A stretch of DNA of 63,723 nucleotides, filler included, from Reclinomonas americana ATCC 50394 (GCA_048213135.1; 15 parts of 15 records of this genome joined end to end with filler, not necessarily neighbours in it); one strand, 5' to 3'. Positions 1-63,723 are shown, numbered from the whole stretch's first letter. Notes: generated from the letters alone by a model not told the origin. Numbers and translations are program-made.

Positions 1-445
1 GTGGTCACTGGAAAGTGGGGAGGAGGTGCGACACATTGATTGGACGTGTTATGTTGCTGTCACTCCCGATGGTCAGCACTTGGTGAGCGGCGGCGGTAAC
101 AACGCAGTGCGTGTGTGGTCACTGACGAGTGGAGAAGAAGTTCAACGGCTCAAGGGGCATTCCGAATTTGTGTTCTCCGTTGCCGTCGCTCACCATGGTC
201 AGCTGATTGCCAGTGGGGGCTTTGAGGTCATCACCATGTGGTCCACCCCCCTCGGCTTTGCTCTCCTCGAGCTCGACGAAGCACGAAAGGCCTTGCGTAT
301 TGTTCGAGACATGCAGGCACACGAGGTCGGTGACGAACCGCTCTCACGACGCTGTCTCCCGGAGCTGGTGTTGCGGTGCTTCATCGTCGAGGAGGCTGAG
401 GTTGTGGTGCACCGATGCCGAGTGGATCCGACGCTGCATCTGTAA
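1..445 (+). CDS. WD40-repeat protein, 5'-partial
   Basis: WD40 repeats VAVTPDGQHLVSGGGNNAVRVWSL and LKGHSEFVFSVAVAHHGQLIASGG. Frame is open from the window start; stop TAA ends at 445. Confidence 0.8.
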   Translation, partial: WSLESGEEVRHIDWTCYVAVTPDGQHLVSGGGNNAVRVWSLTSGEEVQRLKGHSEFVFSVAVAHHGQLIASGGFEVITMWSTPLGFALLELDEARKALRIVRDMQAHEVGDEPLSRRCLPELVLRCFIVEEAEVVVHRCRVDPTLHL

Positions 446-700
446 GCCTGTTTCGTGGATGCAAGGAACCTCTTGGAAGCATTTCGTCAATATAATCCCT
501 TTTTCTCAATTTCAGTGCTATGGTGACGCGGGATGACTGTTCTTATAGACGATGTGGAATGCATGAACCCTTCCCTTAATCAGTCAGCGACGCGAAATTC
601 ATTCCAGCCACGCTGTTCATACTCGCACACACACATTTTTTGCACAAACTTCTCACCACAGAGACGAAGAAAAACAACACAAAACATTGCAGCCCGAGCA

Positions 701-1294
701 TTATCGCTCACACATCTCCTCCAGTCGCTGCGCCCCGAGTGAGAGAATCTCCTTCAGTGCAATCGCGACCTCGTCCATCGCCGGTCGACTGTTTTGTCGA
801 CCACTGCCCGACCAGCAGCGTTGAATAATGGTCAGCACTGGTGGCGGGCATCGTTTTCCCGAGCACAGCTCCGGGCGCTTATTCAGCATGCCCACTTGCT
901 GCATGATGGCGTACTGGTTCTTGCCTTTGAACGGCACCTCGTTCGACATCATCTCGTTGAGCATGACCGCGAAGCTAGTGAAAGGCGGGCAATGAGACGG
1001 GATGTGCGTGTGTGAATGATCGCGAGATGGAAAAGCAAACCAAACCTGTACGTGTCGATCTTCTCGTCGTACGGTTCGTTACGAATGACCTCTGGAGCCA
1101 TGTAGAGCCTGCGAGAGAGAGAAAATAAGCAAAAAGGGAAAAGAAGGGCGCGCTTCGCACAGCAACATGACGACGCACATCGTTCCTGTCATGCTCATCA
1201 TTGTTTGCACGCTGTCCGAGTTGACGTTGACGCGGGAGATGCCAAAGTCGGCAATCTTGGCGTGCGAGCAGTCGCGCGTCATCAAGATATTGCC
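701..1294 (-). CDS. Protein kinase (TKL/MAP3K-like), C-terminal three exons, 5'-partial
   Basis: Spliced translation GNILM..[51 protein letters not shown]..RP covers subdomains VIb-XI. Two GT-AG introns restore the frame. Confidence 0.9.
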
Positions 1295-1360
1295 CTGTGA
1301 AGGGAAAGGTTGTGCGAGTTAAGGGAAGGATTGATATCACGAGCAAGGAGAAAAGTCGCG

Positions 1361-1402
<42 letters not shown>

Positions 1403-1502
1403 NNNNNNNNNNNNNNNNNNNNNNNNNNNNNNNNNNNNNNNNNNNNTTAATTAATTAANNNNNNNNNNNNNNNNNNNNNNNNNNNNNNNNNNNNNNNNNN
1501 NN
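1403..1502. other. Artificial 100-nt scaffold spacer with six-frame stop linker; same at 3475, 6603, 14090, 16734, 20041, 32282, 35858, 43467, 52061, 54279, 57372, 59637, 62403
   Basis: Identical N44-TTAATTAATTAA-N44 structure occurs 14 times. Confidence 0.98.
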
Positions 1503-2851
1503 CACCCAACGACCAACGCTCAAGCTCCCGCCCACAAACCATCGATCATTCCAATGACCACACGCGACTGCTCACGGTTTGCAAAGGCAGCCGTGAGAGC
1601 CTCAGCACGGCCATCCTTTGCATTCGCCAATATGTTGGCGCCGATGGAGAAAGAAGAATGTACGCTGCGTTAAGCAGGCTAAACACACTTTGGCATCCTC
1701 GACTCCGGTGCGCTGCAAAAACTGCTTGAATTCATCAAGAGTGCGGTAAGCAGCGGCACCAGCAACGAGGCACTCATTGTTGATTCTGCTGGTGATACTG
1801 GAGAGGGCCGAATTGATTCTCGACGCAATCTGCACGATGCAGATGATCGGCTTACTTTACGCGCACACACAAGACGGAGGGAGTGTATGTGCGTGTGTCT
1901 ATGGGAGAGAGAGAGAGAGAGAGACACACACACAGAGAAAACGACGTCCAAGCAGCGTACCTTCCCGGCAACCTCCTTCGCCCCGTCATAAGTCTCTACA
2001 ATAGCCTTGTACTTTGACAACCTGGGCGTGTTCATCACAGTTTCCTGGATGAGGTCGGGGTCCTTCTTGTGCCAGCGTTTGAGTGTCGCAAAGTCACCAC
2101 CGTCAAGGCTGCGGCGGATTGAAAAGCGCGCCACGGCGGCAATGGCTTCCTGCGCCGCGATGAAGTGAGAGCGTGGTCCACACGATGAGCAGCAATCGGC
2201 ATCAATCGAACGACACAAACCGCTGCCTTGCTGTCCAGCGTGGCAACCGTCTCACATGCTGCGTGACGCATCGCCTCAATGTCCTCGCACATCTTGGTGA
2301 TCTTGCTCGCAATCACGTTTGTGGTCTTGGTCAACTGCGTCTGCTCCGTGACCACCGACGCCAACAGCTTGGTTGCGTCACCAGCTGTTTGACGATTTGC
2401 GCGTTGACCTCACACATCAGTACTTCGGTGCGGTTCTTCTCCTTGCAGTGGCCCTCCTCAGTGAACAGGCCAAGGGCACGAACACCGTCACTGTCCGTAG
2501 GGACGCCGGCATTGCACAGGTACTGCGACATGGACCGCCTCTTGAAGGGCGGCTGCGAGCCGTCGTCGTCTTCGAAGCCATGGGCTCCTCGCTTGCGGGC
2601 AGACACAAGCATGTGGGGACCTAAACCACCGCCACCCACAATGGCGTTCCTGGGACTCATCTCACCTGTAATGAAGAGGTGCAGGAGTCTAAAAAACGTT
2701 CGACAACGTTACCCAACTGCAAACGACGCACGCAACTGCTGTAGGAGCTTCCGCCTGAGCTGGAGCGCAGAGCAGCCGGCGAGAATGGCGCCGCTGCCGT
2801 GGCCTCGGGGATGGAGTCACTGTTTTCATCATCAAACCGCAAGCTCATCAT
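1503..2851 (-). CDS. Multi-exon hypothetical protein with a coiled-coil segment; possible accessory ORF of the adjacent transposon; 3'-partial
   Basis: ORF pieces 2657-2851, 2331-2660, 2035-2364, 1679-2218 and 1602-1835 join in frame through GT-AG introns such as 2736-2666 and 2485-2409. Confidence 0.55.
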
Positions 2852-2992
2852 GATGAATCGAGTACGCGCTGCGGTACATTAGTACACTGCTCGAACGTGA
2901 GCAGCCCTTCTCTACACATGTTTCCCTCCTCATCTGACGTCTACTCTCCATTTGCATCTCATCTTTCTTCCTCTCGCGCTGCACTGTGAACG

Positions 2993-3346
2993 GTGCCCGA
3001 CAGTGCCATCAACCAGGTCATTGCACAGAGTCTACACAGTGTAGGCCTGCTCGATGCGCTTGCAGGCGTGTTGGCAAGGGTAAAGCGGGTCCATCACTCG
3101 ACAGGTAAACACGCGGTGCCCTCCAACAAGTGGCGCTGTTGGCGCTGCAGCCGCAAACCAAAGGCCTCTCAGCGCTCAAGTAAGTTCCTCAGACACATCA
3201 ACAGCAAGGTGTGCATGGGCGCGCTCTTCGTGTGTGTGTCGGTGCGTGTGTGTGTGTGCGTGACGGACAAAAGCTCACACTGCGGATTGACTTCATTTTC
3301 TGTCTCGACGTCGCTCTGCGCTGATGTGCACAGGCATGTGTTTGCA

Positions 3347-3382
<36 letters not shown>

Positions 3383-6300
3383 TCCCTTCCGTGGTGCTGA
3401 TGATCTCACACATGCACACAGAGCCACCGCATTCAGCTCGAGACAGTGGGCCGCACGATGTCTGCGGCAGCGACNNNNNNNNNNNNNNNNNNNNNNNNNN
3501 NNNNNNNNNNNNNNNNNNTTAATTAATTAANNNNNNNNNNNNNNNNNNNNNNNNNNNNNNNNNNNNNNNNNNNNCTGGAGGCGTTCACCGACGAGGAGCA
3601 TCAGCGCGTTGTGAACATGATTGAGGAATTCACTGCCAAGCAGATGGTACGTGCGCATGTGAGCGTCATCATGCTACTGTTGCTACTGGTGATGCGAGTG
3701 CCTGAGTTTGCCTGTGCGCACAGAAAGTCATTCCGCCCGACAACCCGTTCGCGCCTGCCAAATCACTCGAACACGCCCTTCTCATGCAATTCATCGAGTT
3801 GGTGAAACTCAGTCACAGCCAACAAGAGCTGCTTTATGCGCTTCTCACGTATCCCCGAGCCAACTTCAACAAGGACACCACCCCGAAGATATCCGACTGG
3901 CGGTGCAAGTTGAGCACATTTGGGCTTGCGGCGTCAGAGTATGTTGAGAGCGTCAAGCACTTCAACGAGCAACCAGGCCACTACATGCGGCTGGAGAAGG
4001 CCATTGCTCGTCAGCTGGCTTTGCCTGGTACACTGGATAGCCTCACACCTCGTCACTTGCATGTTACTGGCAAGGTATTGTGTGTTTCAACGCGCGCCAG
4101 TGTGTTGTGTCGCCCGCTCCCCGTGACGGCACCTCCGCAGACACCCGGCAGCGTTATTCGTCACGGGCCCATGACAGGGGCGCGAGTGAAGACGAAGGAG
4201 CTGCATGCTCTTGTCACGTATGCGACCCTCGGGAACGGCGAGCGCGTCGCTCTCTGGAAGAACTCTTTTGTGTGCGCTGCTGTCAACGGCGCGGACGTGA
4301 TTGCCAAGGTGCTGAATTCGTGGGATGTCGTTGAGTTGTTGATCATCATCCACTGTCGTTTGTGCTGGCATGCATCTCGCGTTGCCAACGTGTACTCTTG
4401 CGCATGTGGCAGGTGGGGCCCAACGGAGTCAAAAGAACCGTGGTGCAATTGTGGTTGTTTGACAGCCATCCGTATCCCTCAGTTGCGCCAATTCATGTTT
4501 GATTGTTGTCTCCTGCAGTAGCGCTGACATGCAGTGCTTAGCACCGCAGAATAATGTCAGCGTTTGGGGTGAACCAGCAGCAGATGTGGCTCAGCGCTTT
4601 GCTTGCCTCTTGGTGTGGCCGAGACATCCGTCAACGACGGCTGTTGTGGAAGTCACACTCAATCCCGGGACGGTGCTCGGACGAGTTTCCAGTCCAGTGT
4701 TCCGATGGAACGATGTGGACATGCTTTCCGCCGATCGTCCACGCAGCGTCCCATTGCTGTGTGTCATTCCGACAACTGTTGTTGCCGGCGGCAAGATGGC
4801 CTTTGTGCAATGCACCGACGATCAGATTCGCGGCACTGAGTGTGGTGTCGCGCTGACGGTAGGCTGCTGTTGTTCTCGGCTGCTCATTTCGCAGTTGTTA
4901 GACTAAGAGAGAGAGACTCTCTTGATTGCAGTATGATAACACGATGGAGGTCGGCGCGGACGAAGTGGTGGTTGTATTTGTAAAGACAGACTATGATGAT
5001 TTCAAGGGTGAGTGATGTGGACTTTGTTTGTTGCCAGTAGCATGCGTGCACTGACTGTTTTCGTTGTCACGCTGATGCAGAGTCACTGAGCACACGCGCG
5101 CAGCGACCAACAGGTGCATTGCACCTGGCGATTGTCAATCGGCCGGCCGATGAGCTGCGTTCTGGAAAATCCCGCTACTACCCGTGCGTTGGTCTCACGC
5201 CACCAGGTGCGCATACGCGGGTAGTGATGAGCCGTATTTACGCTCGAGGTGCCTTACGCTCGAGAATGGTCTTGCAGAGACGAGCAACATGTCAGCATAC
5301 AAACAGCTCACCATTTCTATGAACCGGCTTCGAAATGGCTTTGTGGCGGAGATCAATGGCCGGAAGTTGTGGGTAGTCGCCGACCTGCTGTTCCACTCAG
5401 CCGACGGCCCTGAGGCGCAGGAGGCTGCTGCGGTTATTCGCCAGCTACACTGCTGGTGGTGCCATGGTGAGTGTGTGTATTGGAGCACTCCCATTGTGTT
5501 GCGTAATCCTCACTTGCACGGTGGTGCATGTTGGCTGCAGGACTGGATCGAATGTTATCCACTGCCCGCAGACTGCCGCACCCTGTCGTTGTCCGCGACC
5601 AATTTGTCGGTGTGCGACCGAAGGTGGTTTGGCGCAATCTAGACCACACACGTGAAGTGGTTGCGAAGAGGAAGACGTCGGTTATACTGGGTGTGGCAGG
5701 TGACAGGAACCCTGCATCGGCACTCGTCACCGACTTGCCGGACTTTAACGTGCGTGCCTGTGTATGTGTTTGAGGTTTTCCCTCGCCTTAAAAAACTCAC
5801 AACCGCGCGCCACCCCCCCGCATGCAGGTTCATCGAGATATTTTGCTGCCCATCGATCTTCACATAGTTGCTGAGGGCATTGCTGTCCGTTTCCGCGCCG
5901 CACTCGAGACCTGCTTTCTGCGTCTCGTCGACGAGAAGCGCATCGTCGGCCAGATGATGTCGGACCTGGCCGATTTCATAAGTGCCATGTCTGGCGACGA
6001 TCCGACACTGGCTCGCGTCATTTACTCATTCGCCAACAACTGTGGTTCTTTCCTTGGACGAGACTGGATCGCCGTAACTCATGTCATCATGTTTGCACTG
6101 CGAGGTGAGGCTTCTTCCAGCCAGCAGGCCACGCATACACACGCGCATGCATTCGGAGTTGAGCGTGAGCACTCACACTGAGAATGCTCGCTTCACGCAG
6201 CGGTGCTCGTCAAGTACTGTCCGTCGTATTCGGAGGCCGAGCTGTTCACGTTGATGGAGGATGAGCCAGCTTTACTGCTCTTTCCGGCGCTGGCGGATTA

Positions 6301-8017
6301 CTATTCGCACACGATGGCCACTCATCGGGATAGCAGTGACGATGCAGCGTACGCGCGAACCATTTGGTATCTGCGAGCCGTCATTGGGTGAGTGTGTCGT
6401 CGAATGCCGCGCAATTGTGATCACGCTCCTCACTCACGGCACGAACACGTATGCGCAGAGCGTGTGGCGATGGTGTATCCGTCGAATCCTACAAGACCCA
6501 CGCACTGACGCACTCTCTCCAGCAGGAGAAGCAGGCTGGCATGTGCTGCTACGTGTCCGAGGCAGTTGGCGAGAAGCTACACCAGTTGCGCATGGGGGCT
6601 CANNNNNNNNNNNNNNNNNNNNNNNNNNNNNNNNNNNNNNNNNNNNTTAATTAATTAANNNNNNNNNNNNNNNNNNNNNNNNNNNNNNNNNNNNNNNNNN
6701 NNTACGGCAAGCACAGTCTTATCAACGCTGGTGCGTCGGTCGGCCTGTTGCGCAAGGACGCGCCGTCAGCTCTGCAGGAGACAGTGGGCTTCGCGAGTCT
6801 CCCGGTGTTGCACTGCCGGATCGAGGGGTTTTACACTGGCCGACGGCGTCACGTGCGGGCCTCCGAGCCACTCGAGCGCGAGCGGTACATGGTGGCGTAC
6901 CGTCCGTACATTCCAGTGTACGACGAAGCAGGCGAGGCGCGCTTTGATCCACTGACACGCTGCTTTGTGTGCGTCGTGCTGCTGTCGATGACGAGGATGA
7001 TTGTTTCGCATGTTGTCTCACGCACTTCCGCGCGTGCGACACAGGTACCGCCTGGCGAATGCTGTGATCATCGACGACGTGAAAGTGTTGTTCCCCTCCA
7101 GCTTTGCGCAGTTCCGGCACATGTGCCGAGAATGCTCGGTGCATCGTGTGGCTGGCAAGCGCAGTGGCAGTAATCGGTGCTTCGCCATCAAGGTAATTCC
7201 CTTGTCGCCTTATACATGTGTGCTTCTGCTTGCTTACTGCATTCGTGCGCGTGAAGTGTGTGCACAGCACCGCTACACCGGAGAAGATGGTGATTGTTTC
7301 CTCCACGACCGCTACAATCGACTGGATGGTCGGCGTTTTCAGTTCGATGCACTGGTGATGGACTGGGGCCCACTGCCGTGGGGCGTGGAGAAGCCCGACG
7401 CCGACGATGACGACTGCGGGAATTCAACTATTGCTGGTGAGAAGGCGTTGATCCTCGCTCGTCTGCGACCGCGGCAACAGCGACCACGTCCGAGCCGCCA
7501 CAGCCACGAATCAATGGCGAGTGCAAGCGCGGCGGCTCCTCATTCGCACACCCACCTACTCGCGACTCGGTCGAGCGCGAGTGACAGCGTCACGGCCCCT
7601 GTTGGTGGCGGTGACGAGGTGGCTGCGTGCGCAGAGGACGAAGAGGAGGGGGAGGGCGAAGATCACGAGGTGGATGGAGTGGGGAAGGTGGATGAGGTGG
7701 AGGAGGAGGAGGAGGAGGATGACGACGACGTTGACGTGGAAGAGGCTGCGGCGCGGTGGCGCCGAAAGGCGATTCAAGAGCTCCGCAAGGCGGCACAGCA
7801 GGCCAAGAGCATCGGCTTTCGGCACTGGGTGGAGTCACGCAAAGACAGCGAACTGTATGCGTGGCATGCCGGCGGTGGTGCGTGGGGCCAGGTTCCTGTG
7901 GATACGGCGATGGACGCCCGTGCACGTTCCAGTGCTCGACGTGCTGCTGTTGCCGCTCGCCGCAAGCCGGTCGCGACAGCCGCTGCACCACGTGAGTCAG
8001 CGAGGGGAAAAAAGTGA
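2993..8017 (+). mobile_element. Intron-rich CMC-superfamily (CACTA/EnSpm/Plavaka-like) DDE transposase gene spanning two gaps
   Basis: Spliced product has, in order: C2H2 finger (CWRC..FLRHINSK|SH), YMRLEKAIARQL, VFVKTDYDDF (D1), AIVNRP, RLRNGF..LFHSADGP (D2), CWWCH, LPDFNVHRD..IDLHIVAEGI, GSFLGRDW, KTHALTH..SEAVGEKLH (E), and C-terminal FRHMCREC..HRY..FLHDRY. Start position is approximate. Confidence 0.75.
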
Positions 8018-9770
8018 ACGATTTACGTACAACGTGGTACTGTTTGAGCATACAGAAGGCACATCGGTCGACGATTTCGCGATACTGACAGTCGACTGAA
8101 CGTCGTTGCGGGTTTGCAGTGCGACGTTGTGCGACCGCGTACCGAGCCGACTGCGGCCAACAATTTCACGACAGCGAGAATTGTTGTGAAACGTTTACCA
8201 ACTCTTCCGAGTTTCACAGACGTCGTGCATACTTGGACGCGTTGGGGCGTCTACTTCCGCACCCTAGAGGCTTTCGCGTGAACAGCTGCCAGCATGAAAT
8301 GGGCGGGAGTGCTCGCATTTCCTTTTTAAGTGTTTTTCCTTTTTTGTCGGACCTGCAGCTGGACAGGCTGACTGAAAATGGTGAAAACGTGTTCAGCTTT
8401 GCGAAAACAGCTGCTGGTGCACGTGTAGTCGCCAGCAAGTGTACGGCCCCTTCTGAAGCACATGCATGTTTAGTTCCATGATAAGGCGCACTTGTCTCTG
8501 TGTCGCTTCCTTCAGGCAAAGGCCGTGGCCAATATCAAAAGCGAGGTCGAAGCACCGGCGCCTCCCGGCTTGCATTCTGCCTGCAAGGGAAAGGCACCAC
8601 GCTTCGTCGATGGACTGATCACAGAGGCACAGGGAACAAATGCCGCGTTGCAACAGATGAATTCTTTTCGCACAATTGCCGAACAAACCGTTTTCGCGAC
8701 TGCTCAAATGAACGTTGTCTGGCTTTCCTGCTTTACTCTTCGGCATCTCCACCGCACGGCCTTTCTCCACTCGATCCATCTCAGAACAGAAATCACAGGC
8801 GGCCCTTCCACGGAACATTCTTCTCCTGCTGAATTCGAACACCAGCATTCAGGAACTTTGCTCTCCCGCTCCAACAACAGCGGCACATTATTCGCCAACA
8901 TAACAAGCTCCAGCTGTCTTGATGACCAACTCTGAATTCAAACCATCCACACAAGTACACACGCCAATCTCGAAGGCAGCGGTGTTTTTCATGCCCTTCT
9001 GCAGATCTTGTTATGAGCCGCAGCAGTTTCTCTTGCTGCTGTTTGTTGTAGTGGTGTGTGGTTATTACGTTCCGTGTGAGAACTGCGACTTGCACCGGAT
9101 GTCATATCCAACGACCGTCCATCTCATGCGGATTGTGCTGTTTTCGATTGGCGGATATCGAGATTGCCATTCCGAGTGTGTGGTGCCCGAAATGCGAGTG
9201 GCAACAACGAAAATCACGATCATCCTCGTGCCTCTGCTGACGCCTGGGTGTTGGCGCTCATGGCCAATGCCCGTGCAGCGCTCCTTTCCTCTCCACACGT
9301 GCCCGCGAATTCGAACATGTGCACATGACCAATCCCGCGGCGCGTGTGACCGTTGCTGCATACCTCCCTGTGCACGCTGTGTGTGACCCCCACTTCATCG
9401 CACCTGCCTGCACTGGCCCGAGTGGTCGCCAAAAATGCATGCAAGCGGAAAATATGCGAGGCCAATGCAATGCATCGTTTACAGCAAAACTGCGCTTACT
9501 CCACAGCGCGCATCTGTGCCTCACCCTCCACCCACACATGGTGGTACGAGACACCACATTTCCGTGCACGTCACCGCATATTGACAGCGACCGAATGAAC
9601 GGCAACAGGCCGAAAAAAATGTCGTTGCACACATGAATGGTCACGACATCGCGTTCGGATTCCCACTGCGTGTGTGTGTGTGAGAGAGCGAGAGAGGAGG
9701 GCACCCTCACATTCGGGGGTGTGCGTGTGTGTGAGTGTGCTCACTGCATGATCGAGTGCGCTACTAGATA

Positions 9771-12700
9771 ATGCTACTACGTGATCGCAAGCGCTTGTTT
9801 GCCACCGGCCTCATGGCCATTGGCATTCTGAGTGTGATGATGTGGCTCAATGCCCGCACGCTGTCATCCGCGAATGGAGGAGGAGGAGGAGGAGGAGGAG
9901 GCAGCCGAGGTGGTGTCTCGCAAGTGGTGGCCGATGTTATTGGGGCCGCCGCTGTCGAGTACGACGCCGAGGAGCAAGTGGAGAGGCCGGTGGTGGCCGA
10001 CGGTGACAGCGACAGCGCGACTCAAGTGTTATTGGAGGCAGCGCACCGTGCACTCGAGGCCGGCAAGGACGGCATCAAGAAGGAGTTGGAGGACTCGGTG
10101 AGTGATTGTTGCAAGTTGAGACAAAATAGACACACACTGCACGCTCTCTCTCTCTTTCACTCTGTGAGTGATGAGCGTTTCCTGTGTGCTGTCACTCATT
10201 ATCTATCTTTCAGTGAGTGAGTGAGTGAGTGCCTCCGTCGTCGTCGTCTGTCTTCTTTTGATGATCCTCCAAATCGAACATGATTTCACTCAGCACTGGC
10301 ACGCGCGATATGCGCACTCACCTCACACACAGCGAGAGAGAGGCTGAGGGAGAGAGAGAGAGAAAAGGAGACACACACACGCACGCAGTCGTCAGGAGTC
10401 GAATCGGCACTTTTTGTCGTTGCCTCGTGACCATTCGCGGAGGGTCACGACGCTGCGGGCAGCGACTCACTGTCTTCGATATCTGCATTGCAGACTTTTG
10501 ATTTTCTCAAGTCCATCCACGAAATGTTGGGCCTGGAGCCTCCAGAAGTGGAGGAGAAGGAGGAGGAGGAGGAGGGAGAGGAGGACGGCGATGGTGTCGA
10601 AGGAGAGGAGAGCAGTCCACTGGCACCGGTGCCTGCTGATCCGCTGCCCTCGCACGTGGTGCAGGCGCGAGACGCGACCACGCTCAAGCAGTTTGTGGAT
10701 CGGAGGCCGCTTGTGTTTGCCTCGCTGATCACGTTCACTGGCAGTTGTGTACCCTTTCACAGCTTGCCTTGCGTTCGTGTCACTCACTCTCTCACCATTT
10801 GTGATACAGAGGATCCAATGTTGGTGTTGCGAAACGTGGTCGGCAGCATTCACGTGCTCGGCGATCCCGACGCGAAACTCGTCTTGTACCTGCTCGGCTT
10901 TCCCAAGATCGTCAAGGGCGAGATCAATATCTTTCGCAATGTGGAGATTGTTGATGTCGTGGTGCGTTTGTGCTTGAAATGGATGCTTGTGCATGCACAC
11001 TGCCGCTCATACTGGTACGCAGGAGGAGTTCATGCAAGCGAAGAGCGACTACGCATCGGGCGAGTACCGCTACACTGTCAGCGAATTGGGTGCCGCAGTG
11101 GGCGACTGGTCGGCCTTGGTACGTGTGTCATCATGTTTCTCGTGCTCATCCGTGTTGTGGTTTGTGGATCAGTTTCTCATGTGCAGTAATGTCAGGTGAT
11201 TCACCACGCCGTGGAGAAATACGGCAAGGTTCTCTTCTTTACGCCGCTGTTCTTTGTCCGCGCCGGCATCCTCGACTGGGCGCAGGCCAATTTGGCGTCG
11301 GCAGGTTGCATCTTCATGCGACCTCTCGGCTCCGACAAGTTCACGGCGCACGTGCAGGGCTACACCATCGGCTCCGCGGCATATGAGCAAATCATTGTTC
11401 CGCGAGCCCGCTGCTCTTTCGCCCCGTGCGCGACGGCCAGCGGCACCATTGCCGACGATATCAATGCACGCGCTCTCAGCCTGAGTTGAGTTTGTCTGTG
11501 TCACTCTCGCAGTTTGCGTGTTACGAGGACTGATGAATGATACGACGCAGAATCCTTAACTTTGGAAGAACGCATCGGCGCCGGCTACTTCGAGGCCTAC
11601 AATATCCCCGTGGACGAGGCCACCGGCAAGGAGCGGTACGACTGCGACATACGCTTCAACACTGACTGGGCGTTCACTGCCACACCTGTGATGAACTTGA
11701 CGGCTGAGCAACGTGCAGCCAAGGTTCGTATGTGTTTGTGTTTTATGCCGGTGAGGCGCATGGCACTCACCCCACACTGTGCGCAGGAGGCTGCGGTGGC
11801 CGGTCGCCACCGCATTGCGTTGGGTGTGCCGACAACATCGCGGAAACTGCGCATCACTCGACCGCGCGATTTGCTTCTCTTTTCCATCCTCATTCAGTCC
11901 ACACTCATGTCAATGACTGGTACGTGCTGTGCCGCCTTTCTCACTCAGCTATTGCGCAAGAATGTTGTCTCACCATGTCGATATTGGTCAGAGTGGGAGC
12001 TGGGTCACGTGTCGATCGAGTTCTACGTCGGCTTTGACGAAGGCGATCCGTACTGGGACAATGTCAACAATGTGGCCGAGGTGCAGGCGTACTTTGAGCA
12101 GGTTTGGCGGCAGTTCCCCCTCGCATCCCGTCGTGCACGTGCTCTCATTCAGCTGATCCTGCCTCGTGTGTCTTTGCAGCTCACGCACGCATATCCCAAC
12201 ACGTTCCGTCTGGAGCTGATGCGCTTCCGCCAGTCGCACGGCTGGACAACGTTCTTGTGGAACGGTCTGTTTGAGCGTGCCATTCTCGACGGCTGTGAGT
12301 GGTTCTTCCAGGTGCGTGCACAACACGTAGCTCTCATGTGAGCATCGCTGACCGCGGCGGCGTGCCTGTGCAGGTCAACGACGACTTGCAGATCATGTCG
12401 CCTGGGTGGGCCACAGAGCTCATGAACCGGCTTCGCGAATCACACGTGCGGCCGTACTTTGGCATTGCCGGACCGCACGACGTGAACAACGACCGTCTCA
12501 TGACGCAGACCTTTGTGCACAAGACGCATTTCGACGTCATGAAGCGCATGTACTTTCCGTGGGAGTTCAAGAACTGGTACAATGACGACTGGGCCACGGC
12601 TGTCTACGAGGCCTCTGGTGCGCGATTCTGGGCGCATAATATCAAGGTGCGCGTGGTTGCAGTGTTGTTTCTTTTGTTGTATTACGATCGCTGACCGCGC

Positions 12701-13021
12701 GCACTGCCGACATACAGGTTCGCAACACCAATGTCAAGGGCACGAGGTACGCCGTGTGCGGCATGACTCGAGCCCGGCTCGACCAAGCACTGCAAGCTGG
12801 CCAACGTAATATTGAGGAGTGGCTTGTAACGCATCCGATGCCGGTGAGCTCGACGCCGAACAACTCTCTCAACGTCTCTTCTGTGTGTTGCACTCAAACT
12901 GTCGAATTCACAGGGTTATCCAAAGCCGCCACCACCTCCGCCGCCGCCGGATCCATTCACGCCGCCGCAGCCTGAATCGGCCAGCAGCAGCAATGGCGCC
13001 CCAGTCGCCGGCACTCCATAA
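9771..13021 (+). CDS. Type II membrane glycosyltransferase with two GT-A-like domains, about 12 exons
   Basis: N-terminal signal-anchor and acidic stem. Second domain WNGLFERAILDGCEWFFQ|VNDDL..PGW..GIAGP..TQTFVHKTH..FKNWYNDDW. Stop TAA at 13019-13021. Confidence 0.75.
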
Positions 13022-13074
13022 TTATCTTTTATAGTGTACACCAAGTGTTTTTCTGTACACTTTTTCTCAAAGTC

Positions 13075-14746
13075 TCACGGAACTCCACGCGACAGCAGAT
13101 CGCGAGCCACCTGTTGGATGGCCTCCCTCTCCGCCACCAGCGACATGGACGAACTGATGTCGGTGTCGGTCGCAACCGCCGGCGACGCCTGCACCTGCGT
13201 GGCAAGTGTGGTGAATCGCTCGCGCTGCCACATCAGCCGCCGCCGTTGTTGCCAGCCGACGGCGCCATGCGCATCGGCGCCGGTCAAATCGTTTACAGTG
13301 AGGGCGGTCTGATTGACGGGCGTTAGCGGCTGCGATTTGGGGGTGGCGGATCGACGGCCACTCTGTGACGACGGAATACGGTCGTCCTCGGCCGCGTCGA
13401 CCCACAGCTCACCCACGGCGGGAGCGTGGTAGTGCGTGGCCGACGTGTCAAGTGGATCACTGGCCGGCAACTCAAATGCAGCGGCTTCGACGGTCACCAC
13501 TGGCGGCACACTCGGCCGTCGCTGGCGTATGGGTGGGGTGGTGGTTTGAATCGGCGGTGGTGGTGGTGGCGAGCGTGGTGACACGGCAAGGTATTTCTGC
13601 ACGCGATGAGTGAGGGAAGACGCCCTGACATAGCGGCTATGCAGAGATCATACCTCGGGAATGGCGTCACCGGTTTCGTCGCTCCTTACGGGGGGTGTGG
13701 CAGAACGCCGTGGCGGTGGAGGTGGTGCGCGGGTGGCCCTGCACGCATGCGAAAGCATGAGGCACAACGGAAACAGTTGTGGGGAAGCACCTGCACGGGA
13801 GCGCACGTCTCACAAGTGTTCTCCTGCAGAAGGCATCACCGCCACGAAGCGGCCCATGGCACCGACCAGTTGCTGGATCATATCACGCAGTTGCTGCACC
13901 TCACCGACCAGCGCGGTTGTGGCGGAGGAGGGAGCTTCGCCAGCCGCTGCGGTGGCTGTCCCAGTTCCTGCTGTTGCTGTTGTTGTGATTGGTCGCGGAG
14001 GAAGTGGACTCTGCTCGACACTGTCTGCTTGGCGAGAAAGGAGTTGGTGAAAACGTGCAGGAAACCGACGCATTCGCGTGTGCACGCAANNNNNNNNNNN
14101 NNNNNNNNNNNNNNNNNNNNNNNNNNNNNNNNNTTAATTAATTAANNNNNNNNNNNNNNNNNNNNNNNNNNNNNNNNNNNNNNNNNNNNAGCCAAGAGAA
14201 TCGCCAGCTCTTTCTCTCTCTTGCCGCGAACCTCGATCGATGCTCGTCGTTGTCGTCGTCGCCGTCGTCGTCGGTTTGAGAGACGCGATGCGTTGCGATG
14301 GTGGCCTCGGCGGAGGCAGCTGTGGCTGCGGCTGTGCGAATCGCGAGCGAGCCAGATCATCGGCCAGCAAGTGACTCGCCTCTGCACGACTGAACTGCCG
14401 ACCGGCCTCGAACGCCTCCTCCAGCGATGGCACTGCAGTGTGTCATGAGAAGGACAACTCACTGCGAGTGACACCACTGCCTGGAAAAAACGCGAACCCT
14501 TCCACTCTGGAGACCAGTGTCGCGGCTGTGGACGTACTCGACCCGATGGAGGCACCGCCAGCAGCGCGTACTGTGACCACAGTTAGGATGATCAGCAGCG
14601 GTTTCGCGCGCGAAAAATCAACGAGAAAATGTCACACCTCGTCTCTCTGTGTACGCGCGTGCAAAGTGAGAGGGCGACGAGACAGTGTACACACCGCGGA
14701 GTGGGAGGGACGCAACTCGATGGTTGGCCATGGGAACTCCATTCAT
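13075..14746 (-). CDS. Hypothetical Pro/Ser/Thr-rich protein spanning a gap
   Basis: Coding-like ORFs 13075-13602, 13810-14085 and 14190-14600 with GT-AG boundaries. No recognisable domain; start uncertain. Confidence 0.45.
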
Positions 14747-14940
14747 CACTGTGCCACCTGTGCATCGATGGTGATTCTTCTCTCTCACTGCGTCTTCATT
14801 TTCATCACACGCAACGAGTGGCAATGGTCGCTGTTTGAGTCACACGCTGTGCGCCTCCTCCTCCTCCTCCTCCTCGACCGTCCATGTGCAAGCGATCACG
14901 TGTCAATGTGGTCATTTACTCTCACGCTCTTCGTTGTTGT

Positions 14941-16725
14941 CTACCGTCGTCCCGTGAGCTGCTGAGTTCGACGTTGTTGTTCAAAGTCGCCACTGATGCG
15001 GAGACCCTCGGCCAGTGTGTACGCTGGTACGTACCCGAGGTACTGCTTCGCGCGTTCGCAACTGGGATCCTGGTGTTGGTACTGTCGACGACAACAATAT
15101 ACAATGAGCGACGGCGACGACGTCGACGAGTCAAAGTCGTCGACAACTACTGACCATGTTGCAGACGGTGGCAAAGGAGACTGGTGGCAGGCGAGGTGTG
15201 CGACCGAGCACTAGGCGACATAGTGCACCAATGCCCTCGACGACGGCGGCGGTGACGTACAACACAATCGGTGGCAAGTAAAAGGGCGCTGGCATCTTCA
15301 TGGCCTGTCGGAGCATGGTCTGCGGGCAATTATTGACATCGAGTGAGCTCTCATCCAGCCTCATGTGTGAAACTACGCCCTCCTCCCCACACAGGTACCA
15401 CAGACCGTGAAGGCGTTGACATTGGGTCTGTCGAGGTCGTCGATAAAGTAGGGACGGCCGTCGGCTTCTGAGTCAGGCAACAGATTCTCGAACGCCTTGA
15501 TGTGGCCGTGCACAAAGTTGCCGACGTAGCACGGCGCCATGGTCCTGCTATCAAGAGGGGGGGTGCACGGTGAGACGGATGGCAACAGGAGACATGAAGC
15601 ATACATAAGCACCTGGCCACTGGGAATGTGAAGAGAGGCAACTGTGATAGGGAGAGAGCTGACAGTCAGCAAGCGACGAGGAGAGAGAGCGACAGCGCAA
15701 GGACAGGGACGGAGAAGAATACACCTACACGAGAGGAGAAACACTCACAATCGTGCTTTCTCACTCTCCCTTTCTAACTGTGCAAGAGGTGCAAAGGGGG
15801 TGCGCACCGCCTTGACGGCACTGATCTCGTTGCAAAAGATGGTGTTCGGGCCGTACAGGAACGAGCATCGCAGAGCGCACGTCAGCAGACCGCCCACTCC
15901 ATTCGCCTCGAGAACGGCTCGCTCGGCCAGCGACTTGGTCCGTGAGTACGAGTCGCGGAACACGGCTGCAGGCATCGCCAGTCAACAGTGGTGGCTCTAG
16001 GCGTGCGTCCAACTCAGCAGAGCGTACCTGGGTACGGCACCTCCTCTTCAGTGCCAGCGAATGCCGGCCCGAGAATCGCATTGGTCGAGCTCGTGTACAC
16101 CAGTTGCTGCGCGTGCATCACTGTCAGAAAACCGCATCATCGCTCCCACGCACGCACACTCGAGAAGCCTTGCCTTGACGCCGGCGGCCACACACGCCTC
16201 AATCACGTTGTGCGTGCCACCGACATTGACCGCCTCCATCAGCTGCACCACCAGCAACACAAGCAAGTGAGCAGCACAGAACAAGCGACCGCAGAGCAAC
16301 GCAGCGCGCCTTGATGTTGCCGTCCGTGGGATCAATGACCTGCACCAGTGCCGTGAGCGGAATAAAAAAAACAACCACACTCGCACACAGCGCTCACACA
16401 CCGAGGCGACATGGAAGCACGTATCGACTCGCTCGTCCATCATGACTCGTTGCAGCTGCATCGCGTCCGTAATGTCGCCCTTGACCCAGCACAGACGCTG
16501 ACCTGTGGCCGCGGCTTCAGACACGCACACCTTACGCAAGGGGGAGGGGAGGAAGGAGAGATACGCGCACACACCATCGCAGGCCAGTGTGCCAGGCACT
16601 CGATCAAACAAGACAACTCGTCGTGCTCCGCGTCTCAGCAGCTCCTCCACGAGCATGCTGCCGACAACGCCTGCACCGCCTGTCACCAGGAAGGTGCACA
16701 GCTCATAGCGGTGAATGTGACCCAT
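14941..16725 (-). CDS. 3-beta-hydroxysteroid dehydrogenase / NSDHL-like extended SDR
   Basis: Motifs LVTGGAGVVG, VKGDI, FHVAS, VNVGGT, GVK|QLVYTSS, catalytic YSRTK, LYGP, YVGN, GRPYFI, LGYVP. Stop TAG ends at 14941. Confidence 0.88.
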
Positions 16726-16833
16726 CCACTGTTNNNNNNNNNNNNNNNNNNNNNNNNNNNNNNNNNNNNNNNNNNNNTTAATTAATTAANNNNNNNNNNN
16801 NNNNNNNNNNNNNNNNNNNNNNNNNNNNNNNNN

Positions 16834-19800
16834 GAATTCTTCACCGCCGGACGTGCCGCCGCCGCCGCCGCCGCCGACGTCGTCGTTGTCCCCGCGCGGC
16901 CGTAGCCACTGGAGGACACCCGACGATGGTGGTCATCAAACTCGCTTTCGAAGCCAAGCGGCGACCTGGCGGGCGATCTGGCGGGCGACCTGGCGGGTGA
17001 TTTGGCGGGTGATCGGGCAGGCGACCTGGCGGGCGACCGACCGAGGCCTGCAGCCGGCGGTGTCGGAGTAGGCGAATGAGACGACGGTGAAAGGCGCGGG
17101 TGATTTGGCGGTGACGGAAGCAGCGCGGCAAAGGCGTCCGCCACCAAAAGTCGCGAGGACGACGATGGCATGATAACTGGCGCGGTCGTGGAGGTGGCGA
17201 GCAGAACCGGCGACGGCGCGCCACGATTGCGCCTCTCATATGTCAGTCGTCGCGGCTGACTCGGCGACAGAGGTGAGGCTGTCGGTGTCTCCGGACCGCT
17301 GCTGCTGCTGTTCAGGCGAATGGAGGCGGCGGCCGCCATGCTGGCTGGCGTGGTCGACACTGGCAGCGGTGAGGCGCGGTAGCCGGGTGCTGGGTGAATG
17401 TCGCGATCCAATTTCAACGGTGGCTCCGGCTCGAGGTCGGCCATCAGCCGCGACACGTCAATGACAGGCGATTCACGCAATCGCAACACGGGAGCAATGC
17501 TGCCGCGTGTGGTGGACGACGTGGGCGACGAAGTGGCGGAGAATGCGGTTGACATGGACGACGACGGCGACGACAAGGGAGGCGGCCTCTGCTTCCCCAC
17601 CATGGCGACCTCGGTGGGCGACGGCAGCGATGCTGCAGCTGGCTGCGGTGCCGACTGCGCCACCTGCGATGGCGGTGGTGGTGGCGGCGGCACGGCCACA
17701 GGCGGGCCGTCTGGTGTGTCGCCCAGCAACGGCGGCGGCAACTGAACAACCGAAGAGACCTCCATTCGACTCGCCGCCGGCGGCATGTCAGGAGATGGCA
17801 GGTCAGGTGCCGGCGCACCGCGTGCTGCTCGCGCCTTGGCAAAGGGTGGTGAGAGCGGGAGAGCCAGAGCCACATCGCCAAGTGAAGCATTCCGTTGCCA
17901 GAGGACTGCACCACGAATCTGCACCGGCACACCATCGACGGCGTCGTCAACGCCTGCGTCACCGCCTGCAACAAATGCGTGATGGAATGCTCAGTTTGCG
18001 ACAAGCACACACACAGAGAGACGAAGGTGCGGGGGAAAATGTGAATGTTACCTGGCATACTGGCAGCAGCCGATGCGCTTGACGGTGGCGACATTACAGG
18101 AGGAGCTGCAGCTGCCGCAGCAACAACGACGTGCTGCTGCTGCTTCTGCACAGTTGCTGTGGATTTGGCGGCAATGACGCCCGGCGCGTCGAGCAGCAGC
18201 GCCGTTCCACTCGGCACGCGGCGATGCGAGCCGGCAAACACGGCACTCGGCATCATCGCCGCATTCATCTTGCCTGCACGTCGCAGCATGTCGTCTGGCG
18301 ACGGAGCAGCCACCGGCGAATACTCGCCACTCATGGAGGAGCTGTTCTGCCGCCGAGTCGGTTCACGCAAAATGGCGAGAGAACGAACACCTCCGTTGCT
18401 GGCCGCGGACACAAATGGTGATCCAGTGCCACTGACTGGTGGCGGCGTTGCGGGCACCGGCGTTGGAATGTCGCTGGCCACCTCTCGCGCCACCAGTCTC
18501 TGCATCGCACGATCGGGGCTCTGCGTCGGCGTCACCTCGCGCGAAGACGCGCGATCGGCAGTGTCCTCTTCGTCGGTTTCGTCACCGCTGCCACCAATGT
18601 CGCTGTTGGTGTCCTGCGGGGGCGAGCTCGGCACCAAGATGGCACGGCGCTGGGCTGGCAACAGCGACTGCTGGTGATGCTGTGGTGAGGGCAGAAGCAG
18701 GGACGGCAGCTTGGATTCGCTGGGAACGGTGTGCACAGGCGATCGAGCACTCTCCTCTTCGTCACTCATCACCATCGACTCGTCGAGCGAGTTGAGATCG
18801 GCCGAGTCCAGCGGCGATTCACCGTTGACCTGCGTGCATTGGTGAGTACAACGGGGCGCCGCTCGTGACAACGGCAGTGATGAATATACCGAATTCATGC
18901 GCAGCATGGCCGCATTCATCTGCAAGAGTCGGCAGCACAGTCAGGAAACAAGTGTCGCCTACCCGTACATCAAAGCACACACGAACCGACGAAAGTGCCA
19001 GGGACGACGGTGGCTCTGCTCCCGCGTGCGACACCACCATTTTCTCCAGCGGCAGTCTCAGCAAGGTTGGTAGTTGCGCGCGATTCCTGCAATACAAGAA
19101 GAGAACATGAACACTCTGGCCAGCAGCGACTCCACATGTGGGAAGGACGAAACGGTGCGACAGCAGGCTGCAGCTCGATTCTCGGCTCGTCGTGCACCCC
19201 ACCAGAGCTCGGGCGACCCTTCATCCCAAAGTGTTGCTGTCGAGACGAACACGTGAGTGAACTGATCTTCTCACCCTCGCGCGTAATCACTGTCGCGTAC
19301 CTCCACCCATCTCGAAGCCTCCAGCGACGGGTGAGTTCTGCCGTGCGCGCATGATGAGCTCCAGCAACACACATTGCAAGGGCGTGTGAGACGCAACTTG
19401 CCCAGCATAATGTCTTGCGCTCGTCGATCGATCTCGGCCTTGATGTAAGCCCGCCGTCGCCAGCGACTGCGCAACTCCATGATGCGCTGCCGCCGAATAC
19501 CCTCCAGCAACTGCACCAAAAACAAAACATGTGTACGCGTGAGCGTGGTGACAGGAGCCAGAGTACGTGCACCGCAGCGTGTGCGCACCTGCTTGACGGC
19601 CACGCGGAAAATGTCGAGCAAGCGCCCTTGTTTCTCTGTCAGCGGTTTGGCACGCTTGTAGGGCTCTGGAGGCGGCGCGGCAGCATTGGATCGGAACTCG
19701 GCATTGCTGCACCATTATCAGCGGAGGACGCACACACTGCAGGGAGCACGAATGGCTGTGTCGCACCTCATACTCCACTTGCGTGACAGCGTGTTTGCTG

Positions 19801-20014
19801 TCAGGTGCTGCGACAGCGCTGCTGCCGCCACTGTTGTCGGTGCGAATTTCGGCGGCACCATACCTGCCGGCTCCGACAGCTGCTGTGGTGACGGCTGGCT
19901 CTTGTCGGTGAGTCGAACCGCATCTGGAACCGAAACCGGCGGCATGTGACTGTGGAGGCACCATTCCACCATCACCACCATGGCCGTGACAGTCTCGTTT
20001 TCTCGCACAGACAT
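16834..20014 (-). CDS. Large low-complexity Ser/Pro-rich protein, multi-exon, 3'-partial
   Basis: Long coding-like ORFs 17444-18925 and 16834-17930, plus short upstream exons (LLDIFRVAVKQ|LLEGIRRQR). Confidence 0.5.
16965..17040 (-). repeat. Coding 12-nt tandem repeat, SPAR/SPAK x5
   Basis: Translation RSPARSPARSPAKSPARSPARSP. Confidence 0.8.
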
Positions 20015-20140
20015 CGAAACGCAACATTGACTTTTTCGCTNNNNNNNNNNNNNNNNNNNNNNNNNNNNNNNNNNNNNNNNNNNNTTAATTAATTAANNNN
20101 NNNNNNNNNNNNNNNNNNNNNNNNNNNNNNNNNNNNNNNN

Positions 20141-21176
20141 AGCGAGAACAAGCTGGGAAGTGGCTCCGATCTGCACACACACACATTCGTGATTACGAGT
20201 GGCAGCTTCCCCGCTCCTGTTCCAGCGCATCGACGCAACTCGCTGTTGGTGTCGAGCTGCAGGTGGAAGTAGGGATCGTCCTCCAGAATGAGAATATCAA
20301 ACTGCTTGGCCAGGTCAACCACGCGCTGCCGCCGCTCGCGCGACAGCGTGCCGCCAGAGGGATTGCTGCCCGTCGGCACCAAGTACAGCGCCTTCGGGAA
20401 TCGCTCGCCCGGGTACAGCTCCTCAAAGTTCGCCAAAATACGCTCCAGCTCCTCCGGCACCAGTCCATCGGCATCGGTCGGCACACCCACCAGATGTGCA
20501 TTCAGTGGTCGCAGGTAGGAGAGCGAGCCCGAGTACAGCGCTGCGCTCTCGCACACGTCAACAACAACAACAACACTCGGCGGCGAATGCGGTGGTGAGA
20601 GAGCAACGCAACGATCCTCCACCAGCAGACTGTCACGCTCATTCAGCAGCATGCTGAAGCTCATTGTCAGTGCATCCTGCGATCCCGTCGTCACACAGAT
20701 ACCAAACTCTGACACACAGTTTGAGGAGAATGTGTGCATCTTCCACCAAGAGAGAGATACACACACACCCTTGGACAGTGGTTGACCAGCGCCTCGACCG
20801 TGGAACTCGGGAATGTAGTCCTCTCGCAGCCACTTGACGAGCGGAGGGAAGCCCTCTGTGGGAAAGTACTGCAATGCATCGCGCACGTGCTCCGGAGCCA
20901 CTTCCACTTGCGTGGCACCTCCACTCGGAACACACTCCGGTTTGAGAGTGATGGTCAGACCAGCGATGGGGAAGGTCTCCGGGTTGGGAAGGCCACCGCC
21001 CAGTGACAACATGCCTGTGAGAGTAGAGTGTGTGAGTGAGAGTGTGTGACATGGCGTGTGTGTGTGCGTGTGCGTGCGAGTGTACCAGGCAGCTTGACGA
21101 GCGGCATCAGCGCGCGAATGGCTGATGGCTGGCGGCGCTTGCTGACATCGCTGAGGAACTTCTCCACGGAGATCAT
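20141..21176 (-). CDS. AADAT: PLP-dependent class I/II aminotransferase (kynurenine/2-aminoadipate aminotransferase, Aro8-like), 3'-partial
   Basis: Motifs RRQPSAIR..GMLSLGGGLPNPETFP, ALQY, TTGSQDAL, LLVEDPLYSG, LYLVPTGSNPSG, ILEDDPYFHL. Confidence 0.9.
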
Positions 21177-21949
21177 TGGATTGAGTGTGTGACCGAAAGT
21201 CCTGCATGCTCTCGTGGTAGCATCGCTGAGAAGGCACAGTGTTGACTTCATTCGCAGACCTCCGACTTTTCTTGCAGACCGAGAGCATGGATCCGCCGCG
21301 GAAGACTTCGAATTCGCGATCGACGTCGACGTCGAGCACTTTGCATCCGCTGAAACTGCTTGCAGCCTGCGACGCCTTGCAAGCTTGGTGCCTGCTCGAC
21401 CGCCCTATCATGTGAACACCTCTCTGTGTGCAATCCGCCAAGCTGCACTCTGACGACGTCGACGTCGACATCGCCTCTGGAAACCCGGGTTCCTCAGCCG
21501 CACCATGCAACTCTTTCTGTAGATCTCGTAGTTCACTTCTCTTATGCCACCTGTGGCTGCGCACACCAGCGCTGCCTGCCTGCATGCATGAATTGCGCGC
21601 GTGAAGTCGAACGGTCAGTTTTTTCAAATTCGTCGTGTGCGACGAGAGGTGTCAATACGTAGATTCAAGTGCGAGAGTGCAAGGTACGTTCGTGAAACTC
21701 CGGCCTCCCTCGTGACACGCACAACGCACACCGTTTCCCATCCGTGCGTTTCCAATCGTATCCGTGATGAGCGCACGTGACATCGCGTGAAGCCGTTGGA
21801 TGACACCACTTTCGTTCGGATTGTTTTCTTCCTTTTCTGCACGCCTGCTGCACCTGTGTGCCCACATCTGTCTGTGTGAGAGAGACTCACACACACAGAG
21901 CTTGGGAGGGCTCGGGGAATGTTCAGTGATCCATGGCTTGGCGACATTA

Positions 21950-24900
21950 ATGATCCACGATGGTCGTCGTCTGCGCAGACTCCTCTCCCATCTCACCAGC
22001 ACCAGCACCATCCTCCACCATCGCAATCGCCATCGATGCTGTCTCGTGGCAGCGACTGGAATCGGTGAGTCAGTTTTGGTTTCTCTCTCTTCATCGCCAG
22101 CTGATGAACCAGCACAGACACGCACATCGATCATCGACGCTTGGTGAACGACGCGAGGTATGTGTGTCTGTGTCTGTGCCTGTGTCGATTCATGAATCAC
22201 TCATGTGGTCTGGGGGGCCGTAGTATCCCGAGCGATCGGCAGCATCGTTGCGAGCGACCGCACCGCTGCTGTCACCGTCGTCGGTGGCGATCTCGGCACA
22301 CAGTCGGAGTCGAGCGCAGCCTGCGGAGGTGTCGGCGAGCAAGCCTCTGCGTGGATCGGCATCCTCATCATCACGCCTCTTCTTCAATGGTGGTGTTGGC
22401 GGTGGTGGTGCTACGCGCGGACTACCACCGCCGGGCTTGTCGTCGTCGATGTTGAGCAGTGGACTCGACGTGAGCTCGTCGTCGCTCATGTCACCGCCAC
22501 CATCGCCGCCGCTATCGCCGCCACCGAACGAGGAGCCGTACGGGCGGCGAAGACAGTCGATGCAGTCGGCAGACGATGGACAGCCGCCACCATTTTATGA
22601 GATGTCACCGCGACGATCGGGGTCGGGGCTTAGTGGCGACATGGAGGCGTACCTTCGGCAGTTGGAGCGAGCGCGTGATCATGCGCAGCATGAGTGTGCC
22701 GCGTTGCGCGTGCGTCTGCGGCAGCGGGATGAGCTCCTGTTGGCTACGTGTACGGCCCTGGGCCGGCTCACTGGCGACGTGGTGATTGGCGAGGATGATT
22801 TGCCACTGCGCGCCTTGTCTCCTCGACACTCTTTCCTCATCGACGAGGACGCCATTGATGTTGCGTGTGTGTGCAACTTTTCTTTTCCCTTTTGCCGTAC
22901 TCACACAGTGCTCGACCGCAACAGGACTCGCGATTTTTGTCGTGCACCGAGCTCATCACCGCGAGGACGCGGAAACTCAAGCACGTGCTTGACGCCGTTG
23001 ACACCCATCTCAGCACCAGCACCATTTTTGCTCCTGCGCCCTCCCATCCATCTCCTCCTCCTCCTCCACCACCACCACCGCCTCCTCCCCCACCTCCTCC
23101 GCCTCAGACGCTGTCCGAGTCGCAGGTGTGATTCGAGAGTGCGAGGCTCATCCGTAAGTCTGTTCTCTCACGCCTGACACGTCCACTGTCTCGCAGTCGT
23201 CATCGTCGGGGTTGCTCAGTGGTGTTGTGACTCGCGAGTATCACGACTCGATCGTCAGGCAGCTGACACTCGAGTATCGCACTCTGGAGAGTGACTTTAA
23301 CATGCTGCAAGTGCGTTCCACCCCCTCTCTCTTCTGTGCAGGCAGCTCACTTTTTCATCCCGCAGAACGAGCGCAAGCAGGTGGAGGGAGAGCACCGTGA
23401 GCTGCTTGGCAAATACAAGTTGCGTGATGCATCGCGCTTTCCGACTGGCTTTCTACCTGTAATTAAATGGCTTGCTTCTGCAGGGAACTGGAGGCCGTGT
23501 GCATGGCTGTGTCGGACCAGTTGGCGGCGACTCAGGATTTTGCCATTTCTGCCGCCACCGATGCCGTCAAGGCCTCGCGCACCACCCAAAAGCCTACTTC
23601 ACACCTGCAGTCGTCGTCGGCGTCGTCATTCTCTGCAACTGGACCCAGCAGACGCAAGTCGCAGAACGGCATGGCGAATGGTTTGAGCCCACAGAAGAGC
23701 ACCTCTGCGTCGGTGGTGTCCAGTCTGCTTTCGCAGCGCTACCGAAACCTGCGATCGCCGCTGACTGGCGTTCCCCACGGACAAGTTCTCGAGCGCATGC
23801 AGTCGCAGTTTGTCGATCGTCTTGAGCGGTCGATCGCCGAGGAGGTGGATGCACTCGGCGACGACGACGCGTCTCCACCGTCCTCGCCACCACCGCCACA
23901 GTCCGACGCACTGGAGGTCTCCAATGCCAAGGTCTCGACTCTCGAGCAGGAACTGCGTCTCCTGCACGTGCGTCTGGCCGAGGTCACTGAGCACGGCCGT
24001 CGGAAGGAGGTCGAAATCGAAAAGCAGTTGCTGTCGGAGCGGTACGAGCAGTTGCGAACGGAGCACGCAGCGGTCACCGCGCAGCTCCGTGAGGTGCAGC
24101 AAGCGGTACGTGCCTCTTTTAGCACTTCATCCAGGAGACCTTAATCAAGTGTTGCTCACCTTCCCCCTTCCCGCGTTCGCAGCTGGAGAGCACTCGGAGT
24201 CGCCTACTGTTGCGTCCATGCACTCCACGCTCTTCTAGCAAGAAACCACCTGCTCACCACCTGCGACGCGCAGACAAAGCGAGATGCATTCCACGGTTCA
24301 GCGTCTGGAGGAGGAGAATCGTCGCCTGTTGGAGGAGTTGAAGCGCAGCCGCGAGCGTCCATTCGTTCCGCCTGCCCCGCTGCGCCAGGAGCGACCGTCG
24401 CGCGATCATCTCGACACGCAGCGCAAGTACGAGTTTCGTGCTGTGACGGCCAGCGGCATCCACCCCAACATTTTTCCATGTCTTTCGATCTGACTCGTCT
24501 CACCACTGCGTACGTGCAGGGAGCTCAAGTACCGCTACATTGCAAAGAAGGAGCAAATCGTGAAGCTGCAGGATGTTCTGGCTGACCACACGCAGCGCTA
24601 CAAGACGGAGCAAGCCGAAATGAGCCGTCTTTACGAGTTGCGTTGACATGCAGTGCGCGAGGACGCACAACAGCCTTCTTACAGTGCGAGCTGCAGGCAA
24701 CTCAAGGCCAAGTACCTAGAGCAGCGCGACCTTGTGCTGCACGCACAGGAGGACCTCGATGCGGCGCTGGACGCGTTTAGTCGCGTCCGCGCAGCAGCAG
24801 GTACACATTTCGCGGAGCGAGTCAGCATGCGTTTTTCACTGCAACTCACTCGGCCGCCCCCGTACAGGAAACTCTGGCGACGTGGACATGGCACGCCTCG

Positions 24901-27900
24901 ATGACTCGCTGCGCCGCGCTGCTCAAGGTATGTGTCTCCTCTCCGCACAGTGCATCCTTGACTGGCGAGTGTGTCACTCTCAAACACCGTTGCTTCCTCG
25001 GTGGCAGATTTGCAGGCATGCACGGTGGTACCGTGGCACACACCCGAACCCGGTGACGGCAGCCGGCCAACATTCTCGGCCACTGCCTCGCCACACACGC
25101 CCGGTTTTTCGCGGTCATCGGCTATTGCGACTCCGTTTCTGACGCCAGCGTCGCGTTACTTGTCTGCACCTTCGGTGTGGTCGCATGGTCCACCGTCACC
25201 ACATCCGGCCACCGCTGGTCCTCCCTTGGCAATGTCCTCGCCTGCCGTCGCAGCGCAACCCCCCATGTCGGCCAGTCGACGAAATACTCCGGCCGACGTG
25301 GCCTCACCAGCGCCGCCGTCAGAGAGGCGAGTACTGCGCCTTGGCCATACATGACAGTGCATACTCACTTTCGCTCTGCAGACGGAGCTCTCGACGAGTC
25401 GAATCTCCGGCGCCCGAGTCGCGCAAATCACCGTCGTCGCGCAGAGACACCGAGTCGCCGTCGCGCAAGAGTGAACACAGTCGAAGCAGTCGCCGGCGCT
25501 CGCTGTCTGTGGGCGACAGGCACCCGCCAGCGCTACCTGTGTTGTCGGCGACCTCACCACCACCGGCACCACCGCCACCACTGCAGTCACATCCCGCAGC
25601 GCCCTCTCCGTCCACACGGTCGTCGCGACACGAGAGCGGCTACTTTTCAAGTCGTGATGTGCCACCACCGTCTGCGCAGCGCATTCCGGCATCGCTGACG
25701 GCGGATGAGATTGCCGAGCGGAGGGGCTCGCGGTCGAGTCGATCGCGTGCCGACGACGATTCGGCGTCGCGACACACTCGTTCACACGTGTCACCACCGA
25801 CTAGCGAACGGCACGCTCGCCGCTCGTCGTCCTCCTCACATCGTCATCGGCATGGCGACACCGGCGACGCCATTGACGACGGAGAGCATCGTCGCCAGCG
25901 CTCTATCGACTCGTCGCGTTCACGAGAACACCACCATCGGTCTTCGTCGTCGTCGTTGTCAGCACAGCACGAGCGGTCGTTCATGGCATCACCGGAATCG
26001 TATGACGACGGCAGCTCCAGTCGGCATCGTCGTGATCGAGATCACCGAGAGCGGGAACACAGGCGGTCAGCAAGCTCCATTTCCGACTCGCGTCGACACC
26101 GTGACGGTCAGTCCAGCGATCGCACACGGCCCATGTCGGTGTCGTCGGAGACGCGGCGAACAGACGACGATGTGTCATACACACAGTCACCTGCTCTGTC
26201 GTCGTCGTCGCCCCGTCGCCGGTCATCGCCAGGCTCCGTGCGCAGCAGTAGCCGCCACCACCACCACCACCAGTATGATGACGAGGACGAGAGACGCCAC
26301 AGGAGACCGTCGTCCCGGCACGGCGAGATGTCGAGTTCGCAACTGCCGCCGACACCGCTGACACCGATATCACCACCGCGTCGCAGTTCACGACCGGAGA
26401 TTGACCTGACACCGCTCACACGGAATCCGTCTTCCTCGACTGTGTCTTCCCAACATCGGCGGCGTGATGCAGACGTGCCGGAAGATAATGCGCCGTTGCC
26501 GCGGCGGCGGTCGTCGGTGAGCTCGCGCTCTAGCAGCCGTCGCGAGGAGGGCGACGACCGAGAGCGTCGGCATCGAGAAGACAGCAGGCGACCCTCATCT
26601 GCTGTGCCCGCGCCTGATCTGTCACCTCCACCGCCCTCCTCTTTGTCGTCCAGCCATCGACGACCGAGCAGCTCACGCGAGGCTCGCGAACTGCGTGAGG
26701 GCGATGAGGTGTCACCGCGGCGGGAGGAGCACCGTCATCGTCAGCACCGGAGCTCGTCGATCTCGTCGGCACACAGCAGCAGCATGCGTGCGGGTGTCAC
26801 CAGTCGAAGCACCGAGGAGGGCGTTCTCTCTCCGCACGACACCACTCCGTCGTCTCGAAGCCATCGACATCGCGACGGGCACAGCGTCAGCAGCAGCAGT
26901 CACCGACACCGACACGAGCACACGGACGCCGACGGCCGTGAGCGTCATCGCGAGGACCGCGAGCGTCGCCACCACCACCACCGCCACCATGACGAGCACG
27001 ACTATGAAGACAGCGATGAACGTCGCCACCGCCACCGGCACCACAGCCACTCGCTGTCCACGTGCGTTTTGCTTGTTTTATCACTTGAGCGCCCTTGTGT
27101 TTCCATTTTTGTCTGACATCGTTGCAGTGAGGTGGATGCACGCAGATACAGCACGATGAGCAGCAGCTCGCAGATTCCCATGGCTTCGTCGCCGTCTGCC
27201 TCTCACCACAGTCACGCATCGGCGTTCAGTCGCGAAGCCGGAGTGTCGCCATCAACGCCGTCCTCCTCGCTTCCGCCTACCACAACTGCGGCGACGGCGG
27301 CGGCGGCGGCCGCCGTACAGCGACGGAGTATCAGTGAAGGTGCCACACAGCCAGAACTGCTGCCGCAACATCGTGCGCGGAGTGCCAGCGCAGTGTCAAT
27401 GTCGTCGGCGCATGCCTCCTCCTCTGGTGGTGCTGCTGCTGCTGCCGGTGCTCCGCCGGTGTTTATGAAGCCGCCACTGGAAACCACTGGCACCATTCGC
27501 AGTTTCTCTGCGCACACAGCCTCTGCCGCTGTCTTGTCGAATGCTGACTTGGATCGTGCAATTGCCGCCTCCAACACGCGTCCACTCGACTCGGACGTGA
27601 TGCCGCTGGTCGGCGGGCGGCCGCGCTCATCGTCCATGTCGTCGCGGTCTACCACCCAGACTCGTGAATCCAGTATGGCCGTCTCTTCGCTATCGTCACG
27701 GCAGGAATCCAGCGCATCCGTGCAGCGCTCGGTGCACGGCGAGATGCGTGAGTCGTCCAGTCGCGCCAGCAGCGCCATGTCGCCACCGGTGGACTTGGAT
27801 CGGGATCCACGACGACACGATGGTCGCAGCAGTGCGCGTAGCTCGCAGGATGTGGTGCATCGGAGCCACTCTGCGCGCAGTGTGTCCTCGCTGTCGCAGC

Positions 27901-29167
27901 ACGCCGACGACCGTACAGTTGTGTGGACTGTGGTGTGTTTCGCTTCACCTGCATTGTTGTTGACATACTCATACTGACTATCTCACAGCCTCTTCCGTCG
28001 GCACATTCGTCGTCAACGTCCACGACAGCGGCGGCGCGCTTGAGCTCGCGTTCACAGCCAATGACTGCCACTGATGGAGGCAGCACTGCTGACTTTTCGC
28101 AATCTGCGGCTGGGGGGCGACCTGTCTCACTCTCCGTGGCTTCGTCGGCGGCATCGTCGTCATCGCAGCGGATCAACCAAGCGACAGACGACGCCGGGAG
28201 CTTTCGCTTGACGGTGACGCCACCGAGCTCGTTGCGGCGCAGCAAGTCAGCCTCGCGAGACAGATCACGCAGTCCAACGCTGACACCACCGGATCGGTAC
28301 TCGGCACCACACTCGCCATCGGCAGCCTCCGGCACGAGCATGCCCATGTCGGAATCGGCAGTGGCGACAGGAGATCGGCACCAGCCTTCGGGCTCACCGC
28401 CGCCGCTGTTGGACGGCAAGAGGCGACACAAGGGCGACAGTCATCACCGCTCACTGTCCATGTCGGCGGCGTCGGCCAGTCTTCCGTCAAGTCCCGGGTG
28501 GGACAACACTCGTTCTACTCCGAGCAACATGACTGGGGATTCGAGCAACTCGAGCAGAAACAGTTGCGCCGCCTCGCACGTTGACGAGTGACTCGGGTGA
28601 CACTTGGTCGGCTCACCGCCCCTTCTTCCTACACACAGCAACGCCGCAAGTCGTGGAGCAACTGCGCGAGGTGCGACCGACGCCTGGCTTCTTGGAGACG
28701 ACACCAGCCAACAGTTCCAGCCAGACTTCGCCGACGGATCACCGCCTCGGCAGCGATAGCGACGCATCATTGGTGTATGGTTCGTGACTGTGTTTCGACG
28801 TGCGTGTGATTTTGCGTTTCCGTGTGAGGAGGACTGACACGCGTGATCGACAGCTCGCGAAAACAGCACCGTCTCACACCGCTCACTGTCGGGCATGTCG
28901 GAGAGCACGGGTACTGCAGATGGTGAGTGTCGAAGTGGCGTTGATTGCGAGAATAGAGCAACTCACCACGCCGGTTGCGCAGGGTGGTATCGAGGTGGTG
29001 ACAATAGCGACATGGAGATCGACTTGACGCCACTGGAGTCACCGATTCCACCTCGGCGACCCGACATTGTGCCGCCGTTGGGAGGCTCACGGCGACGGTC
29101 GTCGGCGGCTGCCTCGTCGGGATCGCATCACGGACACCGACGAAGTCAGTCGGCGCTCGACAAGTGA
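21950..29167 (+). CDS. Very large multi-exon protein with N-terminal coiled coils and a Ser/Arg/His-rich disordered region
   Basis: Heptad-like exons (LRQLERARD, LEQELRLL, LEEENRRLLEELK) splice in frame through roughly 15 introns. An S/R/H-rich exon lies at about 25380-27060. Start is uncertain. Confidence 0.6.
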
Positions 29168-29177
29168 CAGATTTATG

Positions 29178-29219
<42 letters not shown>

Positions 29220-29271
29220 AGACAAGAAGTAAGTAGTAAGTTTTGCAATCAAAATTGTTTTCGTTTATGTT

Positions 29272-32068
29272 TCACGGTGTCGACGACTGCCTTGCTTCTT
29301 CTCGCTTATCGTCTCCCTCATCGTCGTGCTCGTCGTCGCTGCTGGTTGGTGACGACGCCGACTCCGACTCTGACTCCGACGAGGAAGTAAGGGATTCGTT
29401 CAGCGCCTCGTTGTACACGCTCTTGACTGTCATTGGTCGACGCTCGTCCGAAACCACCAACACCACTGGCGATTCACAGAAGCCTTCGTCGTCCACAGTG
29501 GCGCGCAACAGATCGAGAACTGTCGCGGCGTGGGGAATTTCGAAACCATTGATGTCGCAAAACTGTTGTACGGCAAACCGACGTGCCAACTCGGCGGCGG
29601 TGGTCGAGCCGCGCACCTGCAGCGTGTTGTGCGAGTACGACGCAGGACCTGCGCAAGATGGAAAAGAAAGAAGTGATTGGCGATTTGTGCGTCACTCTCG
29701 CAAACAACAGTCACAGATGTGCTTCAGTACCTGCGTGGTGAACCACAGCCACGTCAATGTGGCGGAATTCGTCGTCTGTTGCCATGGCACTATCGGCCAC
29801 GAAAATCGCCCGGATTCGTTCCCGCGTTGACGCACGCGACAGTCGTCGCGGCGGCGGCGGCTCGTTTGCAGACTCTGCCCCGCCAACCAGACCGGCCCGC
29901 TCGTCCACATCCACCAGCGGTGACTCGTCAATGTCGGCGGCAAACAGACTGTCGTGCGCCACAAAATCCTCCACGCGCCTCTCGCCGTCGCTCTCCGACT
30001 CGTCGTCACCGTCGCTGTCGTCATCGTGCGCCTCAGCGCCATACAGTGGCACAATGTGTGGACCATTGTCCCAAACCACACCCAGAGGGCCCTGATCCTG
30101 CAGGTCACTCGGTCGCCGCTGCTGCAGCTGTCCGAGCATGCGGTCAATGGCGGCCACCGTGTGTCGACGAACCAGCGCCGGTTTCATGTGCATCGGCAGC
30201 GAGCGCCGAGTCAGCCAGTGACGCAGCGGTGGACGCGGCTCATTCGCCGCCGCCTCGCGCGCAACCTCTGCCTCGTGGTACTCGGCAGGAGTGTGTCGTC
30301 TGACGGGCTTGGGCATGGCGGAGACCTCGTCCAGCGTGGCTTGATTCAGCTCTCGCAGAAAGTACTCGGCTGGGCTGTACGTCCGTGCAGCTGGCGGCGG
30401 TGTTGGTGGTGGCGGTTGCGCAGCTTCTCTTGCTGCGGATGCTGTCGACTTGGCTGTCATCGCTGACGCCACAGAGGCCAGGGGCGAGTCTTGCATCGCG
30501 AAAGCTGCCGGCGTCGACTGATGGGCAGACAGTGGAGTGAGCACGAGCATGTCGGCAGGCAGCACCGTCGCGGTAGCCACTGGTGAGCGTGGCATGACGG
30601 CGTGCGAACTCATGCGATCGCCAATGCCTCCCAGTGACATGCTCGACATGGACGATGTCGACACTGGCGACAGACCACTCATCACTTCGCTCGTATGCTC
30701 GTCGCAGGTGGCCTCCTCACGAGCCCGCCGAACTGCCTCGGCGTGCTTGCGCGCTCGATCCTGCACTCCGCCGAAGAAATCGAAAGATAAGTTTTTCCAC
30801 TCCCCCCAAAAGCACAGAGTGTCATCTCGTGCACACGCAACTCGGGCCACTTGCTGTGTGACCGTGACAAAGTGTGATGACACTGTGGCCACCGGTAACG
30901 CAATCGAAAGGATACCCGCCAACACAATGACTCCTGTCAAAGCCTGCAACGCCGGTTGTGTCAGTCGGGGTGCACAAACAATCGAAGACCATCCAGAGAA
31001 TGAAAAGACGCAACTCGACCAGCGTAGGACAGTGCATAAATGTCACCGTAGCCGACCGTCATAATGGTGGCGAGGCACCACCAGATCGCGGCCGGAATCG
31101 AAGAGAACAGTGACTTGCTGCACTTGGTGGGCTCCCACGGCAGACAACTGACCCACGCGTGGACGCTTGTTCTGCTCGATCGACAGTGGACGCAAGAGTG
31201 AGCGCGCCATGCTTTCAACCCTTGGCCCCCTCTGTTGTGCACAAACAAAGCTCGCAACTCGTACGTTCCGCGCTCCACAGTCCACATCAGCGCCGAGCTG
31301 ATGAGACAGAGGACCACGAAGAAGAAGACGCCGACAATGATGCCGGGGGTGGCTCGCCGAACGACGCGCGTCACGTTGCGTGCCTGGCGGCCGAGGCCAA
31401 GACCGGCGTTGGCCAGCAGACGCACCACGCGAAGCACTCGGAGAACGCGCATCGATTCGAGCAGCACACCGAGGTCCGGCAGCAGGAAGCTCAAGTAGAA
31501 CGGCAGGATGGCACCGAGGTCGATGAGGTTGAGCGGCGACAGGAAGAAGCGGCACCTGTTGAAGGAGACCAGAGCGCGCAACACGTACTCGACGGAGAAC
31601 ACGGTGACGACGGAAATCTCCAGTCCCGAATGCTCTGCGCGCGTGTGTCATCAGTGAACGAGCCACACGCCATAGTGTGAGCAGTGATAACACACCATAG
31701 GCCAGCACATCGGCGACAGTCAGCGGCGGACCCATCGACGCCTGCAGCGCCTGCACCACAGCCAGCGTGATAAACGCGAACTGCGTCAGCGCGACCAAGC
31801 GCGCCAGCCATCGCAGACACCACCCCGAGACGCCATCGATGCGACTCGACTCCTCCTCATCATCCTCGTCGTCCTCCACCTCGCGTCGCCTCCTCTTGTT
31901 GATCACCGCATCCGAGTCCTCGTCCTCGAAATCCTCGGCCTCGTGACGCCGCTGACGCAGCTGCGCAAGTCGATCAAACTCGTTCTCTGGCGGCAGAGGT
32001 GGTGATTCACGCAGCACGCGATACAAGGCTCGTCGCCATCGGCTCAGCCGCGTGGAACACTCGGTCAT
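29272..32068 (-). CDS. Voltage-gated potassium channel (6TM, Kv-like)
   Basis: FSVEY, S3 NLIDLGAILPFY, S4 RVLRVLRVVRLL, FSSIPAAIWWCLATIMTVGYGD pore, S6 LAGILSIALPV. Long acidic C-terminal tail. Confidence 0.92.
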
Positions 32069-32142
32069 CTTCTCTCCGCACACGTCTCAAATAACGGCAA
32101 GTTCGTTGTGGTCGATGTCGACCTTTCCTCTGCAAAACTCAG

Positions 32143-32395
32143 ATGAAGGCCGGAGAGTTGCTCGAGCGCATCCGGCGGCTTGCGCAGGAGAACCACGCGC
32201 AGGAGGAGGAGGCACTGCTGGTGGTGGCGCTTGCACAATTCCCCGACGATGTTTCACTGAGAGTTGCGTGTGCAAGTCGCCNNNNNNNNNNNNNNNNNNN
32301 NNNNNNNNNNNNNNNNNNNNNNNNNTTAATTAATTAANNNNNNNNNNNNNNNNNNNNNNNNNNNNNNNNNNNNNNNNNNNNCGTACTCGTCGTCG

Positions 32396-32489
<94 letters not shown>

Positions 32490-33753
32490 GAACCTCCATT
32501 GTGTCGCTCGTGTCGCACCGGCCGCGTGTGGAGCAGTCGGCAGTGGGCCCACAGGCCGAGATACGCAAATCGCTGCTGGCCATGGATGAGGCGCTCGGAG
32601 GCGCGTCCCAGCTCGCCACCGTCGCCACCGTTCGAGAGTGGTGCCCGCGCCTGTTGAGCACACCCAGTGCGGCGTGGTTTGCGTCGTCGATGCAGACCGC
32701 TTTTGCGTACGGTGGGAGAGTGGAGGAGGCGCTGGAGTGGTGCTCGGTGATGTGTACGCTGGTGGAGCCGGTGCTCAGCGGATCTCCTCAACTGCGTCTG
32801 CGTCACGATGCGGCATTGTTGCAGCGTGCATTTCTGGCACATTTTGCCGGCCGAGACTGCTGGCAGGAGCTGCGACGGGTCGCCACGCGACTGCTCACTG
32901 CGGCCGCCACCGACGGCCACCTGACGCCAGCCGTGTGTGCCGTGGTGCCACGCGAACCACATTCTTCTGCCGTCGCAGGTGGCGAGGCCGCCTCGGTGCT
33001 GGCTGCTGGCGACGGCGATGCTCCGATGGCAGAGGGTAGTGGCGACTTGCTGTTGTCGACCAACGATGTGCGCAGTCTGGTGTTCTGTTGGTGTACACCA
33101 ACTGCCTTGTTGTTCCACGCCGTGTCGGCCCTGATTGGTGCCGCTCGCGAACGGCGCAACCACGCACAACTGGTATGCCGAGGAGGGGCGGCGGCACTCG
33201 ATCTCATCGTAGACGCTCAATACCTGCCTCGTGTTGTGCAGGCAATGCTGTGTCAATTTGCGTGGCCACAGTTCCAGAGCGACCTGGTCGACGCGCTGCC
33301 GAGTCTCATTGATGTCGACGACCCCGCGGTGTGGATTGCACAAATCTCAAGTTACGCATGAGCGTGCGCGGGGGCGTCTGCGCCTCCGAACGACAAGTGT
33401 TCTCACTGTCTGTGTTCGTGCTGCCAGACATCCAGGTGCTGGAGTTCATTCTCTGCCACGCCTCTGCGCCACCGCTGCGAAAACGCAGTCGTCGTGTGGA
33501 CAAGCTCGTGTCGTGCATCACGCGTGCCGTCCGTGGTCTGCCGGTGCGGAAGGCGGCGTCGGGCTCGGTCCGCATGGTCGTATCGCCAGAAACCAAGCCG
33601 CCTGCCACCAAACGCCAGCGCACCGGCACGCATAGTTCGGCGGCGGCTGCGGCCACGGCGCCCGCTGTTGCGGCAACGGCGGCGGCGGCCATGGATAGCT
33701 CGAGTGTCCATCCGTTTCTGGCACTACGCGCGTTTCTCGAGTCGGCAGTCTAG
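32143..33753 (+). CDS. INTS10: Integrator complex subunit 10-like protein spanning a gap
   Basis: N-terminus LLERIRRL..ALLVVALAQFPDDVSL and C-terminal RSLVFCWCT..QFAWP..SNIQVLEF resemble INTS10 as recalled; not searched. Confidence 0.5.
32399..32486. repeat. (TG)n microsatellite, intronic
   Basis: About 44 perfect TG units. Confidence 0.95.
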
Positions 33754-34119
33754 TGATACTAAGTGAATATGCATGCATGCGACAACGAACACAGAATCTG
33801 TGTCGACGTATTTGGTAATTATACAATTTACCCATCAGAAGGAACGAGGAAGAGGCAGGGAGAGAGAGAAAGGGACAGCTGCAGGAGCGGAGGAAGAGGG
33901 AGAGAAGGAAGACGCAAATCGTCAAATGGAGCGACACAATGCATTATTGTGGTCGTGGGCGCGCAACGGTCAAATTCAATCGCGAAATTTCTTGCAGACC
34001 GTTTGCGATTGTTTGTCACGCGGGAGCGCAGGTTCACTCGTTTTGTTTTCACTCACTCATACCAAACCACAACAATACCCACTCGCACACACACAGGAAG
34101 AAGGAAGCAGTGAAGAAAC

Positions 34120-36952
34120 ATGCGCGCCTTGTTGTGGACGGTCGCCCTGTGTGCGCTGATCGCACTCGTTGGTGCGTTGGCACGCATGATTTTTTACCAC
34201 CACCCGTCTCACTCTCCACACGCGCAGTGGCCCAGCCACCACCCGACTTTGGCTTTGACGGCCGTGCACACAAGCAGGGTGAGTGCGCGCGTGTGTGTGT
34301 GAGCGAGTGTGTTGATTGTGGAGATGATGATGATCAAGAGTGGAAAGTGTTTGGCGCGCATTGCAAAAATGACCGTTACGAAAAATCTGTGCACTCACCC
34401 TTCTTGTTTTCTGTTCGCAGCATGTCAAGTCGCCGACAGTGATCCCATCCCTGCCGATGCTGCCTTCTCGTGCCCGGCAGGAACCTACGTCTATCTTCTG
34501 TTGCGTCTCTTCTTCGACACTTGTGCGTGTATGTTTCGCGCCAAAAACTGGCGCAGTTTCTGCACGGTCCCCCTGTGTTCCTTGTTCTTGCGCGTCAGTG
34601 AGAAAAGCGTGGTGCACATGTCAGAGAGGGAGAGAGAGAGAGAAAGAGAGAGTGCAGGAGGCACTGTCTGTTTCCGAGTGTGGCGGGGGGCGCCATGGCG
34701 CGCAATCGTGTCTTTTCTGCGCACTCGTGCACTCACTCGAGCGTGGCTTGTGCGTGCAGGAACGCATTCTGGGGCCGCCGCGAGACTGCTCCGACCACGG
34801 CGTGCCCGACGCCGCCGGCTAACCTGTCGTCTCTGACGACCAACTCGCTGTGCATGGGCGCTGGCACCACGGTGATCAACGCCTACGCCACCCAGTGCCA
34901 CACCTCGCCGCCACTCGAGTCGTGCCCTGGCCTCAAGCCGTCTGTCAGCGTGCTCGGCCAGCCCAGCGACGACGAGGGCTCACCGGTGAGTGCACACTCT
35001 ATAATTTTTTCAATCGTCGTGTGCCCGTTACAACTTTTGGTGGTTGGCTCACTTTCCCTCTCGCTCTACGCACTTGCAGTGCTCGTCGGTCTACAAGTAC
35101 CTCGAGCTCACCTGGTACTGCGTCCCCAACAACTGCAGCGGCCACGGCAAGTTCGCCACTGGCGGTCTGTCGGGCAACGGCAACGCGCCTTGCATCTGCG
35201 ACCCGGGCTTCTCGGGCGACAATTGCGAGATCACCCCGTGCCTCACCTCGGGCCCGAACAAGAACTGCTTCAATGGCATGTGCGGTGCTGATGGCATCAC
35301 TTGCGAGTGCAGCGCCGGTGTGTTGTCGTTGTGTTTGATTTTTTCGCGCCTCCCTTCCTTGGTGACTCACTGAGTGGCTTCCGCGTGTAGGCTGGGGCGG
35401 CAGCACCTGCGAGTGCAACCAGAACGACTGCAACTTTGGCACCAGCCAGGGTCAGTGCAATGCGGACAAGGTCAACGAGTGCATCTGCAACAGTGGCTTT
35501 GGCGGTGCCGACTGCGGCTGCGCGCGCAACGACTGCGGTCTGGCGCTGAGCCGTGGCGACTGCAAGGCCGACGGTACCAATGGCGAGTGCCAGTGCGACG
35601 CTCTCTTTGGCGGAGCCGACTGCTCGTGCCGCCAGTCGGACTGCACGCTGTCGACCGCCACGTCGGGCTCGTGCAAGAGCGACTCGACCACTCAGGAGTG
35701 CACCTGCGAGGCCGGCTACACTGGTGCCGACTGCCGCTGCAACCTGGCCAACGACTGCAGCGCTCCGCTCGGTCAGGGCAGCTGCACTGCTAGCGGCACC
35801 GACGGTGCTTGCACTTGCAACAGCGGCTTCGGTGGCACCACCTGCGCCTGCAGCAACNNNNNNNNNNNNNNNNNNNNNNNNNNNNNNNNNNNNNNNNNNN
35901 NTTAATTAATTAANNNNNNNNNNNNNNNNNNNNNNNNNNNNNNNNNNNNNNNNNNNNCCGGTACCTGCAACCCCGTTGCTGGCGACAGCATCCCGCTGTG
36001 CATCTGCAACACTGGCGACGGCTTCAACGGCCCGAACTGCGAGTGCCTCAACTCGCGCGCCGAGAACGGCTGCAACGGCAACGGTCTCTGCCAGGCTGCC
36101 TACTTTGACCACCGCGGCGTCAGCGGCGACACCACTCTCTGCAACTGCGACAGCGGCTTCAACGGTGTCTTCTGCCAGTACTCGGACGAGGTCACTTGCA
36201 ATGGCAACGGTACCGCCAACTTTGACGGCTCGTGCACCTGCAACGATCACTGGACCGGCAACAACTGCGAGCAGTGCACGCCGACCTACTACCCGAAGCC
36301 CGAGCTCATGGATCTCGGCGCTGGTGCCGACTCGACGTTCTGCATCAACGAGTGCATCGACAACGAGAACAACCCGCTGCCGGGCGGTGCTGACAACACT
36401 GGCGCGAACACTTGCAACGGCCACGGCCTTTGCGGTGGCCAGGGCACTTGCACTTGCGACCTCGGCCCGCCGCTGAGCTGGACCAACGACGACACCGCTT
36501 TTGCCACCAATGGCGATTGCGATGCTCGTTTCCAGATCATCTGCGAGAACACCGCCGACCCGATCTCCTGCCCGCTCGGCGAGGCCATCGACATCCTGCA
36601 CGCCACCTGGGGTGCCGGCACCAACAACTCGATCTTCCGTGCTGTGGCCACCTCCAAGTGCGGTGCCAACGTGCAGGCCAACTGCAACGGCTACAGCGAT
36701 GCCGACAACATCAAGAACTTCACCAGCGCTCTGTGCGAGTTCGACATTTGCACCCCCGGCCTGGTGTGCTCGTACAACTTCTCGCGCGATTCGCTTCTCG
36801 ACTTCACGTTCCAGCTTCCGCCTAGCTTCCTGGCTCCGTGCTACTCGGGTTGCGTCTCAAGTTTTCCCCTGTGTTTGACTTTTACCGAGCCTGCTTACTG
36901 ATTGTCTGTTGTTTTACGCAGCCGCTCCGGTCTACGGCGAGGTCATCTACAG
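34120..36952 (+). CDS. Secreted or surface protein with SUEL (Gal/Rha-binding lectin)-like domains flanking many EGF-like repeats; 3' end uncertain
   Basis: Signal peptide MRALLWTVALCALIALV; FSCPAGTYVYLL|NAFWGR..YKYLELTWYC; repeats of CSGHG..CxCDPGFSGDNC type; second lectin-like domain CENTADPISCPLGEAIDILHATWG. Confidence 0.8.
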
Positions 36953-37827
36953 GTGCACGCCGACCTCGTGCCCCGTCTAAGAAAAAAAGATCAGGATTGA
37001 GGCGTGTCGAGTGACGGCCGTGAGTTGATGCCGATTTGCGCCGATGAGTCGTACGTCGTCTGTGGCCATTCTGCTGTGCCAGCTGCCACCTATTTCGCAT
37101 TTTCGTGTTACTGTGTGCGAAAGGCGGTGGGTGGCTGTCGCGCAGTGGCCTGTTGGACTGGCGTATTTCTTTCTGCGTGGCATTTCTCTCGTTGCTGTTT
37201 CTCTGCGTCTCTGATTGACGACAACCCTACAGATTTTCCTCCTCTACTCCCTCGTGATTGTCTTCTTCCTGCCCTCTTTTTTCTTGCTCTTCCTTTCTAA
37301 CTCTCCCCCTATTCCTGTGTGTGTGTGTGGTTGCCATGGGCCCCCTTGCGACGTTGTACGAAAAAGAAGGAACCCTGGCAACTTTTGTGTGTACCAGCTG
37401 AGGCATATTGTAATGCATCAACGAATTCTCCCTATACGTGCCGCTGTGTGCAGAGAGAAGGAGAAGAAGAAAAAGCAACAACAAAGGACGTCGACTTGAC
37501 AAAAGTTCAATTTCGTTTAGAGAGAGATTAAAGGTGAGCGATCCGGCACGCACACACTCTGCGCATGTGCTCGTGCCCCACTTGTCGTAGTCGTTGTGTG
37601 CACGCGTGTTCATGTACACAGCGAGTGGCGGACGAGTGATTGTCAGCACGCGCGCGCGAGAGAGAGAGAGCTAGTGTGATCCGTTGCACCAGCACGCGTG
37701 TCTGTGTGATGTGTTGTGCGTGTTTTGCGCGCGCTCCTGCACACTTGCACGCACACAAGCTTTGATCGTCGAGTGTGCGCACACAGGAGAGTCTGACACG
37801 TGTGTGTGTGCGTGCGTGCGTGCAGCA

Positions 37828-40225
37828 ATGGCGGGTCAGACACGGGGCGCCCGCGTCATGTGGGCCTGCTGGCCGTGCGTAGTGATGCTTGTGACTGTCG
37901 CGCTGATGGCACACTCGTCGTCGGCCGTGGTCTTCAAACTCGACGACACACAGGCAAGCAGGGGAAAGGCAGTTGTCGATTCCTTTCCTACCCCTCGCTC
38001 ATCACTGACTCGTGATCGTTTGCAGTTCACTGCTGGTATGGTGCTGCTGTACCGAGTGGGCATGTGGACGCGCGATGAGGCGCCGTCCAGTCACGGTCCT
38101 TCGTTTGCGCGAATCGTCGGTCAGTTGTCGCATCATGTCTGTCTCTCTCGCTTGTGTGTGTGCGTCTGTCTGCTCACGCGCCAGTGCTGCAGGCGACTTC
38201 CACTGGGCCAAGGATGTCGACAAGTTGACGTCGCAGGTACAGGTGGCCTTTTATCACTCGGACGATGCCGACAATGTCGGCTATGTTGACACGGACGGCA
38301 AGGTGCTGCTGTTGGTGTCTTGCGCGAAGAGGTGGCTGCGGGTCGCTCATTGTCATGGTGGTCGTGCAGAAAGTGTACTGTGGCGACGGAACGAACGAGG
38401 ATCTGATTGTGGCCACAGACACGATCCATGTCAACACGACACAGGTGCCGGGGCCAGTGAGTTTGGTGAGTCGGCACACGATGGCAGTCGTTTGCTTCGC
38501 TCTCTATTGTTCATTCCAGATGCGCAGGATTTCCCCGTCGACAAGAGCGGCGTGCACTACTTTGTGGTGGCGTGGTGCCATCGACCCATGTCGGCGCCCA
38601 CAGAAGACAAGATGATGGGCGACGGCGGCGGCACACGTCGCATGCTGATGGAGGCCTCGTCCGACACGGCCAAGCAGGATAGTGTCAAGCTGTACTTTTC
38701 CGGCACGCTCAACTTCCGCAACCCCTACGGCGAGCTCCCCGGCGGCTACTATCGCATCCTACCGGTGCGGTCTGCAAGTGTTGTCGTCGCTGGCGAGTCT
38801 CTCTCACATTATTTCTCTTCGCAACACAGTTCTACTTGGCGATGACGCTCCTGTACGGCATTGTTGGCATTGTGTGGATCATCTTGTGTGTCAAGCACTG
38901 GTCGGAGTTGCTGCGTTTGCAGGTCAGTTGCACTGTTTTTCTCAACCGCAGTCAGTGTATTGTGCTCACTCGGCCAGTGCAGATGTACATTGGTGGTGTC
39001 ATTGTGCTCAGCATTCTCGAATCGCTGTGCTGGTACGTGGAGACGAGCGGCTGGAACGATACCGGTCTCGTGTGTTGCGTCGCGCGTTGGTCCTCCCATG
39101 TCAGAATCTTGCACAGACTGATTTGTCGCCCTGCAGCATCCACGGCTCTCGGCTTCTCGCTGACATTCACGCTACTGCGCAAGACCTTTGCTCGTCTGCT
39201 CATCCTCGTGGTGGTCATGGGCTACGGAGTTGTAGTGTGCGTTTGCCAGCACTCCACTCACTACAAACATCGATGTTCACCCTCCCTCTCGATTTTGCGC
39301 AGCCCCTCGCTCGGCAAGCAAAAGTGGCAGGTCATTATTTTCGCCGCGCTGTACCTGGTCCTTGGCGGCCTGTTCGAGTTGATGAACGCGCGCTTCCGTG
39401 CGCACGAGATTCCCGTCTACGTGCTCGTCATGTTCGCCTTCCCGGTGGCGCTGATGGACGCGTTGCTGTACACGTGGATCTTTTACTCGCTCGTCAACAC
39501 CATCAAGCAGCTGGATTCGTCGAACCAGGACGCGAAGATGCACATGTACAAGCTGTTTGCCTTTATCCTCGGCTTTTACGCCATTTGCGCCCTGCTCTGG
39601 CTCATCTATGTCACGTGAGTATGACACGCACACACACACGCATGCGTGCGGGGAAGCGTGATCGCTCACTGTCGATTTTTTCATGTTTTGGCCAGGTTTG
39701 TCAACGGCACACGCGACTACGACCATCAATGGAAGAGTCTGTGGACGTTTGATGCGTTTTGGGAAGTACTGTACTTCTTTGTCATGCTGGCTATTATGAT
39801 CATCTGGCGACCGACAAGCGACAATCACAAGTTTCGTCGGGGCATGCGCGTTTTGTCTGCCGATGTGTGCCATGTAGGTGGTCTAACATGGGTGACATCC
39901 ACGGGACAGGTACGCGTACCAAGAGCTGGCCACCTTTGACCCGGGCGAGGAGACCGACGAGGAGAACGACCAGCGCACGCTTGGTACCGTTGACGTCGAG
40001 TCGGCGCGTACCACAGCCGGCGGAGCGCCTGCTGCCGCCGGTGGCAAGCACGGCCGTCGCGCCGAGTTGCCAGTCGGCCGCGGCCCGGGACAGCCGCCTC
40101 CAAACAACGCCTTCTCCATCGGCAGTGCGGAGGATGATTTGTTCGACGACGAGGAGGACGATTTGAGACTGGATACCGCGTCGCATCCCGTAGTGCCGCT
40201 GAGGCGCCAGGAGAAGATGGACTGA
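37828..40225 (+). CDS. Lung-seven-transmembrane (GOST) family protein, TMEM87/GPR107-like
   Basis: Signal peptide, FRNPYGELPG, ELLRLQ|MYI, RKTFARLLILVVVMGYGVV, WIFYSL..KMHMYKLF, IWRPTSDNHK|YAY, acidic tail ending EKMD. Confidence 0.9.
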
Positions 40226-40466
40226 AACTGCCAGAGGCAGAGTGGCGACGGACGGAACACGTGTGTTGTGGATAGAAACCCGAGGCATTGTAACAGGACT
40301 ACGGAACAAAACGACAGAGACAGAAATTATTTTCTCGACACGCGCTCGTCTCCAGCATTTTTTTACCTTGTGAACAGCAAGGAGAGGGCGAGAGAGAGAG
40401 AGAGAGAGCACCAAGTCGAAAAGAAGGAAACAAAACAGAGAAAGAATACAGCAGGGAGGGCGCAGT

Positions 40467-43400
40467 TCAGCAGCCAGTGTCGGAGGCGCAGGGCTTGCCC
40501 GGCTTCGTCTTGCCGGCGCGGAAGCGATTGGGCGTCGGGTCCACCACTTGAGTCGGCTGCAAATGATCCACCAAAGGTAAGCCGCTGAAATCAATGCACA
40601 ACACGGAAGAGAAATTAAAGAGACCTGCTGGGCCTTGAGCGTGGCGCTGGTTTGGCTGTAATCAAACGCCTTGTGGAACTGCTGCAGTGGGCTGCGGTAC
40701 GGCTCATTGCGCAGCTTGAAGGGATTCCAGACGCTGTACACGCGGCGCGAATTGCAACTGCGCAACAAACAAATAGGGTGAGGAAGCAAGAAACACGCGA
40801 GAGTGCTCGAATGCTGTACGACGACGCACTTGCGCTCCGCCACATTCTTGACGTAGATGCTCTCACGAGCATTGTCATCGTTGTCCCAGTAGCGCTGAGC
40901 ACTCTCAATGATGAAGCCGTCGCCCGAGTCCTCGCAGTCGACCAGCTGTGCAAGGGTGATGCGCGTGAGGAGAAAAACTCTTGGGCGGAGAGACATGCAG
41001 CAAAAAAACGCAACTGCCTCCGAGGCCCACAGTCCAGGCGCCGCACTGCTGTTCTGCAGGTAATCCGAGTTCTCCGAGCGCAGAGTCAGCAGCTTGCCGT
41101 ACGGCCGGATGCCGCGGTTGCCGACGCCACGGTAGACGCCCTTGCGCAGCACAATTGTGTCCGGATTGAAGTTCTTGAGACTGCCGCGTGCTGCGGGCTG
41201 TCCGTTCTGGAGACCTGGAGCGAGCACGAGGCAAAGTTAAGTGCTGAAGGAAGGAGTATCAAGTAATACAGTCAAGAGAGGGCACACACCAGCTGGGCCC
41301 TTGCCGTACTGCTGTCCATTGCGCTGATTGTACAAGGCCATGTCGATTCCGCGCTGAATGGTGGCGAACGGGTACTGGCTGGTGCCGTCACCCTGCAGAT
41401 CGTGTCCGCTGGGGCTCACATAAATGTCTGCAGTGCATGCATGTGAGATGAGGAATACACAAAAAAAGATGGTGCACCACCATTACTTACCGCTATACAC
41501 AAAGCGTTGGGCCTTCTGGTGCATCAGTTGGCGCACAGGATCAGGCGACTCGAGCGCAGGAGCCGCGGAGAGGTAGGCTCCACCATACGTTGCCGAGCCC
41601 GTGTCAAACTGGCCACCCGTATACACGTTGAACACCGACGTCGGCAACTCAAGGTGCAACTGCACCGACGCGCGGAAGCCCGGTGAGATGCGGGACGGGT
41701 ATCTGGTGCCGGAAGGGCCAGTGTACGGCACGCCGGGGTGCGGCGGCGACATGCAGCGGTACCTGGGCACGCAAGTTGACAAGTCAGTGACAACCCAATT
41801 CCGAGTGAGACAAAAACCGAGACGCGCCCACACTCAACTCGGTGCGCTTCACGGTGCCGGCGGTGGGTGCGAATGTCTGCAACACACCGTTGGAGTCGTA
41901 GGTGTATGCAAACGAGGCCTTGGTCAACTGGCAGCACTTGTTGATGGTCTGGCAGCAGCGCCACGCTTGCACCGACGACCACACGGTGGGATTCGTCGCC
42001 GAGACGTATGTCACCTACACGAAGAGACACCGGTGAGCGTTCATGATAGTGTGTCTTGCCATCAAAAAAAAAAATGAGCTGCGGCAGGAGAACCTTGGTG
42101 GACGGGCAGTCAGAGTCCGCAGAGCAATCGCCGTAGGTTTCCCTCGTGTTCGCGCCCAGAGGATTGTAGTAGTCCGGCTGATGAGTCCACAAGCACCACG
42201 CATTTTCGCTGGGCGGATAAGCATCAACCGCCGTTCCCGAAGTGCCCAGGTAGCCACGGATGGTGACCTCTGCAAGGCAAGGTGTTAGCGTATTATAAAA
42301 AGCAGGAGCAGTGGCGGCCCGCATGACAATCGCACCGGTGTTGCCCTGGAGTGGACCGCGGGCCACCATGTGAATAAACTGGTGATCGTGGTTGGTCAGC
42401 AGGCCAAAGGTGGCCGGACCGCCAATCGCAAATGTGTTGGGATCCGTGGGATTCGGGAACACGTATGGCACGACCGCAGCGGTCTTTGTATCTGCGCACC
42501 ACGACGTGTCAGCGTCGCCCAACGACACCACGACAGACAACACACACATATACACACCGTAGAGAGTGACTGTGGCTGCTGTCTGCGTAGACCAAGTCAT
42601 TGGCGTCTTGTTCGCAGCAACAAATGTCGCGAAACTCGACGCATCCGAATTCTGGTCGAGATTGCTGACGTAGACCGAGAAGGCCCTAGTGCCACCCGAC
42701 CACGACGAGGCGGTCACAATTGGTGTCTGGCACAGCACTTGCAGCTGCCCGGCGGCGTTGTTGCCCAACCAGGTGGCCAGAGTGGCGTACGTCTCGGACG
42801 AGGCGTAAAAAACACACTTGAGGTGATTCGACGGCACAATCGGCACCGTGTTCACCGTCTGCGTGACAATGATCTGTGCTTCGCCCTTGGCCGATGCCGT
42901 ATTGTTGAACTGCAAGTTCATCGTGCCCTGCGGGTCGAGCTCTGCGCACGCAACCCCAGCTCAGCACACACACCACCCAACTCACACACCCTGAGAGAGA
43001 CACAGACACACAACTGTAGTACGTGAAACCCAGAAAGTCGCCGGCGTCATGCTGACCCGGGTACGCGCTGTATGTGTTGTCATCGTTGGAGACCGTGACA
43101 GCCCTGCAGCGGGGGGAGAAAAACAGGTGAGTGACACCGCAATTGGGGACTGAGAGAGACAAGCCAACGCAACATCGTGCACGAGTTGGTGAGCGAGCAA
43201 GAGTCCGTCGGCACAAATGTCGGCGTCACCACGGTGATCATCGTGTCGCTGACGTAAAAGCCGCTCAGCTGAAACACACAAGATCGCGAAGTGAGTACGC
43301 GAGAAGGAAGAGGAGGAGGAGGAGGGAGGAGAAGAGAGGAGGGAGGAGGGAGGAGGGAGGAGGGAGAAGGGAGGAGGAGGAGGGAGGAGAAGAAAGATAG

Positions 43401-43718
43401 AGAGAAGGAGGAGGAGGAGGAGGAGGAGGAGGAGGAGGAGGAGGAGGAGGAGGAGGAGAGAAGAAGNNNNNNNNNNNNNNNNNNNNNNNNNNNNNNNNNN
43501 NNNNNNNNNNTTAATTAATTAANNNNNNNNNNNNNNNNNNNNNNNNNNNNNNNNNNNNNNNNNNNNGGGGAGGAAGAAGTATAGAGAGAGGAGCAGGGGA
43601 CAAAGAAACGCGCACACACTTGCACACAAACACTCTCACTCTTACAAAGGAGACGACGAGGAAGGAGAGGAGAGAAGGAAACGATGCAATATAACAAACT
43701 CTCTCACTCTTTCTCCGA

Positions 43719-43780
<62 letters not shown>

Positions 43781-44220
43781 CACGCTCTCCCCTTCCCTCT
43801 CTCTCCTCTCCCTCCATCAAAAAAATCAAGCAAAAAAATCAAACAAACGTGCACACCGTCTGCTGCTCTCCAAAGAGCGGATTGAGCTCGGAGAAGCGGA
43901 CTTTGAGCTGCGGGCTTGCGCGAAAGTTGGCGCCCCAAATCGTCACGGTGGTGCCGCCATTCTGCGGACCCGTGGTCGGGAAGAGACGCGTCAGGCGCGG
44001 CACTGGCGGCTTATTCGACGCCTTGTTGTACTCTATGTGCAGCCGGGAGAACATAAAGAGCGCGCGTGAGTTTTGTGTGTGCGTGTTTGTGCGTGATTTT
44101 CCACACACACAAGGCACGCGCGCAAACGAAACGATTGAAGACGGCGGTTTGTGCATTCGAGGAGGGCGACATCAGTGCCAGCACCAGCGATATGCTGGCG
44201 AGGATGTAGAGCAGCTTCAT
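40467..44220 (-). CDS. Secreted IPT/TIG-repeat protein with a C-terminal DUF1565-like (pectin-lyase-like N-cap) module; spans a gap
   Basis: Signal peptide MKLLYILASISLVLALM; IPT motif LFPTTGPQNGGTTVTIWGANF; VTVSND..FTYY; IYVSPSGHDLQGDGTSQYPFATIQRGID..DTIVLRKGVYRGVGN. Confidence 0.72.
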
Positions 44221-44715
44221 GGCTTGTTGCTTGCACCGCAACGCCACCTTTGTTGATGATCAATGTCCGATTTGCGCAAGGGGGGACGGGGGACACGGAA
44301 CTATTTGTCATTTCTCATGTACGTTCTGGCCCACCTGCTGCCCAAGTGACAGTCAACGCTTTTCCGCATGTGTTTGCCACCAGCGCAGGTCTGATCGTAG
44401 TTTTCGCAACACTCGAAATTTCACTTCGCGGCATCGACGTCGCAACAATTCATTCACGATGGCCTGCAAACAGATGACCAAGTCCACATATCGAAAACAA
44501 ACACCAGTCTCGAGGGCAGCGGCAGGTTATCTTGCGAACGTTCACAAACAAGCAACATCCTGCTGCTGCCTCAGGCCATCAAGCGCCTGTTTGTTGGTTA
44601 AGGAATTGTTGTCGTTGTCCTCCTCATACACGCGACACTGGCATCACCCGCTTATTGCATTCTTCATTTCTTCTCTGCGGTTTGCGTTTCCTTCGACCAA
44701 AATGTGCGTTTCCGA

Positions 44716-47271
44716 TTACTTGTAGCAGTCGAGGAAGTCCTGGCCGCCGGCCGCCGCCATCCTGCACAGCCAGATCTTCTTGCACTCGCCGGTGCAGGAG
44801 CCGCGTGGGCGGCTGGTGTCGTACAGGGTCATGAAGGTGTCGAAGAGGGTGTTGGCGGGGCTGTTCTCGGCCATGCGATTGACCTGCGTGTACACACACG
44901 GGCGTGCGTGAGAGGGAATAAATACAAAGCGAGAGAGGACTGCGCTTACCAATTCCATCCACGACGCGGGCGACATGTCCTGATGCATACAAGTGAGTTG
45001 CAAGACACGCTCTGTGTTTCTCTCGCGCACACACGCAGCACACCTTCAGCGAGTATGTGGACGAGGCTGCGTACTCGAGCTGCCAGGTGATCTTGCCGGC
45101 GGGAATGTCCTTGGACAGGTCGGAGATGTAGGTGCGGACATCGACGATTTGCTGCGCAAACAGGTGTCATATGGCAGGTGGTAATGAAGAGCGGGAGGGA
45201 CATCGAACGCCACGCACCTTGGTCGTCTTGTCGTACAGGTACTCGCGCACTGAAGGGTTGTGATCGGTGTAGGTGGTAATCGAGGGCGCGACGTACATGA
45301 CGTGCACAGGCTCCTTGGTGTCGGGCTTGCGGAGGATGCGGAAGCTGCGCACAGCACAACACGCAGTCAGATATTTTCCGAAACTCAACAGACGCTCCCC
45401 ACGAAACAAGTCATTGTGCCTGTCACAGGATCGCCAGTGAGCACCAATCATCGCGCGCAAGCACAACCAGCAACCACATCAAGACGCAACGTGTGACCGT
45501 ACACGGAGCCGACCAGGATATCGGCGTACTGCATGCCACAAGAGTGAGCGCTTGGATGGGAAAGAGAGAGCGAGAGAACACACGCGCGCAACCTTCAGCA
45601 GAATGTCCTGGAACTTGCCAGTGTACGTGGGCCTGGGAGGGGGCAATGGATGAGCAGAGCGCAAGAGCAGTCGAGTGACATGATACGCAACAGCGCGTCG
45701 GGTGTGGCACCGCCGGACCACGGAGCTGCTCAGAGGCGTCAGAGAGAGAGGCGGTAAGAGAGCACACAGACACGGCTGAGGCACGAACCCATGGGAATGT
45801 GAGCGGCCATGAGGACCTTCTCGCCAGCCTGTCGGGCGGCCGAGAACGCACTCTCCATCCACACCAGCTGCTCCGACGGATCCGTGTCGTTGGCGTACAG
45901 GTAAAAGTTGAGACTGTGCATGACGCACACCAACGTGAGATGGTACGAACAGGAGGCACCCACGGCAACGCAGACACACACGCAACGGATCGGCCCACTG
46001 CGTGTTGACGACAATCTGCAGAAGAGGAGAGAACCCACGCATGGTCAACAGGCACACATGAGGGAGTGGGTAGTCTGTGCGTGCAACTCACCAGACGGAA
46101 TCCACTTTCGAGCAGCGCCGAGTAGTAGCCGCCTGTGCACAAAAAAATAAGCGACATGCTACGATATTCCCTCACGCGACACGCACCATGACGGAAGGTG
46201 GCATGACCGCTGGCCGGAATCATGTTGCCCCACTGCATTACCACAGCAATCAGCAACGATTCAACACGCACACGCCGGCATGAACAAGCGCACATACCAT
46301 CTCTGTCAGCGGTGCCATCAGCCAATCAGCAGCCGGCGGCGGCGGCAACTCGTCCACCGGGTACGTGTCGTGGTTGCTGTGGAGCGTGAGAACACATACA
46401 CGGAGAGAGAGAGAAAGCTCGAACGCGCACGCAACCCAATCAGCGGGAACACCGGCACAGAGCCCTGAGGAGACGCTTTTCAGCCACACACACTCTTCCA
46501 ATAACTCACTCACAAGCGAGCGCAACGCACCGCAAAGTACTTGTTGAACGTGTTGGTGATGTTACGCAAGTCGTTCAACACATATTGCTGGCCTACATGA
46601 CATCAATGAGCGAATGGCGCAGAGAGTGAAGAAACAAAAAAAAGCTCAACTCTCCAGCCACAGCTCATGCGACGGATTATCGCCCGTCCACAGCACAAAG
46701 TCGGGATTGAGGCTCTTGGAGAACTCGAGCGCACTCAGCAGCATTCCATACGTTGCTACAAACACTCTCTCAGAAGACACAAACAAGCAGAAGAGGAAGA
46801 AGACGAAATGGAACACTCATGCACCATCGCAATTGTAGTCGCCCAGCGGATCGGCCTTTTGCGAGACTTTCGGGTCGAACTCGCGACAGCAGAGCACTCT
46901 TGTGTACACACAGAGGCAGTCAGTGTGTGTGCGTGAGAGCGAGAGTGAGCGAGAGTCAGACACACTCTGTGCAAATCGGCGACGACCCCGGAACATACTG
47001 CTCACACAAGCAAAAGAGTCAGTGTCGCTCGAGGAGGCAAGTGAGAGAAGGGACGCACATCGAGTTGAATGTGCAAGTCGGTTCTGTAACGCACACAAGT
47101 GTGTGTGTGAGAGAGAGGCAGTGAGTGAGAGACAGTGTGTGCGCGCAACAGTTGCAGAAAGGAGCCAATGTTTGCATCGCGTTGTTGTGTGTTGCCACGC
47201 AGCAAGGGAGTTGCATGTGCGCTGGCGATGATAAGAAGGAGGAGGAGGAGAGAGGCAGCAGTGCGTTGCAT
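44716..47271 (-). CDS. Secreted acid sphingomyelinase-like metallophosphoesterase (SMPD1/SMPDL3 family), about 17 exons
   Basis: Signal peptide; spliced motifs TDLH, GDYNCD, WTGDNPSH, LIG|NHD, AAHIP, YGHT|H, APSITTY..NPSVR, WQLEY. Confidence 0.92.
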
Positions 47272-47329
47272 GTTATGTGAGAGAGTGACAATGAAAGGGG
47301 GTCAATGACGACTCGCGTGTGTGCACACA

Positions 47330-47376
47330 ATGGAGGCATTGAATGCGCCACCGTTCACGCCTCCTCCTGCGCGAGT

Positions 47377-47407
<31 letters not shown>

Positions 47408-48277
47408 GAGTGTGTGTGTGGAAGAGTGTGAAAGTGTGTGTGCAAGAGTTTGCGAAAGTGCATGAAAATGTGTGGAAGAGTGTGTATGTGTGTGTGTGTG
47501 TGCATGAGTGTGTGCTAAGTGTGTGAAAGTGTGCAAGTGTGTGCAGTATGTGTGAAAAGTGTGTGTGTGTGCGTGTGTGTGTGTATAAGTGTGCAAGAGT
47601 GTGTGTGCAAGAGTGCAAAGTGTGTGAAAGTGTGCAAAAGTGTGCAAAGTGTGTGTTTGCAAGCGCGTTTTTCTGATTGATTGTGCAGGCGCCACCTCCT
47701 GCTCCTCCGCCTGCGCCTGCGCCTCCCCTGCCTCCTCCTGTGCCTGCGGGTGTGAGTGCGAGTGCGTGGCCTCGTGCGCACATTGTGTGGCCTCCTTGCT
47801 CATCTGCTGCGAGTGATGATGGTGTGGCGGCGACGTTGCGCGATGCGGTGCTGCGTGGCGATGCGGATGAGAGTGATGCGTTGATGAGTGCGGTGGTGCC
47901 TCCGACGTCGAGTTGAGTGCGCCTTGCAGTGACTGCCTCTCATCATTCTTCTTCTCCTTGTCTTCCTTCTAGATCTCTATGTCTCCTTCTTCTTCTTCTT
48001 CATGTTGTTGTTGTTGTTCTTCTTCTTCTTTCTCTTCTTCTTGTTCTTGTTCTTGTTCTTGTTCTTGTTCTTCTTGTTCTTGTTCTTCTTCTTCTTGTTC
48101 TTCTTCTTCTTCTTCTTCTTCTTCTTCTTCTTCTTCTTTTCTCTTCTTCTTCTTCTTCTTTTCTTCTTCTTCTTCTTCTTCTTCTTCTTCTTCTTCTTCT
48201 TCGTCTTCGTCGTCTTCTTCTTCTTCTTCTTCTTCTTCGTCTTCTTCGTCTTCTTCTTCTTGCGTCTTCTTCTTCTC

Positions 48278-48312
<35 letters not shown>

Positions 48313-51300
48313 TCTTCTCCTTCTCATTCTTCTCCTGCTTCATTCTCCTTCTCCTTCTCCTCCTCCTTGCTCCACCTTGCTCCTCCTCTCCTCCTTGCTC
48401 CTCTCCTCCTCCTCCTCCTCCTCCTCCTCCTCCTCCTCCTCCTCCTCCTCCTCCTCCTCCTCCTCCTCCTCCTCCTCCTCTTCCTCCTCCTCCTCCTCCC
48501 TCTTCTTCTCCTTCTCCTTCTTCTCCTGCTTCATTCTCCTCCTTTTCCTGCTCCTCCTCCTTTCCCTCCCACCCTCCCACCCCTCACCCGCCTCACACAG
48601 TGGTCCCACTCTTTGACGTGCATCACGACGTCGATGCCGAGTACATCAACGCGCACCAGGCCGTGCTGCGACTCAAATCGCGGCGGCGGTGCTCGGCGGT
48701 GGGCTTTGTGTGCCTGGCGCCGCAGTGTGCCGCGCTGGTGAACAAGCTGATTGATCGGGATGTATTTGAGGAGCACTCGCCTGCGGCGGCTGCCGGGCAA
48801 CCGTTTGTCGCCGATGTGTACAATGATGATGCCACGGGCATTATGTATTTGCGCGTGCAAGCCATGGATGCCATGTTGCAACCGGGCGGCGACGGCGACG
48901 GTGGCGAGTACGACTTGTTTGCGCAGACGCAGGAGCGTGAGTCGGCGCTCATTCGTGCCGCACTGATTGCGTTTCTTGTGTGCCACGCAGTTGTCGTTGC
49001 GTCGTCTTTCACGTGTATTCCGTCCGGGGCACAAAAGACTAATCCCAGTCAATCAATGCGTGCAGCTCGTGGTGCCGGGCGGTGGCTTTTCGTTTTCCGA
49101 TTTGCGGCTCATCCGCACGCTGTCGCGCTTGAAGCAGCACCCGGAGATGAACTTGCTGGGCATGGTCGCCGATGCCCTCGGCACTGACAGCATCAAGCGC
49201 AACTCGGTGTTGTGGCCCGGCATCTGTACACCCTCGCTGGGCATTGTGGTGACCGAGGTGAGTGACCAGCATCCATTCGCGACTATTTCATGCATCGCCC
49301 TCACATATTTTGTTCCGTTTCCGCCAGCCGCGAACGCGTCTCGATCTCGCGCAGGCACGTCAGCACATGCAAATCAAAGTACGTGCACTCATACGGCGCT
49401 TCTCTCGCAGCAAAGAGAGCGATTCGCGGTGCGTTTGCTGCTGTTTCGCGCTTCTTTTTGCAACAGTGTGTGCCACGCAGAGTCTCACATGACAAGCAGA
49501 TCGCCGCTGATTCATTTGGAGCACAAGTTTCTGTTTGTCGTGTGGAGTTCGGCGCGCACTCCAGGCGCCACTGGTACGCCGCGGCATGCGATGTTGGACT
49601 CGCACTCGTTGCTGACTTGTCCACCCTCGCGCAGTTGGCGTGTCTGGTGTGCGTGAGTTTCTCGCCAATCACCAAACGCACCTGCTGAAGCAGACCACGA
49701 CCTCGACTCGGCGGTTTGAGGTGGGCCTCCTGGACTTTTGTTCTTGGTCGTGTGTGTTGTCTGTGTTGCTTATGTCACTGTGCCAACAGCTGCCATCGTC
49801 GCTCTACTTGTTCCAGTCGATCCGCGCACTGTTCGATACGCTGCTGGTGGGCCGACGGCGGCCCGCCGTCACGGAGCACCTGTGCGACATTTTGCACGAA
49901 TTCCTCTCACCCGAGCTGGCGTTTTCGCGTGTGTACGTCCCTTTTACCCTTTCTCTCTAATTCACTCGAATCCCTCTTCTCATGCCGCCGCTGTCATCGC
50001 AGGCGGTGCGCCCAAGTGCTGAGTGCTGCAAGCGACGAGTATCGAAACTCACTGCAGGAATCCGACTTGTCCGAGGCGCGCCACCAGCTGCTGGTTGGTG
50101 GTGCTCTCCCTGTTCTCGCCGCGAGCTGCACTGTAACACTTGTGGCGTGCGCAGCTGGGCAAGGCACTCGCTCTCCTCGCATCTCCCTCTCTCGGCCCGA
50201 TGCGGCAGCAGACCGCCAAGCGTCTCGAGCAGTTCTGCAACGATCTGTACGAGCGTGCAAAGCGGAGTGCCGCTCCCGCTGTGCCTGTCGCTCCGTCTGC
50301 ATCTGCTGCGGCGCCTGCAGCCGCACAACGTGAGCCTGTGCCGTGGTGGCAGCAGGTGCGCGATGCGAACCCTTCTTTGTTCCTGCATGCATATCCTCAC
50401 CGCGCGGTGGCAGACTGACGCATGGGAGGACACGGTGGCCGTCAAATTGCGTGTTACCAAGTTCTCCGCCGGTCATGTCGTCGACAAGCAGGTATGAGGG
50501 GAGCAGGCTCGCTTGTGCGTGCGTGTGTGTATTCATGCTCGCTGCAGGAGTCGCAGTCACCGGTCATTGTGCAACGCGTCCGGGTGGACTACTACGATCC
50601 GGTGGCCGGTGTTCGCAGTTTCCACCCTCGCCTGTTGCACGCCGCCGATGGAGTGGAAGAGGGACAGCTCGGGAGCATGCATCTGCTGCCGTGCGCGGCA
50701 GTGCTGTCCACGGCCACAGCCGTGTCGTCGCAACTTACCCTGGATCCGCACGAATTGTCACGTCGGTGTGTGTACTTGTTGTAAGCACGCTCAGCCCCTG
50801 CAAAATGATTTGAAGCTCTTTTTCGATCGTGCAGTGATCGTGCCACTGAAGACGCACGAGCACGAGTGGTGGCCGCGGCGACGGCGACTGCGGCAGCCGC
50901 TGGGCGGCGCGTGGAAGCAGAATCGGGCCTCCTTTCCGTCTCTGCCAGTGCGCGCCGTCGTCGAAGACGACGCGGTGTGCCAGGTGTGTGTATATGCGTG
51001 TCTGTTGATGTGCGCATCAAACGGGCCGCTGATGTGTTGCATGGCAGGGGAAGACGGCGACGGCATGTTTAGTGCCGAGGATTTTCCACCGCTGGCCTCG
51101 ATACCCGTACTGCCCGACACTTCTGGTCGCAGCCGAGCGGCTGTGGAGGACGACGCCGATGCTGTGCTGCACAGTGGTGTGGGCGGCGCTAGTGGCAGCA
51201 GTGCAACCGCTGCGGCTGCTGCTGCCACACTGGCAGCTGCGTCGTCTCTCGGTGGCGTTGCGGCGACTGTTGGCGGTCGCTCGGCTCTCAGTCTTGCCTC

Positions 51301-53776
51301 GCGACTCATGTGCAGTCGCCGCCGTGCCATGCAAGCACACCAGGCGGCTGGCGTACCTGGACTGCGTCCGCCTGCTCAGAGTGTCCACTGCTTGTACCAC
51401 GTGGTCAGTCGTTTGTTCATTTGTTTTGTTTTTTTGCGACTCCCACTGCTGACATTTTTATTTTCCCTCAGACCCCACAGAAGCGCGGCGCAATGTCGGC
51501 ATCGGCACAAGCAATGGCGGCCAAGGGGCGGCGGCCTGGCGGCAGTGGCAGTGCGTCGGGCACCACTAGTGGTGCTGCCGGTGCTGGTGGAAACGTGGAT
51601 GTGGTACGACAGCAAGAAAAATTCTATCTCAGTCCACTCTGTGATCTTTGTCTTTACCTCGTAGTGTGTCGCAGAGCGGTCTGCCAGGCACTGAGGGTCG
51701 TTTCGTGGTGAGTGATCACCGCAGTCGCTGTTTTCGCGCCGGGCACGTGCTCACCGTGTTGGCTGTCGGCACGCAGATGCCTTCATGCCCTGCCGGCATG
51801 GCGTGTGTGACGCTGTATGTCGGCTACGAGTATTACATTCCGAGCATGGATGCGTGTGTGATTCTCAGTGCGTCGCAAATGTATTTTGCGGCCTCCAAGG
51901 GCAATGCCCTGCCCTTCAACCAGGTAGGGGGGGAATAGGGAAAAACGCGAGGGGGAAAGGGAAAGGGGGAAAGGGGGAATGGGGAAAGGGGGAATAGGGA
52001 AAGGGGGAATAGGGAAAGGGAGAGGGGAAGAGGGAAAGGGAGAGGGGGAGCGGGAAGGAGNNNNNNNNNNNNNNNNNNNNNNNNNNNNNNNNNNNNNNNN
52101 NNNNTTAATTAATTAANNNNNNNNNNNNNNNNNNNNNNNNNNNNNNNNNNNNNNNNNNNNAGGGAGAGAGAAGATAGCGCAACAGATTGCTTTGCATGAG
52201 TCTCTCTTTCTCTAGTTTCACAGAGACAGAACGGCTGAAGTGAGAGCAGAGGAGGTGAGAGAAGAGAGGAGAAGAGAGAAAAGATGGGCGAGGACGAGAG
52301 AGAGAACACACACGAGGTTGCTCTGAATGTGTCTCCATTTCTCTCGTTTTCGTAGAGACACGGAGAGACGAAGATGAGAGGGAGAACGCGCAACAGGTTG
52401 TCTGCATGTGTCTCTTTGCTCTTGTGTTCATGGAGATAGAACGAGCTGAAGTGGGAGCAGAAGAGAGAGAGGGAGAGAGAAGATATTCGAGGACGAGAGA
52501 GAACGCGCAGCAGGTCTTGCATGTGTCTCTCTTTCTCTTGTATTCATGGAGACAGAACGAGCTGAAGTGAGAGCAGAAGAGAAGAATGAGAGAGAAGATG
52601 GTGAGCAGGAGAGAAGGAGACCGCGCAAGAGGTTTCTCTGCACGTTCTCCCTTTCTCTAATTTCGTAGAGACAGAAGGACCTGAAGTGAGAGACGGGGAG
52701 GAGTGAGAAGGGAAGAGAGAGAAGATGGGCGAGGATGGGAGAGAGAATGCACAACAGGTTGCTCTGCACGTGTCTCTCTTACACCTGCAGTGAGAGAAGA
52801 GAATTACAGAAGAGGAGAGAAAGAGAGAAGATGAGCGAGGACGAGAGAGAAAGAGAGAGCGCAAAAGCATTTTTCTGCACGAGTATCTTCCTCTTGTTTC
52901 ATAGAGACAGAACGAGCTGAAGTGAGAGAAGAAGAGAGAATTTTGAGAGAGAAGAGCGACAGAAGACGGTTGAGAAAGATTGGCAAGAGAGTGAGAGACG
53001 CATGAGCTTTGCGTAACCATCCTTCTCCGCCTCGCCAGGACATTGACTTGCTGGCGTTGGAGATGCCGATGCGAGTGTCGTTGGATGAGCATTGGCGGGC
53101 ATTCCACGCACACCGGGAGCAGGCGACTCTCGAGTCACAGTATGGTGGCCTGCCGCGTCACTCGTCATTGGCGGTACGCATGCACATGGTTTCGTTCCCC
53201 TACATGCACGCGCACGCCCTCATCGACTTCTTCGTGCTTGCACAGCATCTCGAATCCACGCCCGCGATCCTGTCGGCGCTGCTGGTCGCCACTCCCGACG
53301 CCGCCTCTCCCTTTTATGTTGATCCGCGCATCCAAATCAAGTGCCTTCCCAGTTCTCTGGAACGTGTGGCAAATGCACCCATCCCGGCTGTCAGCTACGT
53401 CTACCGCCTGCAACACCCCGTGATGCTTCCGCCGCGCGGCCTCTATCGCATCGCGTTGCCGTGAGTCTCTCGTGCGCACTCGTCCTCTTTCGTCCTCGTG
53501 TATCTTCTCATCGCAATGCAGTACCGACTATGACATGGACGGCCAGACTGTGCGACGGCCAGCCATGCTGTCTCAATATGTGTGCCACCTGCACAAGCAT
53601 GGCGTCGAACATCGATAGATCACACACCCACACACACTCATCAGCGCACGCATTCTCTCTCTCTTTTCCCTGCTCCCCTCTCAGAACAGCAGAGGCGGAA
53701 GATATCCACTGGCGTCGCCACTGGCGCGCCGATCGATGCACACCTTTGTCGAGTGTTGCCGGCGTGCACTGAATAA
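47330..53776 (+). CDS. SMG8: Nonsense-mediated decay factor SMG8-like; spans a gap; 3' end approximate
   Basis: AFLVCHAVV|LVVP, PGICTPSLGIV, YVGYEY, and C-terminal LLVATPD..DPRIQ..PVMLPPRGLYRIALP match the SMG8 motif order as recalled. Confidence 0.72.
47375..47688 (+). repeat. Intron made of degenerate TG/AG-rich repeats (GTGTGCAAGAGT-like)
   Basis: Visible alternating GT/GA units with recurring gtgtgcaa and gtgtgaaa. Confidence 0.8.
47985..48560 (+). repeat. Compound (TTC)n/(TTGTTC)n/(TCC)n pyrimidine tract inside an SMG8 intron
   Basis: Direct reading. The intron runs 47912-48600. Confidence 0.9.
51925..52060 (+). repeat. G/A-rich repeat of (GGGGAA/GGGAAA)n type at an intron start
   Basis: Many G3-G7 runs separated by A tracts after the donor at 51923. 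Confidence 0.8.
52161..52960. repeat. Degenerate minisatellite, unit about 115-120 bp, 6-7 copies, intronic
   Basis: Core GAGACAGAACGAGCTGAAGTGAGAG recurs near 52223, 52433, 52549, 52668 and 52903, together with a GCAACAGGTT..TGCATGTGTCTCT block. Confidence 0.8.
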
Positions 53777-53819
53777 AATGAGAATCAGCGGCCCCTGCTA
53801 TTATAGTGACAACTACTAC

Positions 53820-54230
53820 TCATACACTAGTCGGGGTCTGTGTGACAAAAAACGTGTTTTCGCTGGCCGCGGTGGCCGGCATGGATCCCACATCTGGCGT
53901 CGTGACACGCAGAGAGAAACGCGGCAACGACTGCAGCGAGGCGGCAGCACGAATGCTCGACGATGCCTGCAAACCGGCCGGACGCACCGGCGACACACTC
54001 CGGAAGGGTGTCGTTCGACCCTTCTCCGTCATCAGCTTTGCACCGGCCGCGGTGCCGGACTTGGCCAGCTTCTGGAACATGGAGCGCAGCACACGTTCTC
54101 GCTCCTCCCACGTCATTGAGCCGACATCAATGTCGGTCGGGTCGGGCGTCATGTCGGCGCGCGTCATGAATAGCGTGTCGTCGTCCACGGCATTGTGGCG
54201 GCTCAGGTCGCGGATCTTCGGCAGCTGCGG
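53820..54230 (-). CDS. BBOF1: C-terminal exon of a basal body orientation factor 1 (CCDC176)-like protein
   Basis: DIDVGSMTWEERERVLRSMFQKL resembles the recalled BBOF1 motif VDIGDLTWEQKEKVLRLLFAKM. Confidence 0.55.
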   Translation of the reverse strand, partial: PQLPKIRDLSRHNAVDDDTLFMTRADMTPDPTDIDVGSMTWEERERVLRSMFQKLAKSGTAAGAKLMTEKGRTTPFRSVSPVRPAGLQASSSIRAAASLQSLPRFSLRVTTPDVGSMPATAASENTFFVTQTPTSV

Positions 54231-54378
54231 GGGAGAAAGAGGGGAATGAGGAGAAGGAGGGGAGGGAGGAGGAGAGAGNNNNNNNNNNNNNNNNNNNNNN
54301 NNNNNNNNNNNNNNNNNNNNNNTTAATTAATTAANNNNNNNNNNNNNNNNNNNNNNNNNNNNNNNNNNNNNNNNNNNN

Positions 54379-54671
54379 GAAGAACACTCTTGCTGGGGAG
54401 CGCCCTGGTGTCCTCTCTCTTCACAAGCACGCAACACATCCGAGACGAGGCTGAACTGCTGCCCAAGGAACGTGGACGACGGCGTGCCCGGAGCTGCGCG
54501 CTTGCTCTGCTTGGCAGAGGGCGTGGAGAGATCATCACCAACTGCTTGCTGATCGCCTTCACCATCGTCGCCAGTGCTGATAATCATCGTTCCGTCAGAG
54601 TCGCTGCTGCCTCGACGCGTGGCAGTGACCAAGGCGCCTGCACGCTGCGCGATGGCCGCGCTGCTCTTCAT
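54379..54671 (-). CDS. First exon of a hypothetical gene (MKSSAAIAQRAG...), 3'-partial
   Basis: ATG downstream of AT-rich sequence and open to the gap. Only this repeat copy continues into unique sequence. Confidence 0.45.
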
Positions 54672-55577
54672 AATGTGAATGAAATATATAACAGATGATG
54701 ACTCATGCATTTGGCTTACATAAATGGCTGTACATTACGTGCTTTTTTTTGCTTGTTTGTTTGCGGAGCCGCAGCATGCGCAACAACAACTTTACACTAA
54801 TTCAAGCAGCAACACAGCTGCATGCACGATCACCAGAAACTCAGACATCACGGAAAAAAGCGAGAAATCATGATCATCACCAACTGCTTGCTGCTGCTGA
54901 TCGCCTTCACCATCGTCGCCGGTGCTGATAATCATCGTTCCGTCAGAGTCAGTGCTGCCTCGACGCACGGCAGTGACCAAGGCGCCTGCACGCTGCGCGA
55001 TGGCCGCGCTGCTCTTCATAATGTGAATGAAATAACAGATTGATGATGACTCATGGGAGTCGGCCTACAAAAGTGGACTTTACATTGCGTGCTTTTTTTT
55101 TGCTTGTTTGTTTGTTTGCGGAGCCGCAGCATGCGCAACAACAACTTTACACTAATCCAAGCAGCAACACAGCTGCATGCATGATCACCAGAAACTCAGA
55201 CATCACGGAAAAAAGCGAGAAATCATGATCATCACCAACTGCGCATGCTTGCTGATCGCCTTCACCACCACCGTCGTCGCCAGTGCTGATAATCATCGTT
55301 CCGTCAGAGTCGGTGCTGCCTCGACGCGTGGCAGTGACCAAGGCGCCTGCACGCTGCGCGATAGCCGCGCTGCTCTTCATATTGTGAATAAAATAACAGA
55401 CTGATGATGACTCATGCAATTGGCTTACATAAATGGCTGTACATTGCGTGCTTTTTTTTGCTTGTTTGTTTGCGAAGCCACAGCATGCGCAGCAACAACT
55501 TTACACTAATCCAAGCAGCAACACAGCTGCATGCACGATCACCAGGAACTCGGACATCACGGAAAAAATGCGAGAAA
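54531..55577. repeat. Tandem triplication, units of about 342-355 bp
   Basis: Units start at ATCATCACCAACTGC at 54531, 54873 and 55228, with high identity and small indels. Confidence 0.93.
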
Positions 55578-55895
55578 AAAGAGATGGCTACATGCTGGCG
55601 TTTCTGCAAGAGAAACCACGGCTCGTGACAAGCATGGGAATGCCACCGTCTTTTTGTGTGGGTGTTTGCAAGGCTTTCGCGGCAAGCTCTTTGATGCGAG
55701 AGTTCGAAGGAGATATCGAAGACTACATGCCTTTTTTGTGGAATTAATATTTTCCAACGACGGCGACTTTCATTCTCACAAGCAGAGAGAGAGAGAGAGA
55801 TAGATAGATAGAAAGAGAGATGGGTGGAGGTGTAAGCAGAGCTGCTGCAACACCGAAGGCACGTCGTGCAGGCCATGAGGAAAGAAAGAGAAAAA

Positions 55896-57276
55896 TCAGG
55901 TGAGAGAGGCAGCAGTGCAGGTGTTGTAAAAGCAATCCCCACCACAGCATTCTGTGGACGAGCCGCAGCTGCCACCCTCGGCCGTACACGCCGCTTCACA
56001 CGTGAAACTGTTGTTGCAAACGGATGAGCAGCAGTCAACATTGCCCGTGCACGTCACCCCGTCAGCTCCGCAACCCAAACTACATAGCTGGCCAGTGCAG
56101 TAGCCACTGCAGCATTGGTCACTGGACGTGCAGCTGTCGTTGATGTCTCCGAGAGTGCACTGCATTGGCGTTGTGCAAATTCCGGCAACACACGCACCGC
56201 AACATTCCGAGTCGCCATTGCAACTTCCGCCGTCAGCGCCGCAGGTGGCACTGCACGCAAACCCGACGCAAAAAAGACTGCAGCACTCAGTCGGGGACGA
56301 GCATGGATCGCCAATGGCACCCAGAGTGCATGGTGGCGCACACTGGCTGTTGCCGTCGCAATAGCCCGAACAGCATTCAGTCGGCGACGAGCACGAATCG
56401 CCAATATTTCCAAGAGTGCACGCTGGCGCGCAGAACCCGCTGCCGTCACAGTTCCCGGAGCAGCAACCCGCCGGATCGTTACATGGATCACCGTCTGCGC
56501 TGCACTGCGGCGCACAGAAGCCGTTACCGTCGCAATTGTTCGTACAGCAGTCAGCACTCGCGTTGCAAGCGCTACCGTTCTGCACGCACGGCCCATCGTG
56601 ACAGGCGGAATTAATGCAAAACCCTGAACAGCATTGACTGCCACTCCTGCAGGGGTCACCCAGGGGACGGAGATTGCACGCTGCCGCGCACGTACCAGTA
56701 TTGCCGTCACAATTTCCACTGCAGCAGTCACCCCCACTCGAGCAAGTGGTGCCATCAGTCGAACACCCGCACTGCGCCCTGCCGTACGATTCCGAGCACT
56801 CACGACCCTCGGCACACTCGGCAACAATCTGAGTGGTGCCGTAGGCGCAGCTGAGCACCGCGCGTCGGTTCAGCGAGCACGTCGTGGTGCCGTCGGGCAG
56901 CGTGCACACGCCGCAATTGGAGCCACTGTAGCCGGCAGGGCACGTGATCGGCGCGCCTTGCGCCGCACGACCAATCGCCGCCCACGTCACGTACACAATG
57001 TCTGACGCGTCCGCGCCGCTGGCGTTGAACGAAATTGCCGTCACATAGTCCTCGTTTCCGACGCGCTTGGTGGTGAATTGCAGCGACTGCTGGTCGACGC
57101 GGTTCTGCACAATGGCCGCCGACGATTTCCAGCCACGCAGGAACAGCTGCACACTGATGGTGGCACGCAGCAGGCCATTGGGGGTCGACGGCGTCACCAG
57201 ACTGGCGGTCTGCGTTGATGCGCTGCTGGTGTGCGTCGTTTCTGGACAAATATTTCAGACAAAATTTCTCAAATGT

Positions 57277-57327
<51 letters not shown>

Positions 57328-59440
57328 GAGGAGGAGCGCGTACGAGACGACGACGACGACGACGACGGAGGNNNNNNNNNNNNNNNNNNNNNNNNNNNNN
57401 NNNNNNNNNNNNNNNTTAATTAATTAANNNNNNNNNNNNNNNNNNNNNNNNNNNNNNNNNNNNNNNNNNNNACGACGTACCACGACGTAGTACGACGACG
57501 ACGACGACGTACGGCGGTACGGTACGGTACGGTACCGGTACGGTACGGTACCGGACGACGAGTGCGGGGGCGAGAGAGAGAGAGAGGCGGGAGAGCTGCG
57601 CGGTCGTCTGGAGCGTAAAAATAAGCATCTCCGCCGACGCTGCGGGCACACACTCAGACTGAGACAGTGTGGCGCATGGCGTTTGTGGAAAAGTATGTCA
57701 ACGTACCACCACCACCACCCTGAAAGATAAAGTGCGTGAAAATGACAAAGCCCCACATCTTCGCCAAGGTGACGAAAGACACACACACACGCACAAACAT
57801 GCAGCGAGAGAGAGGCGTGGTGAGTGCTCATCGATCGTGACTGAGAAAGACTGCGAGGATCAATCGAGAATCGATTGTGCTTCTTATCTTATCTCACTCG
57901 CGCTGCAATACTCTCTCACACATACACCTGAGAGGAGAGAGGAAGAGAGAAAGATATGACGGCAGCGACGGACAAAAGAACCTGTCCGCCGTCTGTGTGC
58001 AAAGCACGCACCACCCGATAGCATGACAAATCCGCTATTGTTGGTGCTGTCGGGACGAGTCGGTGCCACAGCAAAGCGCGCCGACACCGCCTCGATGCGC
58101 GAGTCGCCGTTCACCGTGCCCTTGAGGACAAAGCTGGAGCGCGAGGCCGAGCTGCTCGACAGCGAAAAGTTGTCACCACGAATGCGCCCATCGTTGCCGG
58201 CAGCCGACTGGCGGATCGACAGAACACCCATCACGGCCACGGGGATCGACGGCACCGACGCAAACTGGTACAGGGACGACACGCTCACCAACTGCGCATT
58301 GCCGGGCAAGTCAACATTCGGTGACGTGGCGCACACACGTGATAAACAGAGACGCAACAGTCGAGCTGCCCTTGTTCACCGCATCCGTCAACCACGCCTT
58401 GCTCGTCAGCGTGCGCTGACCGTCCATCGACAGCGCATTGGTCTGGTGCACGTAGTACGCCAGGTAGCCTATCACAGAGACGGGTGGGTCACACTTCTCC
58501 TCTCTCTCTCTTCACGCTTCAGTGAACGCAACTCAGTGTGATGGTGGGTCCCGGCTGACCGTTAGTCGATACGCCGTAGCAGCGAGATGACAGCCTCGCC
58601 ACAGTCACCACCGGCTCCGCACAGAATGCAAAGGTGCCATCAGTCGGCTCGTTCGCCTGGGTGGAAATGCGTTCGTTGTCCTGGCTGCCGACACTGGTGA
58701 AGCCGAGCAACACGCGCGGGCGGCGGAAGAACTCGCGCGCAAATGTGAACTGGATGGCGGTCGTTGTCACTGCCAGTGTCGACATGCTTGGCTTGGCGGC
58801 CAGAGGCGTCGACGAGGGCAAGGGGCCGCTCGGACTGAGGCCACCGGCAGTCATAAAGCCGGAGGTGAACGACTCCTCCGCCGGCACGTACAGTCCATTG
58901 TTGGCCGCCACGCACAGCTTAAAGGCACCACCGCCGGTCGAGCCGTTCGGGGTGATGGTGGCGCGGTACAGGCGGCAGCCAGTGATGAACTGGCACGCAT
59001 CGGCACCGGCGCTCGCGAACGATGCGCCGACACTGCCCGTCAGTGTCGAGTAGTCCGACAGAGTGGCGCAGTCGACGCCGGCCGGCACCAGCTTGAAGCT
59101 CGTGCAGTCGGTGAGGTTCTCGGCAGAGGAACCAATCACAATCGAGTTGGCGCTGCCGTACTTGAGCACGGGCGGAGCGGCAAAGGAGATGATTGGAGTC
59201 GACGAGGCGGCGGTAACGATGAGTGGGACTGTCTGCAGGCGGTACACGGTGCTGCCGCCGGCCTGGAACCTGCAGGAGGGGAAGGGTGAGCGAGGGGAGG
59301 AGGGAGGGAGAGAGAAAGAGAGTCAAGCACAGCGAAGTGCGAGGATATGAGGAGGAAGAAAACCACGTGGACATAGAAGATAAGCTGAAGAGAGGATGCA
59401 AGAGTGCTCAAGGGCACAGTCATTACCCCCCTCCCTCCCG

Positions 59441-59518
<78 letters not shown>

Positions 59519-61046
59519 GACGACGAGAGTAGAGGACGGACGGACGACGCGACCGAAGTACGTACGACGACCGACCAACCAACCAACCTAACCGTAACGT
59601 AACGTTAACTTTTACCTTTTCCCTTCCGTTCCCGTTNNNNNNNNNNNNNNNNNNNNNNNNNNNNNNNNNNNNNNNNNNNNTTAATTAATTAANNNNNNNN
59701 NNNNNNNNNNNNNNNNNNNNNNNNNNNNNNNNNNNNAGAGAGAGAGAGAGAGAGACCGACAAGATGTAGAGACGGCGGAGCCCAAGATGACTGCACACCA
59801 CACCACAGATTATCTTCCTCTTGCTCCCCACACGTCGACGCAACTTGCCACACAGATAGTACACGCCCGGTGTCGCCAGCGTGCACGAGCCAGTGGCCGT
59901 CGCACCCAGAGCACCCTGCGCGAACAACGCGCCAGTGGCCACCGAGAACACAGCCTGCTGACCCGAAGCATCGCTGGTCGACAGTGTGGCACTCGAGTTG
60001 GCAGCCGGCGATCCGCTGCAGTCAGCGGCCGCGTACAGGCCAAACGAGCCACCAGCGCCCAGTTGACGATTGGCAAAGTGATTACCAGTCACCGTGAGGC
60101 GATAGTCGGCGAGACCATTCACCAGCTGCGGCGTCCTGTTTGCCGTGCTGATGGCGTCTGCGAGTGTCGGAAAGGAAGAGAGAGTCAGCGACAGAGTGAC
60201 GATGATGACGACTGCGCGCATGTGTTGACTGAGACGCAACAGACAAACACCGTGGCGACAAACTCGTTGCGAGCGGCCGTCCCCGCACCGTCCACGTCGA
60301 TGCACAGGTAGCGCTCACCACCATTGCCATCAGCCGACGCATTAAACGTGAGCGAGGCAGCAGAGTTGGAGTTGACTACAGTGGTCGGCGACACGCCCGT
60401 GCACGAGCGGTCGAGGAAGAGAGTGGCGGTGGAGGCAGTCGACCAGGCAATGGCCGAGCCACTGACATTGATGTCGACAATCTGGCCAGCGGTGCCGGCC
60501 TTGATGGCGATGTTGGAGGGCGAGATGACTGAAAGAACAGAAATGGGCGCAAAAAATGAGTTTCAACGGTCGGCTTTCGCGCGCAAGATCTCGGAGATAG
60601 AATCACGGAAGGAATGTTGCAACAGCGTGTGTGAACAGTCGCAGAGAAAGGCACATAATGAGGAAAGAGAGTGGAATAGGGAGAGTCGGCGGAAAACCAG
60701 AGCGCAGCACGCGAACAGATAGCAAAATATTCACGAAAAGGAGACATGTCGACAACATACACAATAGACGCCTTTACGAAGGCAGTACAGTGAATGGCAC
60801 ATGTACAAGATGAGAAGAAGCTCATACTGCCAATGCAGGGTTGATATCATCACGCCAGACCAAGAAGGCGGAGCGCGCGCGAAAAGGCATGATGCATTGG
60901 AATGTGCGGTGTGGTGTTTTGGTACTGATTCGTGCGTTCGTGTGGACTCACCTGCGGCGGCTGCAGCGCTGCACAGCACAGTCAGCGACAGCAGTGCGAC
61001 GAGGCACAGCAGCGCGGTGGGGCGCAAGAGGGTGGGTCCAGCCATG
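55896..61046 (-). CDS. Large secreted protein spanning two gaps: signal peptide, beta-rich repeats, H-type-lectin-like domain(s), and 10 C-C-CC-C-C repeats
   Basis: MAGPTLLRPTALLCLVALLSLTVLCSAAAA; repeated Y/F-x-LC modules; IQFTFAREFFRRPRVLLGF..YLAY; YVTWAAIG; terminal exon with ten Cx6-8Cx5CCx2-3Cx4-6C units. Joining across the gaps is inferred. Confidence 0.65.
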
Positions 61047-62059
61047 CTCTCTTTCTCTGCGCGCGCGAACAGACACACGCACAAAAACAAAGAGATGAGG
61101 CGTTTGCGTGTGACGAGTCAACCGGCGATGTTGTGCAAGAGAGTGAGAGAGAGCGAGCAATGTGAGGTAACCATGAGGGCGAAGAAGGACGAGCGAGGCA
61201 GTCGCGCGCGCAGCAGAAAGAGAGTGAGAGAGAGTGAGAGTGGCGGACAACAGGAGAAAACAAGAGAGTCGTGTGCAAGACACAACAGGGGACGAAGGTG
61301 GAGGAGCGAGGGTGAAGAGATGCAAAGACAGCGACGGAATGAGAGACACGACGACTGCTCACCGCAGCGAGAGAAAGTCTGAATAGGGCAATAGAACGAA
61401 AGTGACGGAGTTTGTTTGTGGATTCAACGGTTGCATTTGGCGCGCATTTGATCTCAGAGGCCCCCGGCCACCACTCCCGCGTGTGCAACGCACTGGCATC
61501 AGTCGAGCCTGCGGTGCCGGAAGGAATGTGGTTTCGATAACCACGGCAATACGGCACAGCACGCGTACGAGCGAGTGCACTGTATCATGATCAGCGTAGC
61601 GCTGGATGTAACTGCAGCTGTGTTCGACACGTTGACGTCGACGACTCGTCGGACTCGCAGCCAAGTCGACCGCCTCGGACCACCACCTCTTGTTCAGCAC
61701 ACGCAGTACACTCGCACGCAGCTTGTTCGAATTCTCGCGACGTTAACGTTGACGTCGACGTCGATCGCGCAGCAGCTGCAGCATCGTACGCCGAGTCGCG
61801 ACCGCATGCACATTCACCCATACAAGCATGATCACGCGTGAAGATCGTACGTGCGCACGTTCACCATGCTCCACCAGCACGCGAGCCACATATGCATGTA
61901 CATTCTCGATCGTGTACGCATGTACACCGTGTCAATCTTCTCTTCTCCACGAACCCACCACACAATGCAACCCCTCAAGGCCTCTCCTCCTTCGCCACTG
62001 CACACGTCGCATAATGTCACATGTCCCACTTGTCACTTATCATCTATCTTGTTGCGCCC

Positions 62060-62888
62060 ATGAGCGGTCGTCGCAACACCTCCGCCGTGTCATTGGCCAA
62101 ACAACGCACCGGAAAGAAGGTGCGCGCAGGGGGAGGCACGCCCTCCACAGCGCCCACCAGCAGCAACAGCATGCCACTCGCACGCCCTCCTGTTGTCATG
62201 CCACCGGGAGGCACTGCGCGACCACTGCCTCCACCTCCTCCGCCTCCTCCTGTTGCTTCTGCTCTTCCTCCTCCTCCGCCTCCTCCCTCTCTGGGAGAGA
62301 TGATGGCGGTGGAGAAGAAGAAGCTGTTGCAGGCGCATACGCCACAGCAGCAGCAACAGCAGCAACAGCAGCAGCAACAGCAACAGCAGCAAGTGCCGAT
62401 GCNNNNNNNNNNNNNNNNNNNNNNNNNNNNNNNNNNNNNNNNNNNNTTAATTAATTAANNNNNNNNNNNNNNNNNNNNNNNNNNNNNNNNNNNNNNNNNN
62501 NNCTCTCCCTCCCTCGCTCGCCCCCTTTCTCTCATGCCCTCCCCCTTCGCTCTTTCCCCCTTCCGCCTCTATTCCTTCCCTCTCCCATTCCCTCTCCCTC
62601 CATCTCTCGCCCCCTTTCTCTCGTCTCTTTCACTCTTCACTCACCTTCCCTTTCCCTCTCCTTCCTCCTCCCTCTCCACCCTCCCCTCCCCTCCCTCCCC
62701 TCTCCCTTCCTCAGAGTGGCGGCGGCCTGCGCGTCAAACTGGAAACCGCCAGCTGCATCGACCAGGCGTGGCTGAACGCCAATCAGCCGCTGACCGCGCG
62801 CAACGTGCTGCACTACTTTGCCGTGACGCCCTTCTACGATCGCATTTGCAACAATGAGTTGTACAATCAGGATACCTCGCGGCTGCGG
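62060..62888 (+). CDS. MED6: Mediator subunit 6 with a Pro/Gln-rich N-terminal extension; spans a gap; 3'-partial
   Basis: Exon at about 62715-62888 encodes DQAWLNANQPLTARNVLHYFAVTPFYDRICNNE and is followed by a GTGAGT donor. Confidence 0.85.
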
Positions 62889-63723
62889 TGAGTGTGGTGT
62901 GGCGCAGAGTGAGGGAAAGCAGAGGGAAGGAGAGGGAAGGGAGAGAGAAGAGCGACAGAGAAAGAGAGATAGAGAGAGATAGAGAGAGAGGAAAGAGGGA
63001 GAGGGGGAGAGGGAGAAAGAGAGAGTAAGAGAGAGAAAGAGCGAATGGTGGAGGGAAGGGAGGCAGGAAGGGAGAGCGAGGGAGAGAGAAGAGTGAGTGA
63101 GAGGAAGGATGGAGAGCGAGAGAGGGAAAGGGGGAAGAGAGAGAGGGAGCACAGAGATGGGAAGAGAGAGACAGAGAAAGAGAGAGAGAATTAAGGAGAG
63201 TGTGTGTGTGTGAGGGAAGAGAAAGGGTGACAAAGAGGGGGGAGAGGAGAAGAGAGGGAAAGGGAGGCTCTCTTTCTCTCTCTCTCACACATTCACTGTC
63301 TGTCTCCGTTGCCCTCTCTCTTTCAGTCTCCCTTTCCCTCTTTTCTCTTCTCTCTCTCTCTCTCTCTCTGTTTCCTCTCTCAGCCTCCATTGCCCTTTCT
63401 CTGTGTCTCTCACTTTCTCTCATTCACTTCAGTCTCCTTCCCTCGCTCCCTCTCTCTCTCTCTCTGCTTCCCTGTCACTCCTTCCCTCTCACGCACTCTC
63501 TCTTTCACTCTCTGTCCCCTTTCTTCTCTCGCTCTTTTTCTCCTTCCGTCTTTCAGAATGAGAGAGTGTGTGTGTGAGAGAGAGAGAGTGACAGAAAGAG
63601 AGGAGGGAAGACAAATGGCTCTGAGTCTCTTTCACTCTCTCGGCTTTCCTTTCTCTCGCTCTCCGTTTCCATTCCGACGGAGAGAGAGAGAGAGGAGGAA
63701 TAGGAAGAGAGAGGAAAGGAAGA

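Follow-up and report, generated by a model that had tools for sequence, protein, structure and literature searches.

Two discrete classes of 5′ splice site are used in the analyzed window, the whole 63,723-nt stretch of Reclinomonas americana ATCC 50394 DNA (15 records joined with filler) from which all counts reported here are taken. Class 1 follows the consensus G^GU(G/A)NGU, where ^ marks the cut, and class 2 the consensus (C/G)A^GUUGCGU. Compared with class 1, both the conserved G, C, G, U of the intron and the preference on the exon side are shifted 3′ by one nucleotide with respect to the cleaved GU. The existence of two donor classes is already known, and the novelty lies in the one-base displacement. 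Among the mechanisms considered, pairing in a +1-displaced register with U1, and probably also with U6, fits best, and we give it an even chance of being correct.

A first-pass annotation had listed 40 class 2 sites with the form GTT(G/T/A)(C/A/T)G(T/C). The first six positions of this motif, with GT first, T at +3 and G at +6, are present at all 40 positions on the expected strand, and the seventh holds at 39 of them, the exception being 31258, with A at +7. The heptamers comprise GTTGCGT (22), GTTGCGC (4), GTTGCGA (1), GTTGAGT (4), GTTGAGC (1), GTTGTGT (3), GTTTCGT (4) and GTTACGC (1). The base at −1 is A in 23 cases, T in 8, C in 6 and G in 3, the last being exactly the three sites (36849, 45592 and 46435) that had been said to follow an exonic G. 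Elsewhere, C occupies −3 at 17/40 sites and G occupies −2 at 15/40, while +5 is C at 32/40 and A at 5/40. GTTGCGT occurs 33 times on both strands of the window, against 15.8 ± 3.6 in 100 dinucleotide shuffles, none of which reaches 33, whereas GT(A/C/G)GCGT is not enriched (31 against 39 ± 6 expected), so that the preference at +3 is specifically for T. Of the 33 occurrences, no fewer than 28 are called as donors, 22 in the first-pass annotation and six more in gene-finder runs.

Donor use was assessed with a two-strand Viterbi gene finder (DP) and with protein-to-genome spliced alignments. The gene finder was self-trained on the window, is weak on tiny exons and failed on 5 of 7 benchmark peptides; the class proportions and the class 1 list are consequently approximate. 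Three DP runs were compared, one of them donor-agnostic, demanding nothing but GT at the donor. In the donor-agnostic parse GTTGCGT is the commonest donor heptamer (12 of 111 donors); it makes up 0.4% of the roughly 8,300 GT sites in the window. The spliced alignments were blind to the motif, permitting any GT..AG as an intron, and placed seven listed sites exactly, each with at least 8 homologues. Together with 39074, fixed by Pfam collinearity, this yields eight sites established without any donor motif (Table 1); the exons flanking 39074 meet on GOST_TM at about profile positions 65 and 67, separated by one split codon, the upstream exon alone scoring E 0.11. Among the conserved motifs that had been proposed to fix cut points, the aligned junctions include those in the aminotransferase (VEDP-LY), between pore and S6 of the Kv-type channel, and in the GNHD and GHTH motifs of the phosphoesterase; at CHAVV-LVVP the spliced peptide is present and two DP runs call the donor. 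Overall, 34 of the listed 40 were picked up by one or more DP runs or by 8 or more homologues, and 47149 by a single homologue alignment; five (4482, 27918, 28563, 33351 and 47375, all on the plus strand), where local support is weak, were never recovered in DP runs or homologue alignments. For the most part, the 40 listed positions are true 5′ splice sites belonging to ordinary short GT-AG (U2-type) introns.

Apart from their donors, the introns of the two classes are alike. Both have a median length of 73 nt, YGCAG acceptors and CTCAC/CTGAC branch-like motifs, and class 2 introns occur in 20 of the 32 predicted genes with classed introns, 18 of which also carry class 1 introns. Among 37 class 2 intron bodies, BLASTN detected no class 2 to class 2 match at E<1e-3. 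The shared length, acceptor and branch motif, together with this lack of wider similarity, identify class 2 as ordinary GT-AG introns. A U12-type identity was considered and rejected, since length, acceptor and branch motif are the same as in class 1.

The classes were separated with a donor model restricted to positions +3 to +9, to which exon positions were unseen, class 1 being defined by G at +5. This model divides 132 GT donors into 70 class 1, 37 class 2 and 25 unclassified sites, with mixture weights of 0.57–0.59, 0.31–0.33 and 0.1, respectively. Class 2 thus makes up approximately 28–35% of donors, in keeping with an earlier estimate of roughly a third of introns. G at −1 is found in 34/70 class 1 and 3/37 class 2 sites (p=1.5e-5, with the model blind to the exon), in 24/46 and 1/19 sites in the donor-agnostic run (p=2.7e-4; 17% and 15% at background GT sites), and in 7/7 and 1/7 sites in the homology-fixed sets (p=0.0047). 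Conversely, A at −1 is found at 23/40 class 2 sites against 46/246 (19%) in the background (p=5.6e-8). When the shifted pair count is compared with the canonical one site by site, the differences among donors fall into two modes separated by a dip at 0, while 8,159 background GT sites give a single mode.

The displacement itself can be quantified on columns that do not define the classes. When the 40 sites are compared with the class 1 columns, a +1 shift outperforms no shift by 230 bits, contributed by +4 (155 bits), +7 (55) and −1 (22), which upholds the earlier description of one block cut one base apart. T occupies +7 in 33/40 class 2 and 16/70 class 1 sites, and +6 in 56/70 class 1 sites; conservation accordingly extends to +7 in class 2, where it stops, and to +6 in class 1. 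In bits, the information content of class 2 is 1.12 at +4, 0.90 at +5 and 1.32 at +7, compared with 0.72 at +3, 0.51 at +4 and 1.13 at +6, the equivalent positions of class 1. At −2, class 1 has A in 17/70 sites, which is no preference; A(−1) is therefore a feature that class 2 has in addition to a displaced class 1 motif. The class 1 base at +4 is T in 34 of 70 sites, C in 19 and A in 16; part of the T(+4) set probably consists of spurious calls inside (GT)n runs.

While these features are observed directly, the RNA that reads class 2 and the register in which it does so are what we infer. No snRNA was found within the window, and pairing was computed against AUACUUACCUG, the canonical U1 5′ end given in Tan et al. 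2016, which is assumed to hold for R. americana. In the proposed register the U1 5′ end would pair one nucleotide downstream, forming A(−1):U10 and G(+1):C9, passing over a U(+2)/C8 mismatch, and continuing with U(+3):A7, G(+6):C4 and U(+7):A3. After hand-over, the U6 ACAGA box would probably pair with +6/+7 rather than +5/+6, and the cut site would still be set by the GU dinucleotide itself. Under the assumed U1, class 2 forms 3.0 Watson-Crick pairs if the register is canonical and 5.3 if it is displaced by +1; class 1 reaches 5.7 in the canonical one. Predicted duplexes with this U1 are nevertheless weak for class 2, averaging −1.8 kcal/mol in any register against −5.6 for class 1, and just 22 of 48 sites have the displaced C4:+6 pair in their minimum-energy duplex. 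C, the favored base at +5, is moreover a mismatch to U1 position 5 in the shifted register, where pairing strength alone would favor A; because the pairing A is rare, pairing strength to canonical U1 leaves the tight heptamer unexplained. The suggestion that a +1-shifted register is used routinely thus agrees with the displaced consensus and the gain in pairs, and sits poorly with the weak predicted duplex and the C(+5) mismatch. So far, such a one-base shift is on record for rare human introns only, whereas class 2 represents about a third of the introns in the window. The exon of the shifted-register oligonucleotide described in Tan et al. 2016 likewise ends in CA. Alternatively, the A at −1 may be there to pair with U5 loop 1.

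Several other readings of these data were weighed against the displaced register. That class 2 is a manual-splicing artefact, that GTTGCGT lies near but off the donor, or that it marks a recently spread introner family appears very improbable. Six of the 40 listed sites are without support, and protein-level evidence is compatible with moving both intron ends by one base, but eight junctions are fixed independently of the motif, the motif is enriched in the donor-agnostic parse, and a one-base slide would break the YGCAG^ acceptors that class 2 shares with class 1. Introners were rejected on the lack of wider similarity among introns and on conservation ending at +7, and the spread of class 2 over genes that mostly carry class 1 as well argues against this set of readings. 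A lineage-specific component that reads class 2 in the standard register, be it a second U1 paralogue, a U1 with positions 5–6 complementary to GC, a changed U6 or U5, or a protein factor, having evolved together with GUUGCGU, is unlikely, although several features speak for it: the greater tightness of the class 2 heptamer at +4, +5 and +7, the preference for G(+4) and C(+5), bases to which canonical U1 is a poor partner whatever the register, the weakness of the predicted duplex, and the choice of G then C in both classes where canonical U1 would favor A then A. To read A^GUUGCGU in the standard register, however, U1 would have to undergo five or six changes exactly where it is most conserved, and for the displaced register it need not change at all; green algae with GC-rich genomes, furthermore, prefer GUGCGU despite a canonical U1.

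Canonical-register pairing of U1 (and U6) around a single bulged U at +2/+3, as in human bulge sites, is rather unlikely. Its pair count equals that of the shifted register (5.2 Watson-Crick plus 1.8 G-U pairs against 5.3 plus 1.5, under the assumed U1), C(−3) could pair with G11 and G(−2) with U10, and the bulge is the commoner type among the human non-canonical U1 registers treated in Tan et al. 2016. In a canonical or bulged register, however, −1 faces C9 and G would be expected there as in class 1, whereas the enriched base is A, which faces U10 if the register is shifted; this column favors the shift by 21.7 bits. The bulged base, besides, need not be T, yet T alone is enriched at +3. It is also decidedly improbable that U1 pairing does not define the class and that class 2 is a lineage version of the "intron-side" class (NN//GURAG), chosen chiefly at the U5/U6 stage, where A(−1) would serve U5 loop 1 and GCGU would serve U6 with a spacer of one base. 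Class 2 does combine a non-G(−1) with a strong intronic consensus, matching the anticorrelation between the two that is presented in the review PMC11732430 as a general property of 5′ splice sites, and the same review argues for commitment at the transfer to U6. The known intron-side consensus is nonetheless undisplaced, at +3 to +5 or +6, whereas that of class 2 lies one base further 3′, and class 1 in the window already includes non-G(−1) members with GUGAGU or GUGCGU. Since a selection at the U5/U6 stage also needs a one-base displacement at U6, it overlaps with the displaced register and does not replace it.

Table 1. Class 2 sites, additional GTTGCGT donors and class 1 comparison donors (^, cut; DP, gene-finder run)
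Feature	Position	Strand	Evidence
Class 2 donor a^GTTGAGC, phosphoesterase gene	46644..46650	-	9/9 homologue alignments (8 with 58-nt intron, 1 other acceptor); all DP runs
Class 2 donor g^GTTGCGT, inside G-NHD motif	46429..46435	-	8/9 homologue alignments, VFPLIg^NHD without gaps
Class 2 donor c^GTTGCGT	45980..45986	-	9/9 homologue alignments
Class 2 donor c^GTTGCGT, inside GHT-H motif	45484..45490	-	9/9 homologue alignments
Class 2 donor t^GTTTCGT	45401..45407	-	8/9 homologue alignments
Class 2 donor c^GTTGCGT, aminotransferase VEDp^LYSG	20606..20612	-	9/9 homologue alignments; tblastn gap of exactly 24 residues
Class 2 donor a^GTTGCGT, Kv-type channel pore to S6	31008..31014	-	8/8 homologue alignments, YAGR^ALTGV
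Class 2 donor t^GTTGCGT, GOST_TM gene	39074..39080	+	exons collinear on Pfam GOST_TM; all DP runs
Class 2 donor candidate GTTGAGT	4330..4336	+	motif; one DP run
Class 2 donor GTTGAGT	11485..11491	+	motif; all three DP runs incl. donor-agnostic
Class 2 donor GTTGCGT	22860..22866	+	motif; two DP runs incl. donor-agnostic
Class 2 donor GTTGCGT	23419..23425	+	motif; all three DP runs
Class 2 donor GTTGCGT	24209..24215	+	motif; two DP runs
Class 2 donor GTTTCGT	24433..24439	+	motif; all three DP runs
Class 2 donor GTTGCGT	24637..24643	+	motif; one DP run
Class 2 donor GTTGCGT	34500..34506	+	motif; two DP runs
Class 2 donor g^GTTGCGT	36849..36855	+	motif; one DP run
Class 2 donor GTTTCGT	39831..39837	+	motif; two DP runs; upstream exon end = GOST_TM profile 245/246
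Class 2 donor GTTGAGT	47912..47918	+	motif; all three DP runs
Class 2 donor GTTGCGT, CHAVV^LVVP junction	48996..49002	+	motif; two DP runs; spliced peptide present
Class 2 donor GTTGCGT	2730..2736	-	motif; two DP runs
Class 2 donor GTTGCGT	19391..19397	-	motif; all three DP runs
Class 2 donor GTTGCGT	20233..20239	-	motif; all three DP runs; masked block after site
Class 2 donor GTTGCGT	30835..30841	-	motif; two DP runs; 1/8 homologue alignments
Class 2 donor candidate GTTGCGA	31252..31258	-	motif; one DP run; 0/8 homologue alignments, variable turret loop
Class 2 donor GTTGCGT	41008..41014	-	motif; two DP runs
Class 2 donor GTTGAGT	41832..41838	-	motif; two DP runs
Class 2 donor GTTGTGT	43008..43014	-	motif; all three DP runs
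Class 2 donor GTTGCGT	43167..43173	-	motif; all three DP runs
Class 2 donor GTTTCGT	44126..44132	-	motif; two DP runs
Class 2 donor candidate g^GTTGCGC	45586..45592	-	motif; donor-agnostic DP run only; 1/9 homologue alignments, 45583 favored in 6/9
Class 2 donor candidate GTTGCGT	45685..45691	-	motif; two DP runs; 1/9 homologue alignments
Class 2 donor GTTGCGT	58526..58532	-	motif; all three DP runs
Class 2 donor GTTGCGT	59838..59844	-	motif; all three DP runs
Class 2 donor candidate GTTGCGC, weakly supported	47143..47149	-	motif; 1/9 homologue alignments; no DP run
Listed site GTTGCGC, unrecovered	4482..4488	+	motif only; weak local coding support
Listed site GTTGTGT, unrecovered	27918..27924	+	motif only; weak local support; DP genes on opposite strand
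Listed site GTTGCGC, unrecovered	28563..28569	+	motif only; ACACAG acceptor 76 nt downstream
Listed site GTTACGC, unrecovered	33351..33357	+	motif only; moderate local support
Listed site GTTGTGT, unrecovered	47375..47381	+	motif only; no good acceptor or frame found
Additional GTTGCGT donor, absent from first-pass list	5498..5504	+	two DP runs
Additional GTTGCGT donor candidate	14710..14716	-	one DP run
Additional GTTGCGT donor candidate	14809..14815	-	one DP run
Additional GTTGCGT donor	54429..54435	-	two DP runs
Additional GTTGCGT donor	58352..58358	-	all three DP runs
Additional GTTGCGT donor	60234..60240	-	all three DP runs
Class 1 donor g^GTGCAT	46819..46824	-	9/9 homologue alignments, two acceptors
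Class 1 donor g^GTGCGT	46525..46530	-	8/9 homologue alignments
Class 1 donor g^GTATGT	46292..46297	-	8/9 homologue alignments
Class 1 donor g^GTGCGT	46181..46186	-	7/9 homologue alignments
Class 1 donor g^GTGAGT	46086..46091	-	9/9 homologue alignments
Class 1 donor g^GTGCGT	45212..45217	-	9/9 homologue alignments
Class 1 donor g^GTGTGC	45038..45043	-	9/9 homologue alignments

All 40 splice-donor sites that the first-pass annotation assigned to a second donor class (class 2, introns opening with GTT(G/T/A)(C/A/T)G and carrying G at +6) have GT at the base and on the strand ascribed to them, T at +3 and G at +6; the proposed pattern breaks down only at +7, and only at 31258, where the base is A. 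The exact heptamer GTTGCGT occurs at 22 of the sites, and the last exonic base (-1) is A at 23, T at 8, C at 6 and G at 3, so the annotation was right that just three follow an exonic G. Counted on both strands, GTTGCGT is found 33 times, against 15.8 ± 3.6 in dinucleotide shuffles of the sequence (0 of 100 shuffles reached 33), whereas its three variants in the third base (A, C or G) total 31 against 39 ± 6 expected. Since the T form is enriched and the other forms are not, the preference for T at +3 is specific.

The use of these sites as donors was analyzed with a Viterbi gene finder that reads both strands and takes its training data from the window. All versions of this parser were weak on exons of about 30 nt, with 5 of 7 benchmark peptides failing and the exons encoding channel segment S6 and preceding the phosphoesterase GNHD motif being missed, and for this reason its output was used for statistics alone and not as a true annotation. 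In a donor-agnostic parse requiring GT alone, GTTGCGT is by far the commonest donor heptamer (12 of 111), while it makes up 33 of the roughly 8,300 GT sites in the window. With donor models added, each run recovered 26 to 30 of the 40 listed sites. Taking all automated analyses together, 34 of the 40 obtained some support, eight of these being fixed by homology, and the remaining six stayed unsupported; the plus-strand sites 4482, 27918, 28563, 33351 and 47375 were recovered in no analysis and show weak local coding support.

Junctions were also set by alignment to homologous proteins. Homologues of the aminotransferase, the channel and the phosphoesterase were fetched with single exons; for the 48-residue phosphoesterase exon a word-index protein search returned no match and an exhaustive protein search returned 23. 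The proteins were aligned to the window by a dynamic programme that allows any GT..AG pair 40-350 nt apart as an intron at a flat cost and includes no donor motif. The class 2 donors fixed by homology are collected in the table below. Alignments run gap-free across G/NHD and GHT/H (a slash marks the cut), in accordance with the claim that the phosphoesterase motifs GNHD and GHTH fix the cut points within them, and the pore-to-S6 cut point proposed for the Kv-type channel is recovered with the join YAGR/ALTGV. The seven class 1 donors of the phosphoesterase gene (class 1 being mostly G/GT(G/A)NGT, with G at +5) each appear in 7-9 of 9 alignments. In the gene matching Pfam family GOST_TM, the exon upstream of the class 2 donor reaches an E-value of 0.11 on the family when searched alone.

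Features located in the window, with the homology evidence for each (strand given as + or -)
Feature	Position	Strand	Evidence
Putative metallophosphoesterase gene, acid-sphingomyelinase-like	44.7-47.2 kb	-	GNHD and GHTH motifs, homologues
Class 2 donor, phosphoesterase	46650	-	9/9 homologue alignments
Class 2 donor, phosphoesterase, G/NHD	46435	-	8/9 homologue alignments
Class 2 donor, phosphoesterase	45986	-	9/9 homologue alignments
Class 2 donor, phosphoesterase, GHT/H	45490	-	9/9 homologue alignments
Class 2 donor, phosphoesterase	45407	-	8/9 homologue alignments
Class 2 donor, aminotransferase	20612	-	9/9 homologue alignments; exact 24-residue gap in read-through tblastn
Class 2 donor, channel	31014	-	8/8 homologue alignments
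Class 2 donor, GOST_TM gene	39074	+	flanking exons collinear on Pfam GOST_TM: ~65, split codon, then 67

Other listed sites fared less well in these alignments. The donors at 45691, 45592 and 47149 each appear in 1 of 9, with 6 of 9 homologues preferring GTGTGT at 45583 over 45592; 30841 appears in 1 of 8 and 31258 in 0 of 8, both in poorly conserved regions of the protein, and 20239 is followed by a filler block, beyond the reach of homology. Comparison with homologous proteins fixes eight of the listed class 2 sites as donors, and most of the 40 are probably genuine. The same protein evidence is compatible with both intron ends slid by one base, a reading that would break the YGCAG/ acceptor common to class 1 and class 2. 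The interpretation of class 2 as an artefact was rejected.

For the comparison of the two classes, the donor model was limited to positions +3 to +9, so that exon bases are unbiased. The 132 GT donors comprise 70 of class 1 (G at +5), 37 of class 2 (T at +3, G at +6, no G at +5) and 25 unclassified, and the mixture weight of class 2 is 0.31-0.33 (0.57-0.59 for class 1). Class 2 hence accounts for about 28-35% of donors, in line with the earlier estimate of roughly a third of introns. G stands at -1 in 34 of 70 class 1 donors and 3 of 37 class 2 donors (Fisher p=1.5e-5), in 24 of 46 versus 1 of 19 in the donor-agnostic parse (Fisher p=2.7e-4) and in 7 of 7 versus 1 of 7 in the homology-fixed sets (p=0.0047), while background GT sites matched for intronic pattern give 17% (n=2,381) and 15% (n=246). 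Conversely, A occupies -1 at 23 of the 40 sites of the first-pass annotation and at 46 of 246 background sites (p=5.6e-8). The number of pairs that U1 can form in the canonical register minus the number in a register displaced by +1 shows two modes among donors, separated by a dip at zero, and a single mode at 8,159 background GT sites. What was found is therefore a -1 base that differs by class and a bimodal difference in pair count, in place of a single unimodal logo indifferent to the -1 base.

Beyond the donor, class 2 introns are ordinary GT-AG introns. Median length is 73 in both classes, acceptor hexamers are alike, as are branch-like motifs (CTCAC, CTGAC, CTCAT, ~18-22 nt from the 3' end), the difference in intron phase is weak (p=0.058), and introns of both classes are mixed within genes. 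U12-type introns, which have the donor RTATCCTT and a branch motif of their own, resemble class 2 in placing a second tightly conserved donor motif beside the major type in the same genes, but a U12-type reading was rejected: the donor here is GTTGCGT, the U12-type donor and branch motif are absent, and acceptor, branch-like motif and length are those of class 1. Introner elements, which are transposon-derived intron families, likewise give a protist genome numerous introns that share their terminal sequence, but they are alignable over most of their length, whereas class 2 introns show no similarity beyond +7. BLASTN among the 37 class 2 intron bodies gave no class 2 to class 2 match at E<1e-3, the sole long intron-body matches being three copies inside a tandem gene repeat, and the introner reading was rejected as well. 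The 3' splice site consensus, YGCAG/, is unusually explicit, with G at -4 in 66%, C at -3 in 81% and a pyrimidine at -5 in 90% of ~143 predicted introns, figures that the parser may have sharpened; the pyrimidine tract before it is modest.

The first-pass annotation described the two donor types as the same block cut one base apart. When the 40 sites are scored by class 1 column frequencies, restricted to columns that play no part in defining the classes, a +1 shift gains 230 bits over the unshifted alignment (155 from +4, 55 from +7 and 22 from -1), and conservation reaches +7 in class 2 (T in 33 of 40) as against +6 in class 1 (T in 56 of 70, with T at +7 in 16 of 70). Given both the gain and the further reach of conservation, the description is a fair one. 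Class 2 is nevertheless much tighter than class 1, with C at +5 in 32 of 40 sites versus T/C/A at 34/19/16 at class 1 position +4. Class 1 shows no preference for A at -2 (17 of 70), so that class 2 carries A at -1 as an extra feature.

Pairing was evaluated against the U1 5' end AUACUUACCUG as printed in Tan et al. 2016 (PMC4856993), which is assumed to be canonical for this organism. Class 1 donors make 5.7 Watson-Crick pairs with this assumed U1 in the canonical register, and the 40 class 2 sites make 3.0 in the canonical register and 5.3 at +1. Pair number is equally restored if the canonical register is kept and +3 is bulged out (5.2 Watson-Crick plus 1.8 G-U pairs), and it is the exon side that separates the two arrangements. 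In the shifted register, -1 would lie opposite U10, matching the A enriched there, and the GU would be cut as usual despite the displaced consensus; a bulge leaves -1 opposite C9 and predicts G, which is found at 3 of 40 sites versus 34 of 70 in class 1. The -1 column alone favors the shift over the bulge by 21.7 bits.

The claim that this lineage routinely uses the +1-shifted register hence survives as the best-fitting of the mechanisms modeled, and we place about even confidence in it. What tells against it is the predicted stability of the duplex, since in a model that includes neither pseudouridine nor proteins the mean dG is -1.8 kcal/mol for class 2, weak in any register, versus -5.6 for class 1, and of 48 minimum-energy duplexes 22 contain the displaced C4:+6 pair; furthermore, the favored C at +5 is a mismatch to the assumed U1 in the shifted register. 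The weak duplex and the mismatched C leave room for class 2 to be read by a U1 with another sequence at positions 5-6, by a second U1, or to be selected mainly at the U5/U6 stage, through A at -1 with U5 loop 1 and, across one spacer base, +6/+7 with the U6 ACAGA box. Taken further, A/GUUGCGU might constitute a third, dedicated 5' splice-site class of the major spliceosome, maintained and read by a co-evolved component, which we regard as improbable; candidates for this reader are a second U1 paralogue, a U1 with positions 5-6 matching GC, or an adaptation of U6/U5 or of the U1C/LUC7 type. If this were true, a one-base displacement between helix and cut would be inherent and routine in about a third of introns and not a tolerated exception.

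Displaced and interrupted U1 registers have precedents in human genes. Roca and Krainer reportedly described shifted-register 5' splice sites there in 2009, and Roca et al. are said to have added bulge and asymmetric-loop 5'ss/U1 registers in 2012. According to the sections of Tan et al. 2016 (PMC4856993) used here, shifted and bulge registers are established at human sites, and all validated non-canonical registers together make up 1.5% of 201,541 human sites; an example oligonucleotide for the shifted register is ACA/GUCAAGUAUA, with exon end CA and -6.5 kcal/mol. As portrayed in those sections, human shifted-register sites share with class 2 the normal GU cut, pairing one position over, G at +6, U at +7, a mismatch at +2 and an exon-final A. 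They differ in being rare, as against about 28-35% of donors here, and in carrying at +4 to +6 an AAG that pairs well where the GCG found here is predicted to pair weakly. Bulge and asymmetric-loop registers also place one extra nucleotide between GU and the equivalents of the +5G/+6U pairs, with an equal number of possible pairs, but they prefer the G at -1 that class 2 largely lacks, its commonest base there being A.

[quoted passage not shown] The opposition of an exon-end class (G at -1) to an intron-side class is similar here, and the anticorrelation of G at -1 with the intron-side consensus is present in two parses and absent at background GT sites. In that scheme the NN//GURAG consensus lies at +3 to +5, whereas that of class 2 lies one base further in, with T fixed at +3, a preferred C at +5 and G at +6. 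Non-canonical registers of both U1 and U6 have been proposed for the STAT3 tandem donor in the available portion of its report (PMC11162779), which resembles the present case in that U6 as well as U1 may be out of register; it concerns one human alternative donor pair, as against a whole donor class here. Among the matches listed in full-text literature searches, judged by title and the beginning of the abstract, none reports a lineage in which displaced donors form a major class, the matches being human, yeast, tunicate and methods work; GTTGCGT or GUUGCG as a splice donor likewise returned nothing relevant among the full-text matches listed, which for GTTGCGT are mostly primers.

How the spliceosome holds the cut site while the 5' splice site is handed over from U1 to U6/U5 is still debated. 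To our knowledge, work on displaced registers has been confined to a few rare human sites and to reporter constructs. By analogy with these, class 2 would represent, in 64 kb of one genome, a rare human exception put to use as a routine donor class; the new element is the one-base displacement of the consensus in a class that makes up about a third of donors. A genome with a displaced consensus in about one in three introns would constitute a natural, genome-scale test bed, revealing which changes in snRNAs or proteins, if any, make the displaced register routine and how the fidelity of cleavage is maintained. Gene finders trained with just one donor model will annotate such genomes incorrectly, and the parser used here skipped exons flanked by class 2 donors.

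The 63.7 kb window (57% G+C) is dense in genes on both strands, with many short introns (median ~73 nt). Single exons match the Pfam families protein kinase, 3-beta-HSD, class I/II aminotransferase, voltage-gated-type ion channel, EGF, TIG, GOST_TM and MED6. No Rfam family was detected in the window at the gathering threshold, no tRNA was detected in it by a tRNA scan, and 12 long stop-free ORFs gave no real match to Pfam; given the high G+C content, these ORFs are by-products. Fourteen filler blocks, each of 44 N, 12 bases and 44 N, lie at 1403-62502, and several fall within genes, where homology checks end (20041-20140 in the aminotransferase, for instance). Microsatellites of the types (GA)n, (GT)n and (CTT)n are abundant throughout and at 47486-48300 on the plus strand, with GAGAGAG occurring 251 times and GTGTGTG 228 times, and many of the class 1 calls that combine GTGTGT with a -1 base other than G may be parser artefacts in (GT)n-type runs.

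Several genes of the window deserve separate mention. The 99-residue aminotransferase exon has its best homologues, at no more than 49-54% identity, in an ichthyosporean, stramenopiles, a haptophyte and chytrids. At 20257-21024 on the minus strand, two introns of this gene, one of them the class 2 intron at 20612, keep the reading frame and lack stops, so that a 520-codon open frame runs through them, and their retention would add 24 residues rather than truncate the protein. The channel gene (30300-32100, minus strand) encodes six transmembrane segments, and its exon is closest, at 36-47% identity over that one exon, to unnamed proteins and short (~236 residue) bacterial-type 'ion transporter' channels, not to named eukaryotic Kv families. 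We read the minus-strand gene containing GNHD and GHTH, from its motifs and homologues, as a putative acid-sphingomyelinase-like metallophosphoesterase. It also holds, at 45788, the donor g/GTTCGTG, used in 1 of 9 homologue alignments, which has both G at -1 and G at +5 as well as T at +3. This donor and the GTTTCGT of four listed sites again amount to a single heptamer, G(G/T)TTCGT, with two cut points one base apart, comparable to G(G/T)TGCGT.

On the plus strand, a 657-codon open frame at 25143-27116 encodes an extremely Ser/Arg/His-rich low-complexity protein, over which the parser set spurious antisense genes; the unrecovered listed donors 27918 and 28563 lie downstream of it on the same strand. 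On the minus strand, a predicted gene at 54331-55532 contains a ~350-nt unit in three tandem copies, with introns 87-93% identical over ~150 nt and repeated peptide segments ALVTA.RRGS.DSDGTMIISTGDDG..., which looks like a recent internal duplication.
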